Of a stretch of DNA of 64,000 bases, positions 1-64,000 are shown in pieces (position 1 is the first letter of the stretch; each line of letters begins with the position of its first letter). The stretch lies in contig JAWMAR010000879.1 in assembly GCA_036785375.1 (NCBI GenBank), positions 372,001 through 436,000 of the forward strand. The letters run 5' to 3'. Below the pieces are notes generated by a model. That model had not been told where the DNA came from. It searched no databases and saw only the letters and a list, made by a program, of their open reading frames with translations. The DNA comes from Leucoraja ocellata (taxonomy: Eukaryota). The position numbers were made by a program, and so were the translations under genes.

Positions 1-189
1 AACAAGCATCTTCAGTTCCTTCCTACACAGTTGATATTTTATGAAGTTGACCATAACCGACGTATTCTTATATTCTATTTTTACCCATATTGCTGCTTTC
101 AGAAATGCTTCAGGTCTCTCTGATTACCGAAGTGTCTATGTCCTTCTGTACTTCCTACAGTTCTAACATTTCTTCTGCATACCTTAGCC

Positions 190-1230
190 TTATGTATCCT
201 CACAAATTGCATCACCTCACATTTTTGAGAATTAAATTCCATCTGCATTTCTCTGCCTATCTTACCAACTTATCAATATCATTCTGGAACCAATGGCCAG
301 CAAGGAATTTACATCCTTTACTAATCACTTTTACATCGGATCATTAATATAGACAAGAATACAGCAAGGGTCTCTGCACAGAGCCCCTGTCACAGGCTTT
401 TAATTTGAAAAAAAGCTCTTGGACAACATTCTTTGCCTTCCATCACCAGACCAACTTTGGATTTGATTGGTCAAATTGCCCTGAATCTCATGGGAATTTA
501 ACTTTTCAATCAATATCTAACATAGGACTTTGTCAAGGGGGTTAACCAAAATCCATTTATATGAATTAAACTATTTACATCAACACTTGGTATTCTCCAA
601 AATAAAATAAAAATAGTCAGAGAGAATAGAATCTCCCCTTAATAAAGCTCTGTTGATGGCCTTGTGTTAATCTCTATCCCTCCAAGTGCAGATTAATCCT
701 GTACCTTAGAACTGTTTCCAATGGTTTATTTAATGGTAATATTAGGCTCACCAGCTGATAATTATCTGGTTTATTCCTACTGTCCTTCTTGAATAAAGGT
801 ACTACATATGTTGTCCTTCAGTCATCTGGCACCTCTTTTGTGACTGAAGAAGATTTGAAACTTTCTGGCAGGGCTCTTGCAATCTCGCCTCTTGCTTCCC
901 GCAACAGCCTGAGATCCATCTCATTTGGTCCAGGAGAGTTTTATGTCCATAAGAACATCACATAACTCCTTGTTCTTATTGGTAATTTATTCCAGAATTC
1001 TCCCATGCCCTCACTGAATTTCCTCATTAAAATTTCATTCATCTTCGTGAAAACAAATGAGAATCATTAATTTAACACCTCACGTGCATTCTTTGGTCCC
1101 ACAGAGAGATTGCCTCTTTGGGCCCTAATAGGACTGGCTACCCCTCTCACCTTTAATATATTTATAAAATACTTCCTAATTCTTTTTTCAATTACCCCCA
1201 AACATTCCTGTAGACCTCTTCTGTTTTCAC
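190..1230 (-). mobile_element. Old, degenerate CR1-type LINE ORF2 remnant
   Basis: Its order and wording parallel the clearer CR1 copies in this window (RT region through the upstream linker). Heavily decayed; boundaries approximate. Confidence 0.5.
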
Positions 1231-1974
1231 TTCTCCACACCATCCTTAGCTACCTTCCTTAGTTTATCCAGAAATTTAGAAAATAATCAGTTCATTGAGA
1301 TGAGCTGTTAGCAGTGTTATGGTTAAGATATTACCATGCAGGAGTTAATTTGCTCCAAGGGAACAGAAATCGAAAATCTAAACCATTTTCCGTTTGCAAC
1401 TGTATTTTCCCTGTTTATGAAGTAGATGTTAGTTCCTGCAAAGCAATTACTTTTCCCCTTGGTCACATATTGCACAAATCACCCGCTGTTTAACATATTG
1501 CAGGAATTCAACTGTTTCAAGAATATAGTAATTTTATAAAATGTCTAAACTAATAACATATTTTTTCAGCAGACTTTTTAAATAATCAACAGCATGTAGG
1601 GACGTGCAGAATAATCAAACTGATATTTCTTTGAAATTAATGATTCAGGAAACCCCTAACAAGTGGCAAACTTCCCTAATAAATATGCCTGTTTCTTAAT
1701 AGATCAAACTTTAAATTTCTCTTTTTCATTCCAATTCCTAATCAATTGTGATGTGTGATACTGCATTGTGCTCCTATTATTGGACAAAGATGTTTGGGGC
1801 CTATTTGCAAATTTAACAGCACTATTCGGCTTACTACAGATTCTGAAGACCAAGAGAAGGTCCTGAGTGGGATGAGAAAAGATTTAATTGCTCTTATTCC
1901 ACATTTCTTGACATATCTCATAATTGGTTGCTCTTTCTATCTAAACAAAAATGTTACATTTTTTGATATATTAT

Positions 1975-2515
1975 TCAGATTCAGATTCAACTTTAATTGT
2001 CATTGTCAGTGTGCAGTACAGAGACAACAAAATGCAGTTAGCATCTCCCTGGAAGAGCGACATAGATTATGATTTCAATAAATAAATCTATTTACATGCA
2101 TACAGTCATAGTGTTTTTCCTGTGGGAAGAGTGTCCGGGGGGGGGGGGGGTGATTGGCAGTCACCGAGGTAAATTGTTGAGTAGTGTGACAGCCGCAGGG
2201 AAGAAGCTGTTTCTGGACCTGCTGGTCCGGCAACGGGGAGACCTGTAGCGCCTCCCGGATGGTAGGAGGGTCAACAGTCCATGGTTGGGGTGAGAGTAGT
2301 CCTTGGCGATGCTGAGCGCCCTTTGCAGACAACGCTTGCTTTGGACAGACTCAATGGAGGGGAGCGAGGAACCGGTGATGCAATTGGGCAATTTTCACCA
2401 CCTTCTGCAATGCTTTCCGGTCGGAGACAGAGCAGTTGCCATACCATACTGTGATACAGTTGGTAAGGATGCTCTCGATGGTGCAGCGGTAGAAGTTCAC
2501 CAGAATCTGAGGAGA
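1975..2515 (-). mobile_element. Rex1/Babar-type LINE 3' fragment
   Basis: Minus-strand translation gives ILVNFYRCTIESILTNCITVWYGNCSVSDRKALQKVVK and HPNHGLLTLLPSGRRYRS...RNSFFP. It has a (TGAATC)n tail at about 1975-1990 and is followed by an (AGACAT)n microsatellite at about 2512-2549. Confidence 0.8.
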
Positions 2516-2616
2516 CATAGACATAGACATAGACACAATTATAGACATCAACTGTTGAATTACAACATTTAAATAACATTTTTAATGCAAGCACATTTGA
2601 GAATGAAGGATTTTAC

Positions 2617-2911
2617 TTTTAGTTTAGAGATACAGCGCATAAACAGGCCCTTCGGCCCACCGAGTCCGTGCTGACCAGCAATCCCTGTATACCAGCACTA
2701 TCTTACACAATAGGAACAATTTACAATTTTTACTGAAGCTAATTTACCTACAAACATGTACGTCTTTGGAATGTGGGAGGAAACCAGACCACCTGGGGAA
2801 AACCGATGCTGTCAAGGGGATAAGGTACAAGACAGCATCCATAGTCAGGATCGAACCCGGGTCTCTGGCGCTGAAAGGCAGCAACTCTATCGCTGCGCCA
2901 CCATCGCGCCC
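2617..2911 (-). mobile_element. tRNA-derived SINE with CR1-type tail (HE1-like)
   Basis: The minus strand starts GGGCGCGATGGTGGCGCAGCG (A box) and contains GGGTTCGATCC (B box). It ends in a GGGCCGAAGGGCCTGTTT...TCTCTAAACTAAA tail. Homologous copies lie at about 14490, 33050 and 61990. Confidence 0.8.
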
Positions 2912-5054
2912 TCTAATATCTCAAGTGCGTGATTACTGTCGTCTCAGAAGCCCATAATCCTCTGCTAAGGAGTGAACCCACTGAAAGTTGACTTGGTCAT
3001 AATTCAAGGCACAGTGGGATTCTTGAGCTATCCAGTCCAGAGATACTGAGTGTGAAGAGTGTTTGCCTACACCCAGAGACTGCCCACAGAGAAGGACTGT
3101 AATTGACAAGGGATCAAACTGACATCAGCCGCTCTGGGGTAGCAAAAGGAAATCCAAGAAATCAGATTGTCCACTGCCTTTGCCAGATATGGGTTGCACA
3201 GTCCACATGCAGAAGTGTAGAAATCCAGATGAGTAACAAATGCAAGCAACCAAAGGTTCAGTTCTCAGGCGCAGGGCATCAGAAGGATCTGAAAGTGGTT
3301 CTTCTGTTCTCTTAATTAGGTATGATGGTGGTAGGAGTTAAATCCATTGCACTCATTCTATAACAGACCTTTGACAGAGTGCGAGAATTTCCAGGTTAAA
3401 CCTGCAAGTGAGTCTCACTTCCAGTGAAAATATTCAACAGATTTTATCATGGTTTCTATTTTTTTTTCATTTCTATGAAATAACAAAATAAACATTATTT
3501 TTCATGTTTTCTTTCATCATGTTTTCTATGACATAACCAAATAAACATTCTTTTAACATGAGAATATTTTTTCAATGGGGCAAAACTTTCTTTCTTTCTT
3601 TCTGCTTTTATAAAAAGATTATTCAGAAGTCTTTTGAGAGTAATTAGGTTTATTGCAACTTATGAGACGAGTTGAAAGAATCAGAACTTTCAATTTGTTC
3701 TTAGGATTCGCTTTTTTAAAAATTGGTTTTGAGAATGAGATGAAAAGCATTTTTACATTTTTTATATTGAAATAAAAGCAGATGAGAGAAAATTAATCCA
3801 CAACAGCTGTTGTATTTGAATTGCATGTTATATTTAGAATTTGTTTGGCTCAGTACTATCTTTAAAATATTTGAATAAAATTGCATGCAGCATTTTGATT
3901 TGAATCTTTAATATGCCTCCTGTTGAGTGCCACAAATCTCTTCTGTTCTACACAGAATGAATTAGATCCATTTGAGAAATAGTGACATAAGCAAATTTAT
4001 TCGATTAATTACTAATCCAACATATGTAAATTGGGAGTAACTCAATACTATTACAGATACCCTTTCAGTTTATATGACACGTATTTACAGATAAGTGGGA
4101 AAATAGTGGTAATGCAACCACAGAAATCCCACATACACAGATCATTCACTCTGGAGTAACCATGACCTAAGGCAGAAAAGCAAAGAACAAAACTGAATTA
4201 AACAAACACAAGTGAAATAAACCGGTGCAAAAGTAAATCGCGATCCCTCCCTCTCTCTGTTTGTCTCGCAGTTGTGTGTATATAAAAACAATAGATTGCA
4301 GGCAGCAACCTAAGCTTCAATGATAAATAAACCAAGAGATCCTTACTTCAGTTATTTATAATTATCTTGTGCATCTCTTTAAATTCATTACATAAAATTA
4401 GTGGTTTATAATATAATTGGATTTAACATTAGTTTTTATGATGGCTTTATTCCCCAAGCCCCTACTAAAATCTTTGTTTTTATGTGGTGCTGTTTAAGTG
4501 TGAGAAAATATGTGGAAGCGAGGCAGCTTCATTGAGACATAATCAGCAGTTAATAACAGCCTGTGTAATTTGACATGTTATGTTAATAGGTAACAGTATA
4601 CAGGAGGCATACATTGTTATGGCATTTATTGCATCAACATTTGACTTGCCTTCAGGCAGGTTGAATGTTCCTTTTCATAATCCTTGAATGTAGCTTCCAT
4701 TGAAAACTACATCCTCGGGTATAATGTATGTCAGACCCAGTTTTATTGCTGCAATCCATTTTTCTTTGTAACGAGTATACCTGGGCAAAGGGCAACCACA
4801 ATAAAGTTTTTAATGTGCCACAAAGCAGGAAGTTTTATTTTGCTTTAACTGAACAACAAAACAGCCATGATTCAAGACAGAGAATACTGAATGCCAATTA
4901 TATTTCAATGCTGATGCTTTGCTTTCGAATTGCAACACACTCAATTGAGATACTTCCAGGCCTTTCATTTCTGTAGGCATTACCATGTGTTCTGCCCTTC
5001 ACACATTCTAAGAAAAAAAAGTGGCATGAAATTTATAATACATTTTATTTCTTT

Positions 5055-5750
5055 AATTTTAAGGGTGTGGGTATCATTGACAAGATTAGCATTCCGAATT
5101 GCCCTTGAGAAGGTAGTAATGAGACAACCTCCAGAATCACTGCAGTCATTCTTTTGAAGTTACTCCCAGAGAACTACTAGGTAGGACATCTCAGGGTTTC
5201 GACTCAATATCGCTAAAGGAACAGCATTGTATTTCCAAGTCGGACGGCGTGTGACTTGGAGGTGACTGCATGTTTATGTTCCTGTGTGCCTGCTGCCCTT
5301 TTGCTTTGTAGTGGATGTCTCATATTTGGGAGACACAAAATGCTGGAGTAACTCAGCGGGTGAGGGAGCATATCTGGAGAGAAGGAATGGGCGATGTTTC
5401 GGGTCGAGACCCTTCTTCAGACATAAATTTGGAAGATGCAGACTAAATAGCCTATGCAAGTATCGTCAGTAGGTTTCAAAGATGCAACACTGGAGCTACG
5501 ATGCATTGGTGGTGGAGAAGAAAAATATTTAGTGTGGTGGATAGATGTCATTCAAGTGAACCACTTTTCCATGGGCAGTGTCAAGCTTCTTGTGTGTTAT
5601 TAATGCAATGCTTGACCCAGCAAATGACAGTATTCCATCATGCCCATCAAGCATTCCATCAGCTTGTGTTTGGCAGAAAGGCTTGGGTCTCAGGAGTTGA
5701 ACCACCTACGACACGATATCTAGTCTCTGGTAGCCTTTGTCCAGCTGGTC
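5055..5750 (-). mobile_element. Unassigned LINE-like remnant, interrupted by a Penelope-derived insert
   Basis: Resembles the 3' end of a LINE ORF2 on the minus strand. The family cannot be assigned by eye. Confidence 0.35.
5393..5420 (-). ncRNA. Minimal hammerhead-ribozyme-like motif in a short Penelope-derived repeat (about 5330-5422)
   Basis: Minus strand reads CTGAAGA-A-GGGTCTCGACCC-GAAA-CATC: intact core, AUC triplet. Confidence 0.55.
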
Positions 5751-5858
5751 CAGTTAGGGTGTTGAGGAACTGCAGATGCTGGTTTAAAACGACGACAGAC
5801 AGTTAAAGCTGGAGTAACTCAGCAGGTCAGACAGAATCTCTGGAGAAAAGGAATAGGT

Positions 5859-5886
5859 GAAGTTTCGGGTTGAGACCCTTCCTCAG
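5859..5886 (-). ncRNA. Minimal hammerhead-like motif in a short Penelope-derived repeat (about 5760-5888)
   Basis: Minus strand reads CTGAGGA-A-GGGTCTCAACCC-GAAA-CTTC. The insert is flanked by the direct repeat CCAGTTAGG. Confidence 0.5.
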
Positions 5887-7655
5887 ACCAGTTAGGTTGT
5901 TAGGATATTGATCATGGGTTTCTCAGTAAATGCAATGCTCTTAAATACCAAGGATAGGTAGTTTGAATCTCTGCTAGAAATTATTACACAAATATTACTG
6001 CCAGTTATTGGCCCTTGCCTGAATGTTGTCTATGTCTCATTGCATGCAAACTAGGCATTTGTTTAGTGCCAATCTGCATCACAGTGTTGAGGAAATCACA
6101 TCGTAAACTCTAAATGCAGCATTATAATTTGAAAACTTACAATTGTAAAAAAAATGGTTATGTTGGAGTTGAATTTTCAAAGGGGTTTTCCAAATCTACC
6201 CTGAAACTGTGCAGCTAAACACAATTAAAGTTTGTCTTGCATACAAAAATGATTCTTGATTTTCCTGATGAAAATAGTCATAGTCATACAGCCATGAAAC
6301 CAACCCTTTGGCCTAACTCATCTATGTCGACCAAGATGCCGTTCTAAGCTAGTCCCATTTGCCCATGTTCGACCCATATCCCTCTATATGTATACCTATC
6401 CAAATGAATTTAAAATGTTGTTATTATACCTGCCTCAATAACTTCCTCTAGCAGCCCATTCCACATACATACCACGCTCAGTGTGAGAAAGCTGCCCCTC
6501 AGGTTTTTGTTAAATCTTTCTCCTCTACCTTAAACCTAAGCCCTCTCGTTGTTGATTCCCCTGGGAAAAAAATCTATGTGCATTCATCCTGTCTATGCTC
6601 CACACGACTTTATACACCTCGAAAAGACCATCATTTGGTCTCCAACATTCCAAGGAATAAAGTCCTAGAATGCCCAGCCTCTCCCTATAACTCAGGGCCT
6701 TGAGCCCTGGCAACATTCTCGTAAATCCTTTCTGTATTCTTTCCAGTTTAATTGCATATTTCCTTTAACAGTGACCAAAACTGTACATCTATACATAACT
6801 TAAACTTTAATCTTGTGCTCTTCCAGTTTGTGTGGTTTTTCTATTTGCGCAAAAACAGTACATGATAGCGCTATGAATTTTTGTCACCTTACTCACCATT
6901 CTCCTGTGCTGCAAATGCACCAAGTTTTGTTCCAATTGATGGAATATTTTAAAAGTTATTAAGGTTTAAAAATCTTAAAAACTGCACATGCGCAGATTGG
7001 TCTCTTCTCCTGTCAATCAGCACCCTGGAGATTGGTCTCCTGTCAGTCAATGCCGTGGCCGGGATGGCGACGCCCCTTCCTGCACCGCGACCTCTCCCGC
7101 CTCATTCACAAACTCCTCCCTCCCCTCCTCGCAGTAACTTGTCTACCGTCTCCCCCACCACCGGCGGCGGTGGCCGCGGGGGGGGGGGGGTTCAGTGGAA
7201 GCCCTGGTCCCGTCTCTCTCTCCCTCACTCACCCCTCTCCCCCGCCCGCCCTCTGTGGCAATGGCGGTGCCGTCTACCCATCCCCCCGGGTGAATGGCTG
7301 CGACCGTCCGTCTCCTCCGCCACTTCCGCTGCGGTAACTCACCCTCACGGCCCTTTCGGAGGAGATCTCCACCAGCTCATCGAGACTCATAGTGCCCACT
7401 GTGACAAACACCGACTCCATTTCTTCACCCCCCCCCACCCCCCCGCAGCCTGGCAGCAGCAGCAGCAGCGAGCAGGCAGGCGGGTGAGTGGGGCGGGGGC
7501 GGGGATGGGCCGAGGGGGCAGCAGCAGGCGGGCAGGGCGGGGACGAGCCGAGCGGCAGCAGAGGGCGGTCAGGCAGTACAGGGATGGGCCGAACAGCGGC
7601 TGAGCCGGAGTAGGCAGGGGGAGGGAGGGAGAGTCTGTTACAGAGTGGCCGAGCA

Positions 7656-7789
7656 NNNNNNNNNNNNNNNNNNNNNNNNNNNNNNNNNNNNNNNNNNNNN
7701 NNNNNNNNNNNNNNNNNNNNNNNNNNNNNNNNNNNNNNNNNNNNNNNNNNNNNNNNNNNNNNNNNNNNNNNNNNNNNNNNNNNNNNNNN
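7656..7789. other. Assembly gap (N run)
   Basis: Run of N. Confidence 1.
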
Positions 7790-8384
7790 TCAAGTCAATG
7801 GGATCCAAACCACAGCTAACAATGAATGACCGGCAGGAAGGAACGGCAGATGCTGCTTTATATGGAGGGAGGGAGGGAGTGACTGATGGTAGGGGAAAGG
7901 AGAGGGAGGGAGAGGTGAAGGAGGGATTGGGGGAGGGTAGGGGAAAGATCCTGGGTAGGTGAGGAAGGAGAGTGGGGGGATTGAGGGAAACGAGGGGGTA
8001 GGAAAGGAGGGGGGAAAGTGCGGGAGGGGAGGAGGGAGAGTGGGGGAGGAGGGGGAATAGAGGGAGTGGGTGAGGGAGGTAGGGAGTGGGGAATAGAGGG
8101 AGAGGAGGGCAGTGGGGGAGGTCAGGAGGGATAGTGGGGGGGGGTAGGGGGATGTGAGGAGTGGGGGATAGAGGGATAGAAGTGGGTAGGGAGGGGAGAG
8201 GAGTTATGAAGGGAGGGAGTGACTGAGGGTAGTGGAAAGGATAGGGAGGGAGAGGTGAGGGAGGGAGGGATTGGGGAGGGGAGGAGGTGATGGGAAAGAA
8301 GAGGGAGGGTGAAGAGGAGGGGGAGAGAGTACTGGGGGATGAGGGGAAATGAGTTGTGCCTAAACAGTTTGGGGCTATGCATTA

Positions 8385-8950
8385 CCATATAACCATATAA
8401 CAATTACAGCACGGAAACAGGCCATCTCGACCCTACAAGTCCGTGCCGAACACATATTCTCCCCTAGTCCCATATACCTGCGCTCAGACCATAACCTTCC
8501 ATTCCCTTCCCGTCCATATAACTATCCAATTTATTTTTAAATGATAAAAACGAACCTGCCTCCACCACCTTCACTGGAAGCTCATTCCACACAGCCACCA
8601 CTCTCTGAGTAAAGAAGTTCCCCCTCATGTTACCCCTAAACTTCAGTCCCTTAATTCTCAAGTCATGTCCCCTTGTTTGAATCTTCCCTACTCTCAGTGG
8701 GAAAAACTTTTCCACGTCAACTCTGTCTATCCCTCTCATCATTTTAAAAACCTCTATCAAATCCCCCCTTAACCTTCTGCGCTCCAAAGAATAAAACCCT
8801 AACTTGTTCAACCTTTCTCTGTAACTTAGTTGCTGAAACCCAGGCAACATTCTAGTAAATCTCCTCTGTACTCTCTCTATTTTGTTGACATCCTTCCTAT
8901 AATTGGGCGACCAAAATTGTACACCATACTCCAGAATTGGACTCACCAAT
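8385..8950 (-). mobile_element. CR1 LINE 3' fragment nested in the Helitron
   Basis: Open frame LVSPILEYGVQFWSPNYRKDVNKIERVQRRFTRMLPG...FFTQRVVAVWNELP, with an (ATATGGTT)n tail on the minus strand. Confidence 0.9.
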
Positions 8951-11794
8951 AGTGGTGGAATATTGCATTGGGGGAACGGGTTGCATTGGGGGAAAGGGTG
9001 CCTGGTGGAATATTGCATTGGGGGAAGCAGACCCAACAGGTCTGCACTTAGTTTAGTAATATACTAAATATTACTATTAATAATAACCCCAACATAACAT
9101 CCCAAATGTATACTCAGTGTCCTTACTGATAAAAACCAGCACGCCCTAAACCACCTCAACACCCCATCCGCTTGTGACGTCACTTTCGGAGAACAGTGTA
9201 CTTGTACTCCAAGGTCTCTTTGTTCCACAACACTCCCCGGGGTCTTACCATTCACTGTGAAAGTAGCACCTGGGTTTGAGTACCCAAAAGGTAACACCAT
9301 GTATATAACCAAATTAAACTCAATTTGCCAGTGCTCCTTCCTCTTACCCAGCTGATCAAGATCCTGTAATTCTTGATAACCTTCTTCACCGTTTAGTGTC
9401 ATTTGCAAAATTGCTAATCATGCTTTGCATATTCTGATCCAAATCCTTGACATGGATGGCAGACAACAATGACCCCTGAGACGCACCACTAATCACAGGC
9501 CTCCACAACAGGAACAAGTCTGGCTCCCAGTCCTCTGACAGTGCCCCATTTGGCTGGCCTCCAGGTCGAGGTAATGGCCAATCGGGGATCTATAGCCAAT
9601 GCTCTCCCATGCCCTCTGGCCCAGTCTGACTCCAGTCAGAAAATTTGGTAGCTGGAAAAGCAAACACTCCATTAAAAATTACAGAATGGTAATGATCCAA
9701 TGCTCAGCATCATTTTGGGTCCTACAAATCCCACAAAAAAAGCTTTAAGGCTTAATTTTACATCTGCTGGCTTCTATTGAGGATCTTGACAGAAATTCTT
9801 TAATCTGTACTGCTGCTGCTCTGCTTATCTCTTGTTTGGGTCGATCAGAAGGCCACACACAGACAGGTTTAAATATTTCTTAAAGGTAGGAGTGGTAGCC
9901 ACCAGCAGTCAGCTGCAGCTGAGAAATCAAAATCCAGCCAATAGGCAAAGCACAGACTTCTGAATATGTATTGACTAAAACTATTTTAGCAGGGGAGATT
10001 AATTTTTTTTTGCCAAAAACCAAATGTTTATACATCTAATAGATAAAATGAATGTTTAACCTGGCATTTCTCAAAAAGGTCCCCCCCCCCCCCTCCCATT
10101 TCATGGATTAATGATTTATTAATGCTTTAGAATGTGGCCTGGTACCATCTACCTCTAAGTGTAGCTCAACTTTCTCTCACACACTGTAGAACTGATTGCC
10201 CCCACTGCACAGGGTAAGGAAAGATGAAGGGTATACTTTGAACTCGGAAGTTTGTGCCTTTAACTTACTATAAAGTAATAATGTAATTAAATTATTTTCA
10301 CATATGGTAACATTATTCTGACTTTGAGACTTCAAAATAATTGTAGTAATCAAGAACGACAACATTTTAAAATTAGCCCGTCTTTTTAAAGGAACTCATA
10401 GAAATGTAGCTACAATTTGACATTGCTTTTTCAGCAAACAAAACTTGAGACTTTTCCAATGTAATTTTTCTCTGCCTTAGCGAAGAAAAATCAGTATTTA
10501 TTTTTCCCTTCAGTTGCTTTTCTCCACCTGGCCTGGCCACATAACCACCAGATCAGACTATTTTATTCCTTATTGTGCCAGTATTACTCTGCATAATGAC
10601 CAACAGAAAGGGAATTAACTTTGGAAAAACTCTTCCATTCCTTGGAAAGTTGGAATGTTGTCTCGACTAATGCCTAAACACAAGTATGTGAAGTAGCACG
10701 TTAGAGCTGCGTTTACACCATTTACCAGGAAAACAGCTCCAAAATATTAATGCAGATAAAATTAGTTAACCAGTTAGAAAGATCGGTAATTGCATTGTTG
10801 TTTGATTCTGATAGTTTATAATTCTATTATTATAAGGCACACTATAATATATGGTTGTTTCATGGAGGCATTTAACTTCAGATTATGGCAAAATAAATAA
10901 TTTATAGCAGCAATTTTAATTGACCAGCCTTCTGATTAAGTTTTGAACTCTCCCACCTGCTTTCAGATGACCAATTACATTTTGTGCCTCAAGGAGACAA
11001 TCTGGCTGGAAAAAAAACTGACTATTGATTTGGAATGAAATATGAATAAAGCACTGTTGCTATTTTTGGGAGAAAGGTCTTGTTTTAATGTCTTTCTGTG
11101 TTGGAGCCACAACCAATTAGAGCTTTTAATTTTTTTTAAAGCAGAATATGGATTGAAAGGGAAAGAGGATTTGTCATTATTATTTTGCTAATTTAAGGAA
11201 TTGAACCACATCTAAGGGCTTTGGCTCATTAAAAATTTCATGGAAACAGTTCAATGAAAACGTTTCCATATGCCTTTCCGATTCATTCTATTCCCTCTGA
11301 AGGGGTCCCAACTCACGCACTGACTGGAATCATTTCAGAGAACATATCTGAGAAATAGGTCCTGGGCAATGATATACTGGCCATGTGAATCTGTGGTACA
11401 ACTTGTGTGGGCTTCTTAAACACATAGCCTATTTTCCCCTTTGGACTTTGAAGAGTGAATTTTAAAATGACTGCAAATGATTTTTTTAATATTGCTGTAA
11501 CCTCTAATCATTTTATAGTGTAACAAAATAATCCTGATTAAAGTATTTCATACTTGACCAATTTCACAGCAGCTCAGCAGTAGTACACCCTGTGAATTTT
11601 AATTGAACTGCCCAGTCCAGGAATGTCTCAAGTTCTACTCATGCTGCATGTGAAGTTTGCTATCTTTCAGTAAGCACTTAACAACAACAGGTTCCATTTA
11701 TAAATGTAATTTAAGTTCAATGAAATGAAATGTTCCCAGATACTTCATAGAAAAAATATCATAGACAATTTGATTTTAAAAAAGTACATATTGG

Positions 11795-14190
11795 AACATA
11801 GAAACGTAAAAACATAGAAAATAGGTGCAGGAGGAGGCCATTCGGCCCTTCGAGCCAGCATCGCCATTCATTGTGATCATGACTGATCGTCCTCAATCAA
11901 TAACCCGTGCCTGCCTTCTCCCCATATCTCTTGATTCCACTAGCCCCTAGAGTTCTATCTAACTCTCTCTTAAATCCATCCAGTGATTTGGCCTCCACTG
12001 CCCTCTGTGGCAGAGAATTCCACAAATTCACAACTCTCTGGGTGAAAAAGTTTTTTCTCACCTCAGTCTTAAATGGCCTCCACTTTATTCTAAGACTGTG
12101 GCCCCTGGTTCTGGACTTGCCCAACATTGGGAACATTTTTCCTGCATCTATCTTGTCCAGTCCTTTAATAATTTTAAATGTTTCTATAAGATCCCCCTCA
12201 TCCTTCTTAACTCCAGTGATTACAAGCCTAGTCTTTTCAATCTTTCCTCATATGACAGTCCCGCCATCCCAGGGATCAATCTCATGAACCTACGCTGCAC
12301 TGCCTCAATCACAAGGATGTCCTTCCTCAAATTAGGAGACCAAAACTGTACATAATACTCCAGATGTTGTCTTACCAGAACCCTATACAACTGCAGAAGA
12401 ACCTCTCTACTCCTATACTGAAATCCTCTTGTTATGAAGGCCAACATTCCATTAGCTTTCTGCACTGCCTGCTGTACCTGCACGGCAACTTTCAGTGACA
12501 GGTGTACAAGGACACCCAGGTCTTGCTGCACCTCTCCCTTACCTAACCTAACCCCATTGAGATAATAATCTGCCCCCTTGTTTTTGCCGCCAAAGTGGAT
12601 AACCTCACATTTATTTATATTATACTGCATCTGCCACGCATCTGCCCACTCACTCAACCTGTCCAGGTCACCCTGCAACCCCTAACATCCTTTTCACAGT
12701 TCACACTGCCACCCAGCTATGTGTCATCTGCAAACTTGCTAGTGTTGCTCCTAATTCCCTCTTCCAAATCATTAATATATATGGTAAACAGTTGCGGCCC
12801 CAACACCGAGCCTTGCGGCACTCCACTCGCCACTGCCTACCATTCTGAAAAAGACCTGTTCACTCCTACTCTTTGCTTCCTGTCCGCCAACCAATTTTCT
12901 ATCCATGTCAACACCCTACCCCCAATACCAAGTGCTCTAATTTTAGTCACCAGTCTCCTGGCTTTCAAAGGCTTTCTGAAAGTCTAGATACACTACATCC
13001 ACTGGCTTCCCTTCATCCATTTTACATGTCACCTCAAAAAATTCCAGAAGATTAGTCGAGCATGATTTCCCTTTCATAAATCCATGTTGACTTGGACTAA
13101 TCCTTTTACTGCTATCCAAATGCCCCGTTATTACCTCTTTAATAATTGACTCCAGCATCTTTCCCACCACCGAAGTCAGGCTAACTGGTCTGTAATTCCC
13201 CGTTTTCTCTCTCTCGCTCCTTTCTTGAAAAGTGGGATAACATTAGCTATCCTCCAATCCACAGGAACGGATCCTGAATCTATTGAACATTGGAAAATGA
13301 ACACCAATGCGTCCACTATTTCTAGAGCCACCTCCATGAGGACCCTGGGATGCAGACCATCCACCCCAGGGGATTTATCATCCTTCAGTCCCATTTGCCT
13401 ACCCAATACTATTTCTCACCTAATGAAAATTTATTTCAGTTCCTCTACCCCTTTAGATCCTCGGTCCTCCAGTACATCTGGGAGATTGTTTGTGTCTTCC
13501 TTAGTGAAGACAGATCTGAAGTACCTGTTCAACTCTTCTGCCATTTCCTTGTTACCCATAATAATTTCACCCATGTCTGCCTTCAAAGGACCCACATTTG
13601 ACTTTGCTACTCGTTTTCCCTTAACATATCTAAAGAAGCTTTTACTGTCCTTCTTTATATTCCTGGCCAGCTTCCCTTCGTACTTCATCTTTTCAGCCCG
13701 TATTGCCCATTTTGTTTCCTTCTGTTGTCCTATGAAAGTTTCCCAATCCTCTGGCTTCCGGCTACTCTTTGCTGTGTTATACATCTTTTCTTTTAGTTTT
13801 ATTCTATCCCTGCCTTCTCTTGTCAGCCCCGGTTGCCTCCTACTCCCCTTAGAATCTTTTTTCCTTTTTGGAATGAAATGATCCTGCGTCTACCAGATTA
13901 TGCCCAGAAATTCCTGCCACTGCTGTTCCACCGTCATTCCTGCTAGGATCCCTTTCCAGTCTACCTTGGCCAGCTCCCCTCTCATGCCTTCATAGTCCCC
14001 TTTGTTCAACTGCATCAGTGACACTTCCGATTTAACCTTCTCCTTCTCAAATTTTAGATTAAAACTAATCATATTATGATCACTACCTCCATGCGGTTCC
14101 TTTACCTCGAGTTCTCTTATCAAATTTGGTTCATTAAACAACACTAAATCCAGAATTGTCTTTTCTCTGGTCGGCTCCATTACATGCTGC
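11795..14190 (-). mobile_element. CR1 LINE, 5'-truncated, ORF2 with frameshifts
   Basis: Minus-strand fragments include GSDHNMISF (endonuclease end), KSPGVDGLHPRVL, SQHGFMKGKSC, VYLDFQKAF, LEYYVQFWSP and RVVNLWNSLP. The tail is (TTTCTATG)n on the minus strand. Confidence 0.92.
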
Positions 14191-14489
14191 TCTTGTAATG
14201 GTCTTTGGAACAAGTAACCAATAGATTGGTCAAAGAGATAGGTGTTGAGGACCATCTTAAATAAGAGTGGGACAAATGCTCAGAGGTTTAAAGAGGAAAT
14301 CCCAGGATTTTGAACCAAGGCATCGAAAGACAAACATCTCAAAGATGCATATTAATATTGAGAATGCAGACTAGGTCAAATTCAGAGAGTTGCAGAATTC
14401 GCAGAGGGTTGAGGGGTGTAGGAAGTTGCAAGTAAATGGGAGAGGTGAAACCAAGAAGCCATGCCAGACCAAGAACCAATTTACTTTAG

Positions 14490-14985
14490 GGTAGGATCAC
14501 TGCCTTACAGCGCCAGAGACCCGGGTTCGATCCTGCTGTATGTACAAAGTTTGTACGGAGTTCTCCCCATGACCAGCATGGGTTTTCTTTGAGATCTTCG
14601 CTTTCCTCCAAAGGCGTATAGGTTTGTAGGTTAATTGACAGTGCAAATGTATAAATTGTCCCTAGTGTGTGCCGGGTAGTGTTAATGAGTGGGGATCGCT
14701 GGTCGGTGTGGACTCGGTGGATTGAAGGACCTGTTTCCATGCTGTATTTGTAAAACAAAAAACTAAAAGATGGACACAAAGTGCTGGAGTAACTCAACGG
14801 GTCAAGTCGCATCTCTGGACGTGTTGGGCCAGAACCCTTCGGACTCTGTGAGTCTCAAGAAGGATTCTGACCCAAAACATCACCCATCCTTTTTCTCCAG
14901 AGATGCTGCCTGACCTGCTGAGTTACTCCAGCACTTTGCGTCCAACTTCGGTATTACCCAGCATCTACAGTTCCTTCCTACATAT
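14490..14985 (+). mobile_element. HE1-like SINE (about 14490-14765) followed by an inverted pair of Penelope-derived repeats (about 14770-14985)
   Basis: B box GGGTTCGATCC at about 14523. Then GACACAAAGTGCTGGAGTAACTCA...TGAGTTACTCCAGCACTTTGCGTC inverted arms around a degenerate hammerhead core (14854-14881). Confidence 0.7.
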
Positions 14986-15117
14986 CATCACCTGTACTGG
15001 CCCCAGAAAGATGCAAGCGAGACCCAGCAAATTTTGGTGTGAGGCCATATGTGTGGGGTGCAACAGTCATGTGGGGAATTATTGCATGGCAGATAGTTTA
15101 CCACTTATAATAATATA

Positions 15118-16731
15118 CAATGCCCTCCATAATGTTTGGGACAAAGACCCATCATTTATTTATTTGCCTCTGTACACAATTTGAGATTTGTAATTGAAAA
15201 AAATTACATGCTGTTAAAGTGCCCTTTGTCAGATTTTAATAAAGGCCATTTTTATATATTTTGTTTTCCCCATGTAGAAATGACAACAGTGTTTATACAT
15301 AGTCCCCCCCCCCACAGGTTTGTAATTGCTCAGGTGTGTTTAATTGCCTCCTTCAGGCAGGAAAAAGAGAGCTCATAGCACCGAGTCTTTCCTCCAGTCT
15401 TTCCATCACCTTTGGAAACTTTTATTGCTGTTTATCAACATGAGGACCAAAGTTGTGCCAATTAAAATCAAAGAAGCCATTATAAGACTGAGAAACAAGA
15501 ATAAAACTGTTAGACGCATCAGCCAAACCTCAGGCTTACCAAAATCAACTGTTTTGAACATAATTAAGAAGAAAGAGAGCACTGGTGAGCTTACTAATCG
15601 CAAAGGGACTGCCAGGCCAAGGAAGATCTCCACAGCTGATGGCAGAAGAATTCTCTCTATAATAAAGAAAAATCCCCAAACACCTGTCGGACAGATCAGA
15701 AACACTCTTCATGAGTCAGGTGTGGATTTGTCAATGACCACTGTATGCAGAAGACTTCATGAACAGAAATACAGAGGCTACACTGCAAGATGCAAACCAC
15801 TGGTTAGCTGCAAAAATAGGATGGCCAGGTTACAGTTTGCCAAGAAGTACTTAAAAGAGCAACCACAGTTCTGGAAAAAGGTCTTGTGGACAAATGAGAC
15901 GAAGATTAACATATCAGAGTGATGGCAAGAACAAAGTATGGAGGAGAGAAGGAACTGCCCAAGATCCAAAGCATCCCACCTCATCTGTGAAACACGGTGG
16001 TGGGGGTGTTATGACCTGACCATGTCTAGCTGCTGAAGGTACTGGCTCACTTCAGTGATGATACAACTGCTGATGGTAGTAGCATAATGAATTCTGAAGT
16101 GTATAGACACATCCTATCTGCTCAAGTTCAAACAAATGCCTCAAAACTCATTGGCCGGCAGTTCATTCTACAGGAAGACAATGATCCCAAACATACTGCT
16201 AATGCAACAAAGGAGTTTTTCCAAAGAGATAGGTGTTAATGGTTGATGCATGAGTGGCCAAGTCAATCGCCCAATCTAAACCCAATTGAGCATGCCTTTT
16301 ATATGCTGAAGAAAAAACTGAAGGGGACTAGCCCCCAAAATAAGCATTAGCTAAAGATGGCTGCAATACAAGCCTGGCAGAGCATCACCAGAGAAGACAC
16401 CCAACAACTGGTGATGTCCATGAATCGCAGACTTCAAGCAGTCATTGCATGCAAAGGAAATGCAACAAAATACTAAATATGACTACTTTCATTGACATTA
16501 CATTGCTGTGTCCCAAACATTATGGTGCCCTGAAATGGGGGGACTATGTATAAACACTGCTGTAATTTCTACATGGTGAAACCAAAATGTATAAAAGTAG
16601 CCTTTATTAAAATCTGACAATGTGCACTTTAACCATATGTGATTTTTTTCTATTCCAAATCTCAAATTGTGGATTACAGAGGCAAATAAATAAATGATGG
16701 GTCTTTGCCCAAAACATTGTGGAGGGCACTG
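15118..16731 (+). mobile_element. Tc1/mariner DNA transposon with long (about 195 bp) TIRs
   Basis: TA|CAATGCCCTCCATAATGTTTGGGACAAAGACCC... mirrors ...GGGTCTTTGCCCAAAACATTGTGGAGGGCACTG. Encodes an internal transposase. Confidence 0.93.
15440..16476 (+). pseudogene. Tc1 transposase pseudogene
   Basis: MRTKVVPIKIKEAIIRL...ARPRKIS (paired HTH region), VLWTNETK (first catalytic D changed to N), LQEDNDPKH, WPSQSPNLNPIEH, then KGNATKY*. Contains frameshifts and stops. Confidence 0.9.
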
Positions 16732-19426
16732 AATAGGGAATGGGAACTAATAATTCCAGGACACCTCCCCTGGCTAAATCAGAAGTTCAACGTTCAAGGG
16801 AAAACAATCAATGGCAAGACTACAGTTGGGCATTTGCTGTCTCCTTGATTTTCTTTATTTGTTGCTGCCGCATTCCTTGGGTAAAGCCAGCCACTGTCTC
16901 CAGCCTTAAAACTGCACTGGGCAATCCATTTACAATAAGTTAGGTTAAACAAATGGGTTAATCATAGAAGCTTCCTTGAAAATAATATGGAGATTACTAG
17001 CAAAATGTAGTACATTCAAAGTACAACTGCACAATAAAACTGCATGCAGGATAATTGAGCAGTCCAAGTCAAATCATCCTTTGATTGAAAACTTTGACAA
17101 AGGTTCGAAGCTGTAATGCATTTAAAGAGACATGGCAATTTCTCTCAATAGTCCTCTTTTCTTTGAAAAGAGAACAGACTGTCCGATTACCTGTCTTGGG
17201 CAAAGAAGTGGCTAAAATTGATTTGTGGTGTTGGTAGTTTTGGCATGTTTAAATTTATAGTGTGTGAAAGTTAAAATGAGGTAATTGGTTGATGGGCTGC
17301 TAAACACTTACCGGTAAATTCTACATCTTGAGTTAATCCTGTTTGGAAAGACGTTGGCAATCGTGCAACTTTACTGAGCATTAAATATGGTTCTTGTTGC
17401 AGAGAACATGGGGGGAAAGCTCATACTGAGTGTAAAAAAGAGTAGGGTAAATTGTAGTGTGGAGGACAAGAGGTCTGACTTGAGCTGTCAATATGTTTCT
17501 CCTCCCTCACACCTTCCCTGCTCCTGTTAAAGCACATATGATATTGACGTTCACTTCAGTAGTTTCAATGGCTTCTTTCATTGCTTATAAGTTAAAGCTG
17601 CTGGCACCTAATCTCAGTGAAGATTTGGTTACAGAGCAGGATGTAGGAGGGAAGTCAGTAAGCATGGCTGGCCACACCCCTACCCCCTAAGTGAAAGAAT
17701 GCTGAGAATGGGCATACCAGACATACTGAGTGAAGAATTGCATTTCATACCTAAGATGTCTGCTGTTGTTTAGGCACAAGCTAATAAGTAGTAATGCATT
17801 CCATTCAGTTTTATGTGCAAATTTCCTTTAAAGCCACTTCAGGAATGTGTTTCAACAAATCACATACATTAATGACAGTATAAAAATAACTGTACCCCGT
17901 CCAGAAAAAATATAGTTGAAAATAGTTCCAAGATGTTTACCCAACTTATGTTTTAACTAGAACAGTGGGGGGTCACATACACTGTGTATTTACTTTGTTT
18001 GTCTCAAAGCTACAGGATAGTAGACTCTCATTAAAAAATCTTTTGAAATATTGTTACCTAATAGATGTTATTTATAGCTCCCACTTGAATAGAGTATACA
18101 GACACATGTTCCTTGTTGTATCTCACTAACCCCCCCCCCCCCCACCTTGGTTGATTAGAGAAATATTCATAAGTAGGACAACAGAATTTACCTTGGAAAT
18201 TCTAACTGATCCTATTTCACTGATACAGAATCAATATCCATATAATCCAATAAGCCTGGGAATCTATGGATGTATTTTGTATGTAACATAAAGACACAGG
18301 GGATAGATTTAAATGGGAACATTGGATTCATTTTTAGCAGGATACAATAATGAAAAAAAAAAGTTTTTTTTGTTTTTACAAGAGACCTTAGCAGTACACA
18401 AAGAACATTCATGAATGCTCTTGGAATCTAATCAAACATATTCCCTTTGAGTTTCGTGTTGCTGCTCAAGAATTTGAGCCTTATTAATGCCCAGTGCTCA
18501 AAATCTGCCAGCTTCTATGTGTGATAATTTTAGTTAGGTCTTAGTTGTGTGCTGCTTTAGATACAGTAAGCTATATATTCCACCTATCACTTTGGTTCCA
18601 CGACTGTGCACCCTCTAGTGCAGATAAAAGTCAACGTTGAGTCGAGAAATGGTGGTGGAAGCAATAATATCTTTGCATAAGAACAACTAAAATTGATGAC
18701 AATTATAAAACTTAACAAAGCAATCTGCTTTTTCTCTGCTGTGTCACGTATGGATTTGTCATTAATAACATACATACTGTATTTGTATTGAAATTGAATC
18801 AATATGCAGATATAAAGCACAGCAAACATCAGTAGAGGTATTAATAAATCCAATGCAGTAAATTCATATCAGGTGGCATCATAAATGTTTCAACTGTGCA
18901 TTATCTTGATCTGAGCCACGTAAAAATTAGTGTCTTCAAATCAGCCTCAGCTTATTATTTTGTCCCAATCTCAGTTGTTCTTTTTTTGTCATAGGCTATG
19001 TTGTGGTGAATGTTTTGCTGTCAGCAGAAGCATGCCATTGTGAGTCTTGCACTGAAGGATTAGGAAATTTGATTTAATCATTGCAAACTTATCGTGGTAA
19101 TCCTCAGATTTACAGGTTGTAACATAATCATAAATGTATTTTAAAAATTCTTAAGTTCGGAAAAAAAATCATTAACACAATAAATCCCATAACCAACACA
19201 TTAACACCAGTACAATAAATTGTATATTATCCCCAGGGTGATAAGAGAAAGCAGAATGTTCAGAAATAAACTCCAGGACTACAGGAATGTAAGCAATACC
19301 AAAGCAACAATGTTAAATCTGGTTGTCGTTACAGGGAATGGTCACAGATTCTTTTCTCATAATGTCAGCAGCGTAAATGATACAATGCATTACAACAATA
19401 CTAAGATGGTTTGCAAATGTTTCTGA

Positions 19427-19975
<549 letters not shown>

Positions 19976-22158
19976 TCTTTTAATTCTATAAGAATACATA
20001 ACAGCAGCTTGGAAAAGAACATTATCATTTAAACAGTGCCTATTGTACAGTTTTTAACTGGAAGAAAATCTAATGGTATGACTGCTCAGTGAACTCGTAC
20101 AGTATTTCAGGACATTTCTGTACAGTTCAACATATGCACATGACTTGGGCTATTTTTAAGTAACCCCCCCCAACCACCTCCTCCACTGAGAGAACTTAGC
20201 ACCTTGTCCAAATACATGAAGCCTAAATGCACAGCAAAGGAAACTTTGTTTCACAAAGGTGGGCCTTGCACATAATATCTAAGAAGTGGCAGAGTGCAAA
20301 TTGCAGTAATCATTAAAGCAATGTTGTGTGTGGCAAAGAAGTGGCTAAAAATAAGAAAAAAAAAGGACTCTAAGCTTGAAGATGAATAGTCCTAGAAGAT
20401 GTAGCTATCCACTTTAGCGTCTTTTTATGTTGTCTAGGAGCAAAACTGGCTCACAATTAGAGTTGTATGCATTTGGTTGCAACTGTGCATAAAGGGCAGA
20501 CATTTTCGTTTTCTAATACATTTCTTGAGGAATGCCCTTTAAATGTAAATAGACTGAAGTTTTTTTAGTAACCATTTATGTAAGCATTTCTGTTAATTGA
20601 AAGTTTACTGCAGATTTCAAGAGGAGTTTCTGTTCTCTTGAAATGGTTTTGTATATACTTACAACAAAATTGTCTTTCAATTTCAAATGAGATTTATCCC
20701 ATCTGGCTTGGAGCTATTTTATTCCACTATGTTCTTTAATTTGAATATCGTTTACTTATTAATTGAATGGCTCCTTGATCCTGGCCTACAGACATTAAAA
20801 TGGTAATGTCAACATTGGCGTCAATACACTATAGTATCTGTAGTTGTCTGCATACTTGAGAAACAATGGCAATAATTTATATTATTTTAATATTCAAACT
20901 CATGGGTTACTTTAATTAAATGGCAATTCTCCCCTAAAATTAGAATCCTCAAATTATTTAGTTACTAAATATTGTGCAAATGTAAGGATGATGGATATAG
21001 GAATATTCTTTGCAGTTCATGCAAGGAGCATTGGGAATACTATTTGTTAATCACTCATTCCACATTAGTTAGGTTCCCTTAAAACTGATATAGTGTATAT
21101 TTATGTATTATTATTGAAAGAACATTTCTTTGAGGATCAAACAGCAATATTTTATTTAAAGGTATATATTGGTCGAAATATCCTCACACAATTGATACTT
21201 GAAGAATATTATCAAGGGGATATCCAAACATGTTGCTGTGTAACAGCGCTTTACATCTTTACATATCCAAAGCTCTGTTTATCAATCTAAGGATGAGAGC
21301 TTTCTTTTGGCTTTTGTTATAAATTTAACTCATGTTTTCCAGAATTTTGCTTATAATCCAATATGCTAATCGAATTAGGATCGTTGGTGTTTTATAACAG
21401 AATCGGTGCAGTTAGGGCAATACCTTGAAATCATGAAATTATTGCCTCTTAAATATTTTCAAAAGCCCTTTAATCAGTGAATTTAAAGCGTACCTTACTA
21501 TTCAATGCCAGCAGCCAAAAAGGCACGATTTCAGAATTAATGTTTCCTTTAAACAATCAGGTCCACAATGTAAACAAAACAAAAGGCAGAAAGTACTGTT
21601 TATGTTCTACTTATTTTCCTTCACAGTGCATAATCGTGAAGGTGATTTGATGCCCTTTTCAAGTTTATTTTAAGAAACAATAATTAGATGGAAAGATGTT
21701 TCGTTCACTCACTCTACTTCATACACAATTACATCTGTATAGGCATAAGTTTGTGTCTTTTTACATTTGAATATGAACGGCTCTGGTAATAACGAGAAGG
21801 AAACACTTGCACGTAGTGAAAATTTGAAGTAAATGCAGTTGAAAACATACAGCAGACCGTAGATATCATGAATAATGAATCATATTTTAAGCAGGAATAT
21901 CTTGTGGTTTGAGGCATGATTATTTTGACAGAAAAGTGGCTACCATTAAGGTCATTAATCTAGTTTACACTCAGGCAATGTCTAAATTCTCGAGCAGAAA
22001 CTAATTTTAGGCCATTAATTGTTATTATTGAAATGTGGTTAACACTTAAAGTTTTAACTTATATAGCTAAAACCACCTTAGAATTTATTGGCATTACATC
22101 TTTAAGCAAAACTAGTTTGTGTTCAAGTAGTACTAGAAATTAATAACACAGCCAAATA

Positions 22159-22235
22159 ATGACTTCACTTCAGAAGTACTTAATTGGCCATAAAGCACCA
22201 AGGGATGTCCTGAGGCTTGAAAGTTCTTTCCTTTT
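22159..22235 (+). mobile_element. Ancient Deu-domain SINE 3' tail relic
   Basis: CACTTCAGAAGTACTTAATTGGCCATAAAGCACCAAGGGATGTCCTGAGG resembles the AmnSINE1/SacSINE1-type 3' region as recalled; not aligned. Confidence 0.45.
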
Positions 22236-22495
22236 ATTATCATACCAACGTAGAACCTGTATTGATTCAACTGATATACTTGTGCAGAACCTGCCATATA
22301 TTAAAGTAACCCAGGTACATGATATGTTAAAATTGCCATGCCTATAAATCTTAGAAAGATTACACAAAAAAAATGTGTATTCAGTCTTTGTAACTTTAAA
22401 AAAGCACAAAATACATGAGGTACATGAATGCAATATCTTATCCTAATGCTTCCTTAGTTTCAAATGCTTTGTTCTATTCTGAGACTATTTTATGT

Positions 22496-22505
22496 AATAA
22501 ATAAA
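22496..22505 (+). terminator. Proximal poly(A) signal candidate (two overlapping AATAAA)
   Basis: TGTAATAAATAAATG: preceded by TGTA and followed by U-rich sequence. Confidence 0.45.
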
Positions 22506-24255
22506 TGTCAAATATTTTTCAATATTTAGATATAGCAAGCTTTTTTTTTAAACTGTAACATTTTCTTGTGTGAAGCATGCTTTTGTGGACCCAAGGTTCT
22601 ATTTACATTAAAGCTGGACAACTTTATTGATATTATTTATTGCAAGTGGTAGCTTGAAGCAAACCACCAGCCTACATTTATATATCTGTACAGGTAATGA
22701 GTTCGATAGTTTTCAGCAGCATTTAAAAAAGCAGGTGTCAGGTTACACAACTCAAGGTTGAATTAATCAAATCTTACTGCCAGTGCAAGCTGTTACCTAT
22801 TTAATAAGAGGTACTTTATTTGTTTAATGTAATTTTTATTGCTAAGGTGGATTTTTAAACATGTGTTTTTATATAAAATGATTTTTTTTAAACATTCTTT
22901 GTTAGGATGTGATATTTGTAGGGCTGCAGGCAGCAATTTTGGAACAACGCTTAAGATTTTATACAGTCAAAAGCACATCCAACTAGATCCACTATCCACC
23001 AGGTTGATGCAACAATTACTATACATTTGTGATATCATGCAAATTGTATACATGGATTTTTTTCATTCAGTGCAGATTTTCACTCCAGGTATGAACATTT
23101 TGGGGGGATTTCTGATCTGTTAGTTTTCTCTGGTACTAACTGTTAACATGAACTAGCAGAGAATTACAGAGTAATTTAATGTGCAGAAGGGGACTATGCA
23201 GCCATGATAAGAGCTATTTAGATGTATCCTGTTTTCCAGTCTCCGTCAGTGGTCCTGTAGGCTGCTACTTATCAAATGTTCATCAGGATGATGAACATAA
23301 GATGAGAGGTTCTGCCTCCACTACCCTTTCAGGCATTGTACCACAGACCTTCATAATAACAATTAAAAGAACATGTTTCAAATTTCTTCTAAACTTTCTG
23401 CTATTCGCCCATAATCTATGGCCCTGGTTTATCACAGGGTTATGTGACACCTTAGGTGATTCAAAGATACAGTAGACTTCATAGGATTGCCAAATACTTG
23501 ATTGATTTACATGGTGGCAGCAGATAAGTCCAAGTTTAATAAAATAGCAAAAAATAATTGATGGAAGCTTCAATAAACTCTAATAGGATCATGCAATTAC
23601 AATGAATATTCTATATCTTGGAATATTACAGTTCCTTACTATGCCAATATTTTGGATTGGCACTGAATATTAATCTCTCCATTTTCCTTTTTCTTTTGAT
23701 GATGGTAAATAATGTTGTCATTTAATGCAATATCCTACTGTTCCATTGAAAAAATATTGAGTAGGAATGAAATATTATCAGATACAAAATGAAAACCTAG
23801 CATGGGAAAATCAAAACCCCAGATTAAAGTGTATCTGGTTTTGTCTTTGGAAAAGGCTAATCTGCTTTCCTCCAGAAACTAGGAATAGAAACAGGGGTTG
23901 CTGTTATAGAGACAGAAGCACTGATTGAGATATTTGCTGTGTAGAGCAGTTCATGTCAATAATTGATGAGCACAGCTGTATGCTTTGAAAGTTTCTAGTA
24001 TTTGGCAATCATACCACTAATGTAACTGATGGTAAACATAAGCTTGGGTTATAGGTTTCATGCTGATTTGTTTCCAGTGAAAGCCATGTTACAATTTGTT
24101 AACCTAACATTATGAAAACAATACTCTTAATAATGAAAGGCACAGTAGAGCTTAAACTAAAATGACTGAAACAAGTCCAAGGTGAGCCTCATCCATCTCA
24201 GATTTAGTCATGTTATCTTCAACTCTCGATACTCTAAATCACACAAAACTATTTT

Positions 24256-24997
24256 TAGGAATGTTACAACATTTTGAGATTTTAAAAAAATCAAGCCTAT
24301 AATTTATCCCATCAGATAAAGCATAAAAAAACCCCTTTAATATTTACCCAGTTCACTTTCATATCTTCAGTATTAAAAAAGTTATGGTCATTTTCATACT
24401 AGGAAATTAACATCTTGTTCCCTATTGCTTTGTATTGACTTAACTCAAAAGCTGTGATTGAGGACAAGGGCCGTTTTACACAGACACACATACAGATCAG
24501 TCATGGATGCCGCCATGTTCAACAATCCGATCTGCATGTACTGTGGAGGTTTTTAGTCAGATATTTAGCATGAAAATAGTGATCATGGATAGACAATTAC
24601 ACAATACAGATAATGATCATGTTGCCAATATCGGGGCCTAATTAACTTATTTCGCATCATCAGATTAAAATTAAATTACACCTAAAACTAGATAAGGTAT
24701 TAAGTAAACGTCCTACATACCTTTTGTTTTAGCATGAACTTGCGATCCGTGATTTTGAAGGTCTTGAATTTGAGCCCCGACTTTCAAATCCAGCGATTCA
24801 ATAGACCAGCAACGTGCTGAAAAAAAAGCGCGAATGGATGACAGAACGGGATTTCCTCTACATCATAAGCTTGTTGTAAGAGGAAATCCCTCCCTGACAA
24901 CAAAGAAAAACTTGCAATTTACTCCCCCCCCCTCCCCACAGTATCTCGAGTCAGCAAATCTGGGGTGCCACTGACGGCAGGGATTGTAACAATGATA
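24256..24997. mobile_element. Probable non-autonomous DNA transposon in the putative 3'UTR
   Basis: Imperfect terminal inverted repeat TAGGAATGTTACAA / TTGTAACAATGATA (11/14). Internal CpG content is higher than in the flanking UTR. No TSD seen. Confidence 0.4.
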
Positions 24998-25469
24998 CTC
25001 TTTTTTTTGTCTTAAGCAGTTTATCATGCAGTTCATATTTGGTATTCTATAGTTTGTGATGTGAGACACACAATGGAAATCTGAGCTTTCTAACGCAATT
25101 GCTACATAGATAGTTGAGAAAAAAAGCACACATGTTAATCTGTTCATTATTTTTGTTTAAGTAAATCAGACATCATTCTGCAGTTTTGATTTCAATGGTA
25201 TACTTGCACTTCGGCGTTTTAATTTTTTTAACTTTTTATAAAAATACAAGCTTTTTTATTGCTGTTATTCAATAATTGCTTTGTACTGAGTGTACTGTAC
25301 AAATGCATTGTGTTTCCAAGCCATTGCCATCATTGATTATGAATCACTTTGCTATGTCTTAAAAGGGAAGAAAGCTAAGGTAGTGGTTTATGTATCACCA
25401 AACCACAAAATTCCTTGTCTGGCATTTTGTCATGATTGTAACATTGATTTAAGTTTGAATTTCATTATC

Positions 25470-25475
25470 AATAAA
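25470..25475 (+). terminator. Distal poly(A) signal candidate
   Basis: AATAAA preceded by several TGTA motifs and followed by U/GU-rich sequence. Repeats resume about 200 bp downstream. Confidence 0.6.
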
Positions 25476-25893
25476 ATGGCATTTTGTATTAATTCTGTAT
25501 TAACATTCTTGACCATTTGAAGATGCAGCAGAAGGATATGTGACTGTGGGTTAGAGTCAAGGACTTCAAACTTACAATGTTCCTTCCAGATTTCCCTTGT
25601 ACATTCCCTTATAATCTTTTTTGGAGTATTTAGCTGTAGAATTCTTCACTATGGCAGGTTACCTTTGGGCACTTTAAGTGTCATATTTATTGCTGCCTGA
25701 CCTGCTGAGTATTTCCAGCATTTGTTTTATTTCAGATTTCCAACATTTGCTTCACCACTTCATTAGGGCTCCTAGTGGCCCCACTCAGTTAAATGTTGCT
25801 TTGATGTCCAAGGCAGTAACTCTCACCATGCATATGCAAATTAGCTCTTGTATTCTATGTTTGGAGTAAGACTGAAAAGATGCCCAATGCTGC

Positions 25894-26018
25894 AACCCAA
25901 AATGAGGGCCCGTTTGCTGTACGATTCCATGACTCTATGAGTTACTGACATGTCATAGACATGTTGGTAACTCTTAGAGTCATGGAATCATACAGTAAAT
26001 GGGCCCTCATTCTGGGTT
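25894..26018. repeat. Near-perfect 125-bp palindrome (61-bp arms, 3-nt loop)
   Basis: 25894-25954 is the reverse complement of 25958-26018 with 7 differences. Confidence 0.92.
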
Positions 26019-27364
26019 TCAATGTGTGTCCCTCTAAAGGCTGCATTGCTGACTCCAAGTGGATCCAAGGCAAGGATGAGATTCAATAAATTGATCTACT
26101 TGGTAATTCTACTACTTGTGTATCTTGGGTCCTTACTGAAGGGGCAGCACTGAAACGCTATTTCAGAGGATATTGATGCCACTTACAACAAAAAAATTCC
26201 ACATAACTGCTATAACTACCACTCAGTAAATACAACCTTGCAATGAGGGACCGAGCTTCCCTCCTCCAACAATGGCTCCTTTGACAAACAGGATCTTGCT
26301 TAATGGGAGGAGCTTATGCCTTAAAGCTACAGTGATGACAGACTCTAAAAATCAGATGGTATTTGAGGTTTTTACCCAACTCTTGCCCATAATTGTGTCA
26401 CATTCCCTTGGAAATTCAGGGTCTAGGTATTCTGCTTTCAAACCCTTTTTAAAAATTTGGTTCAAATTTTATCTCAGTTACTCAACCTTAATCCTTTTGG
26501 TTTAATATTCAATTTCATATGAAATAACTCTTAAAGCCAGCATTTGAATATCCATTAACAACCCCAGATAACACTGTTTATCTTAGAACTAAACATTTGA
26601 AAGTAAACTCAGATGAACCATAGCATTGCACCACCTCAGGTAACACGTTTCCTTTCTAGCTTTCTAACTGGCAAAACGTTTTCTTTGACTCCTAGATATT
26701 TGGTATAAATTGTGAAACAAATTCCTTAAAAACTGACTTGGATTATTACAATTCTATGGGAAAATAGGGACAAAGCTCTCACATTTGTACATTTTTAATA
26801 CAATTTATTCAATGAGACTGGGAGATCACTGAACTTGTTTCAATTATTCATTCTGATCTGCACTTTGCATGATTTGCGGGTTATTTTAGTCATAGATATA
26901 TGGATTTCGTGTCAAATTTAGGTGTAGAATTGTGCTACGTTTTAGTAGCAGCAAAACTCAGTCCCTAACATTATAAACAGCAAATTATTTTCCATTTACT
27001 GTACTTTAATAAAATAAGTTTTCAAAGAAAATCAAAAATACACCTTTTCATAATGCCCTTATACTCATGCATAGCAGTGTCCAAGGAACATTACTTAAAT
27101 GTATGGAGAGGCTCAAACAAAACGAGAACATTTAATCTCTAATCAACTTTCCTGCAGTTGCTGCAACATAGTGTTATTGCAAGGCTTGGGCACTGACCAA
27201 GAGGTCTCTATTTTAAGGAATACTTTTCATAAAGCTGGCGAAGATGGATGCTTTACATTTAATTGCGCCAGGCAACTTTACCTGCCACTTGCATTTGTTC
27301 CCTGCCCCACTCTTTGTTAATGTCACAGCTCTTTCAAACTAGTTCAACACCATGGCTCCATGGT

Positions 27365-27392
27365 CTGAAGAAGGGTCTCGACCCGAAACGTC
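27365..27392 (+). ncRNA. Minimal hammerhead ribozyme motif (consensus copy)
   Basis: CTGAAGA-A-GGGTCTCGACCC-GAAAC-GTC. Helix I possible from upstream GGT pairing with downstream ACC. Confidence 0.65.
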
Positions 27393-29289
27393 ACCCATTC
27401 CTTCTCTCCAATGAGTGGCTGCTGTCAAAAGCTTTTTCATTTGTTTGTCATTCTGACAATTTAAAGAAAAGGTTTATACGGATTCAACTCATTAACAAAA
27501 TGGAAATTACGAAATAATGAAAAACTTTAAGTCAGTTAAACCCGCATAAAAGAGAAGGAAACAAAATGCCAACCTAAAAACTTTCTAATGAATATTTGAA
27601 GTTCTGGGTTATTATTTCATACTTGGCATCAGCTTAAAGCATCTGCCCCTGCAGATCATCATAATTCTGAACTTACACTGGATACTCTGACATACATCGA
27701 ATGTATCTCCAATGTCCTCTTTACAGATGCAAAAATATGAATGCATTTAATATTGGAAGGTGTACAGGCAGCAGTTCCCTGCAGAAATGTATCCGGCATC
27801 ATAGCTCAATCCAGCCCTGTGTTATTGTGCATTGTAAGTGGGTTTGCCAATTATCACCTATGTACACTGCTGCAAGAAACATTTCAGATGGGATTTTCAG
27901 CTGCAACGAAATGTGGCATAAATTTAGCATTGTTCTCTTGACCCGGTTTGATACTCTAGGGTAAAGCAAATTTGCAAGGCTCCACACAGGCATCCATTGG
28001 CAATGGCAGGGATAATTTTCACCTCTTCCGATTGGCTGAACAGCCCCATTGACACTTCTGCTGACATAAATGGGGATTTGCTGTGTTCTCATAAGAGGTG
28101 TGAGAGGCGCTCCACCAATTCAGCCCTCAAGTTTTGAGGTAGATCGTTAAGTTCTCACATCGTGGAGAAGGAACATGGTGGCATCAGGTCTTGGGTTGCC
28201 AGTTGTCCTCGAACCTTATTCTTGGGGTTTCAATATATAACCACTTTACTGCATTACAGGCAAACGGCCATCAAAGTAAATTAAAAAACACACATTTTTA
28301 CCATCCCCCTATAGTTGATCCAGAGCACAACTCTTCGATTCACAGAGACTTGGGAGCACCACTGGACGGTTCATGATTTTAATTAACTTCACCACACCTG
28401 CTACAGCATAGTGTGACTGGTAACTTGTGTAGGAGAGAACTGTAGATGCTGGTTTAAATCGAAGGTAGACACATAATGTTGGAGTAACTCAGCGGGACAG
28501 GCAGCATCTCTGGAGAGAAGAAATGGGTGCCATTTTGGTTCGAGACCCTTGTTCAGACTGGCAACTTTATGGATTAACCAAGTGGACCATATTTTATGGA
28601 ATATATTTCAGTAAGCAGAAGCAGAAGAATACCCCGCAATCAATTGCACCAAGCATTTTCAAGTTCCCTCTCTTTCTTGCCATGTCAAATTTCCAGCATG
28701 GCTAGGGCACACCTAATAAGAAACACATGTGATGGCATTTGCTTCCACTTTTATATATGCCTGTGTATTTTATTGCCCCAGAGGTGGACAAGTCCCAGAT
28801 GAGACAAGGCCTGTGGGCAGGCAAAATAATGGTTCCCGGCCTGATTTTACGCTTTGCCTGATGAAGCTATGCCAGGGATTGTTTCACAAAGTACAATTTG
28901 TTCCCTTTGGTTTTAGCTTTGCCTACCAAAGAACAAATTTGTCTATGGGTGCAATTGTCGTACTGAATTTCAGCACCATTTATTATATTGGAGGTGGACA
29001 TCAACAATGAAGAACATTGCCTACCCATTCATGGCCTGTGGTAACTTCAAGTGATATCGCATTAGGACTGGCTAAGAATAGGAAAAAAGTTAGATTGCTG
29101 GACAGTAGCCTGGTCATCGAAGAGTGCAGAATCAGCTATTTTCAGAAAAGGCAGAAGTCAGAAGAGCTACAATTCAGAAGAATGTGTGAAAGTAACTAAC
29201 AGAAAGTAACTTCGTTATTCATAGTTTGTTCCAAATTTGGCTAACTTTTTTTAGGTGGGCTGATATCTCTCTGTAGAACATCGGATGAT

Positions 29290-31205
29290 CCAGAAACCAG
29301 GATGTTGTTTACCTAGATTTTCAGAAAGCCTGTGATAAGGTGCCACGTGTGAGACTGCTAAGGAAAATGAGAGCCCATGGGCCGATACTAGCACGGATAG
29401 CAGGTTGGCTGGATAGCAGGAGGCAACGAGTGGTAATAAAGGGGGCTTTTTCCTGGTTGACTGCCAGTGACTAGCGGAGTTCCTCAGGGGTCGGTGCTGG
29501 GGCCTGTCATCGGTGGTGGGGAAGATGATGGAGTCAATTATTAAAGAAGTAATAATGGTGCATTTGTATAGCAGTAAAAGGATTGGTCCGTCATACTTGA
29601 CTAACCTTCTGGAAATTTTTGAGGATGTGACAAGTAAAATGGATGAAGGAGAGCCAGTGGATGAAGTGTATCTGGATTTTCAGAAAGCCTTTAATAAGGT
29701 CCCACACAGGAGATTAGTGGGAAAAATTAGAGCACATCGTATTGGGAGTAGGGTATTGACATGGATTGAGAATTGGTTGGCAGACAGGAAACAAAGAGTA
29801 GGAATAAATTGGTCCCTGTCAGAATGGCAGGCAGTGGCGAATGGAGTGCCGCAAGGCTCAGTGCTGGGGCCGCAACTATTTACAATATATATTAATGATT
29901 TAGATGATGGAATTAAAAGTAACACCAGCAAATTTGTAGATGATACAAAGCTGGGTGGCGGTGTGAACTGTGAAGAGGATAATAGGAGGTTGCAGGGTGA
30001 CGAACAGGTTGAGTGAGTGGGCAGATGCATGGCAAATGCAGTATAATGTAGATAAATGTGTGGTTATGCACTTTGGCGGCAAGAACAAGGAGGCAGATTA
30101 TTATCTCAATGGTGTCAGATTAGGAAATAGGGCAATGAGACCTGGGTGTCCTTGTAGGTACAGCAGACCGTGAGGAAATCTAATGGCATGTTGGCCTTCA
30201 TAACACACCATTTGAGTATAGGAGAAAAGAGGTCCTTCTGGAGTTGTACAGGGCCCTGGTGAGACCACATCTGGAGTTCTTTGTACAGTTTTGGTCAAAT
30301 TTGAGGGAGGAAGTTTGAAGATGATACGAACATAGGTGGAGAGACAGGTAGTGTAGAGAAAGCAGGGACTCTGCAGAAGGACTTTGACAGGTTGGGAGAG
30401 TGGGCAAAAAAATAAGCAGATGGAATATAGTGCAGCAAAGTGTGGGGTCATGCAATTTGGTAGTAGGAATAAAGATGTAGACTATTTTCTAAATGGGGAG
30501 AGAATCCAGAAATCAGAGGTGCAAAGGTGCTGGTGCAAGAATCCCAAAAAGTTAATTTGCAAATTGAATCGATAGTAAGGAAGTCAAACGCAATGCTAGC
30601 ATTTATTTAAAATGCGCTAGAATACAAAAACAGGGATGTAAGGCGTTGGTCAGGCCGCATTTGGAGTATGGTGAGAAATTTTGGGCATCATATCTGAGGA
30701 AGGATGTGTTGGCTCTGTAGAGGGACCAGAGGAGGTTTACACGAATGATCCCAGGAATGAATGGGTTAACATATGATGAGCGTTTGACGGCATTGGGCTT
30801 GTACTCGCTGGAGTTTAGAAAGATGAGGGGAACCCTCTTGAAACGTACCAAATAGTGAAAGGCTTGGATAGAGTGGATGTGGAGAGGATGTTTCCACATA
30901 GTGGAAGAGTCTAAGACTATAGGTCATAGCCTCAGAATTAAAGGATGTTCTTTTAAGGAGATAAGGAGGAATTTCTTTAGTCAGAGAGTGGTGATTCTGC
31001 GGAATGTTTTGACACAGAACACTGTGGATGCTAACTCACTGGATATTTTTAAAGCAGATAGATAGATTCTTGATTATTACGGGTGTCAGGGGTTATGGGG
31101 AGAAGGCAGGAGAATGGGGTTATGAAGGAGAGATAGATCAGCCATGATTGAATGGCGTAGATGATGGACCGAATGGCCTAATTCTGCTCCTATCACTTAT
31201 GACCA
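29290..31205 (+). mobile_element. Composite of at least three CR1 LINE fragments
   Basis: LDFQKA...GVPQGSVLG occurs twice (about 29312-29500 and about 29670-29870). Also FVDDTKLGG and two successive WQM-Y..KC.VM-FG segments. A 3' tail is present at about 31200. Confidence 0.88.
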
Positions 31206-31894
31206 TGATTCCACATAGTTTACATACTTTCCATGCAGGGATTTGCAAGCCTTGAATTCCATGCCATCTTGGAATACACCATAGAGCTCTATGGATCTTC
31301 CAGAGGAAGGTGCCCAAGCAAACAACATCTTGCTGTGTGTTCACAAAGACACTCCCTCCCACCATCTCAATGGTTTCTCTGGAATTAATCATTTAGCTTT
31401 TGTACCAAAACTGCAGCTCTTTTATAGAACACGGAACAGTAAAATACTGGAGCCTTTGGTGCACTAAGTCCATGCCAAACATGATGCCAAGATAAATTAA
31501 TATTGTTTGCCTGCATTTGATGCACATCGCTCCATTTCCGACATATCCATGTGCCTTTCTAAAAGCCTCTCAAATGAAGCTATTGTATCTGCCTCCACTC
31601 CTATCCCTGGCAGCACGTTCAGGACACCCACCTTTCTCTGTGTAAAAACCTGGCCCGCACATCTCCTTCAAACTTTGCCCCTCTCACTGTAAGCCAAGAC
31701 TCCCAGGTATTTGATATTTCGATCTGGGGGAAAAGGTTCTCACTGTGTCCTCTATCTATGTTACTCATAATGTTATATACTTCTATCATCCTTCAATCTC
31801 TGACACTCCAAAGGAAACAATCCAAGTTTGTTTAACCTCTCCTTATAGGTAATACCCTCATAAGACATGAAATTAACTTGTTTATCCCATGGCT

Positions 31895-32645
31895 CGGATG
31901 CCAGCTCTCTTGCCCCTGAATAAGATGCTGGTGTGGAAACTTGAGTATTACACTCGCCTGATACTCCAGTGCAATATTGAGGGAGTGCAGCACTGACAGA
32001 GATGTTGCTTTCAGATGGTTTAGGTTTAGGTTTACAATGGTTTAGGTACAATGCAAAGCTTTGTTTTCACGTTCACAAGTTGTAGGAGTAGAATTAGGCC
32101 ATTCAGCCCATCGAGTCCACACCGCCATTCAATCATGGCTGATCTCTGCCTCCTAATCCCATTTTCCTGCCCTCTCCCCATGACCCTTGACACCTGTTCT
32201 AATCAAGAATGCATGCAATCCAATCAGATCAGATAATACTATACATAAATACAATCAAGTAAAACTCATGTACAATAGATAGAGCAAAGTGCGAGATATA
32301 GAGCGTGGATCAGAGTTCTCAGCATTGTAGTGCATCACTTCCATAGATGGAATGTCAAGCCAAGGCCAAGTCACTGTCTAGGGTGGATCTAAAAAATCCC
32401 GTGATATTATTTTGCAGAAGAGAAGTGCCTCATGTCTTTGCTGACATTATCTAATATCTGTTAGCAGTTTTTTCAAATAGTTTCTGGCAGCCCCCTATTT
32501 GTGAATTTGGCTATCTAATTTCTCGCTAGGCATGATAAATATTTATCTAACAATTGTCTTCATTGGATTAACATGAGAGAATAACTATAAAGTGTTTGGA
32601 GCACAACCTGAAATCACTAAAGGAACTATAAAATGTGTGCATTCT
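31895..32645 (+). mobile_element. Ancient Deu-domain SINE, interrupted by younger inserts
   Basis: CTGATACTCCAGTGCAATATTGAGGGAGTGCAGCACTG...CTTTCAGATG, resuming at about 32360 with GGTGGATCTAAAAAATCCC. Similarity is from recall. Confidence 0.5.
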
Positions 32646-33049
32646 TTTCTGTTCCTTTCCCCACTGTTGCAATAGCTCCATTATTGTCCTTCAGAGTTAA
32701 GATGATAAATGTTTGCAGGATGTTTAATGCTAACAATTCCTAATTTGAACTTGACATTTATTTTAATTCAGACCAAATTTCTTCCTAGGTCAAATAATTA
32801 GCAACCCTTACATACATCAAATGGTGGTTTAGATATTCTGAAGAAATTGTTCCACTGCAATGTCATAAATGTTTGCATTATAAATAATCATCCCTCTTGT
32901 TTACTAATTAACATTCCATTCCATGTGTGATGGCTTCACAGTGAATCTTAAATGCTCTAGTTAACATTCTAGTAAGATTATAAACTTTAAAAAAGTTATG
33001 CAAGTTTTCCACGTAACCTACTTGAACCATGTCCACCATCCAATGAGAT

Positions 33050-33280
33050 GTCCACGCTGACCAGCAATCCCCGCATATTAACACTATCCTACACCCACTA
33101 GGGACAAGTTTTACATTTATCAAGCCAATTAACCTACAAACCTGTGGGAGGAAACCGAAGATCTCGGAGAAAACACAGGGAGAACGTACGGACAGCACCC
33201 GTAATCGGGATCGAACCCGGGTCTCCGGCGCTGCATTCGCTGTAAGGCAGCGACTCTACCGCTGCGCCACCATGACTGCC
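33050..33280 (-). mobile_element. HE1-like tRNA SINE
   Basis: A box TGGCGCAGCGG and B box GGGTTCGATCC on the minus strand. Homologous to 2617-2911. Confidence 0.8.
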
Positions 33281-34529
33281 TATGAGTGCCTAACCTTTTG
33301 GCCAATGCACTATTTCCCCTTAAATCCAACCTTGTCTCTGAGCAGCGGCAGTCCAGTGAATTGGAAAATTCAGGAGTTTTACAACCCCATGTGTTAATCA
33401 AGTTCTTCCGCTTCAATCCTGAAGAGCCATCTACTCGCTAAATATTGGATTCTCCATCAAAAGCATTCAGCATTTATTCTGTCAATAGCTCTCAATGCCT
33501 GAAATATAAAAACATGCTGGAAAGGCTCAGCAAGTCAGTCTGGATCCACAGAAAGGGAAAAAGGATAATTGTTGTTTCTGGTCAATGATCTTTCATCAGG
33601 TTTGGGAGAAGTTAGAAATCAAACATATTTTAAGTTGCAGAGAGTGAGAGGAATGGATGAAAGTTTGTGATAGGATGATAATCAGGAGTGAGAGAATGAC
33701 ATTTGATGATGTTGTTGGCTGTGAGATGGTGGTAAAATGTAGGAAGGAAGTGTAGATGCTGGTTTAAACTGAAGATAGACACAAAAGGCTGGAGTAACTC
33801 AGTGGGTCAGGCAGCATCTCTGGAGACAAGGAATAGGAAGGGTGTCGCCCCGAAACGTCACCTATTCCTTTTCTCCAGGAATGCTGTCTGACCCACTGAG
33901 TTACTCCAGCTTTTTGTGTTTATCAGAGGGTGGTAAAGGCTTGTTATCCTGTCTGTCGGAATTATAATTAAGAAGCGAATCATGAAAATAGAGAAAACAA
34001 TACGACAAAACACAAGAGGTTCGAAATCTATAATGAAGCTGCGAATTCTGGAAAATCAATGTGATCAGGCAACATTTGGGGAACAAAATAACTGAAGCAA
34101 ATAGGATCAGGAGAAGGCCACTTGGCCCATCTAGCCGACCCCACCATTCAATATAATCATGATTAATCTCAAGCTTCTTCTGTGCTGGTCCCACATATAT
34201 CACCATCCTTCTAGCTTGTGACTATATCTCTTCGTTCAAGACTCTCACAGTAATGACAACATCTCAGCATCTACCCTGTTGCATCCAATTGCCATTTGGG
34301 TAATCAGACCAAGGTAGGATAACCAGATGGACACCCATCATTGTGGCAAAGCTTGTGTGTCATAATGGGCTACATGGTGATTTCAGGCAGTATAACTGAC
34401 AGCAACATGGCTCTTCACGATGAGTTTCATGCATTCTATGCTCGCTTTGGTTAGAAGGTCTGTGAAATGATGCCAGCACCCTGAGCAGCTTTGGATGTGC
34501 CAGAACCCATGATCAGTATATCAGACTAA

Positions 34530-36040
34530 ATGTGTAGGAAGGTAACTGCAGATGCTGGTTTAAACCAAAGATAGACACAAAATGCTGGAGTGACAGGTAG
34601 CATCTCTGGATAGAGGGAATGGGTGACATTTTGGGTTGAGACTAAGGTTGCCAACTTTCTCACTCCCAAATAAGGAACAAACGGTCAAAATAAGGGACAA
34701 ATTCCCAACAGCATTTTGTTGACCGACTCAGCCATGGCTGGGTGAATGATGAGTTGGCCCGGGTGCTGGACTGCATGCAAAGCCCAGCCGGCGGGCCAGC
34801 TCAGGAGTTTCGGCATGGGCTCTGGACTTTGCGCGCGACGTTGCGGTATGCGAAGGTCCGATGGTCAGGCAGCTGGCCGGGCTGCTGACCGACGGGGCCA
34901 CTGGCGAGGTGCTGCTGCTGCACTCCATGGGCTGCACTAGGTCGGAACGGGTGAGGAGGGGCTGGATGCTCCGACCTGACAGCCCCCTCGACCCGATGAG
35001 TAGCAGTCAAATATAGGACTAGGCCGATTCCGTATGGGACAAACCAATTTAGCCCAATATACGGGATGTCCCGGCTAATACGGGACAGTTGGCAAACCTA
35101 GTCGAGACCCTCTTCAGACAAGTCAGGGGAAAGGGAAACAAGAGATATAGACAGTGGTGTAGAGAGAAAGAAAACAAATGAATGAAAGATATGCAAAAAA
35201 GTACTGATGATAAAGGAAACAAGCCATTGTTAGCGGCTTGCTAGGTGAGAACAGGAACCTGGTACAACTTATGTGGGGGAGGGATAGAGAGAGAGAGAGG
35301 GACTGCAGGAGTTACTTGATAGAGAATTCGATATTCATACCATTGGTTTGTAAGGTACCCAAGATAAATATGAGATGCTGATCCTCCAATTTGCCATTAG
35401 CTTCACTCTGACAGGAGGAGGCCTAGGACAGAAGGGTAAGTGTGGGTGGACACAAAAAGCTGGAGTAAGTTAGTGGGACAGGCAGCATCTCTGGAAAGAA
35501 GGAATGGGCAACATTTCTGGTCGACACGCTTCTTCATACTGTCAGTGTGGGAATTGGAAGGGGAATTAAATTGTTTGGCAACCGGGAGATCAGGTAGGTC
35601 CAGGCAGACTGAGCGAAGGTGTTCAGCGAAATGATTGCCCAGTCTATGTTTGGTCTCGCCAATGTATAAGAGTCAACATCTTGAACATAGTAGATGAAGC
35701 TGGAGGAGGTACAAATGAACTTCTGCCTAACCTGAAAGGACTGTCGGGGTCGCTGGACAGAGTTGAAGGAGAAGGTATAGTGACAAGTGTTCCATCTCCT
35801 GCAGTTGCAGGGGAAGGTACCTGGGGAGGGGGTGGTTTGGGTGGGAAGGGATGAGTTAACCAGGGAGTTGTGGAGGGAACAGGCTCTGCAGAAGGTGGAA
35901 AGGGGTGGAGATGGGAAGATGTGATGGGATCCCATTCGAGGTGGCAAAAATGTGTGATGATTATGTGTTGCATGGGATGGCTGATGGGGTGAAAGTTAAG
36001 GACTAGGGGGACTCTGGCCCTGTTGCGACTAGGGGGAGTT
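34530..36040 (-). mobile_element. Penelope-like element 3' part (Cys-rich linker, GIY-YIG endonuclease, pLTR)
   Basis: Minus strand gives PGTFPCNCRRWNTC...FICTSSSFIY, then LLYIGETKHRLGNHFAEHLR, then KLEDQHLIFILGTLQTNGMNIEFS*. The pLTR with hammerhead follows. Probable TSD ATCAGTATATCAGA (34512-34525) / ATCAGTACAGCAGA (36042-36055). Confidence 0.85.
34643..35100. mobile_element. hAT-type MITE
   Basis: TIRs TAAGGTTGCCAACT / AGTTGGCAAACCTA. 8-bp TSD GTTGAGAC (34635-34642) / GTCGAGAC (35101-35108). Confidence 0.85.
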
Positions 36041-37309
36041 CATCAGTACAGCAGATGTCAGGTCTGCCTTCCTGACGGTGAACCCGTGGAAAGCAATTAA
36101 CCCGGATGAAGTTCTCAGCGATATCCTCAGGACCCATGTGGACAAGCTGGCAAGTATATTCTCCCTACTCCTTTCTGAGACTCCGACCCCTTCTTTACTT
36201 GTGCATCCATGACTGCCTTGTGCAAATCGAATTCAATTTACAAATTCGCAGATGACACCACCATTGTGGGCCGAATATCAAATAATGATGAGTCAGAGTA
36301 CAGGAAGGAAATTGAGAACCTTGTGGCCTGGTGTCGAGACAACAACCTTCCTCTCAATGTCAGCAAGACAAAGGAGATAGTGATCGACTCCCAGTTTGCA
36401 TTGATGTCGCCAAATATTGAGATGGATGAAAACTTCAAATTCCTAGGAGAAAATAACACCAACGACTTCTCCTGGACCAAGCTATCACCAAGAAAGCACA
36501 CCAAGCCTCTACCTCCTGAGAATGGCTTAGGAAGTTTGGCATGTCCCTAACAACCCTCACCAACTTCTACAGGTGCACCATAGAAAGCATTTTATCCGGA
36601 TGCATCACCGGTTGGTTTGGGAACAGCTCCATCCAAGACCGCAAGAAATTGCAGCTAATTGTGGACACAGCCCAGACCATCACACAAATCAACCTCTCTT
36701 CCATTGACTCCATTTATACCTCACACTGCCTCGGCGAGGCCAGCAGCATAATCAAGGATGAGTCGCACCCTGGCCACTCCCTCTTCTCCCCCCTCCCATT
36801 GGGCTAAAGGTATTGAAGTGTGAAATCACATACCTCCAGGGACAGTTTCTTCCCAGCTGTTATCAGGCAAATGAACCATCGTACCACAACAGAGAACAGT
36901 GCTGAACTACTATCTACCTCTTTAATGACCCTCGGACTATCTTTGATTGGACTTTACTGGCTTTATCTTGCACTAAGCATTATTCCCTTATCATGTATCT
37001 GTACGATGGCTCATGGATGGCTCGATTGTGATCATGTATTGTCTTTCCGCTGGCTGGTTAGCCGCAACAAAAGCTTTTCACTGTACCTCGGTACACGTGA
37101 CGATAAACTAAACTGAACTGAGCGATGGAGGCAGATAAGATAGTGGCACTTAAGAGACGGGTAGTCACATGGATATTCAGGGTACTAAATGATTTGGATT
37201 ATGTACAGGCAAATTTGAGTTGGTCCGGGCATCATCTTCGGCACAGACATTGTGGGCCGAAGGACCTGTTCTTCTGCTGTCCCATTCTACGTTCTAAATT
37301 CAGGGTAAA

Positions 37310-37667
37310 TTAAAAAGAAATGGTGTTAGGATCTGGTAACGGGGGATGAAAAATACGAAGTTGGTATATCCTTTTTTGCGTGGTCTTCATAATGGAGCTT
37401 TGTTTCTTTTTCTTTTTCTTCTTTTCCATGGTCTATTTCTTAACTTTTAGCCCTAACTCTTTGCTCAATGGGTCTTTCTTTTTGATCACTCTTTCGCAAT
37501 ATCACGACTTTCTCTCACTCTCTTTACTTTCTTTATTTCTCTCTCTTTTTAAAGTTTAAAAAATGAAGTGGTACAATAAATGTAATAAGATATATTTGGC
37601 TTGTACTATTGTAATGTACTGTACTTCTAATAAATAAAATTTAAAAAAAATAATAAATAAATAAAAA
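37310..37667 (+). mobile_element. Poly(A)-tailed retrocopy, probably an L1/Tx1 3'UTR
   Basis: AATAAA followed by an A-rich tail. Perfect 15-bp TSD TAAATTCAGGGTAAA (37295-37309 and 37668-37682). Confidence 0.75.
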
Positions 37668-39145
37668 TAAATTCAGGGTAAAAGAACAAGTTAATTCCCA
37701 TAAATGATTTTTAGGGCACAATATATGTAGTATTTACATCCTGGATTTAGTAGTTACTTCGTGGAGGCAGCCGAGATAAATCTAGTATTACACTGCTGCA
37801 TTTTGCAAAGATTTTGTTATATATGATTTTCCTCCAAATTGATGCCATTACAACAGCATGGTATAACTTTCACAATTAAAAAATAACTTTTGTGAAATTC
37901 TCTCTGCGTCAGTGAGTTCTTACTTTCATGAAAAGAGCAGAGACATAAAATAAACTGCTAACCCTTTTGAAGATTTCTTCATAAACCTTCAAAGATTTTA
38001 TTCATTGTCTGTTGCCTTCAAATATTACAAGCTGGATTCACAGAGAATGTCAGTCTTTTTTTCTCCAACCACATCACATCTGAGCAAGGCGATAAAAATG
38101 CCACTCTTCCTCTTTAACATGGTGGAAAGAAGTTATGAATTGACTGCAGTTTTCAAAGGGTCAGACAAATACAGAGTCTCCACAGACAATTCATCTGGTC
38201 TGAACACAATCCAAACATTCTGAAGTATAATCAACTACCACGGCACAATCAGATTATTCTTTGTTGCAAGAGTATAGCAGCTGATCTGATTAATTGCTTG
38301 CTGCTGTACTCTGGGATTTGAATGAATGAAGTGTGAATTGCTGAGGAGAGCTCAGAAGCAGTTGCCAGTCACTAACACTTTCCGCATGTTGGCAGATATG
38401 GAATTGTGGTCTGAAACCTTAACCCTCGGAGGGCTTTGGTTGGGTGAGGCGCCAAGCTGTCCATGTGTCTAGAATTTTTTCACCATGTCAAAATATTTAG
38501 ACTCATTCTTCATTTGTCTTTTTGTAAAGGGACAGTATTCTCTTTGTAGAACAACAGAGGCTACAATTGATAAGAAACAGAACATGACAACCCTCTTTAA
38601 AATAAAGATAAAGGCCAACCAAATGCAGACCAATTATCAAGAAAACTACAGAGTAGAGAATCTTATTAACAAGATAAAACTTTCTAAGTTGAAGGGAGTC
38701 ATAATCAAACTGTGCAGTGTTTCGATGAGACACATCCGTGTATAAATGTCCACCTTTAGTCACTGAGGCACAAGGAACTGATCAAACTTCAGAGACACTG
38801 CAAGGAAAAGATCATGCGATTCCTACCAAAAGATGGAGAAAATAAATTACTTTTCCAATCTAGAAAATAGGGGTTGGATGGATAAACAGAGTGAGAGTGG
38901 GGGAGGTAGATTCACGGAGGCCAAGGAACCTAGCAAAGGTAGAGATGCAGAGCTCCCACCTAATTTAACTGCAATATTGTGTTACCATCGTCCATCCTTA
39001 CCCAACAGAGGGGTATTCATTTGGGGATGTCAGCAAAGGGAAGAGGTTTTAATGTGGGACTCATGGCTGGGTAGGGGGTTGGGAAATGTCAGTGTCAGAA
39101 TCAATTGTCACGAAGAGAGGAAGTGAGAGGGAATCATTGGGGGTT

Positions 39146-39557
39146 AGACAATAGACAATAGGTGGAGGAGGAGGCCATTTGGCCCTTCGAGCTGGCACCG
39201 CCATTCAACGTGAGCATGGCTGATCATCCCCAATCAGTACTCCATCCTGCCTTCTCCCAATATCCCTTGACTCCGCTATCTTTAAGAGCTCTATCTAACT
39301 CTCTCTTGAAAGCATCCAGAGAACCGGCCTCCACCACGCTCGGTGGCCGAGAATTCCACAGACTCACAACTCTCTGTGTGAAAAAGTATTCTTTCATCTC
39401 CGTTCTAAATAGCTTATCCCTTATTCTTAAACTATGACCCCTGGTTCTGCACTCCCCCCAACATCGGGAACATGTTTTCTGCCTCTAGCGTGTCCAAACC
39501 CTTAATAATCTTATATGTTTCAATAAGACATCCTCTCATCCTTCTAAATTCCAGACT
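39146..39557 (-). mobile_element. CR1 LINE 3' end
   Basis: Homologous to the 3' end of 11795-14190. (AGACAAT)n tail on the + strand. Confidence 0.85.
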
Positions 39558-39745
39558 AGGTTAGCAGTCAAGCCAGCAGGAGGAGAAAGAGAAAGACAGA
39601 GAGTGGGAAAGGCCTGTGGCATCTTCAAAGAGTTGAGGAAGACCTCCTAATCTTCCTGGCCAACAAGCAGCACTATGAATCCAACAACTCCTGCTCCATT
39701 TAACATATTGGTCCTAAATACCAAAACCATACAGCAACTATACAA

Positions 39746-40587
39746 GGAACTGCAGATACTGGTTTAAACCAAAGATGACCAAACTCAAAAAGCTGGAGCA
39801 ACTGAACGGGTCAGGCATCATCTCTGGAGAAAAGGAATAGGTGATGTTTCGGGTCGAGACCCTTCTTCAGACAGAGAGTCAGCGGAAAGGGAAACAAGAG
39901 ATATAGATGGTGATATAGAAAGATATAGAACAAATTAATGAAAGATATGCAAAAAAGTAACGATGATAAAGGAAACAGGCCATTGTTAGCTGTGGGCTGG
40001 GTGAAAATGAGTCACAGACAATGAGACTCAACAAGACGACTTTGAAGTTAGTACAACGGGTGAGTGAGGGATGTTCAACACCTTATATTTTGCTTGGGCA
40101 CCATACAACCCAACAGTATGACTATTGATTTCTCTAACGGGAAGTAATCCTTGCATTCCCTCTCTCTCTATCCCACCCCGACCCAAGTCATACGAGCTTC
40201 AAAATCGTCTTGTGTAAGAAAGAACTGCAGTTGCTGGTTTAAACCAGATAGACACAAAAAGCTGGAGCAACTCAGCGGGACGGGCAACATCTCTGGAGAG
40301 AAGGAATGGGTGACGTTTTGGGTCGAGTCCTTTCTTGAGTCTCATTGTCTGTAACTCGTTTCCACCTTGCCCACAGCTAACAATGGTCTGTTCCTTTATC
40401 ATCATTACTTTTGTGCATATCTTACACTCATTTGTTCTATGTCACTCTATATCTGTCTATATCTCTTGTTTCCCTTTCCCCGCACTCTCAGTCTGAAGAA
40501 GTGTCTCGACCTGAAACATCACCTATTCCTTGTCTCCAGAGATATTATCTGGCCTGCTGAGTTACTCTAGCTTTTTGCGTCTATCTT
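39746..40587. mobile_element. Penelope-like insertion with inverted pLTRs
   Basis: About 300-bp inverted arms with hammerhead cores at 39843-39870 (-) and 40493-40520 (+). Central GIY-YIG C-terminus QHLIFCLGTIQPNSMTIDFSN (about 40076-40138, +). TSD CAGCAACTATACAA (39732-39745) / CAGCAACTGTACAA (40588-40601). A third short copy is nested at about 40212-40339. Confidence 0.85.
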
Positions 40588-41450
40588 CAGCAACTGTACA
40601 ATATATTTCAGGTTTCCATCATCTTAGAGTAAACCCAAATGCTTTTAGCTCTTAATTCTGCAACACAGGGAAAAAGGACTGTGACTTCACCCTATCTATT
40701 CCTCTCATGATTGTTTACATCCGTACAAGAACATCCCTCATCCTCCTGCACTCCGAGGAATAAAATTCTAGCCTGCCCAGCTTTTCCCGATAACTCAGGT
40801 TCTACAGAGCTGTCAATATTCTCATAAAAATCTTCAGTGTAGTCTTTTCAGCTTAATGAAATCCGTCCTGTAGCAGGGTGACAGAAATGAACACAGTACT
40901 CCAAGTGTGACCTCACCAACTGCACAACTTGTACAACTTTAACATAATGTCCCAACTTCTACACTCAATTCCTCGACTGAAGGCCAGCATGCCAAAAGCC
41001 TTCTTCATCATCACACTATCTATTTGCGTTGCCACTTTCAAGGAACTATGTACTTGTATTCCTAGATCTCTCGGCTCTACAATACTCCCCAGGGCCATAC
41101 TATTCACTGTGAAGGTTGTGGCCTGGTTTGACTTCTGAAAAATGCAACACCACATACTTATCTAAATTCAACACCATTTACAATTTCTCGGTGATGAATT
41201 ATGTCATTCTGGATAACCATCTTCACTGTCTACGATACTGCCTCTTTTAATGTCACTAAAAACTTACTAAACATGTCATGTACATTTTCAACCAAAGCAC
41301 TCATATAACTGACAGTCGGCAGTATGTCATCTATCTCTGATGCCTGAGGCATACCAGGCAAGCCAGACAATATACAATACACGTCGAGCCCTGAAGCTTA
41401 CCTCTAGTCACAAGCCTCAAACCTGAAAAATGACCCCCTTCCAACACCAC

Positions 41451-41662
41451 GTGTTGCTTAAGAAAGAACTGCAGATGCTGGAAAAATCGAAGGTAGACAA
41501 AAAAGCTGGAGAAACTCAGCGGGTGAGGCAGCATCTATGGAGCGAAGGAATAGGTGATGTTTCGGGTCGAGACCCTTCTTCAGACCTTGACTCGAAACGT
41601 CACTTATTCCTTCGCTCCATAGATGCTGCCTCACTCGCTGAGTTTCTCCAGTACTTTTGTCT
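41451..41662. mobile_element. Fold-back Penelope-derived insert
   Basis: About 75-bp inverted arms around a hammerhead core (41556-41583, -). Perfect 15-bp TSD CCCTTCCAACACCAC (41436-41450 and 41663-41677). Confidence 0.8.
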
Positions 41663-42900
41663 CCCTTCCAACACCACATTGTGTTAACTATCACTAAGCC
41701 AATTCATTATCCAGTTAGCTTTCCCTGGATCCCTTGCTACCTAATCTTCCAAAGCAGCCTACGTTGCAGAACCTTATCAAAGGTCTTGTTGGCATCCATA
41801 TCATCTATATCAACCATATGACCTTTCCTCATCAACCCTCTTGGTTACTTCCTCAAAAAACTAATTCAAATTCATCTCCCACACATAAAGTCAGATTCAG
41901 ATTCAGATTCAACTTTAATTGTCATTGTCAGTGTACAGTACAGTGACAACGAACGAATAGGTGACGTTTCATGTCGAGACCCTTCTTCAGACCTTGACCC
42001 GAAACGTCACCTATTCCTTCGCTCCATAGATGCTGCCTCACCCGCTGAGTTTCTCCAGCATTTTTGTCTCCCTTCCAATACCACATTGTGTTAACTATCA
42101 CTAAGCCAATTCAGTATCCAGTTAGCTTTCCCTGGATGCTGTCATGCTGACAATACTTAATTAACCACTGTCTTTCCAAATGCGTGTATATCATCTCCCT
42201 CAGGATCCTCTCCTGTAACTTTCCAACCGTAGATGTTAAGTTTACTGATCTATAATTCTGATCTATAAATCCTAGGTTTTTCTTTGCAGCCCTTCTTAAT
42301 CAGATGCATGGCGTTAGCCACTCTCCAGTCTTCCAGCATATCTCAGCCAGTGCTCCTGCAATTTCTTGTCTAGCTTCCCACGTATCTGATGGATATACCT
42401 GATCAGGTATATCCGTCCCATGGATATACCTGATCAGGTTCAGGAGATTTATCTACCTTTGTGTATTTTAGGACATTGTGTTCTCCAGAGATGCTGCCTG
42501 ACCCACTGAGTTACTCCAGCATTTTGTATCCACCTTTTATCCCTCCTGATTTCCTCCTGAAGTATACGCCTCAATCCCCTTTGCTCCATCGGGAATACAC
42601 TTGATCCCAGCTGCGTGTACCTGACCCATGCCTCATTCTTCTTTCTGATCAAAGCCTCAATTTCTCTCCTCATCCAGGGTTGCTTACTTCTTCCTGCCTT
42701 GCCCTTCACTCTAACAAGTTCATGCATACTTCAAATTCTCACTATTACAATTTTAAAATTATCCCACTTTCCTGTCATTCCTTTGTTCACACACAATCTA
42801 TTCCAAACAAGTTTTGCAAGTTCCAGTCTAATACCATCAAAGTTGGCCTTGTGCCATTTTGAAACTTTAACCTGTGGATCCGCCTGTCCTCATTCATAGT

Positions 42901-42928
42901 CTGAAGAAGGGTCTCGACCCGAAACGTC
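42901..42928 (+). ncRNA. Minimal hammerhead ribozyme motif (consensus copy) in a 96-bp insert (42899-42994)
   Basis: CTGAAGAAGGGTCTCGACCCGAAACGTC. TSD TGTCCTCATTCATA (42885-42898) / TGTCCTTATTCATA (42995-43008). Confidence 0.65.
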
Positions 42929-44811
42929 ACCCATTCCTTCTCTCCAGAGATGCTGCCTGTCCCACTGAGTTACTCCAGCATTTTGTGTCTACCTTGTCCT
43001 TATTCATAACTATTTTAAAGTTAATAGAATTCTGTAGACTGGTGCTTGCCCACTGACAAGTCAGCATCTTGCCCTGCCCATTTTCCTAAGAAAAGGCAAG
43101 CTTTGCCCTCTCCCTTGTAGGGCCAGTCATATATTGCATGAGGAAACTTTCTTGAACATACTTGCCAAATTCCCACCATCTAAACCTTTGGCACGATGGC
43201 GGTCCCAGTGTATATTTGGAAATTTAAATTCATCTACTAGATAGCTTTGTTGGTCTTCCACCTTTACCGCCACCTCTCTCTTCCCTGTAGCACCTGTATT
43301 CTGGAACAATAAGCTGCCAGTCCTGTCCATCACTTACCCAGGTATCCATAATGGCTATAACATCCCAGTCACACGTACCTATCCACATCCTGAGTTCATC
43401 CTGCACTTCATACAGGGGAGATACTCAGGGCCACTGGAGATTTCTCTGACCTCTCACATCCTGCAGGAGTAGCTGAACAATGGGCTAATTGCCATCCTAA
43501 TTGCACCATACGAGGAGGTGGCGAATAAAGGGCCTTAGCTATTTTACCTTCTCCTCCCCCCAATCTGCTTGCTGAAGCCTCTCCAGCCAAAGCCTCAACA
43601 CTTACCCTCAAACACATCACCTCAACACATAGCCTCTACCAAATTGTAGTCACTTTTTACCATCAGAGCTGGATTTACTACTGTTCCATAAAATCAAAAC
43701 AAACGTCAGCATTGTCACAGTAATTCCAGTGATCTGGAATTCCTATTTTGGATTAACATCAGGCCAAATGTTGGAGTGCGAGCTTCCTTCCATCAATCCA
43801 TTTCAAGCTATAAATGAAATTAAGCGATTTTCCATTCTGAATCCGCATTTGGTCTTGGCACATGCTGAGCAACATAGGCCCAGAGCTTCATTTTATATTT
43901 ATGATGAAACTATCAGCACGCTTAGAATTTCTGTGCATGCAAGATTAAACATGGAGAAGCCAAAATTTATTTCAGTGATGCAAACCTCTTGCAGCCTTCT
44001 CTCTGCAACCAAGGGGTAATTTTTAATTTCATGCTCAGTAAAATGCCTAATATATTTGCTAGGAGTCCTATTTAAGGGGCTGTCCCACTGCGGCGACCTA
44101 ATTAGCGAGTTTAGAAGAGTTTGCCCTTGACTCATACTTGCAGCGTGGTCGACACGAGGACCAAGGAGGTCTTTGTAACTCTCCTTTATGCTGGAGAGTA
44201 ATCCCTGCATCAGGGCCAGATTTAGATGAAGAGAGGCCCTAGGCTATTTCACTTGTGAGCCCCCCCCTCCCAATCCCCCACCCCCACGACTAGAGGACCA
44301 TGATTACCAGACAGTGACAGTGTGACACTTTTAGATCCTACTGTATGTTGTCATTAAACAGTTGGTTTTAAAATTCATATTGGATTCACCGTATAGCGGG
44401 CAATGCCTTACCTGGAACGCCGTTTGAAGCTCCGGAGTGTTGGGCCTGCTGCTTCAACATCAGATCTGTGGTTTGCGGAGCTCCCAGCCTCACGCCGTGC
44501 TGATTTCAACATCGTGGAGCCCTGGGTTCCCTTTGCCGAGGGCCGCCAACGCGAATCTCCACCCAGCTCAGCCTGTGGACTTTGGGAGCCGCGGTCTCCG
44601 GTAGGAAGTGGCCGATTCGGAAGTCCAAGCCGCTGAGAATGTTCTTCCATTCCGACGTCGGATGGTGATCCCAAATTTCACTGCATACCTCAAATGCATC
44701 GGACATTGTCTCAATACCCCTTACTGGGATTAATCTAGCCTTCCTCTCTCATCAATTGGTAGATGCATTTCAAAGTCTGTGGGGTCATGGTCCAAGGATA
44801 AGTAGGAGGAG

Positions 44812-45840
44812 ATAGAAACATAGAAACATAGAAATTAGGTGCAGGAGTAGGCCATTCGGCCCTTCGAGCCTGCACCGCCATTCAATATGATCATGGCTGA
44901 TCATCCAACTCAGTATCCCGTACCTGCCTTCTCTCCATACCCTCTGATCCCCTTAGCCACAAGGCCACATCTAACTCCCTCTTAAATATAGCCAATGAAC
45001 TGGCCTCGGCTACCCTCTGTGGCAGAGAGTTCCAGAGATTCACCACTCTCTGTGTGAAAAAAAGTTTTTCTCATCTTGGTTTTAAAGGATTTCCCCCTTA
45101 TCCTTAAGCTGTGACCCCTTGTTCTGGACTTCCCCAACATCGGGAACAATCTTCCTGCATCTAGCCTATCCAACCCCTTAAGAATTTTGTAAGTTTCTAT
45201 AAGATCCCCTCTCAATCTCCTAAAATCTAGAGAGTATAAACCAAGTCTATCCAGTCTTTCTTCATAATAATAATAATAAATAATAATAATAATTTTATTT
45301 ATAGAGCACTTTAAAAACAAACATAGCTGCAACAAAGTGCTGTACATCACTAATCATTGACAAAAAAGTTAATACACACCAAAAATAACAATCAAAAGAA
45401 ATAGTAGGAAAAGACATGTAAAATAAAGAAACATCAAAAACACCACAAACAGAAGCAAAGCCTCAGGCATGGTCAAAAGCCAGGGAGTACAAATGCGTTT
45501 TAACACTGGATTTGAAGATGGACAGTGAGGGGGCCTGTCTGATGTGCAACGGCAGGGTGTTCCAGAGTGCCGGAGCAGCAACAGAGAAGGCTCTATCCCC
45601 TCTGAGCCTCCGACTAGACCTCGGTACCTCCAGGAGCAGCTGACCAGCTGACCTGAGGGACCGGGCAGGAGCGTATGGGTGGAGCAGCTCAGAGAGGTAA
45701 GGCGGGGCGAGCCCATTCAGAGATTTAAAAACAATTAATAAAAGACAGTCCTGACATCCCAGGAATCAGTCTGGTGAACCTTCTCTGCACTCCCTCGATG
45801 GCAATAATGTCCTTCCTCAGATTTGGAGATCAAACCTGTA
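44812..45840 (-). mobile_element. CR1 LINE 3' fragment interrupted by an L2
   Basis: YEERLDRLGLYSLDFRRLRGDLIETYKIL; the frame resumes at about 45742. Confidence 0.85.
45266..45740 (-). mobile_element. L2-type LINE 3' end
   Basis: Minus-strand LAPPYLSELLHPYAPARSLRSAGQLLLEVPRS...GDRAFSVAAPALWNTLPLHIRQAPSLSIFKSSVKTHLYSLAF, then AATAAA and a (TTA)n tail. Confidence 0.85.
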
Positions 45841-45849
45841 CACATGTAC

Positions 45850-47446
45850 AGATGTCTGAGAGTTGGCACGTAGCCTCAGCCTTGAAGAGATCAGCGCGCC
45901 AGACTACCACGGCACCTCCCTTGCCGGCGGGTTTGTTAACCCAGTCTGGGTTGTTGCGGAGTGAGTCGATGGCTGTACGTTCAGGGGGGTGGGGGGGGGT
46001 GGGGGGGAGAGGTTACAGTGAGACAGGGGAGTGGAGAAGTTGAAGCGGTTGATGTCCCGCCGGCAGTTTAAAATAAAAAGGTCTAAAGCCGGAACATGAC
46101 CATGAGTGGGGGTCCAAGAAGAGGGGGTCCCTTGGAGACGGGAGAAAGGGTCATCAATGGGGGGCAAGGATTCCTTCCCATGGAAGAACGCTGTGAGGCG
46201 GATGCGACGGAAGAAGAGCTCCAAATCGTGGCGGGCTCGGAACTCATTGAGGTGGGGACGGAGGGGGACAAAGGTGAGGCGTCTGCTGAGGACAGACCGT
46301 TCAGTACCTGAGAGGGGGAGGTCAGGGGATGGTGAACACACAACAAGGATGGGGGTTAGGGCCGGAGGAAGGCAGGCGAGTGGACTGAGGCCAAGGCGAT
46401 GTCTGGTGGGGGGGTGGTGGGTGGTCAGGGGGGAGGGGGGTATGAGGACTGTAGTGTGGGTGGGGAAGAGCTGGGGTCACGTGGTTTGGGGGGGATGGGG
46501 AAGACCCAGTGGAACAGCCACTGATGTTACCAGGGTTGGGGACACTGGCACAAGGACCCAGCGCAGTCAAACCCAGGGGAGTTGGAGTCTGCAGCGTGGA
46601 AACATCAGGCCCGGTGCTGAGTCCAGGATTCAGATAAGACGACAGCTGCGGTGTGCTGGAGAGCAGTGGAGCGCAAGGGTCAGTGGAGTCAATGACGGAG
46701 TCAAATGGAGTCGTGTCCGGTTCAGCGGGCGAAGCGTGGGAGGTCCCGGTGGGCGGATGGTCGGTGGGGCGGCGAGGTTCGGTGGGCCCGGTGAAGCGGC
46801 AAGGTGAATAGGCCCTGGTGCGGCGGCGAGGTTCGTTGGACCGTAGTGTGGCGGCGAGGTTCGGTGGGCCCGGTGCGGCAGCCCCGGTGAGGCGGCGAGG
46901 TTCGGTGGGCCCAGTACGGCGGCGAGGTTCGGTGGGCCCGGTGCGGCAGCGAGGTTCGATGGGCCCGGTGCAGCAGCAATGTTCGATGGGCCCAGTGCAG
47001 CGGCGATGTTCGTTGGGCCCGGTGCAGCAGCTATGGTCGATGGGCCCGGTGCGGCGGCGATGTTCGCCGGGCCTGGGGCGGCGGCGATGTTTGTTTGGGC
47101 CCAGTGCGGCGGCGACGTTCGATGGGCCCGGTGCAGCAGCTATGGTCGATGGGCCCGGTGCGGCGGCGATGTTCGCCGGGCCTGGGGCGGCGGCGATGTT
47201 TGATGGGCCCGGTGCGGCGGCGATGTTCGATGGGCCCAGTGAGGTGGCGATGTTTGATGGGCCCGGAGTGGCGGCGATGTTCGATGGGCCCAGTGAGGCG
47301 GCGATGTTCGATGGGCCCAGTGAGGTGGCGATGTTCGATGGGCCCGGAGTGGCGGCGATGTTCGCCGGGCCTGGGGCGGCGGCGATGTTCGATTGGCCCG
47401 GAGTGGCGGCGATGTTCGATGGGCCCAGTGCGGCGGCAATGTTCAA
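45850..47446 (-). mobile_element. Penelope-like element ORF N-terminal/RT-proximal fragment
   Basis: LSGTERSVLSRRLTFVP...DLELFFRRIRLTAFF and, after a frameshift, SLRNNPDWVNKPAGKGGAVVVW (the Penelope KPADKGGAVV motif). Confidence 0.8.
46763..47445. repeat. GC-rich minisatellite, 27-bp unit (about 25 degenerate copies)
   Basis: Unit approximately GGTGCGGCGGCGATGTTCGATGGGCCC. It explains the long repetitive ORFs in several frames (NIAAAPGPS; AAAMFDGPG). Confidence 0.95.
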
Positions 47447-48460
47447 TGAGTGGGTAGGCCCTCAATCAAAAATCCAAGCAAATTCCTCTCCGACAATGAA
47501 TATAAACCTCACCTGCATTTTAATCCTGCCCCCCCCGCCACACACCACCATAGCCTCTGGAATCGCAAGCACAGCACTGATGGTAGGTTTTGTAACAACA
47601 CCACTATGCCAAAAGTTTAATACACCTTGGCGGATTGAGGCTGAGGCCCCCCTAGATCTCGAAGCCCTAAGCTGAAGCTTATGAAGCTTATACGTAAATC
47701 CAGCCCAGCCCCGCATACCCGAGGCCTCAGCTAGGTTGCAGCGTATTTTTCAACATGCTGAAAAATGTCCGCGAGTAAAAAAAGGTCGCCATGGAAAAAA
47801 ATCGATATTTTTTTACTCGTGGGTTTAGTCGAGGTAGGTCGGCATGTTAATCGTAGCTAATCAAAGGCAATCAAAGGTAATCGAGGGTAGTCAAAGGTAA
47901 GGCTTGTTGAGAAAAAAAAGGTAAAGGGGCTGTCCCACTGTAGCGACAAAATCTGCAAGTTTTGCCCTCAACTTAAACTCACAGCATGGTCGACACGTGG
48001 TCCTCAGAGGTCCAATGAGGTCACTGGAACTGTCCTTCAAGCTCGGGGGAAGTTTGGTCAAGAAAATGTTCTCAGCATGTTGAAAAATTTTCCGCGAGTA
48101 AGAATTGGTCGGCATGGTTCTTTTGAACTCGTAGTGCTGTGGAGTGGGGTCGCTATGTAGTTATAGGCAATCGAGGGCAGCCGTAGGCAATCTCCTTCGC
48201 TGACCAGGCATTTTAATTGGTTCATTGGAGTTTCAGGACCAAGGAAAACCGACCGGTAGGTAAAATGCCCGACAAACTTTATTAAAGTTGGCTGTCTTCT
48301 TAAAGGTGGCTCCACTCCTTCTCCCCCTTCTCTGCCCCCTCCCGCCCCCCCCCCCCCCCCCCCTCCGCGCTCTCTAAAGGACTTACCGTACATTGTGCAG
48401 CCGTCTTTTACCTTCCTGTTCATCGCGGGTGTGAATTTCAGACAGCGCTCCCCCGCTTTC

Positions 48461-48593
48461 NNNNNNNNNNNNNNNNNNNNNNNNNNNNNNNNNNNNNNNN
48501 NNNNNNNNNNNNNNNNNNNNNNNNNNNNNNNNNNNNNNNNNNNNNNNNNNNNNNNNNNNNNNNNNNNNNNNNNNNNNNNNNNNNNNNNNNNNN
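48461..48593. other. Assembly gap (N run)
   Basis: Run of N. Confidence 1.
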
Positions 48594-49215
48594 TCGCGGT
48601 TTCATCGCTGACGGTCGATCCAGCTTGAGGTTTTCCAGGCAAGTGCCCTCGAGCTTGAGAGCTTGAAGGTCGAAGACAGTCGCTGAAAAGTCGCGTTAGT
48701 GGGACAGGCCCTTAACTGGATTGATATTGATCAGAAATATTTAATGCATTTGGCTGTCATTTGATTGAGAGTATGATGGCATCGTAGATGCTGTGTGCCA
48801 GGGATCTTCTTGCCCAACCAATATCAAGGTGGAAACAAACTAACACAAGAGATCACCTGAGCCTTGTGGCTGGTCCCCTGCATCATCACGCGCCACAAAA
48901 CAGAAAACAGTCTCTTGCCTATAAATGATTCTTTCCTTGCCTTTAGCTCGTTATCTTTGAGCAAGAAATGCTCTGAGAATTTTGTTGCAAATTAAAAGTT
49001 GCTGGAGGGAGTGGACTAAGTATGTTTAAATATATTAGTTCAAAATCTATGGGGACTATTGTACTATAGGACCTATTTATAAAAGGCAAGGGCAGAGATT
49101 TAGTTAGAACTATTCATTATGAACTAGAGTTTCTGTTAACCACCAGTGGCGACGCACGTTTGGCAGCCCCGCCAACAGTCTTTTCAAAATGTTTTAGTGC
49201 GAGTTAAAACTTTTA

Positions 49216-50621
49216 GGCTGTGGGCCAAGGAGTATTTTTGTTCAGGTTCGTGACCCAACTCACGGAACTACCTAAATGTTTAACATCTTGTGTAAAAATA
49301 TTACATAACTCATACCTGAAACTCGTCAAGAACAAAACCTGCACATTTTTAAGAAATATGAGAAAAACCTTAAATTTTCTGAGTAGTAATTGCCCAATCA
49401 ATGCACGTTTGACATTGAAGTCGGATGCATATTGACCAATTCCACGCTTTGTTTTATGGTCGCTAGGCAGCGAGGACTCTGGGATCATGGCTGCCTCCTC
49501 ATTACATCAAAACAATAGCAAGGTTTCCAAGGAATAAAGGTAATGCTAACCTTGCTGTTTATTTTGTTTCTCAATTGATTTATCTTTATAAAGTTATGCT
49601 GTGAACTGTTAAATAAAAATGATAAATAAAAAATGTACAGCTAGGGCTAGGGTTAGGGCCAGTCAGTCAGTCTGGCTTGTCGGTAGGCCGATGGATGCTG
49701 TGGAGGATCAGTCGGGCCGTCGGTGGGTGGTGAGAGTTGGGCCGGGCCTCCGCTGGGTTGATGAGCATCGGGCCACCGGGTTTGTGAGCGTCTGGCCGGG
49801 CCTCCAGTGAGTGCGTTGATGAGTCGGTCAGACTGTCAGGCTGCCGGTGTTGCAGCAAGCGGGCGGGCGGTCTGACGGAGCCGGCGCTATGGCGGTGCTG
49901 AAGGCGGTCCGGGCGGTGTGCAGGGCAGTGCTGCTCACCACCATCATCACCATGATGATCCAGAAGGGCATGCTGGCTGAGGTGGACGCGCTGCAGGGCC
50001 ACACGTACGAGCCCGCAGCCGGTCCCAAACCAGCTCCAACCTTGGGAAACTCTGGAAGGGGGGCGAGTTAGGGTTAGGCATTTTCCTGCCTTCCCCCAGC
50101 CTGGCACTGCCCCAGTCCCCCTATGGCCGTGACCCCCACTTTGCACACTGGCAGTCAGTGGGGTTCAGTACACGGGGGAACCCACAGGAACTGCACTCAC
50201 CCATTAATTAGGCTGGTTCAAGAGGACCTCTGCGGCAGTCTCATTTAAAAAAAAACCTCACAATTATATTAATTATATTATTTTTATATAATATAATTAT
50301 ACATAATTATATATGATTACAGTCATATTCACGTCATATATATATATAGATGGTATCATAATATATGGTTTAAAGCTACTTGTAATACGGAAATAGGCTC
50401 CCCATGTTGTTATATGAGCATTGGAGACTAGATGGCGCTTACTTTTACAATCTCATTTTCTAATTAGTTTAATTAATTAATGTGCAACTTTTGGCACTGA
50501 CGAGTTATGACTTCCTTCTCAATTATATTTTATCTAAATCTGTGCAAAATTTCATGTTGTTCCAAGACATGGGTCACGAAAGTTGATTTATAGACACATT
50601 TTTGATGCTCGGCCCACAGTT
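49216..50621. mobile_element. Non-autonomous TIR DNA element (superfamily unassigned)
   Basis: TA|GGCTGTGGGCCAAG ... CTCGGCCCACAGTT|TA. Inverted subterminal motifs TTCGTGACCCA (49247-49257) / TGGGTCACGAA (50570-50580) and CTCGTCA..CAAAA..TGCACATT at both ends. Confidence 0.7.
49889..50071 (+). pseudogene. Coding-like 60-codon ORF or captured exon of unknown origin
   Basis: Kozak context GGCGCTATGG and strongly G/C-ending codons. Peptide MAVLKAVRAVCRAVLLTTIITMMIQKGMLAEVDALQGHTYEPAAG... is not recognised. Confidence 0.4.
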
Positions 50622-51675
50622 TATTTCTGTAAATGTTGTCCGGTTTGTTTCATGTGGGGGGAGTGGGAGGGGGTCGGGGTTTTTTTTCTTTTCAGTTTCT
50701 TACCTTGCCGAGATGCGATTGTTTTCTGGGTCACATCTCCGGACGATCTGCGGCCTATCATCGATGGAGCTGGAGGCCTCCTCAGACTAACTTTGTGCCT
50801 CACCGTGGGGTGTGGACTTAACATCGGCGCCGATCCCTTGCCTGGGATTGCTCCAACCGCAGCCTGCGGACTTACCATCAAAGGCTCGCAGTCTCTGGAG
50901 AGGCTAGTCGGGAAGCTCCAATGGCGCAGAGGCTCAACCAGCCCGGACCCGGGGTGTAATCGCCTGTGGGAATGCTGTAATCCCCCCGATGCAGGAACTG
51001 ATCACACTGATGCGGAGGGCCCGACCACCGGCTACGGGAGTCAAGATGATCATCCCGTCAATGGAAGGATCGAGGCACCCGACCGCGGGAGAGCAAAAGG
51101 AAGAAATTTGAACTTTTTTTCACCTTCCATCACAGTGAGGAATGAGGAGGAGTCACTGTGGTGCATGATTGTGTTAAAATGTATTTTGTGTGTTCCGTTG
51201 CTTTTTATTTGTGTGACTGATTTGGCAAATGAAATTCCTCGTACGTTGCAAAACATACTTGGCTAATAAAGTATTATTGTGAGTGTGATTGTATGCGATT
51301 GTGTATCAGAAATGGACAGGAACTTGATTCGTACAGATGTCAGAGGTTATGGGGAGAAGGCAGGAGAATGGGGTTAGGAGGGAGAGATAAATCTGCCATG
51401 ATTGAATGGTGGAGTAGACTTGATTGGCCAAATGGCCTCATTCTACTCCTATTCCTTATGACCTCATGAGGCCTGTTTAGAGGAGCACATGATGAGCAGT
51501 GGCACCCTGAATGAATTTCACAGTCATAGATGAACATTTTTACCTTCAACACCAGTTGTAGAAGTTATCTGATTTTTATTCTGCTAAATATATAGGATGA
51601 AGGTCAGGCTGGTTCTACAATGAGTTGAGGATTCATTTGATTGCATTACCTACTGGAGAGTCAAGACAAAAAGTT

Positions 51676-52108
51676 ACCCTCTCTTGACACTCTTGAAAGT
51701 ATCCAGAGAACCGGCCTCCTCCGCCCTCTGAGGCAGAGAATTCCACAGACTCGCAACTCTCTGTATGAAAAAGTGTTTCCTCATCTCCGTTCTAAATGGC
51801 TTACCCCTTATTCTTAAACTGTGGCCCCTGGTTCTGGACTCCCCGAACATCGGGAACATGTTTCCTGCCTCTAGCGTGTCCAAACACTTAATAATCTTAT
51901 ATGTTTCAATAAGATCCCCTCTCATCCATCTAAATTCCAGAGTACCCAAGCCCAGCCACTCCATTCTCTCAGCATATGACAGTCCCGCCATCCCGGGAAT
52001 TAACCTTGTGAACCTACGCTGCACTCCCTCAATAGCAAGATTGTCCTTCCTCAAATTTGGAGACCAAAACTGCACACAATACTCCAGGTGTGGTCTCACT
52101 AGGGCCTT
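51676..52108 (-). mobile_element. CR1 LINE fragment
   Basis: RPHLEYCVQFWSPNLRKD...RVASLWNSLP. Confidence 0.9.
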
Positions 52109-52224
52109 AATTTCTACATTAATGTTCTGGTTTTTCTTCTCACTGTCTTGTAGAATTCATTTGTAATTTATGTTTTTGTGAGATTATGTGCCGCTGATGC
52201 TACTGCAAGCAATTTTTAATTGTA

Positions 52225-53821
52225 CAGTGCATTGTACTCAGAAAGTATTCAGACCCCTTCACTTTTTCCACATTTTGTTACGTTACAGCCTTATTCTAAA
52301 ATGGATTAAAAAATTGTTTTTATCATCAATCTACACACTATACCCCAGAATGAAGAAGCGACAACAGGTGTTTAGAAATGTTTGCAAAGTAATTAAAAAG
52401 AAATAAATGAAATATCACATTACATAAGTATTCAATCCCTTTACTCAGTACTTTGTTGAGGCACCTTTGGCAGCGATTACAGCCTCAAGTCTTCTTGGAT
52501 ATGACGCTACAAGCTTGGCACACCTGCATTTGGGTAATTTCTCCCATTTTTCTCTGCAGATCCTCTCAAGCTCTGTCAGGTTGGATGGAGAGCGTTGATT
52601 CACAGCTATTTTCAGTTCCCTCCAGAGATGTTCGATCGGGTTCAAGTCCGGGCTCTGGCTGGGCCACTCAAGGACATTCACAGACTTGTCACAAAGCCAC
52701 TCCTGCGTTATCTTGGCTGTGTGCTCAGGGTCGTTGTCCTGTTGGATGGTGAATCTCCACCCCAGTCTGAGGTCCAGAACTATCTGGAGCAGGTTTTCAT
52801 CAAGGATCTCTCTGTACTTTGCTCCATTCATCTTTGCCTCGATCCTGACTAGTCTCCCAGTTCCTGCCGCTGAAAAACATCCCCTCAGCATGATGCTGCC
52901 ACCACCATGCTTCACCGTAGGTATGGTATTGGCCAGGTGATGAGCAGTGCCTTGTTTCCTCCAGACGTGACGCTTGGCATTCAGGTCAAAGTTCAATCTT
53001 GGTTTCATCAGACCAGAGAATCTTGTTTCTCAAGCCTTTTGGCAAACTCCAAGTGGGCTGTCATGTGCTTTTTACTGAGGAGTGGCTTCCGTCTGGCCAC
53101 TCTACCATAAAGGCCTGATTGGTGGAGTGCTGCAGATATAGTTGTTCTTCTGGAAGGTTCTCCCATCTCCACAGAGAAACTCTGGAACTCTGTCAGAGTG
53201 ACCATCGGGTTCTTGGTCACCTCTCTGACCAAGGCCCTTCTCCCCGATTGCTCAGTTTGGCCGGGCGGCCAGCTCTATGAAGAGTCCTGGTGGTTCCAAA
53301 GTTCTTCCATTTAAGAATGACGGAGGACACTGTGCTCTTCTGGACCAGCAATGCTGCAGAAATTGTTTTATACCCTTCCCCAGATCTGTGTCTCGACACA
53401 ATCCTGGCTCGGAGGCCTGTGGACAATTCACTTCATTGCTTGGTTTTTGCTCTGACATGCACTGTCAACTGTGGGACCTTATATAGACAGGTGTGTGCCT
53501 TTCCAAAATCATGTCCAATCAATTTAATTTACCACTGGTGCACTCCAATCACGTTGTAGAAACATTTCAAGGATGATCAATGGAAACATGAGGAACCTAA
53601 GCTCAATTTTGAGTGTCGTAGCAAAGGGTCTGAATGCTTATGTAAATGTGATATTTCAGTTATTTCTTTTTAATTACTTTGCAAAAATTTCTAAACCAGT
53701 CCTGGGGTATATTTTGTCGATTGATGATAAAAAAAAATAATTTAATCCATTTTAAAATAAGGCTATAACATAACAAAATGTGGAAAAAGTGAAGGGGTCT
53801 GAATACTTTGTGAATTCACTG
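52225..53821 (-). mobile_element. Tc1/mariner DNA transposon (second family), long TIRs, TA TSD
   Basis: TA|CAGTGCATT..TCAGAAAGTATTCAGACCCCTTCACTTTTTCCACATTTTG mirrors ...GAAGGGGTCTGAATACTTTGTGAATTCACTG|TA. Confidence 0.93.
52445..53436 (-). pseudogene. Tc1 transposase pseudogene (DD34E triad retained)
   Basis: RIVSRHRSGEGYKTIS...[23 protein letters not shown]-(34)-NPIEH, then AKGASTKY*. Split across frames. Confidence 0.92.
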
Positions 53822-55454
53822 TATGTATCTCACCGCACTTGTGACTGTGACAATAAACCAAACTGTGACTTGACTTGGTGATTAATCGTGCTCACATCGG
53901 TGTTTACTGAAAAATTCATAAAGTGAAATATTGAAATATTCATTTTATCAGATTGATATGTTCCTAAATAGAAGTTACAGAACTAGAAGGCTAAATAATT
54001 TATGTACAAAATTAATCTTTAGTATCAGTATTAAAATGACTTACATTATCTGCCTTTTGAATTTTCTGTCCCGTCCTAGCTCAAACCTCTTTCTGCATCT
54101 CTTTTAAAACCAATGGACATTTATTTGACAGTTATTCCTTCCCTGGTATGAGAGTGTTGCTTTTTCTGGACTACAAGATATGAGAGTCTGCCAATATTAA
54201 TTCATCATCTGCACGAACTAAAGTGTCCAGTGATGATCATGAGTCACAAGTAATGCAGTAACTGCATAATATAGCAGTCCGATGCATAAATTCTAGTAGT
54301 TACGGTAAACAGAACTACTTCAAATAAATTACTCTCTTGATAGCCCCGCTGTTAATTGTGGGCAGTGAATTTTTGATTCCAGAGGAGTGAATTTACTGAT
54401 TTGTACATTCAGAAACAAGGTAGCACGACAATTATAACAGAAAGGATCCCCACCCACTGAATTCTGCACCAAACCCATCTTTTCACTGGAGAGTTGGCAA
54501 AGTTCGCCAATTCAGAATCCAAAGGTGTCACGGAGTCAGCAACGTAATTCACAGTGTGGCCTGGCCTTCCTACCAGATGCACAGAACAAGGGAGTGCTTC
54601 TGGGATCAGAAGGAGCCTCATCTGTTTTTTTTCTTACTTCCCCAATGGATCAGAATGTTTCTCTCTGGAACGCAATTTCCCTCCCCATTATTCTCCCCCA
54701 CAGCTCCCCAAACCCCTTCACCACATGTTTGTCCCTTCAACGATGGTTGACGGCTTCCTGTTTGCTCCCGCTTTCCACTCTGCCGCCACTTCCTTCCTGT
54801 TTCCTGCAGGCAGCTGGTTTGCAGCAAGAAGGAAAGGGCCTTGCATTAGCATTGCTAACTCTCCTTTAAGTTCTGCGCCTGATCTTTGCAGGTTTGTTAT
54901 CAATGATTATGAACATGTAATTTTTGAGTTCTTTGATCTGAGAAGAGGGCTGCTGATTTGATATGAAAGATTATGGGAACAATATTGGCAAGGGAAGAAT
55001 TACTCCTGTCTGTTTTAAAAATTACCAAACATTTGTTGAAACCAAGACATGTTGCACCATCTCCTGTCCAACCCTATCGACTCCGGAAATACTTCAGTCT
55101 TAGTGGTGATTTGCATGACTGGTTTGGACCTTCACCAAGTTTTTGTAATTATGCCAATGGTAACAACACAAAAATAATCATATATTATATTGGGATTCCA
55201 TTCAAGAGGATCAACTACTCTAAATAAAAACAGCTGCTGTCATATATAAATGTAATACTAATCTTTCAGTTCTCAGATATAATAAATGGAAAAAGAACGT
55301 TATTGGTTTGTCTTTCATGCACTTAAAACAAAATCTTGCTGACAATTCATACAGAGGTGTTATAGGGCCTTGGTGTGACCATGCCAAGAGTATTATGTTG
55401 AATATAGGACTCCTAACTGAGAACTGAGAAAGGTTTCCCTTTCCCCTGATTAGT

Positions 55455-55482
55455 CTGAAGAAGGGTCTCGACCTGAAACGTC
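55455..55482 (+). ncRNA. Minimal hammerhead ribozyme motif
   Basis: CTGAAGAAGGGTCTCGACCTGAAACGTC (G-U pair at the base of helix II). Confidence 0.6.
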
Positions 55483-56087
55483 ACCCATTCCTTCTCTCCA
55501 AAGATGCTGCCTGTCCCGCTGAGTTACTCCTGCATTTTGTGCCAATTTTCTGAGAAATTAATATACTTGCTACAAAGGAAAATACAACAAACATTTGCCG
55601 GCCTGTGCTTGGTTTGTCAATTAGATTCGCAGAAGTCAGTATCCAGATTTTGCGGAGGAGAAAAGATACAAAGTGCTGGAGTACTTGATGGAGTACCATG
55701 TTTGCCTCACCCAGCGGGTGAGGCAAACATGGATCGGTGATGTTTCGGGTCAGGACCTTTGAAAAATTGAGAAGGGCCCCCTCTCAAAAAATCATCTATC
55801 CATGTTTTCCAGAAGTTGACCCGTTGAGTTACTCCAATACTTTGTGTCTTTTTTTGTAAACCAGCACCTGAAGTTCCTTGTTTCTCAGTTTTAAACAGCG
55901 ATCGAGAACAAGCTGAAGGATCAAATGACTACTTTTCAATAATCTTCATCAAGTATTTCATCAAAAATCTTTATTTGTCATTATGTGCCAGATTTGAACC
56001 GAAACAATGAAAGTCTTGCTTGCCACAGGTTAACAGCAACAACAACTAGATATGTTATAAATTATCAGTTATTCTCAATACACCAGA

Positions 56088-56742
56088 CAGGGTGGAAATC
56101 CTGGGGGGGACAGAGGGATGCATCCGTCCCATGTTTTGAGAGGTGGGGGACAATCCCCCCCATGTTTTATAATCCGGATTTTGAAATTTGGTGAAAAAAA
56201 ACCAATTAAAATCTCCACTTTCCGCGAGACAGTGGGGGTGTCACTGTTAAGAGCTTGTTAAATGTCTCCATTAACATCGTATTAACACGACGTGTCACCA
56301 ATTGTGTTTTGACCTCGCAAAGCTGTCTGTTGTGGGTACAATTACCATTTGAACTAATTGGATGTATTGGTGGATGGGAAAGATTTAAACGGGTATCGGA
56401 TTTAAATGGGTCAGATCATTAAGGAATCCGGTCAAACAGGTTTCCTGGCTGACTTGCAGGTACGTCCCTCATTCAGGTCACTCTGTTGGTTCTTCTGTTT
56501 GCCTTTATTTGCTTCAGTTTTATTTATTTAAGTGTTATTTATCACATTGTAGCTTTTGAAAGATTCAAGCAGGTATCAGACGCTTTCTAAGGGCTCAATC
56601 GGCCCGTTCGCCGGGCCTTACATCGCCTGGCACGGCTTGTGTGTGTGTATGTGTGTGTGTGTGTGTGAGAGAAAAAATTGTGTGTGTGTGTGTGTGTGTG
56701 TCGTCCCCCCCCCCCCCATTTTGACAGCAATTTCCGCCCCTG
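56088..56742. mobile_element. Possible hAT-like MITE containing a (TG)n microsatellite
   Basis: CAGGGTGGAAAT / ATTTCCGCCCCTG inverted ends. No TSD recognised. Confidence 0.4.
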
Positions 56743-59384
56743 GAAGGTAGAGTTGTGGTGCAGGGTGGGGTAAGAGCTGATGGTTGATGAGGAGAAGCTG
56801 TTCTTGAACCTTGAGGTAATGCTTATCAGGCTCCTCTACCTTGTTCCTGATGGTAGCAGGCGGGGATCTTCTACTATAGTAGTGAGAGTTTGAAGATGCC
56901 ACCGAAAACTCCAGCCAGTTGGTCCACACAGGTTTAGAGAGCGCGGCCAGGTACATCATATTCCTGACTTTGGGATTGTACCTGATGGAACGTCTCTGCG
57001 GAGTCAGAATGTGCAGGTTATTCAACCTTTGATCTGATTTTGTGCCTTTAGTGATGCTTCGGATTAATATTGACCCCACAATATTCATGAAAACGTCTCT
57101 CACAGTTCTGCTGAATGGTCATTGACCTGAAGCTTTAATTCTGCATCTGCCTTCCAAAAATGCTACCTAACCTGTTGAGTACTTCCAGCATTTTCTCTTT
57201 TTATTCCATGTATTTACATTGGAGACTTAGTACTGGTAAAACATGCTGGTGAATGTTGAGGGTTAGGCATTGTTTAGGCACTAAACTAAACACTTAGGCT
57301 GTCATCGTTTGGCACTGATATGGTATTTTCTGCCAAACATCTGCCCCGAGGAACTGTCACAACATCCTCAGGCTAAAAGCTTGCCAGTACTTGAAAGACA
57401 TAGCACTATGATAATGAAATAATGTGATATCCCAAAAGGAACAAAACAGGTACAAATGGCCTTTTGTGTTGTATCCTTTAATAGGTCTATCATGCAAATA
57501 TAATGTTGCCCATAATCAGGGCATGCTAAAATTAAAAGGAATAGGTGATGTTTCGGGTCGAGACACTTCTTCACTCGACCAGAAACATCAACTATTCCTT
57601 TTCTCCAGATGCTGTCTGACCTGTTGAGTTGCTCCTGCATTTTGTGTCTATCTTCGAAGTTAACCAGCACCTGCAGTTCCTTCCCACACCTTCTAAAATT
57701 AAACTCCATTTGGTTCCTCCGCTGTGATGAGACAAAACTCTACCTACCTGGGACTGGAGCATTTGGAGTTAATTTCGGTAATTTGCTAAAACCAAACTAT
57801 TGTTGAATGTTCAAAATATTTTCCTTATGTCTGATGCACCCTTGTTCCTTACAGCATTCTTCATCCTTTCCTTCAATAAAACCACACATCAATTTACGTC
57901 ATCAAATTAAGGTTTGGTGTTTTTGCAGTTTTAGCACAATTCATAAGCACATTCTGTCCAGTTAAAATCAAGTTAGGCTTGAAAATGAAAATCTGAATTA
58001 AAAATGTTGTTCGGCTGGCTATGTGTGAGTTCTTTGTCACAAGGGTTCATATGTGTTACTGAAATAGTATTGATTTTGGACAATGTGAAAACAGTTAACA
58101 ATGGACAAGGAAGCTATCAGCTTAAATATGTTTTTGGACTGAGCTATTCATAAACAAATTAAATTGAAAGTGCACAAGCAGGTTTTCTTTCAGGCCTACT
58201 AAATGAGTAGGAGCAGGAAGTGGGCAGGGAATTACAAAGCTTGTAATTAGAGAATATATTATGGTCTACAATTGAGTAAATCACATGTAAAATTTCACGT
58301 GCACTGAATGCAAGGGCCAATTCTGGTTCTATCTTTCCCCTTGAACGCCTTTGTTTGCCCTGAGAGATGAGAAGGCTATGACACAACAGTAGTGTGGAAT
58401 GAAAAAAAATAGCAAACACATGAATTCATGGTGAGAAGATGAGCAAATCCAACAAACAATACCTTCCTTGCAGTTCACGTCCATGGTAGCATTCAGCCAC
58501 CCCCGCACTAACACTTCCTGTCAGGCTCAAAGAATGCCAAGTTCTACTTCAATGAACGCTCCAGTCAATTGCTGGAAAACACCAGCCGATAAACTGCTGA
58601 ACTTGCCAGCAGTGACGAATGCACGTTAACATTCTCTAATTATCATTTACCATAACATCCATCAGCTCTCTCACACTGTTAAACATCACCCTCTGCTGGC
58701 AGTTATTGTTTGTCATTGACTCTCGGGATGGGAAAATAATTAATTTTAAACCTACTATTGAGAAAATGCAAACAAGAAAAATAAACGTGATACGATGTCC
58801 TATCCTAATTCCATTCTGGCTCCTAGAGGGAACCTACCTCCATTCTGGCTGGGAGTCAACATTCAGTGCTCATCCAAAAGTTATTTCTCACCAGCAGGGA
58901 GGGGGGCTGACACCTCTTCCTGCCTGGCCCCTTCACAGAGACTCACACCCACACCTAAAATAATCTCCTGCATTTGCTTTTATGCGAGTCCTCACTGAAA
59001 GCAGTGTTACACATGATTACATTTGTAAAGTAGGAAATTAGAGATGGTAGTGTTTGGAAGTCTTTAAATATACTGGATCAGCAGGAGCTATGTTTGGCCC
59101 AGTGCCCACGGTACCTAGGCCGGACGTAGAGAGCCTCAATCAAGTGAAAGCTCTTTATTTAGAAGGCAGAGCAAGATCTCCGTGCCAAAGGCCTCCTGCT
59201 GACTGACTACAACACATGCAAGCCTGGGGGCAGAGCCCCACTTTCTGTCAAAGATGGGAGCTTCTTCAGAGGAGACCACTCTGCCCATCCTGCCCATGCT
59301 GGTTGAATAAGAGCTCAACCACGTTATAGCAGCATTCATAGTACCACTGCCCACAGCTCTTTATCAACTTTCAAGTAGAAAAAA

Positions 59385-60105
59385 ATGAATGAATGAATGG
59401 AGTTTATTGGCCAAGTATTCACATACAAGGAATTTGCCTTGGTGCTCCGCTCGCAAGTGACAACATGACATACAGTGACAGTTAGGAATTACACATAAAA
59501 CATAAAAAATAAAACATTATTGATTAAACATGCAAATTAAATAAAATACCAGAGCAAAAGGAGGCTACAGATTTTTGGTTATTGAGTAGAGCTACTACTC
59601 GTGGAAAAAAGCTGTTTTTATGTCTGGCCGAGACAGCTTTGACAGTCTGGAGTCGCCTTTCAGAGGAAAGTGATTCAAAGAATTTGTGGCCAGGGTGAGA
59701 GGGGCCAGAGATGATCTTACCCGTTCGTTTCCTGGCCCTTGCAGTGTACAGTTCATCAATGGAGGGAAGGCTGCAGCCAATAACCTTCTCAGTTGATCGG
59801 ACGATTCGCTGCAGCCTCCAAGTGTCGTGCTTGGTGGCTGAGCCAAACCAGACCATGATGGAGAAGGTGAGGACAGACTCTACAATGGCCGTATAGAATT
59901 GGGCCATCATTGCCTGTGGCAGATTGTGCTTCCTCAGCTGCCGCAGAATGTACATCCTTTGTTGTGCCTTTTGTCTGTGGAGTCGATGGTGGCCCCCCAT
60001 TTAAGGTCCTTGGAGATGATGGTTCCCAGGAACTTAAAAGACTCCACAGACTGCGGTGTTGTTGATGGTGAGTGGGGTGAGGGGAGGAGGAACTCTCCTA
60101 AAGTC
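59385..60105 (-). mobile_element. Rex1/Babar-type LINE 3' fragment
   Basis: KAQQRMYILRQLRKHNLPQAMMAQFYTAIVESVLTFSIMVWFG...RHKNSFFP, with a (CATT)n tail. Confidence 0.85.
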
Positions 60106-60954
60106 TACTCCTCACGCTCCTTTTCACAGTTTGGAATATATTTCCCAATGACCTGGTGATTTATCTATTTTTTTTAAAGACGATATGTCTTAATCTGTCC
60201 TTTTTTGCTCTAATCCATCTAACATCTCTTGCATTGACATAACAACCTGCTTCTTTGAAGACAATGCATCCCCCACACAGGTCACCTTTCACGTCCCTAA
60301 TAAACACTACTCTTCCTTCGTATCTTCTTGCACTTTATTTACTTCTTTGGATTATTTTTGATTTTACTTGCCCATATTTTTTAACCTTTTGCTTTTCTAA
60401 TTTCTATTTTAATTATACCCTTGGAATGTCTGTGTTCTTCTGAACTTCCCGTGATAAGCGTTATGGACTGGCATCAGCTTCCCTTTCTTGTCTTATCCTT
60501 TTATTTATGAATTATGCCATCTAGGGCAGTCCCACTCTTTTTCTTTGTGTGAACATTTTTACCCATAACAACTATAATCTCCTTAAATGCCTCACATTTT
60601 TCTAAGGCCAATTAACTTTCAAGCAGCTGTTTCCAACCACTTTTGATTTATTACATCTCAGTCTAGTACAATTGGCTTCACTCCAATTCGGCACCTTTTC
60701 TCCTATTTTATCCTTGGCCATTTCCTTAACTATTCTATATCTGACAAAATGTTATTCACTGCCACAAAATTGTTCTCCAAATGATACTCTATTTTCTCTA
60801 TTCTTTTGTTTCAAAACCTCTCATTGATTTTCTGCCTTTCTCCTAATCTGTTTGTATTTCTCCTAATCTGAACCGTTCATCCCATCCACCTGCTGCTAGT
60901 TTAAACTGTCTCGTGTGTCATTAGTAAATATACTCATGAGAAGATTGATCCTAA

Positions 60955-61382
60955 AGGGCCAGTCCCACTGTACGAGGTAATTCACAAATTCTCCTGTGTT
61001 TTCCCCTGATTCGAACTCGCAGAATAGACAATAGACAATAGGTGCAGGAGTAGGCCATTTGGCCCTTCGAGCCAGCACCGCCATTCAATGTGATCATGGC
61101 TAATCATCCCCAATCAGTACCCCGTTCCTGCCTTCTCCCCATATCCCCTGACTCCGGAATTTTTAAGAGCCCTATCTAGCTCTCTCTTGAAAGCATCCAG
61201 AGAATTCCACAGACTCCACAGTATGTTCGTAACGAGTCGTAGGAGGCCGTAGGAGTTCGTGGATGTTTCGTAGCGGCTCGTTATGCTAACCGTAGGTACT
61301 CGGGGCATCAGGTAAGTCGGGATGAAAAATGTCCACGAGTAAAAAAAATATTTGAGATGACTCGTACAGTGGGACAGGCCCG
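60955..61382. mobile_element. Harbinger-like MITE with a nested CR1 tail (about 61025-61220)
   Basis: TAA|AGGGCCAGTCCCACTGTACGAG ... CTCGTACAGTGGGACAGGCCCG|TAA. Confidence 0.7.
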
Positions 61383-61886
61383 TAATCCTATTGAGGTGCA
61401 ATATGTTTGCACACCCCTTCCCCAGGCACTTTCAACAACAGTTCACATTGCTTTAAGTAATAAAAATAAGTAAAAATGACCAAGAATTGTAAATTGTGGG
61501 ACATAAAAACATTAACAAGTTAAAAGCAGCAAAATAAATAGATAGGTAGGTCAATAAATAAATAAATCACATACGTTTTCACCTCCTAATCCCTAGGCCA
61601 GGAATCCATATTCAAATTAATGGATACTGCGATCCTCCACCTAACTTGACCTAATTGGGTTAGTTGGGAAAGAAACCAATTCCACATTGTAAAGGTGGGA
61701 AATTCCAACATGGACGGCTTTTCTCTGGAGTTCAGCAATGGATCAGAGCAAGTGTAACATCATTTCTAATTTAGCACATTTAAGTTAACAATGAGTACAC
61801 ACATCCAGGATGTCATTTCTGGGTAGACACAAAATGCTGGATTAACTCAGCGGGATAGGCAACATCTCTGAAGAGAAGGAATGGGT

Positions 61887-61914
61887 GACGTTTCGGGTCG
61901 AGACCTTTCTTCAG
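61887..61914 (-). ncRNA. Minimal hammerhead ribozyme motif
   Basis: Minus strand reads CTGAAGAAAGGTCTCGACCCGAAACGTC. Confidence 0.55.
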
Positions 61915-61989
61915 ACAGGAGCAGCTGAATATGAACTGTTACTGACAGAATCTCTGGTTCTAGTGAGCACAGTTTCCACATCTAATTGT

Positions 61990-62935
61990 TTAGTTTGGTT
62001 TAATTTAGAGATACAACATTGAAACAGGACGGTCGGCCCACCAAGTCCGCACCGACCAGCGACCCCTGCACATTAACACTATCCTACACATTAGGGACAA
62101 TTTACAATTACACCAAGCCAATTAACCTACAAGCCTGTATGTAATTGGAGTGTGGGAAGAAACTGAAGATCTCGGAGAAAACATCGAAAATAGGTGCAGG
62201 AGTAGGCCTTTCGACCCTTCGAGCCTGCACCGTCATTCAATGTGATCATGGCTGATCATCCAACTCAGTATCCTGTACCTGCCTTCTCTCCATACCCCCT
62301 GATCCCTTTAGCCACAAGGGCCACGTCTAACTCCCTCTTAAATATAGCCAATGAACTGGCCTCAACTACCTTCTGTGGCAGAGAATTCCAGAGATTCACC
62401 ACTCTGTGTGAAAAATGTTTTCCTCATCTCGGTCATAAAAGATTTCCCACTTATCCTTAAACTGTGACCCCTTGTTCTGGACTTCCCCAACGTCAGGAAC
62501 AATCTTTCTGCATCTAGCCTGTCCAACCCCTTAAGAATTTTGTAAGTTTCTATAAGATCCCCCCTCAATCTTCTAAATTCTAGCGGGTACAAGCCGAGTC
62601 TATCCAGTCTTTCTTCATATGAAAGTCCTGACATCCCAGGAATCAGTCTGGTGAACCTTCTCTGTACTCCCTCTGTGGCAAGAATGTCTTTCCTCGGATT
62701 AGGAGACCAAAACTGTACGCAATACTCCAGGTGTGGTCTCACCAAGACCCTGTACAACTGCAGTAGAACCTCCCTGCTCCTATACTCAAATCCTTTTGCT
62801 ACAAACCCACGACATGGGGAGAAAACATGGGGAGGAGAATGTACAAACTCCGTACAGACGGCACCCGTAGCCAGAATCAAACCTGGGTCTCTGGCGCTGT
62901 AAGTCACCAACTCTAGCGCTGCGCCACCGTGCCAC
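61990..62935 (-). mobile_element. HE1-like SINE split by a CR1 3' fragment (about 62185-62800)
   Basis: SINE tail at about 61990 and head at about 62935. The internal CR1 reads GFEYRSREVLLQLYRVLVRPHLEYCVQFWSP. Confidence 0.8.
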
Positions 62936-63509
62936 TCTAATCTATTATCTACGAGTTCCTGGTAACTATTTATCATTAACAGGTTATCATGAACAGTTAG
63001 TCTGATGCTTAACTGAAGCAGAATCATTAATGTTATCTAAATTTAATGATTCTCTGTCATTGTTGTGCATCTGTGGAGAATTGTCAGTGCCTTATGAAAT
63101 CATAATTAATTTTGTTTCTCCACTAGTTTCTGTGGAGTGCCAGAGGCTGAGGTGAAACGTGAAATGATTTTTTTAAATCACGAGCATACATAGGATTAAA
63201 AAATCAGAACTTTTCTCCCAGAGTGGAAATATCAATAATGAGAAGAGATAGCTTTCAGGTGAGAGGGAGAAAGATTAAAGGGGATATGTGGAGCAACATT
63301 ATGAGACACATAGATAGGGTAGACAGTCAGAATTTCTTTTTCCAGCATGGAAAAATCAAATACTGGAGGCATAGCATTAAGATGAGAGGAACAAAGTTTA
63401 AAGGAGATGTGTGGGACAAATTTTTTATACAATTGGTGGTGAGTGCCTGGAACCTGTTGCAGAGATTGGCGGTTGAAGCAGATATGTGAAAAGAAAGAGA
63501 TTAGTTAGA

Positions 63510-64000
63510 TATGTGAAAAGAAAGAGATTAGTTAAAACAAATGTAGGTCTCTTGCAGTCAGAAACAGGGGAGTTGATCATGGGGAACAAGGATATGGCGG
63601 ACCAATTGAATAACTACTTTGGTTCCGTCTTCACTAAGGAAGACATAAATAATTTGCCGGAAATAGCAGGGGACCGCGGGTCAAAGGAGTTGGGGGAATT
63701 GAGTGAAATCCAGGTTAGCCGGGAAGTGGTGTTGGGTAAATTGAATGGATTAAAGGCCGATAAATCCCCAGGGCCAGATAGGCTGCATCCCAGAGTACTT
63801 AAGGAAGTAGCTCCAGAAATAGTGGATGCATTAGTAATAATCTTTCAAAACTCTTTAGATTCTGGAGTAGTTCCTGAAGATTGGCGGGTAGCAAACGTAA
63901 CCCCACTTTTTAAGAAGGGAGGGAGAGAGAAAATGGGGAATTACAGACCAGTTAGTTTAACATCGGTAGTGGGGAAACTGCTAGAGTCAGTTATTAAAGA
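63510..64000 (+). mobile_element. Young CR1 LINE ORF2, open to the window edge
   Basis: LVKTNVGLLQSETGELIMGNKDMADQLNNYFGSVFTKED...KSPGPDRLHPRVLKE...NYRPVSLTSVVGKLLESVIK, with no stops. It is preceded by older CR1 tails (about 63130-63485) and a 27-bp tandem duplication at the junction. Confidence 0.9.

Follow-up and report, generated by a model that had tools for sequence, protein, structure and literature searches.

Hammerhead ribozyme motifs recur on both strands of a 64,000-nucleotide stretch of the Leucoraja ocellata genome (the window), which raises the question whether they form a working ribozyme family or are carried along by a mobile element. Using nhmmer, 27 matches of the hammerhead-bearing repeat family were found in the window, 19 of them covering the hammerhead, and no family match in the reversed window or a reversed sample. 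The motif is genuine and not a product of chance. The nine positions called intact or near-intact in the first-pass annotation all matched the 28-mer with 0-3 mismatches, and every degenerate or split copy listed there was recovered; full intactness (core, helix II and ACGU palindrome all kept), however, was found in only 3 of the 19 window copies (27365, 42901 and 55455). Three partial copies detected by nhmmer had been missed (25691, 42481 and 57113). An Rfam scan of the window returned no hammerhead family at E<=1 and only hairpin-driven miRNA matches. The hammerhead forms the 5' third of a terminal repeat (pLTR) unit of ~97 nt, or ~130 nt with an optional tail. The copies and associated remnants are as follows.

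5326..5422, minus strand: ~97-nt pLTR unit; motif 5393-5420, palindrome changed to ACAT.
5765..5888, minus strand: tailed pLTR unit; palindrome of motif 5859-5886 reads ACTT; flanking 14-bp duplication, 1 mismatch.
14768..14947: head-to-head pair of decayed units, core broken; arms 14768-14840 (minus) and 14852-14947 (plus).
27363..27414, plus strand: unit without its 3' half; motif exact at 27365-27392, cleavage predicted after 27392.
28424..28558, minus strand: decayed tailed unit; 11-bp duplication, 1 mismatch.
33772..33924: head-to-head pair without CUGA box.
34529..35446, minus strand: native 3' UTR and pLTR of the GIY-YIG remnant; split copy 34625/35101, motif interrupted within helix II.
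34643..35100: insert of 458 bp that splits the 34625/35101 copy; terminal inverted repeats, target duplication of 8 bp; presumably hAT-like.
35321..36036, minus strand: broken C-terminal part of a Penelope-like ORF (Cys linker and GIY-YIG); tblastn E 4e-32 and 6e-10.
35445..35540, minus strand: short unit (35510 copy), a later insertion into the GIY-YIG remnant; 11-bp duplication.
39747..39971, minus strand: 3' UTR and pLTR copy; motif 39843-39870 (ACAT).
40070..40213, plus strand: last GIY-YIG codons and start of the 3' UTR, part of the 40493 (plus) copy.
40206..40341, minus strand: decayed unit with tail; motif 40312-40339.
40394..40590, plus strand: 3' UTR and pLTR; motif 40493-40520 with helix II mismatch, ACAT.
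41450..41667: head-to-head pair; motif 41556-41583 (minus), ACAT.
41950..42074: local duplicate of the pair at 41450-41667, with its minus arm shortened; motif 41963-41990, helix II broken.
42899..42995, plus strand: cleanest short unit, starting at G(-2); motif exact at 42901-42928, cleavage predicted after 42928; duplication of 14 bp, 1 mismatch.
45845..46939, minus strand: broken N-terminal/RT-side remnant of a Penelope-like ORF; tblastn E 2e-24 and 1e-16; no hammerhead match beside it by nhmmer.
55433..55546, plus strand: unit including ~20 nt of 3' UTR; intact motif at 55455-55482, with G-U at 10.1-11.1.
55664..55849: old head-to-head pair.
57535..57692: head-to-head pair; motif remnant 57547-57574 (minus).
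61822..61916, minus strand: short unit; motif 61887-61914, G10.1 changed to A, helix II pair broken.

All window copies were solitary or head-to-head, not tandem. For one head-to-head pair, folding predicted a single long hairpin over 41491-41667 (-127 to -144 kcal/mol).

The proposed anatomy of a minimal type I hammerhead was confirmed, including the extra nucleotide after A9 and the palindromic helix III. The core boxes CUGANGA and GAAA with an NUH triplet were present, as were the insertion between A9 and G10.1 and the pair G10.1-C11.1 closing helix II. A descriptor search gave 42 matches in a 689-kb sample and none in reversed sequence. Insertion, 4-bp helix and tetraloop were found in 216 of 222 descriptor matches; the palindrome 15.2-16.2 was CG in 170 and CA/TG (CpG decay) in 44, and helix I comprised 2 bp in 138 as well as in the intact masters. 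Genome-wide, at least 41,532 exact core 31-mers and roughly 0.9 million family copies were counted. The very large ribozyme family postulated from the window is supported with respect to copy number, but not as a functional family, as core, helix II and palindrome were kept together in only 22 of 115 near-full-length sampled copies and G12 decays at the CpG rate. The motif is the known minimal hammerhead of Cervera and de la Pena (2014) and probably not a working ribozyme family.

The carrier of the motif is the pLTR of a Neptune-type Penelope-like element (PLE). In intact elements each of the two pLTRs contains the motif, at a spacing of 3.9-4.0 kb, around an ORF of 1,230 aa with reverse transcriptase (RT) and GIY-YIG domains, in agreement with the Penelope origin assumed at first sight. 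Direct hammerhead repeats were present in 4 of 11 near-full-length elements (L046, L047, L050, L052); in L050 the intact ORF occupies positions 3340-7029. The ORF matched RVT_1 at E 1e-6 and GIY-YIG at E 0.014, matches that fall just or well short of the Pfam cut-offs, and showed 44-54% identity with many RT+GIY-YIG proteins. A Neptune-type linker CX2-5CxxC between RT and endonuclease (EN) was located just after aa 1095; the assignment to the Neptune clade was made from this linker alone, which also occurs in Nematis, and is a putative one. The hallmarks of EN+ PLEs, namely pLTR direct repeats, inverted 5' copies and an optional tail of 30-40 nt, were all found. The physical linkage of the motif to GIY-YIG remnants in the window also held, at 35321-35923 on the minus strand (tblastn E 4e-32) and at 40070-40135 on the plus strand (E 0.007, with blastn support at E 9e-26); a 43-aa GIY-YIG piece of the window yielded nothing relevant in Pfam. 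The family with the intact ORF carries a GUU triplet, the window families a GUC triplet. No intact master was seen for the older GUC subfamilies, to which most window copies belong.

How the copies were made can be read from their ends, with positions numbered relative to C3 and the predicted cut site at +28. In a core-anchored junction sample of 74 copies (33 short, 41 long), 3' ends fell at +91-99 in 40 and at +129-134 in 20, with the two sites at about +94-96 and +130-131. The 5' end was located at most 5 nt from C3 in 33 of the 74, and exactly 2 nt from it in 17. In a downstream-anchored sample (n=95, duplicated insertions included) 33 of the 5' ends were found at -7..0, 16 of these at -2, while 29 were scattered over +1..+46 and 33 copies extended further upstream. 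Normalised genome-wide counts of flank mismatches were ~5,900 at -2, ~730 at +4, ~290 at +25 and ~390 at +31. About a third to a half of the young copies are units of ~95/130 nt which start at most 7 nt from the core, mostly at G(-2).

We consider it very probable that a Neptune-type PLE with a minimal-hammerhead pLTR gave rise to the repeats as 5'-truncated insertions, likely copied from uncleaved RNA and likely inactive as ribozymes. Copies span the cut site uncleaved, without a clear excess of 5' ends there. Apparent 5' ends at +28 numbered 271 (~1,500 normalised, 4-5 times the neighbouring positions), and 110 were counted at a control GC inversion axis at +41. The sequence ahead of the +28 ends was TAG in 34 and TCG/TCA in 36 of the first 100 among the matches listed, and six inspected loci included two clear internal deletions and one true 5' end with a 10-bp duplication. 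Because TAG is an inversion axis and internal deletions occurred among the inspected loci, the excess was discounted and cleaved RNA was rejected as the template behind most of it; a small real contribution may exist. RNA reads labelled as a related species contained the unit in quantity. Three RNA runs under the label of a relative revealed no accumulation of read starts or read ends, either at the cut site or at -2/-3, an outcome that carries no weight either way since fragmented, multi-mapping reads cannot show one; neither a transcription start nor a splice junction was seen at -2/-3 among the joints listed.

The two 3' ends would represent internal start sites of reverse transcription, separated by the tail, by analogy with the part of Frangieh et al. 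(2024; PMC11167929) used here. The short units, hundreds of thousands in number, could then be "strong-stop-like" cDNAs of a transcript starting at the hammerhead edge, a tentative reading to which we give somewhat less than an even chance. Reverse transcription would start internally, 95 or 130 nt downstream, and run off the RNA 5' end, and the cDNA would be inserted; the weakest step is the run-off itself, from an RNA whose 5' end would have to sit at the motif edge. Exact duplications of at least 8 bp at the motif junction were found in 20 of 33 short copies versus 0 of 41 long ones, and the target duplications of short units often measure 8-16 bp. The tail was similarly frequent in short (11 of 33) and long copies (13 of 41) and body variants were common to both, so the short copies look like by-products of the same masters. 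The sequence at -5..+1 is compatible with an initiator, or with a 3' splice site like that of D. virilis. Splicing to the CAG ahead of the motif was rejected, with no such joint among the joints listed (15 of 136 and 15 of 338). A cap-derived extra G was also considered; the base before G(-2) was G in 41, T in 39 and C in 20 of the first 100 among the matches listed (hand count), which is unconvincing in view of CpG loss and inversion junctions.

For the short units only, the sharp start may instead be a hotspot at which RT stops or joins, caused by RNA structure or by the near-palindrome at -5..+3 and not by an RNA 5' end. We hold this to be possible, a little short of evens: in 9 of the 33 short copies a head-to-head junction lies at or close to the sharp start, and palindromic 2-4-mers elsewhere in the unit also serve as inversion axes, but the majority of short copies have simply been inserted with target duplications, and the predicted stems would be unwound from the 3' side before RT reaches -2. 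An independent non-autonomous element of ~95 nt, SINE- or retrozyme-like, that uses the PLE enzyme and needs the whole hammerhead is improbable. The sharp 5' edge at helix I, the target duplications, the unit inserted into the GIY-YIG gene and the short form of 33 of the 74 young copies would fit such an element; its 5' edge, however, is spread over 0-7 nt and shows microhomology or additional bases, tandem arrays are absent from the window, and the core decays neutrally. The variants shared with long copies disfavour an independent SINE.

With regard to activity, catalytic G12 was kept in 72% of the copies and CpG positions outside the motif in 75-81%; judged from these sequences, loss of G12 is neutral decay as at other CpGs. 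Non-CpG core positions were conserved above downstream ones (0.95 versus 0.86, P 0.002) in a sample selected for reaching the core. The covariation expected for helices I and II failed to appear: no compensatory pair change was found in families too close for a strong test, and pair changes between subfamilies were one-sided U-A/U-G (80/14 at 10.4-11.4, 57/31 at 2.1-1.1). In the predicted fold of the 97-nt unit the core is paired to a pyrimidine tract downstream of it, which leaves helix II a probability of 0.001. A dimer containing helices II and III was predicted to be modestly stable (-12.7 kcal/mol), and alternative cofolds exceeded the active dimer in stability by 8-11 kcal/mol. Most window copies have lost part of the motif and probably do not cut themselves. 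A role of cleavage, if any, would lie in a tandem master transcript in which two motifs pair via the ACGU palindrome, probably with the help of protein. Ribozyme action of the scattered motifs in host RNA, with adjacent copies dimerising to cut pre-mRNAs, is very unlikely: descriptor matches absent from reversed sequence, abundant RNA reads and a foldable dimer speak for it, but few window copies are intact, with 12.5 kb between the nearest pair on the same strand, helix I is mostly 2 bp long and helix II predicted to be unpaired, competing cofolds win over the active dimer, antisense copies would form long duplexes, and the activity of minimal hammerheads is low in the published work drawn on here.

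As a ribozyme finding the locus is ordinary, since PLE hammerheads are already known across animals. The PLE family itself is young and apparently still intact, with tens of thousands of near-identical insertions, and its junctions make still poorly known steps of PLE retrotransposition readable (priming sites, the use of uncleaved RNA, the joining of copies head to head, and the sharp 5' end). Its intact ORF can be used for in vitro tests of the hammerhead's role. If the strong-stop-like reading were true, the 5' end of the RNA and the sites at which a vertebrate PLE is primed would both be recorded in the genome with single-base precision, and the ribozyme would stay uncut while being copied.

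Minimal hammerheads in the pLTRs of metazoan PLEs were described by Cervera and de la Pena (2014; PMC4209133). Compared with the sections of that paper considered, the motif shares the type I core CUGANGA/GAAA, the extra nucleotide between 9 and 10.1, G10.1-C11.1, the palindromic 15.2-16.2, the location in both pLTRs and the mostly solitary dispersed copies and opposite-strand pairs. Helix II, however, has 4 bp here versus 7-8 bp in Schistosoma, and helix I 2 bp, versus about 4-5 bp in metazoan minimal hammerheads, although 2 bp is reported for D. virilis; the sequence is homogeneous, unlike that metazoan set, and at least 41,532 exact cores compare with about 4,000 in coelacanth and 9,000 in Xenopus. 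The supplement file searched holds no shark or skate entry. Non-LTR retrozymes, as far as covered by the excerpts of PMC7229834 and bioRxiv 10.64898/2026.07.22.740005, are likewise non-coding, carry a type I hammerhead, are related to PLE pLTRs and are on record from one chondrichthyan genome. A retrozyme comprises two or more hammerhead units arrayed in tandem, whereas the window copies, solitary or inverted, lack consecutive units. Poseidon_Ac of Anolis, in the portion of Frangieh et al. (2024) referred to above, also has a pLTR hammerhead upstream of two 3' ends with a tail of 30-40 nt between them, insertions from uncleaved RNA and no RNA-seq ends at the cut site; that portion describes no sharp 5' end at the motif like the one observed here. 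The first ATG lies downstream of the tail here but within stem II in Poseidon_Ac, and the protein differs by its Neptune-type Cys linker. With the Neptune-clade EN+ PLEs, as treated in the passages of Craig et al. (2021; PMC8557442) consulted, the family shares RT, the CX2-5CxxC linker plus a GIY-YIG at the C terminus as well as partial tandems, inverted 5'-truncated copies and the optional tail.

The motif in the window is the known minimal hammerhead ribozyme of the terminal repeats (pLTRs) of Penelope-like elements (PLEs). The 28-mer was found at the places named by the first-pass annotation (2 exact matches, 7 at ≤1 mismatch, 15 at ≤6 mismatches) and represents the 5' part of a repeat unit of ~97 nt. 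Using a profile made from 10 unit copies, 27 matches were found in the window, 19 of them spanning the hammerhead, and 0 in the reversed sequence. Positions are given with C3 of the core as 0 and the predicted cut just before +28. Core, 4-bp helix II and ACGU palindrome were retained in the window only by the copies at 27365, 42901 and 55455. Other features of the window were:

19427-19975, + strand, terminal coding exon of a RUNX gene (RunxI in Pfam at E 1e-52; C-terminus VWRPY)
15344-15922, + strand, Tc1-type transposase fragment
52445-53029, - strand, Tc1-type transposase fragment

The closest same-strand copy upstream of the RUNX exon, at 14854, has a broken core. A reading frame at ~7280-7450 (-), which adjoins an N-masked stretch, presumably resembles the start of ALG13, and Pfam gave no match for it. 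Several reverse transcriptase fragments elsewhere in the window we take to be CR1-like.

The proposed GIY-YIG remnants were confirmed at 35321-36036 (-) and 40070-40135 (+). When a better-preserved genomic copy of the region was compared with proteins, the five best matches came from rays and sharks (58-66% identity), which indicates a probable cartilaginous-fish host, with a skate or ray the likeliest. A full-length-relative query yielded 119,116 candidates, of which 50 were scored and 47 of these 50 had no stop inside the match; in 4 of 11 regions retrieved from such matches, direct-repeat motif copies 3,902-3,973 nt apart flank the ORF. The 1,230-aa ORF showed weak Pfam matches to RVT_1 and GIY-YIG and contains YIDD as well as a Cx4CxxC linker, a linker type that suggests the Neptune or Nematis clade (PMC8557442). 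The triplet of this young family is GUU. The majority of copies in the window fall into older subfamilies with GUC, for which the best GIY-YIG matches were truncated or interrupted reading frames. The remnant of a PLE N-terminus at 45845-47461 (-) includes a tandem repeat of low complexity that encodes AAAPGPSNI-like units; intact PLE ORFs hold a comparable Pro/Gly-rich repeat region of variable length. One locus, L056 (G000 C27:2810500-2820499), carries a head-to-head pair of long PLE ORFs that look intact, and no upstream pLTR separates the two. Helix II of one native pLTR is interrupted by a 458-bp element (34643-35100) that has terminal inverted repeats and is flanked by an 8-bp target duplication; related copies occur at other loci.

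Genome-wide, exact 31-mers occurred 15,546 times (GUC type) and 25,986 times (GUU type) and the downstream 34-mer 78,410 times, with 0 for all reversed-sequence controls. A sample of 69 ten-kb stretches, chosen at round coordinates with a single stretch from each contig and hence not truly random, held 289 profile matches, 181 spanning the hammerhead, which scales to ~0.9 million copies (bootstrap 0.70-1.15 million). The locus L012 (G000 C3:2046074-2046874), on another contig, is a 98% copy of window 35200-36000, and several C1 insertions appear twice with identical flanks; the assembly thus has duplicated or haplotype segments, which inflate the counts.

A general hammerhead descriptor gave 42 matches in the sample and 0 on reversed sequence. 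Among 222 distinct matches from all retrieved loci, a set enriched for exact cores, 216 had the extra nucleotide, 4-bp helix II and tetraloop, and in 138 helix I was 2 bp. The suggested very large ribozyme family was not supported as a functional one: among 115 near-full-length sampled copies, excluding those short of either model end, the core was kept in 52, core plus helix II in 31, and all three of core, helix II and palindrome in 22. G12 was retained in 72%, similar to the 75-81% at CpG positions outside the motif, so dispersed copies are without protection. Non-CpG core positions were more constant than downstream positions (0.95 versus 0.86, P 0.002), a difference inflated by copy selection but compatible with selection in master lineages. 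Covariation of the helices, proposed earlier as a check, was not seen: differences between subfamilies were one-sided, U-A to U-G, without compensatory changes. The window repeats are real, Penelope-derived, of known kind and mostly inert. Folding of the 97-nt unit predicts that a pyrimidine tract downstream pairs with the core (helix II probability 0.001; 0.06-0.17 in longer contexts). Both families retain this tract, whose predicted pairing (+6..+11 with +35..+40) would mask core purines, and the tract is a possible candidate off-switch of the ribozyme. The active-type dimer had a predicted energy of -12.7 to -13.3 kcal/mol, against -21 to -25 kcal/mol for the most stable cofold, and head-to-head copies are predicted to form long hairpins.

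Concerning insertion ends, 40 of 74 young copies ended 3' at +91-99 and 20 at +129-134. Of 74 core-anchored copies, 33 had their 5' end no more than 5 nt from C3, including 17 with the end precisely at -2. Exact 8-16 bp junction duplications were found for 20 of these 33 short copies versus 0 of 41 long ones, and 9 of the 33 were arranged head-to-head. A downstream-anchored sample (95 copies, with loci for 97 of the first 100 matches listed and duplicated insertions kept) had its 5' ends at -7..0 in 33 copies, at +1..+46 in 29 and upstream of these ranges in the other 33, after 8 script-called long rows were reassigned by hand as duplicated short insertions. Requiring three non-native flanking bases, normalised genome-wide counts were ~5,900 at -2, ~730 at +4, ~290 at +25, ~1,500 at +28 and ~390 at +31.

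Most likely, reverse transcription of the PLE is primed at internal sites of uncleaved RNA, and many of the cDNAs stop where the hammerhead begins on its 5' side. We favour run-off of the cDNA at an RNA 5' end sited there. The sequence at this edge is, we assume, compatible with an initiator consensus. PMC3846280 describes an Inr-like element for a rotifer pLTR, and PMC4209133 places an intron terminus at helix I in D. virilis. A structural or palindrome-driven stop at the 5' edge is about as likely as run-off. Cleaved RNA is a minor template at most, since most of the +28 excess is made up of inversion axes, which account for 34 of the first 100 matches listed (a control GC axis totals 110), and of a TCG/TCA class (36 of these 100), which includes internal deletions. 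A separate SINE is countered by body variants and tail frequency common to short and long copies. RNA reads labelled as related species hold the unit, in single-cell runs on both strands; 51-87% of unit-matching reads continue into dissimilar sequence, the pattern expected if the units travel as passengers of host transcripts. The reads leave starts and cuts unmapped. At L017:2315-2373 a go-back joint (59 bases plus 7 extra letters) was seen in 453 reads of run X24 and 92 of run X22. Absent from the contigs of run X15 and not coinciding with the cut site, it is probably a single expressed genomic duplication in that species.

Among the papers listed by the literature search, none dealt with chondrichthyan PLE hammerheads or with a 5' hotspot at the motif; the family may already be recorded in Lunse et al. 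2017, in Repbase/Dfam or in the supplements of Cervera and de la Pena or of the 2026 retrozyme preprint. Noteworthy are the scale of the family and the unexplained 5' edge. The window repeats do not belong to a retrozyme array. For coelacanth and Xenopus, Cervera and de la Pena (PMC4209133) give ~4,000 and ~9,000 copies. For Anolis Poseidon, PMC11167929 reports that the element mainly uses RNA that has not been cleaved and that its hammerhead requires protein for cleavage; the clustered 3' ends observed here match its two internal reverse transcription start sites and tail.
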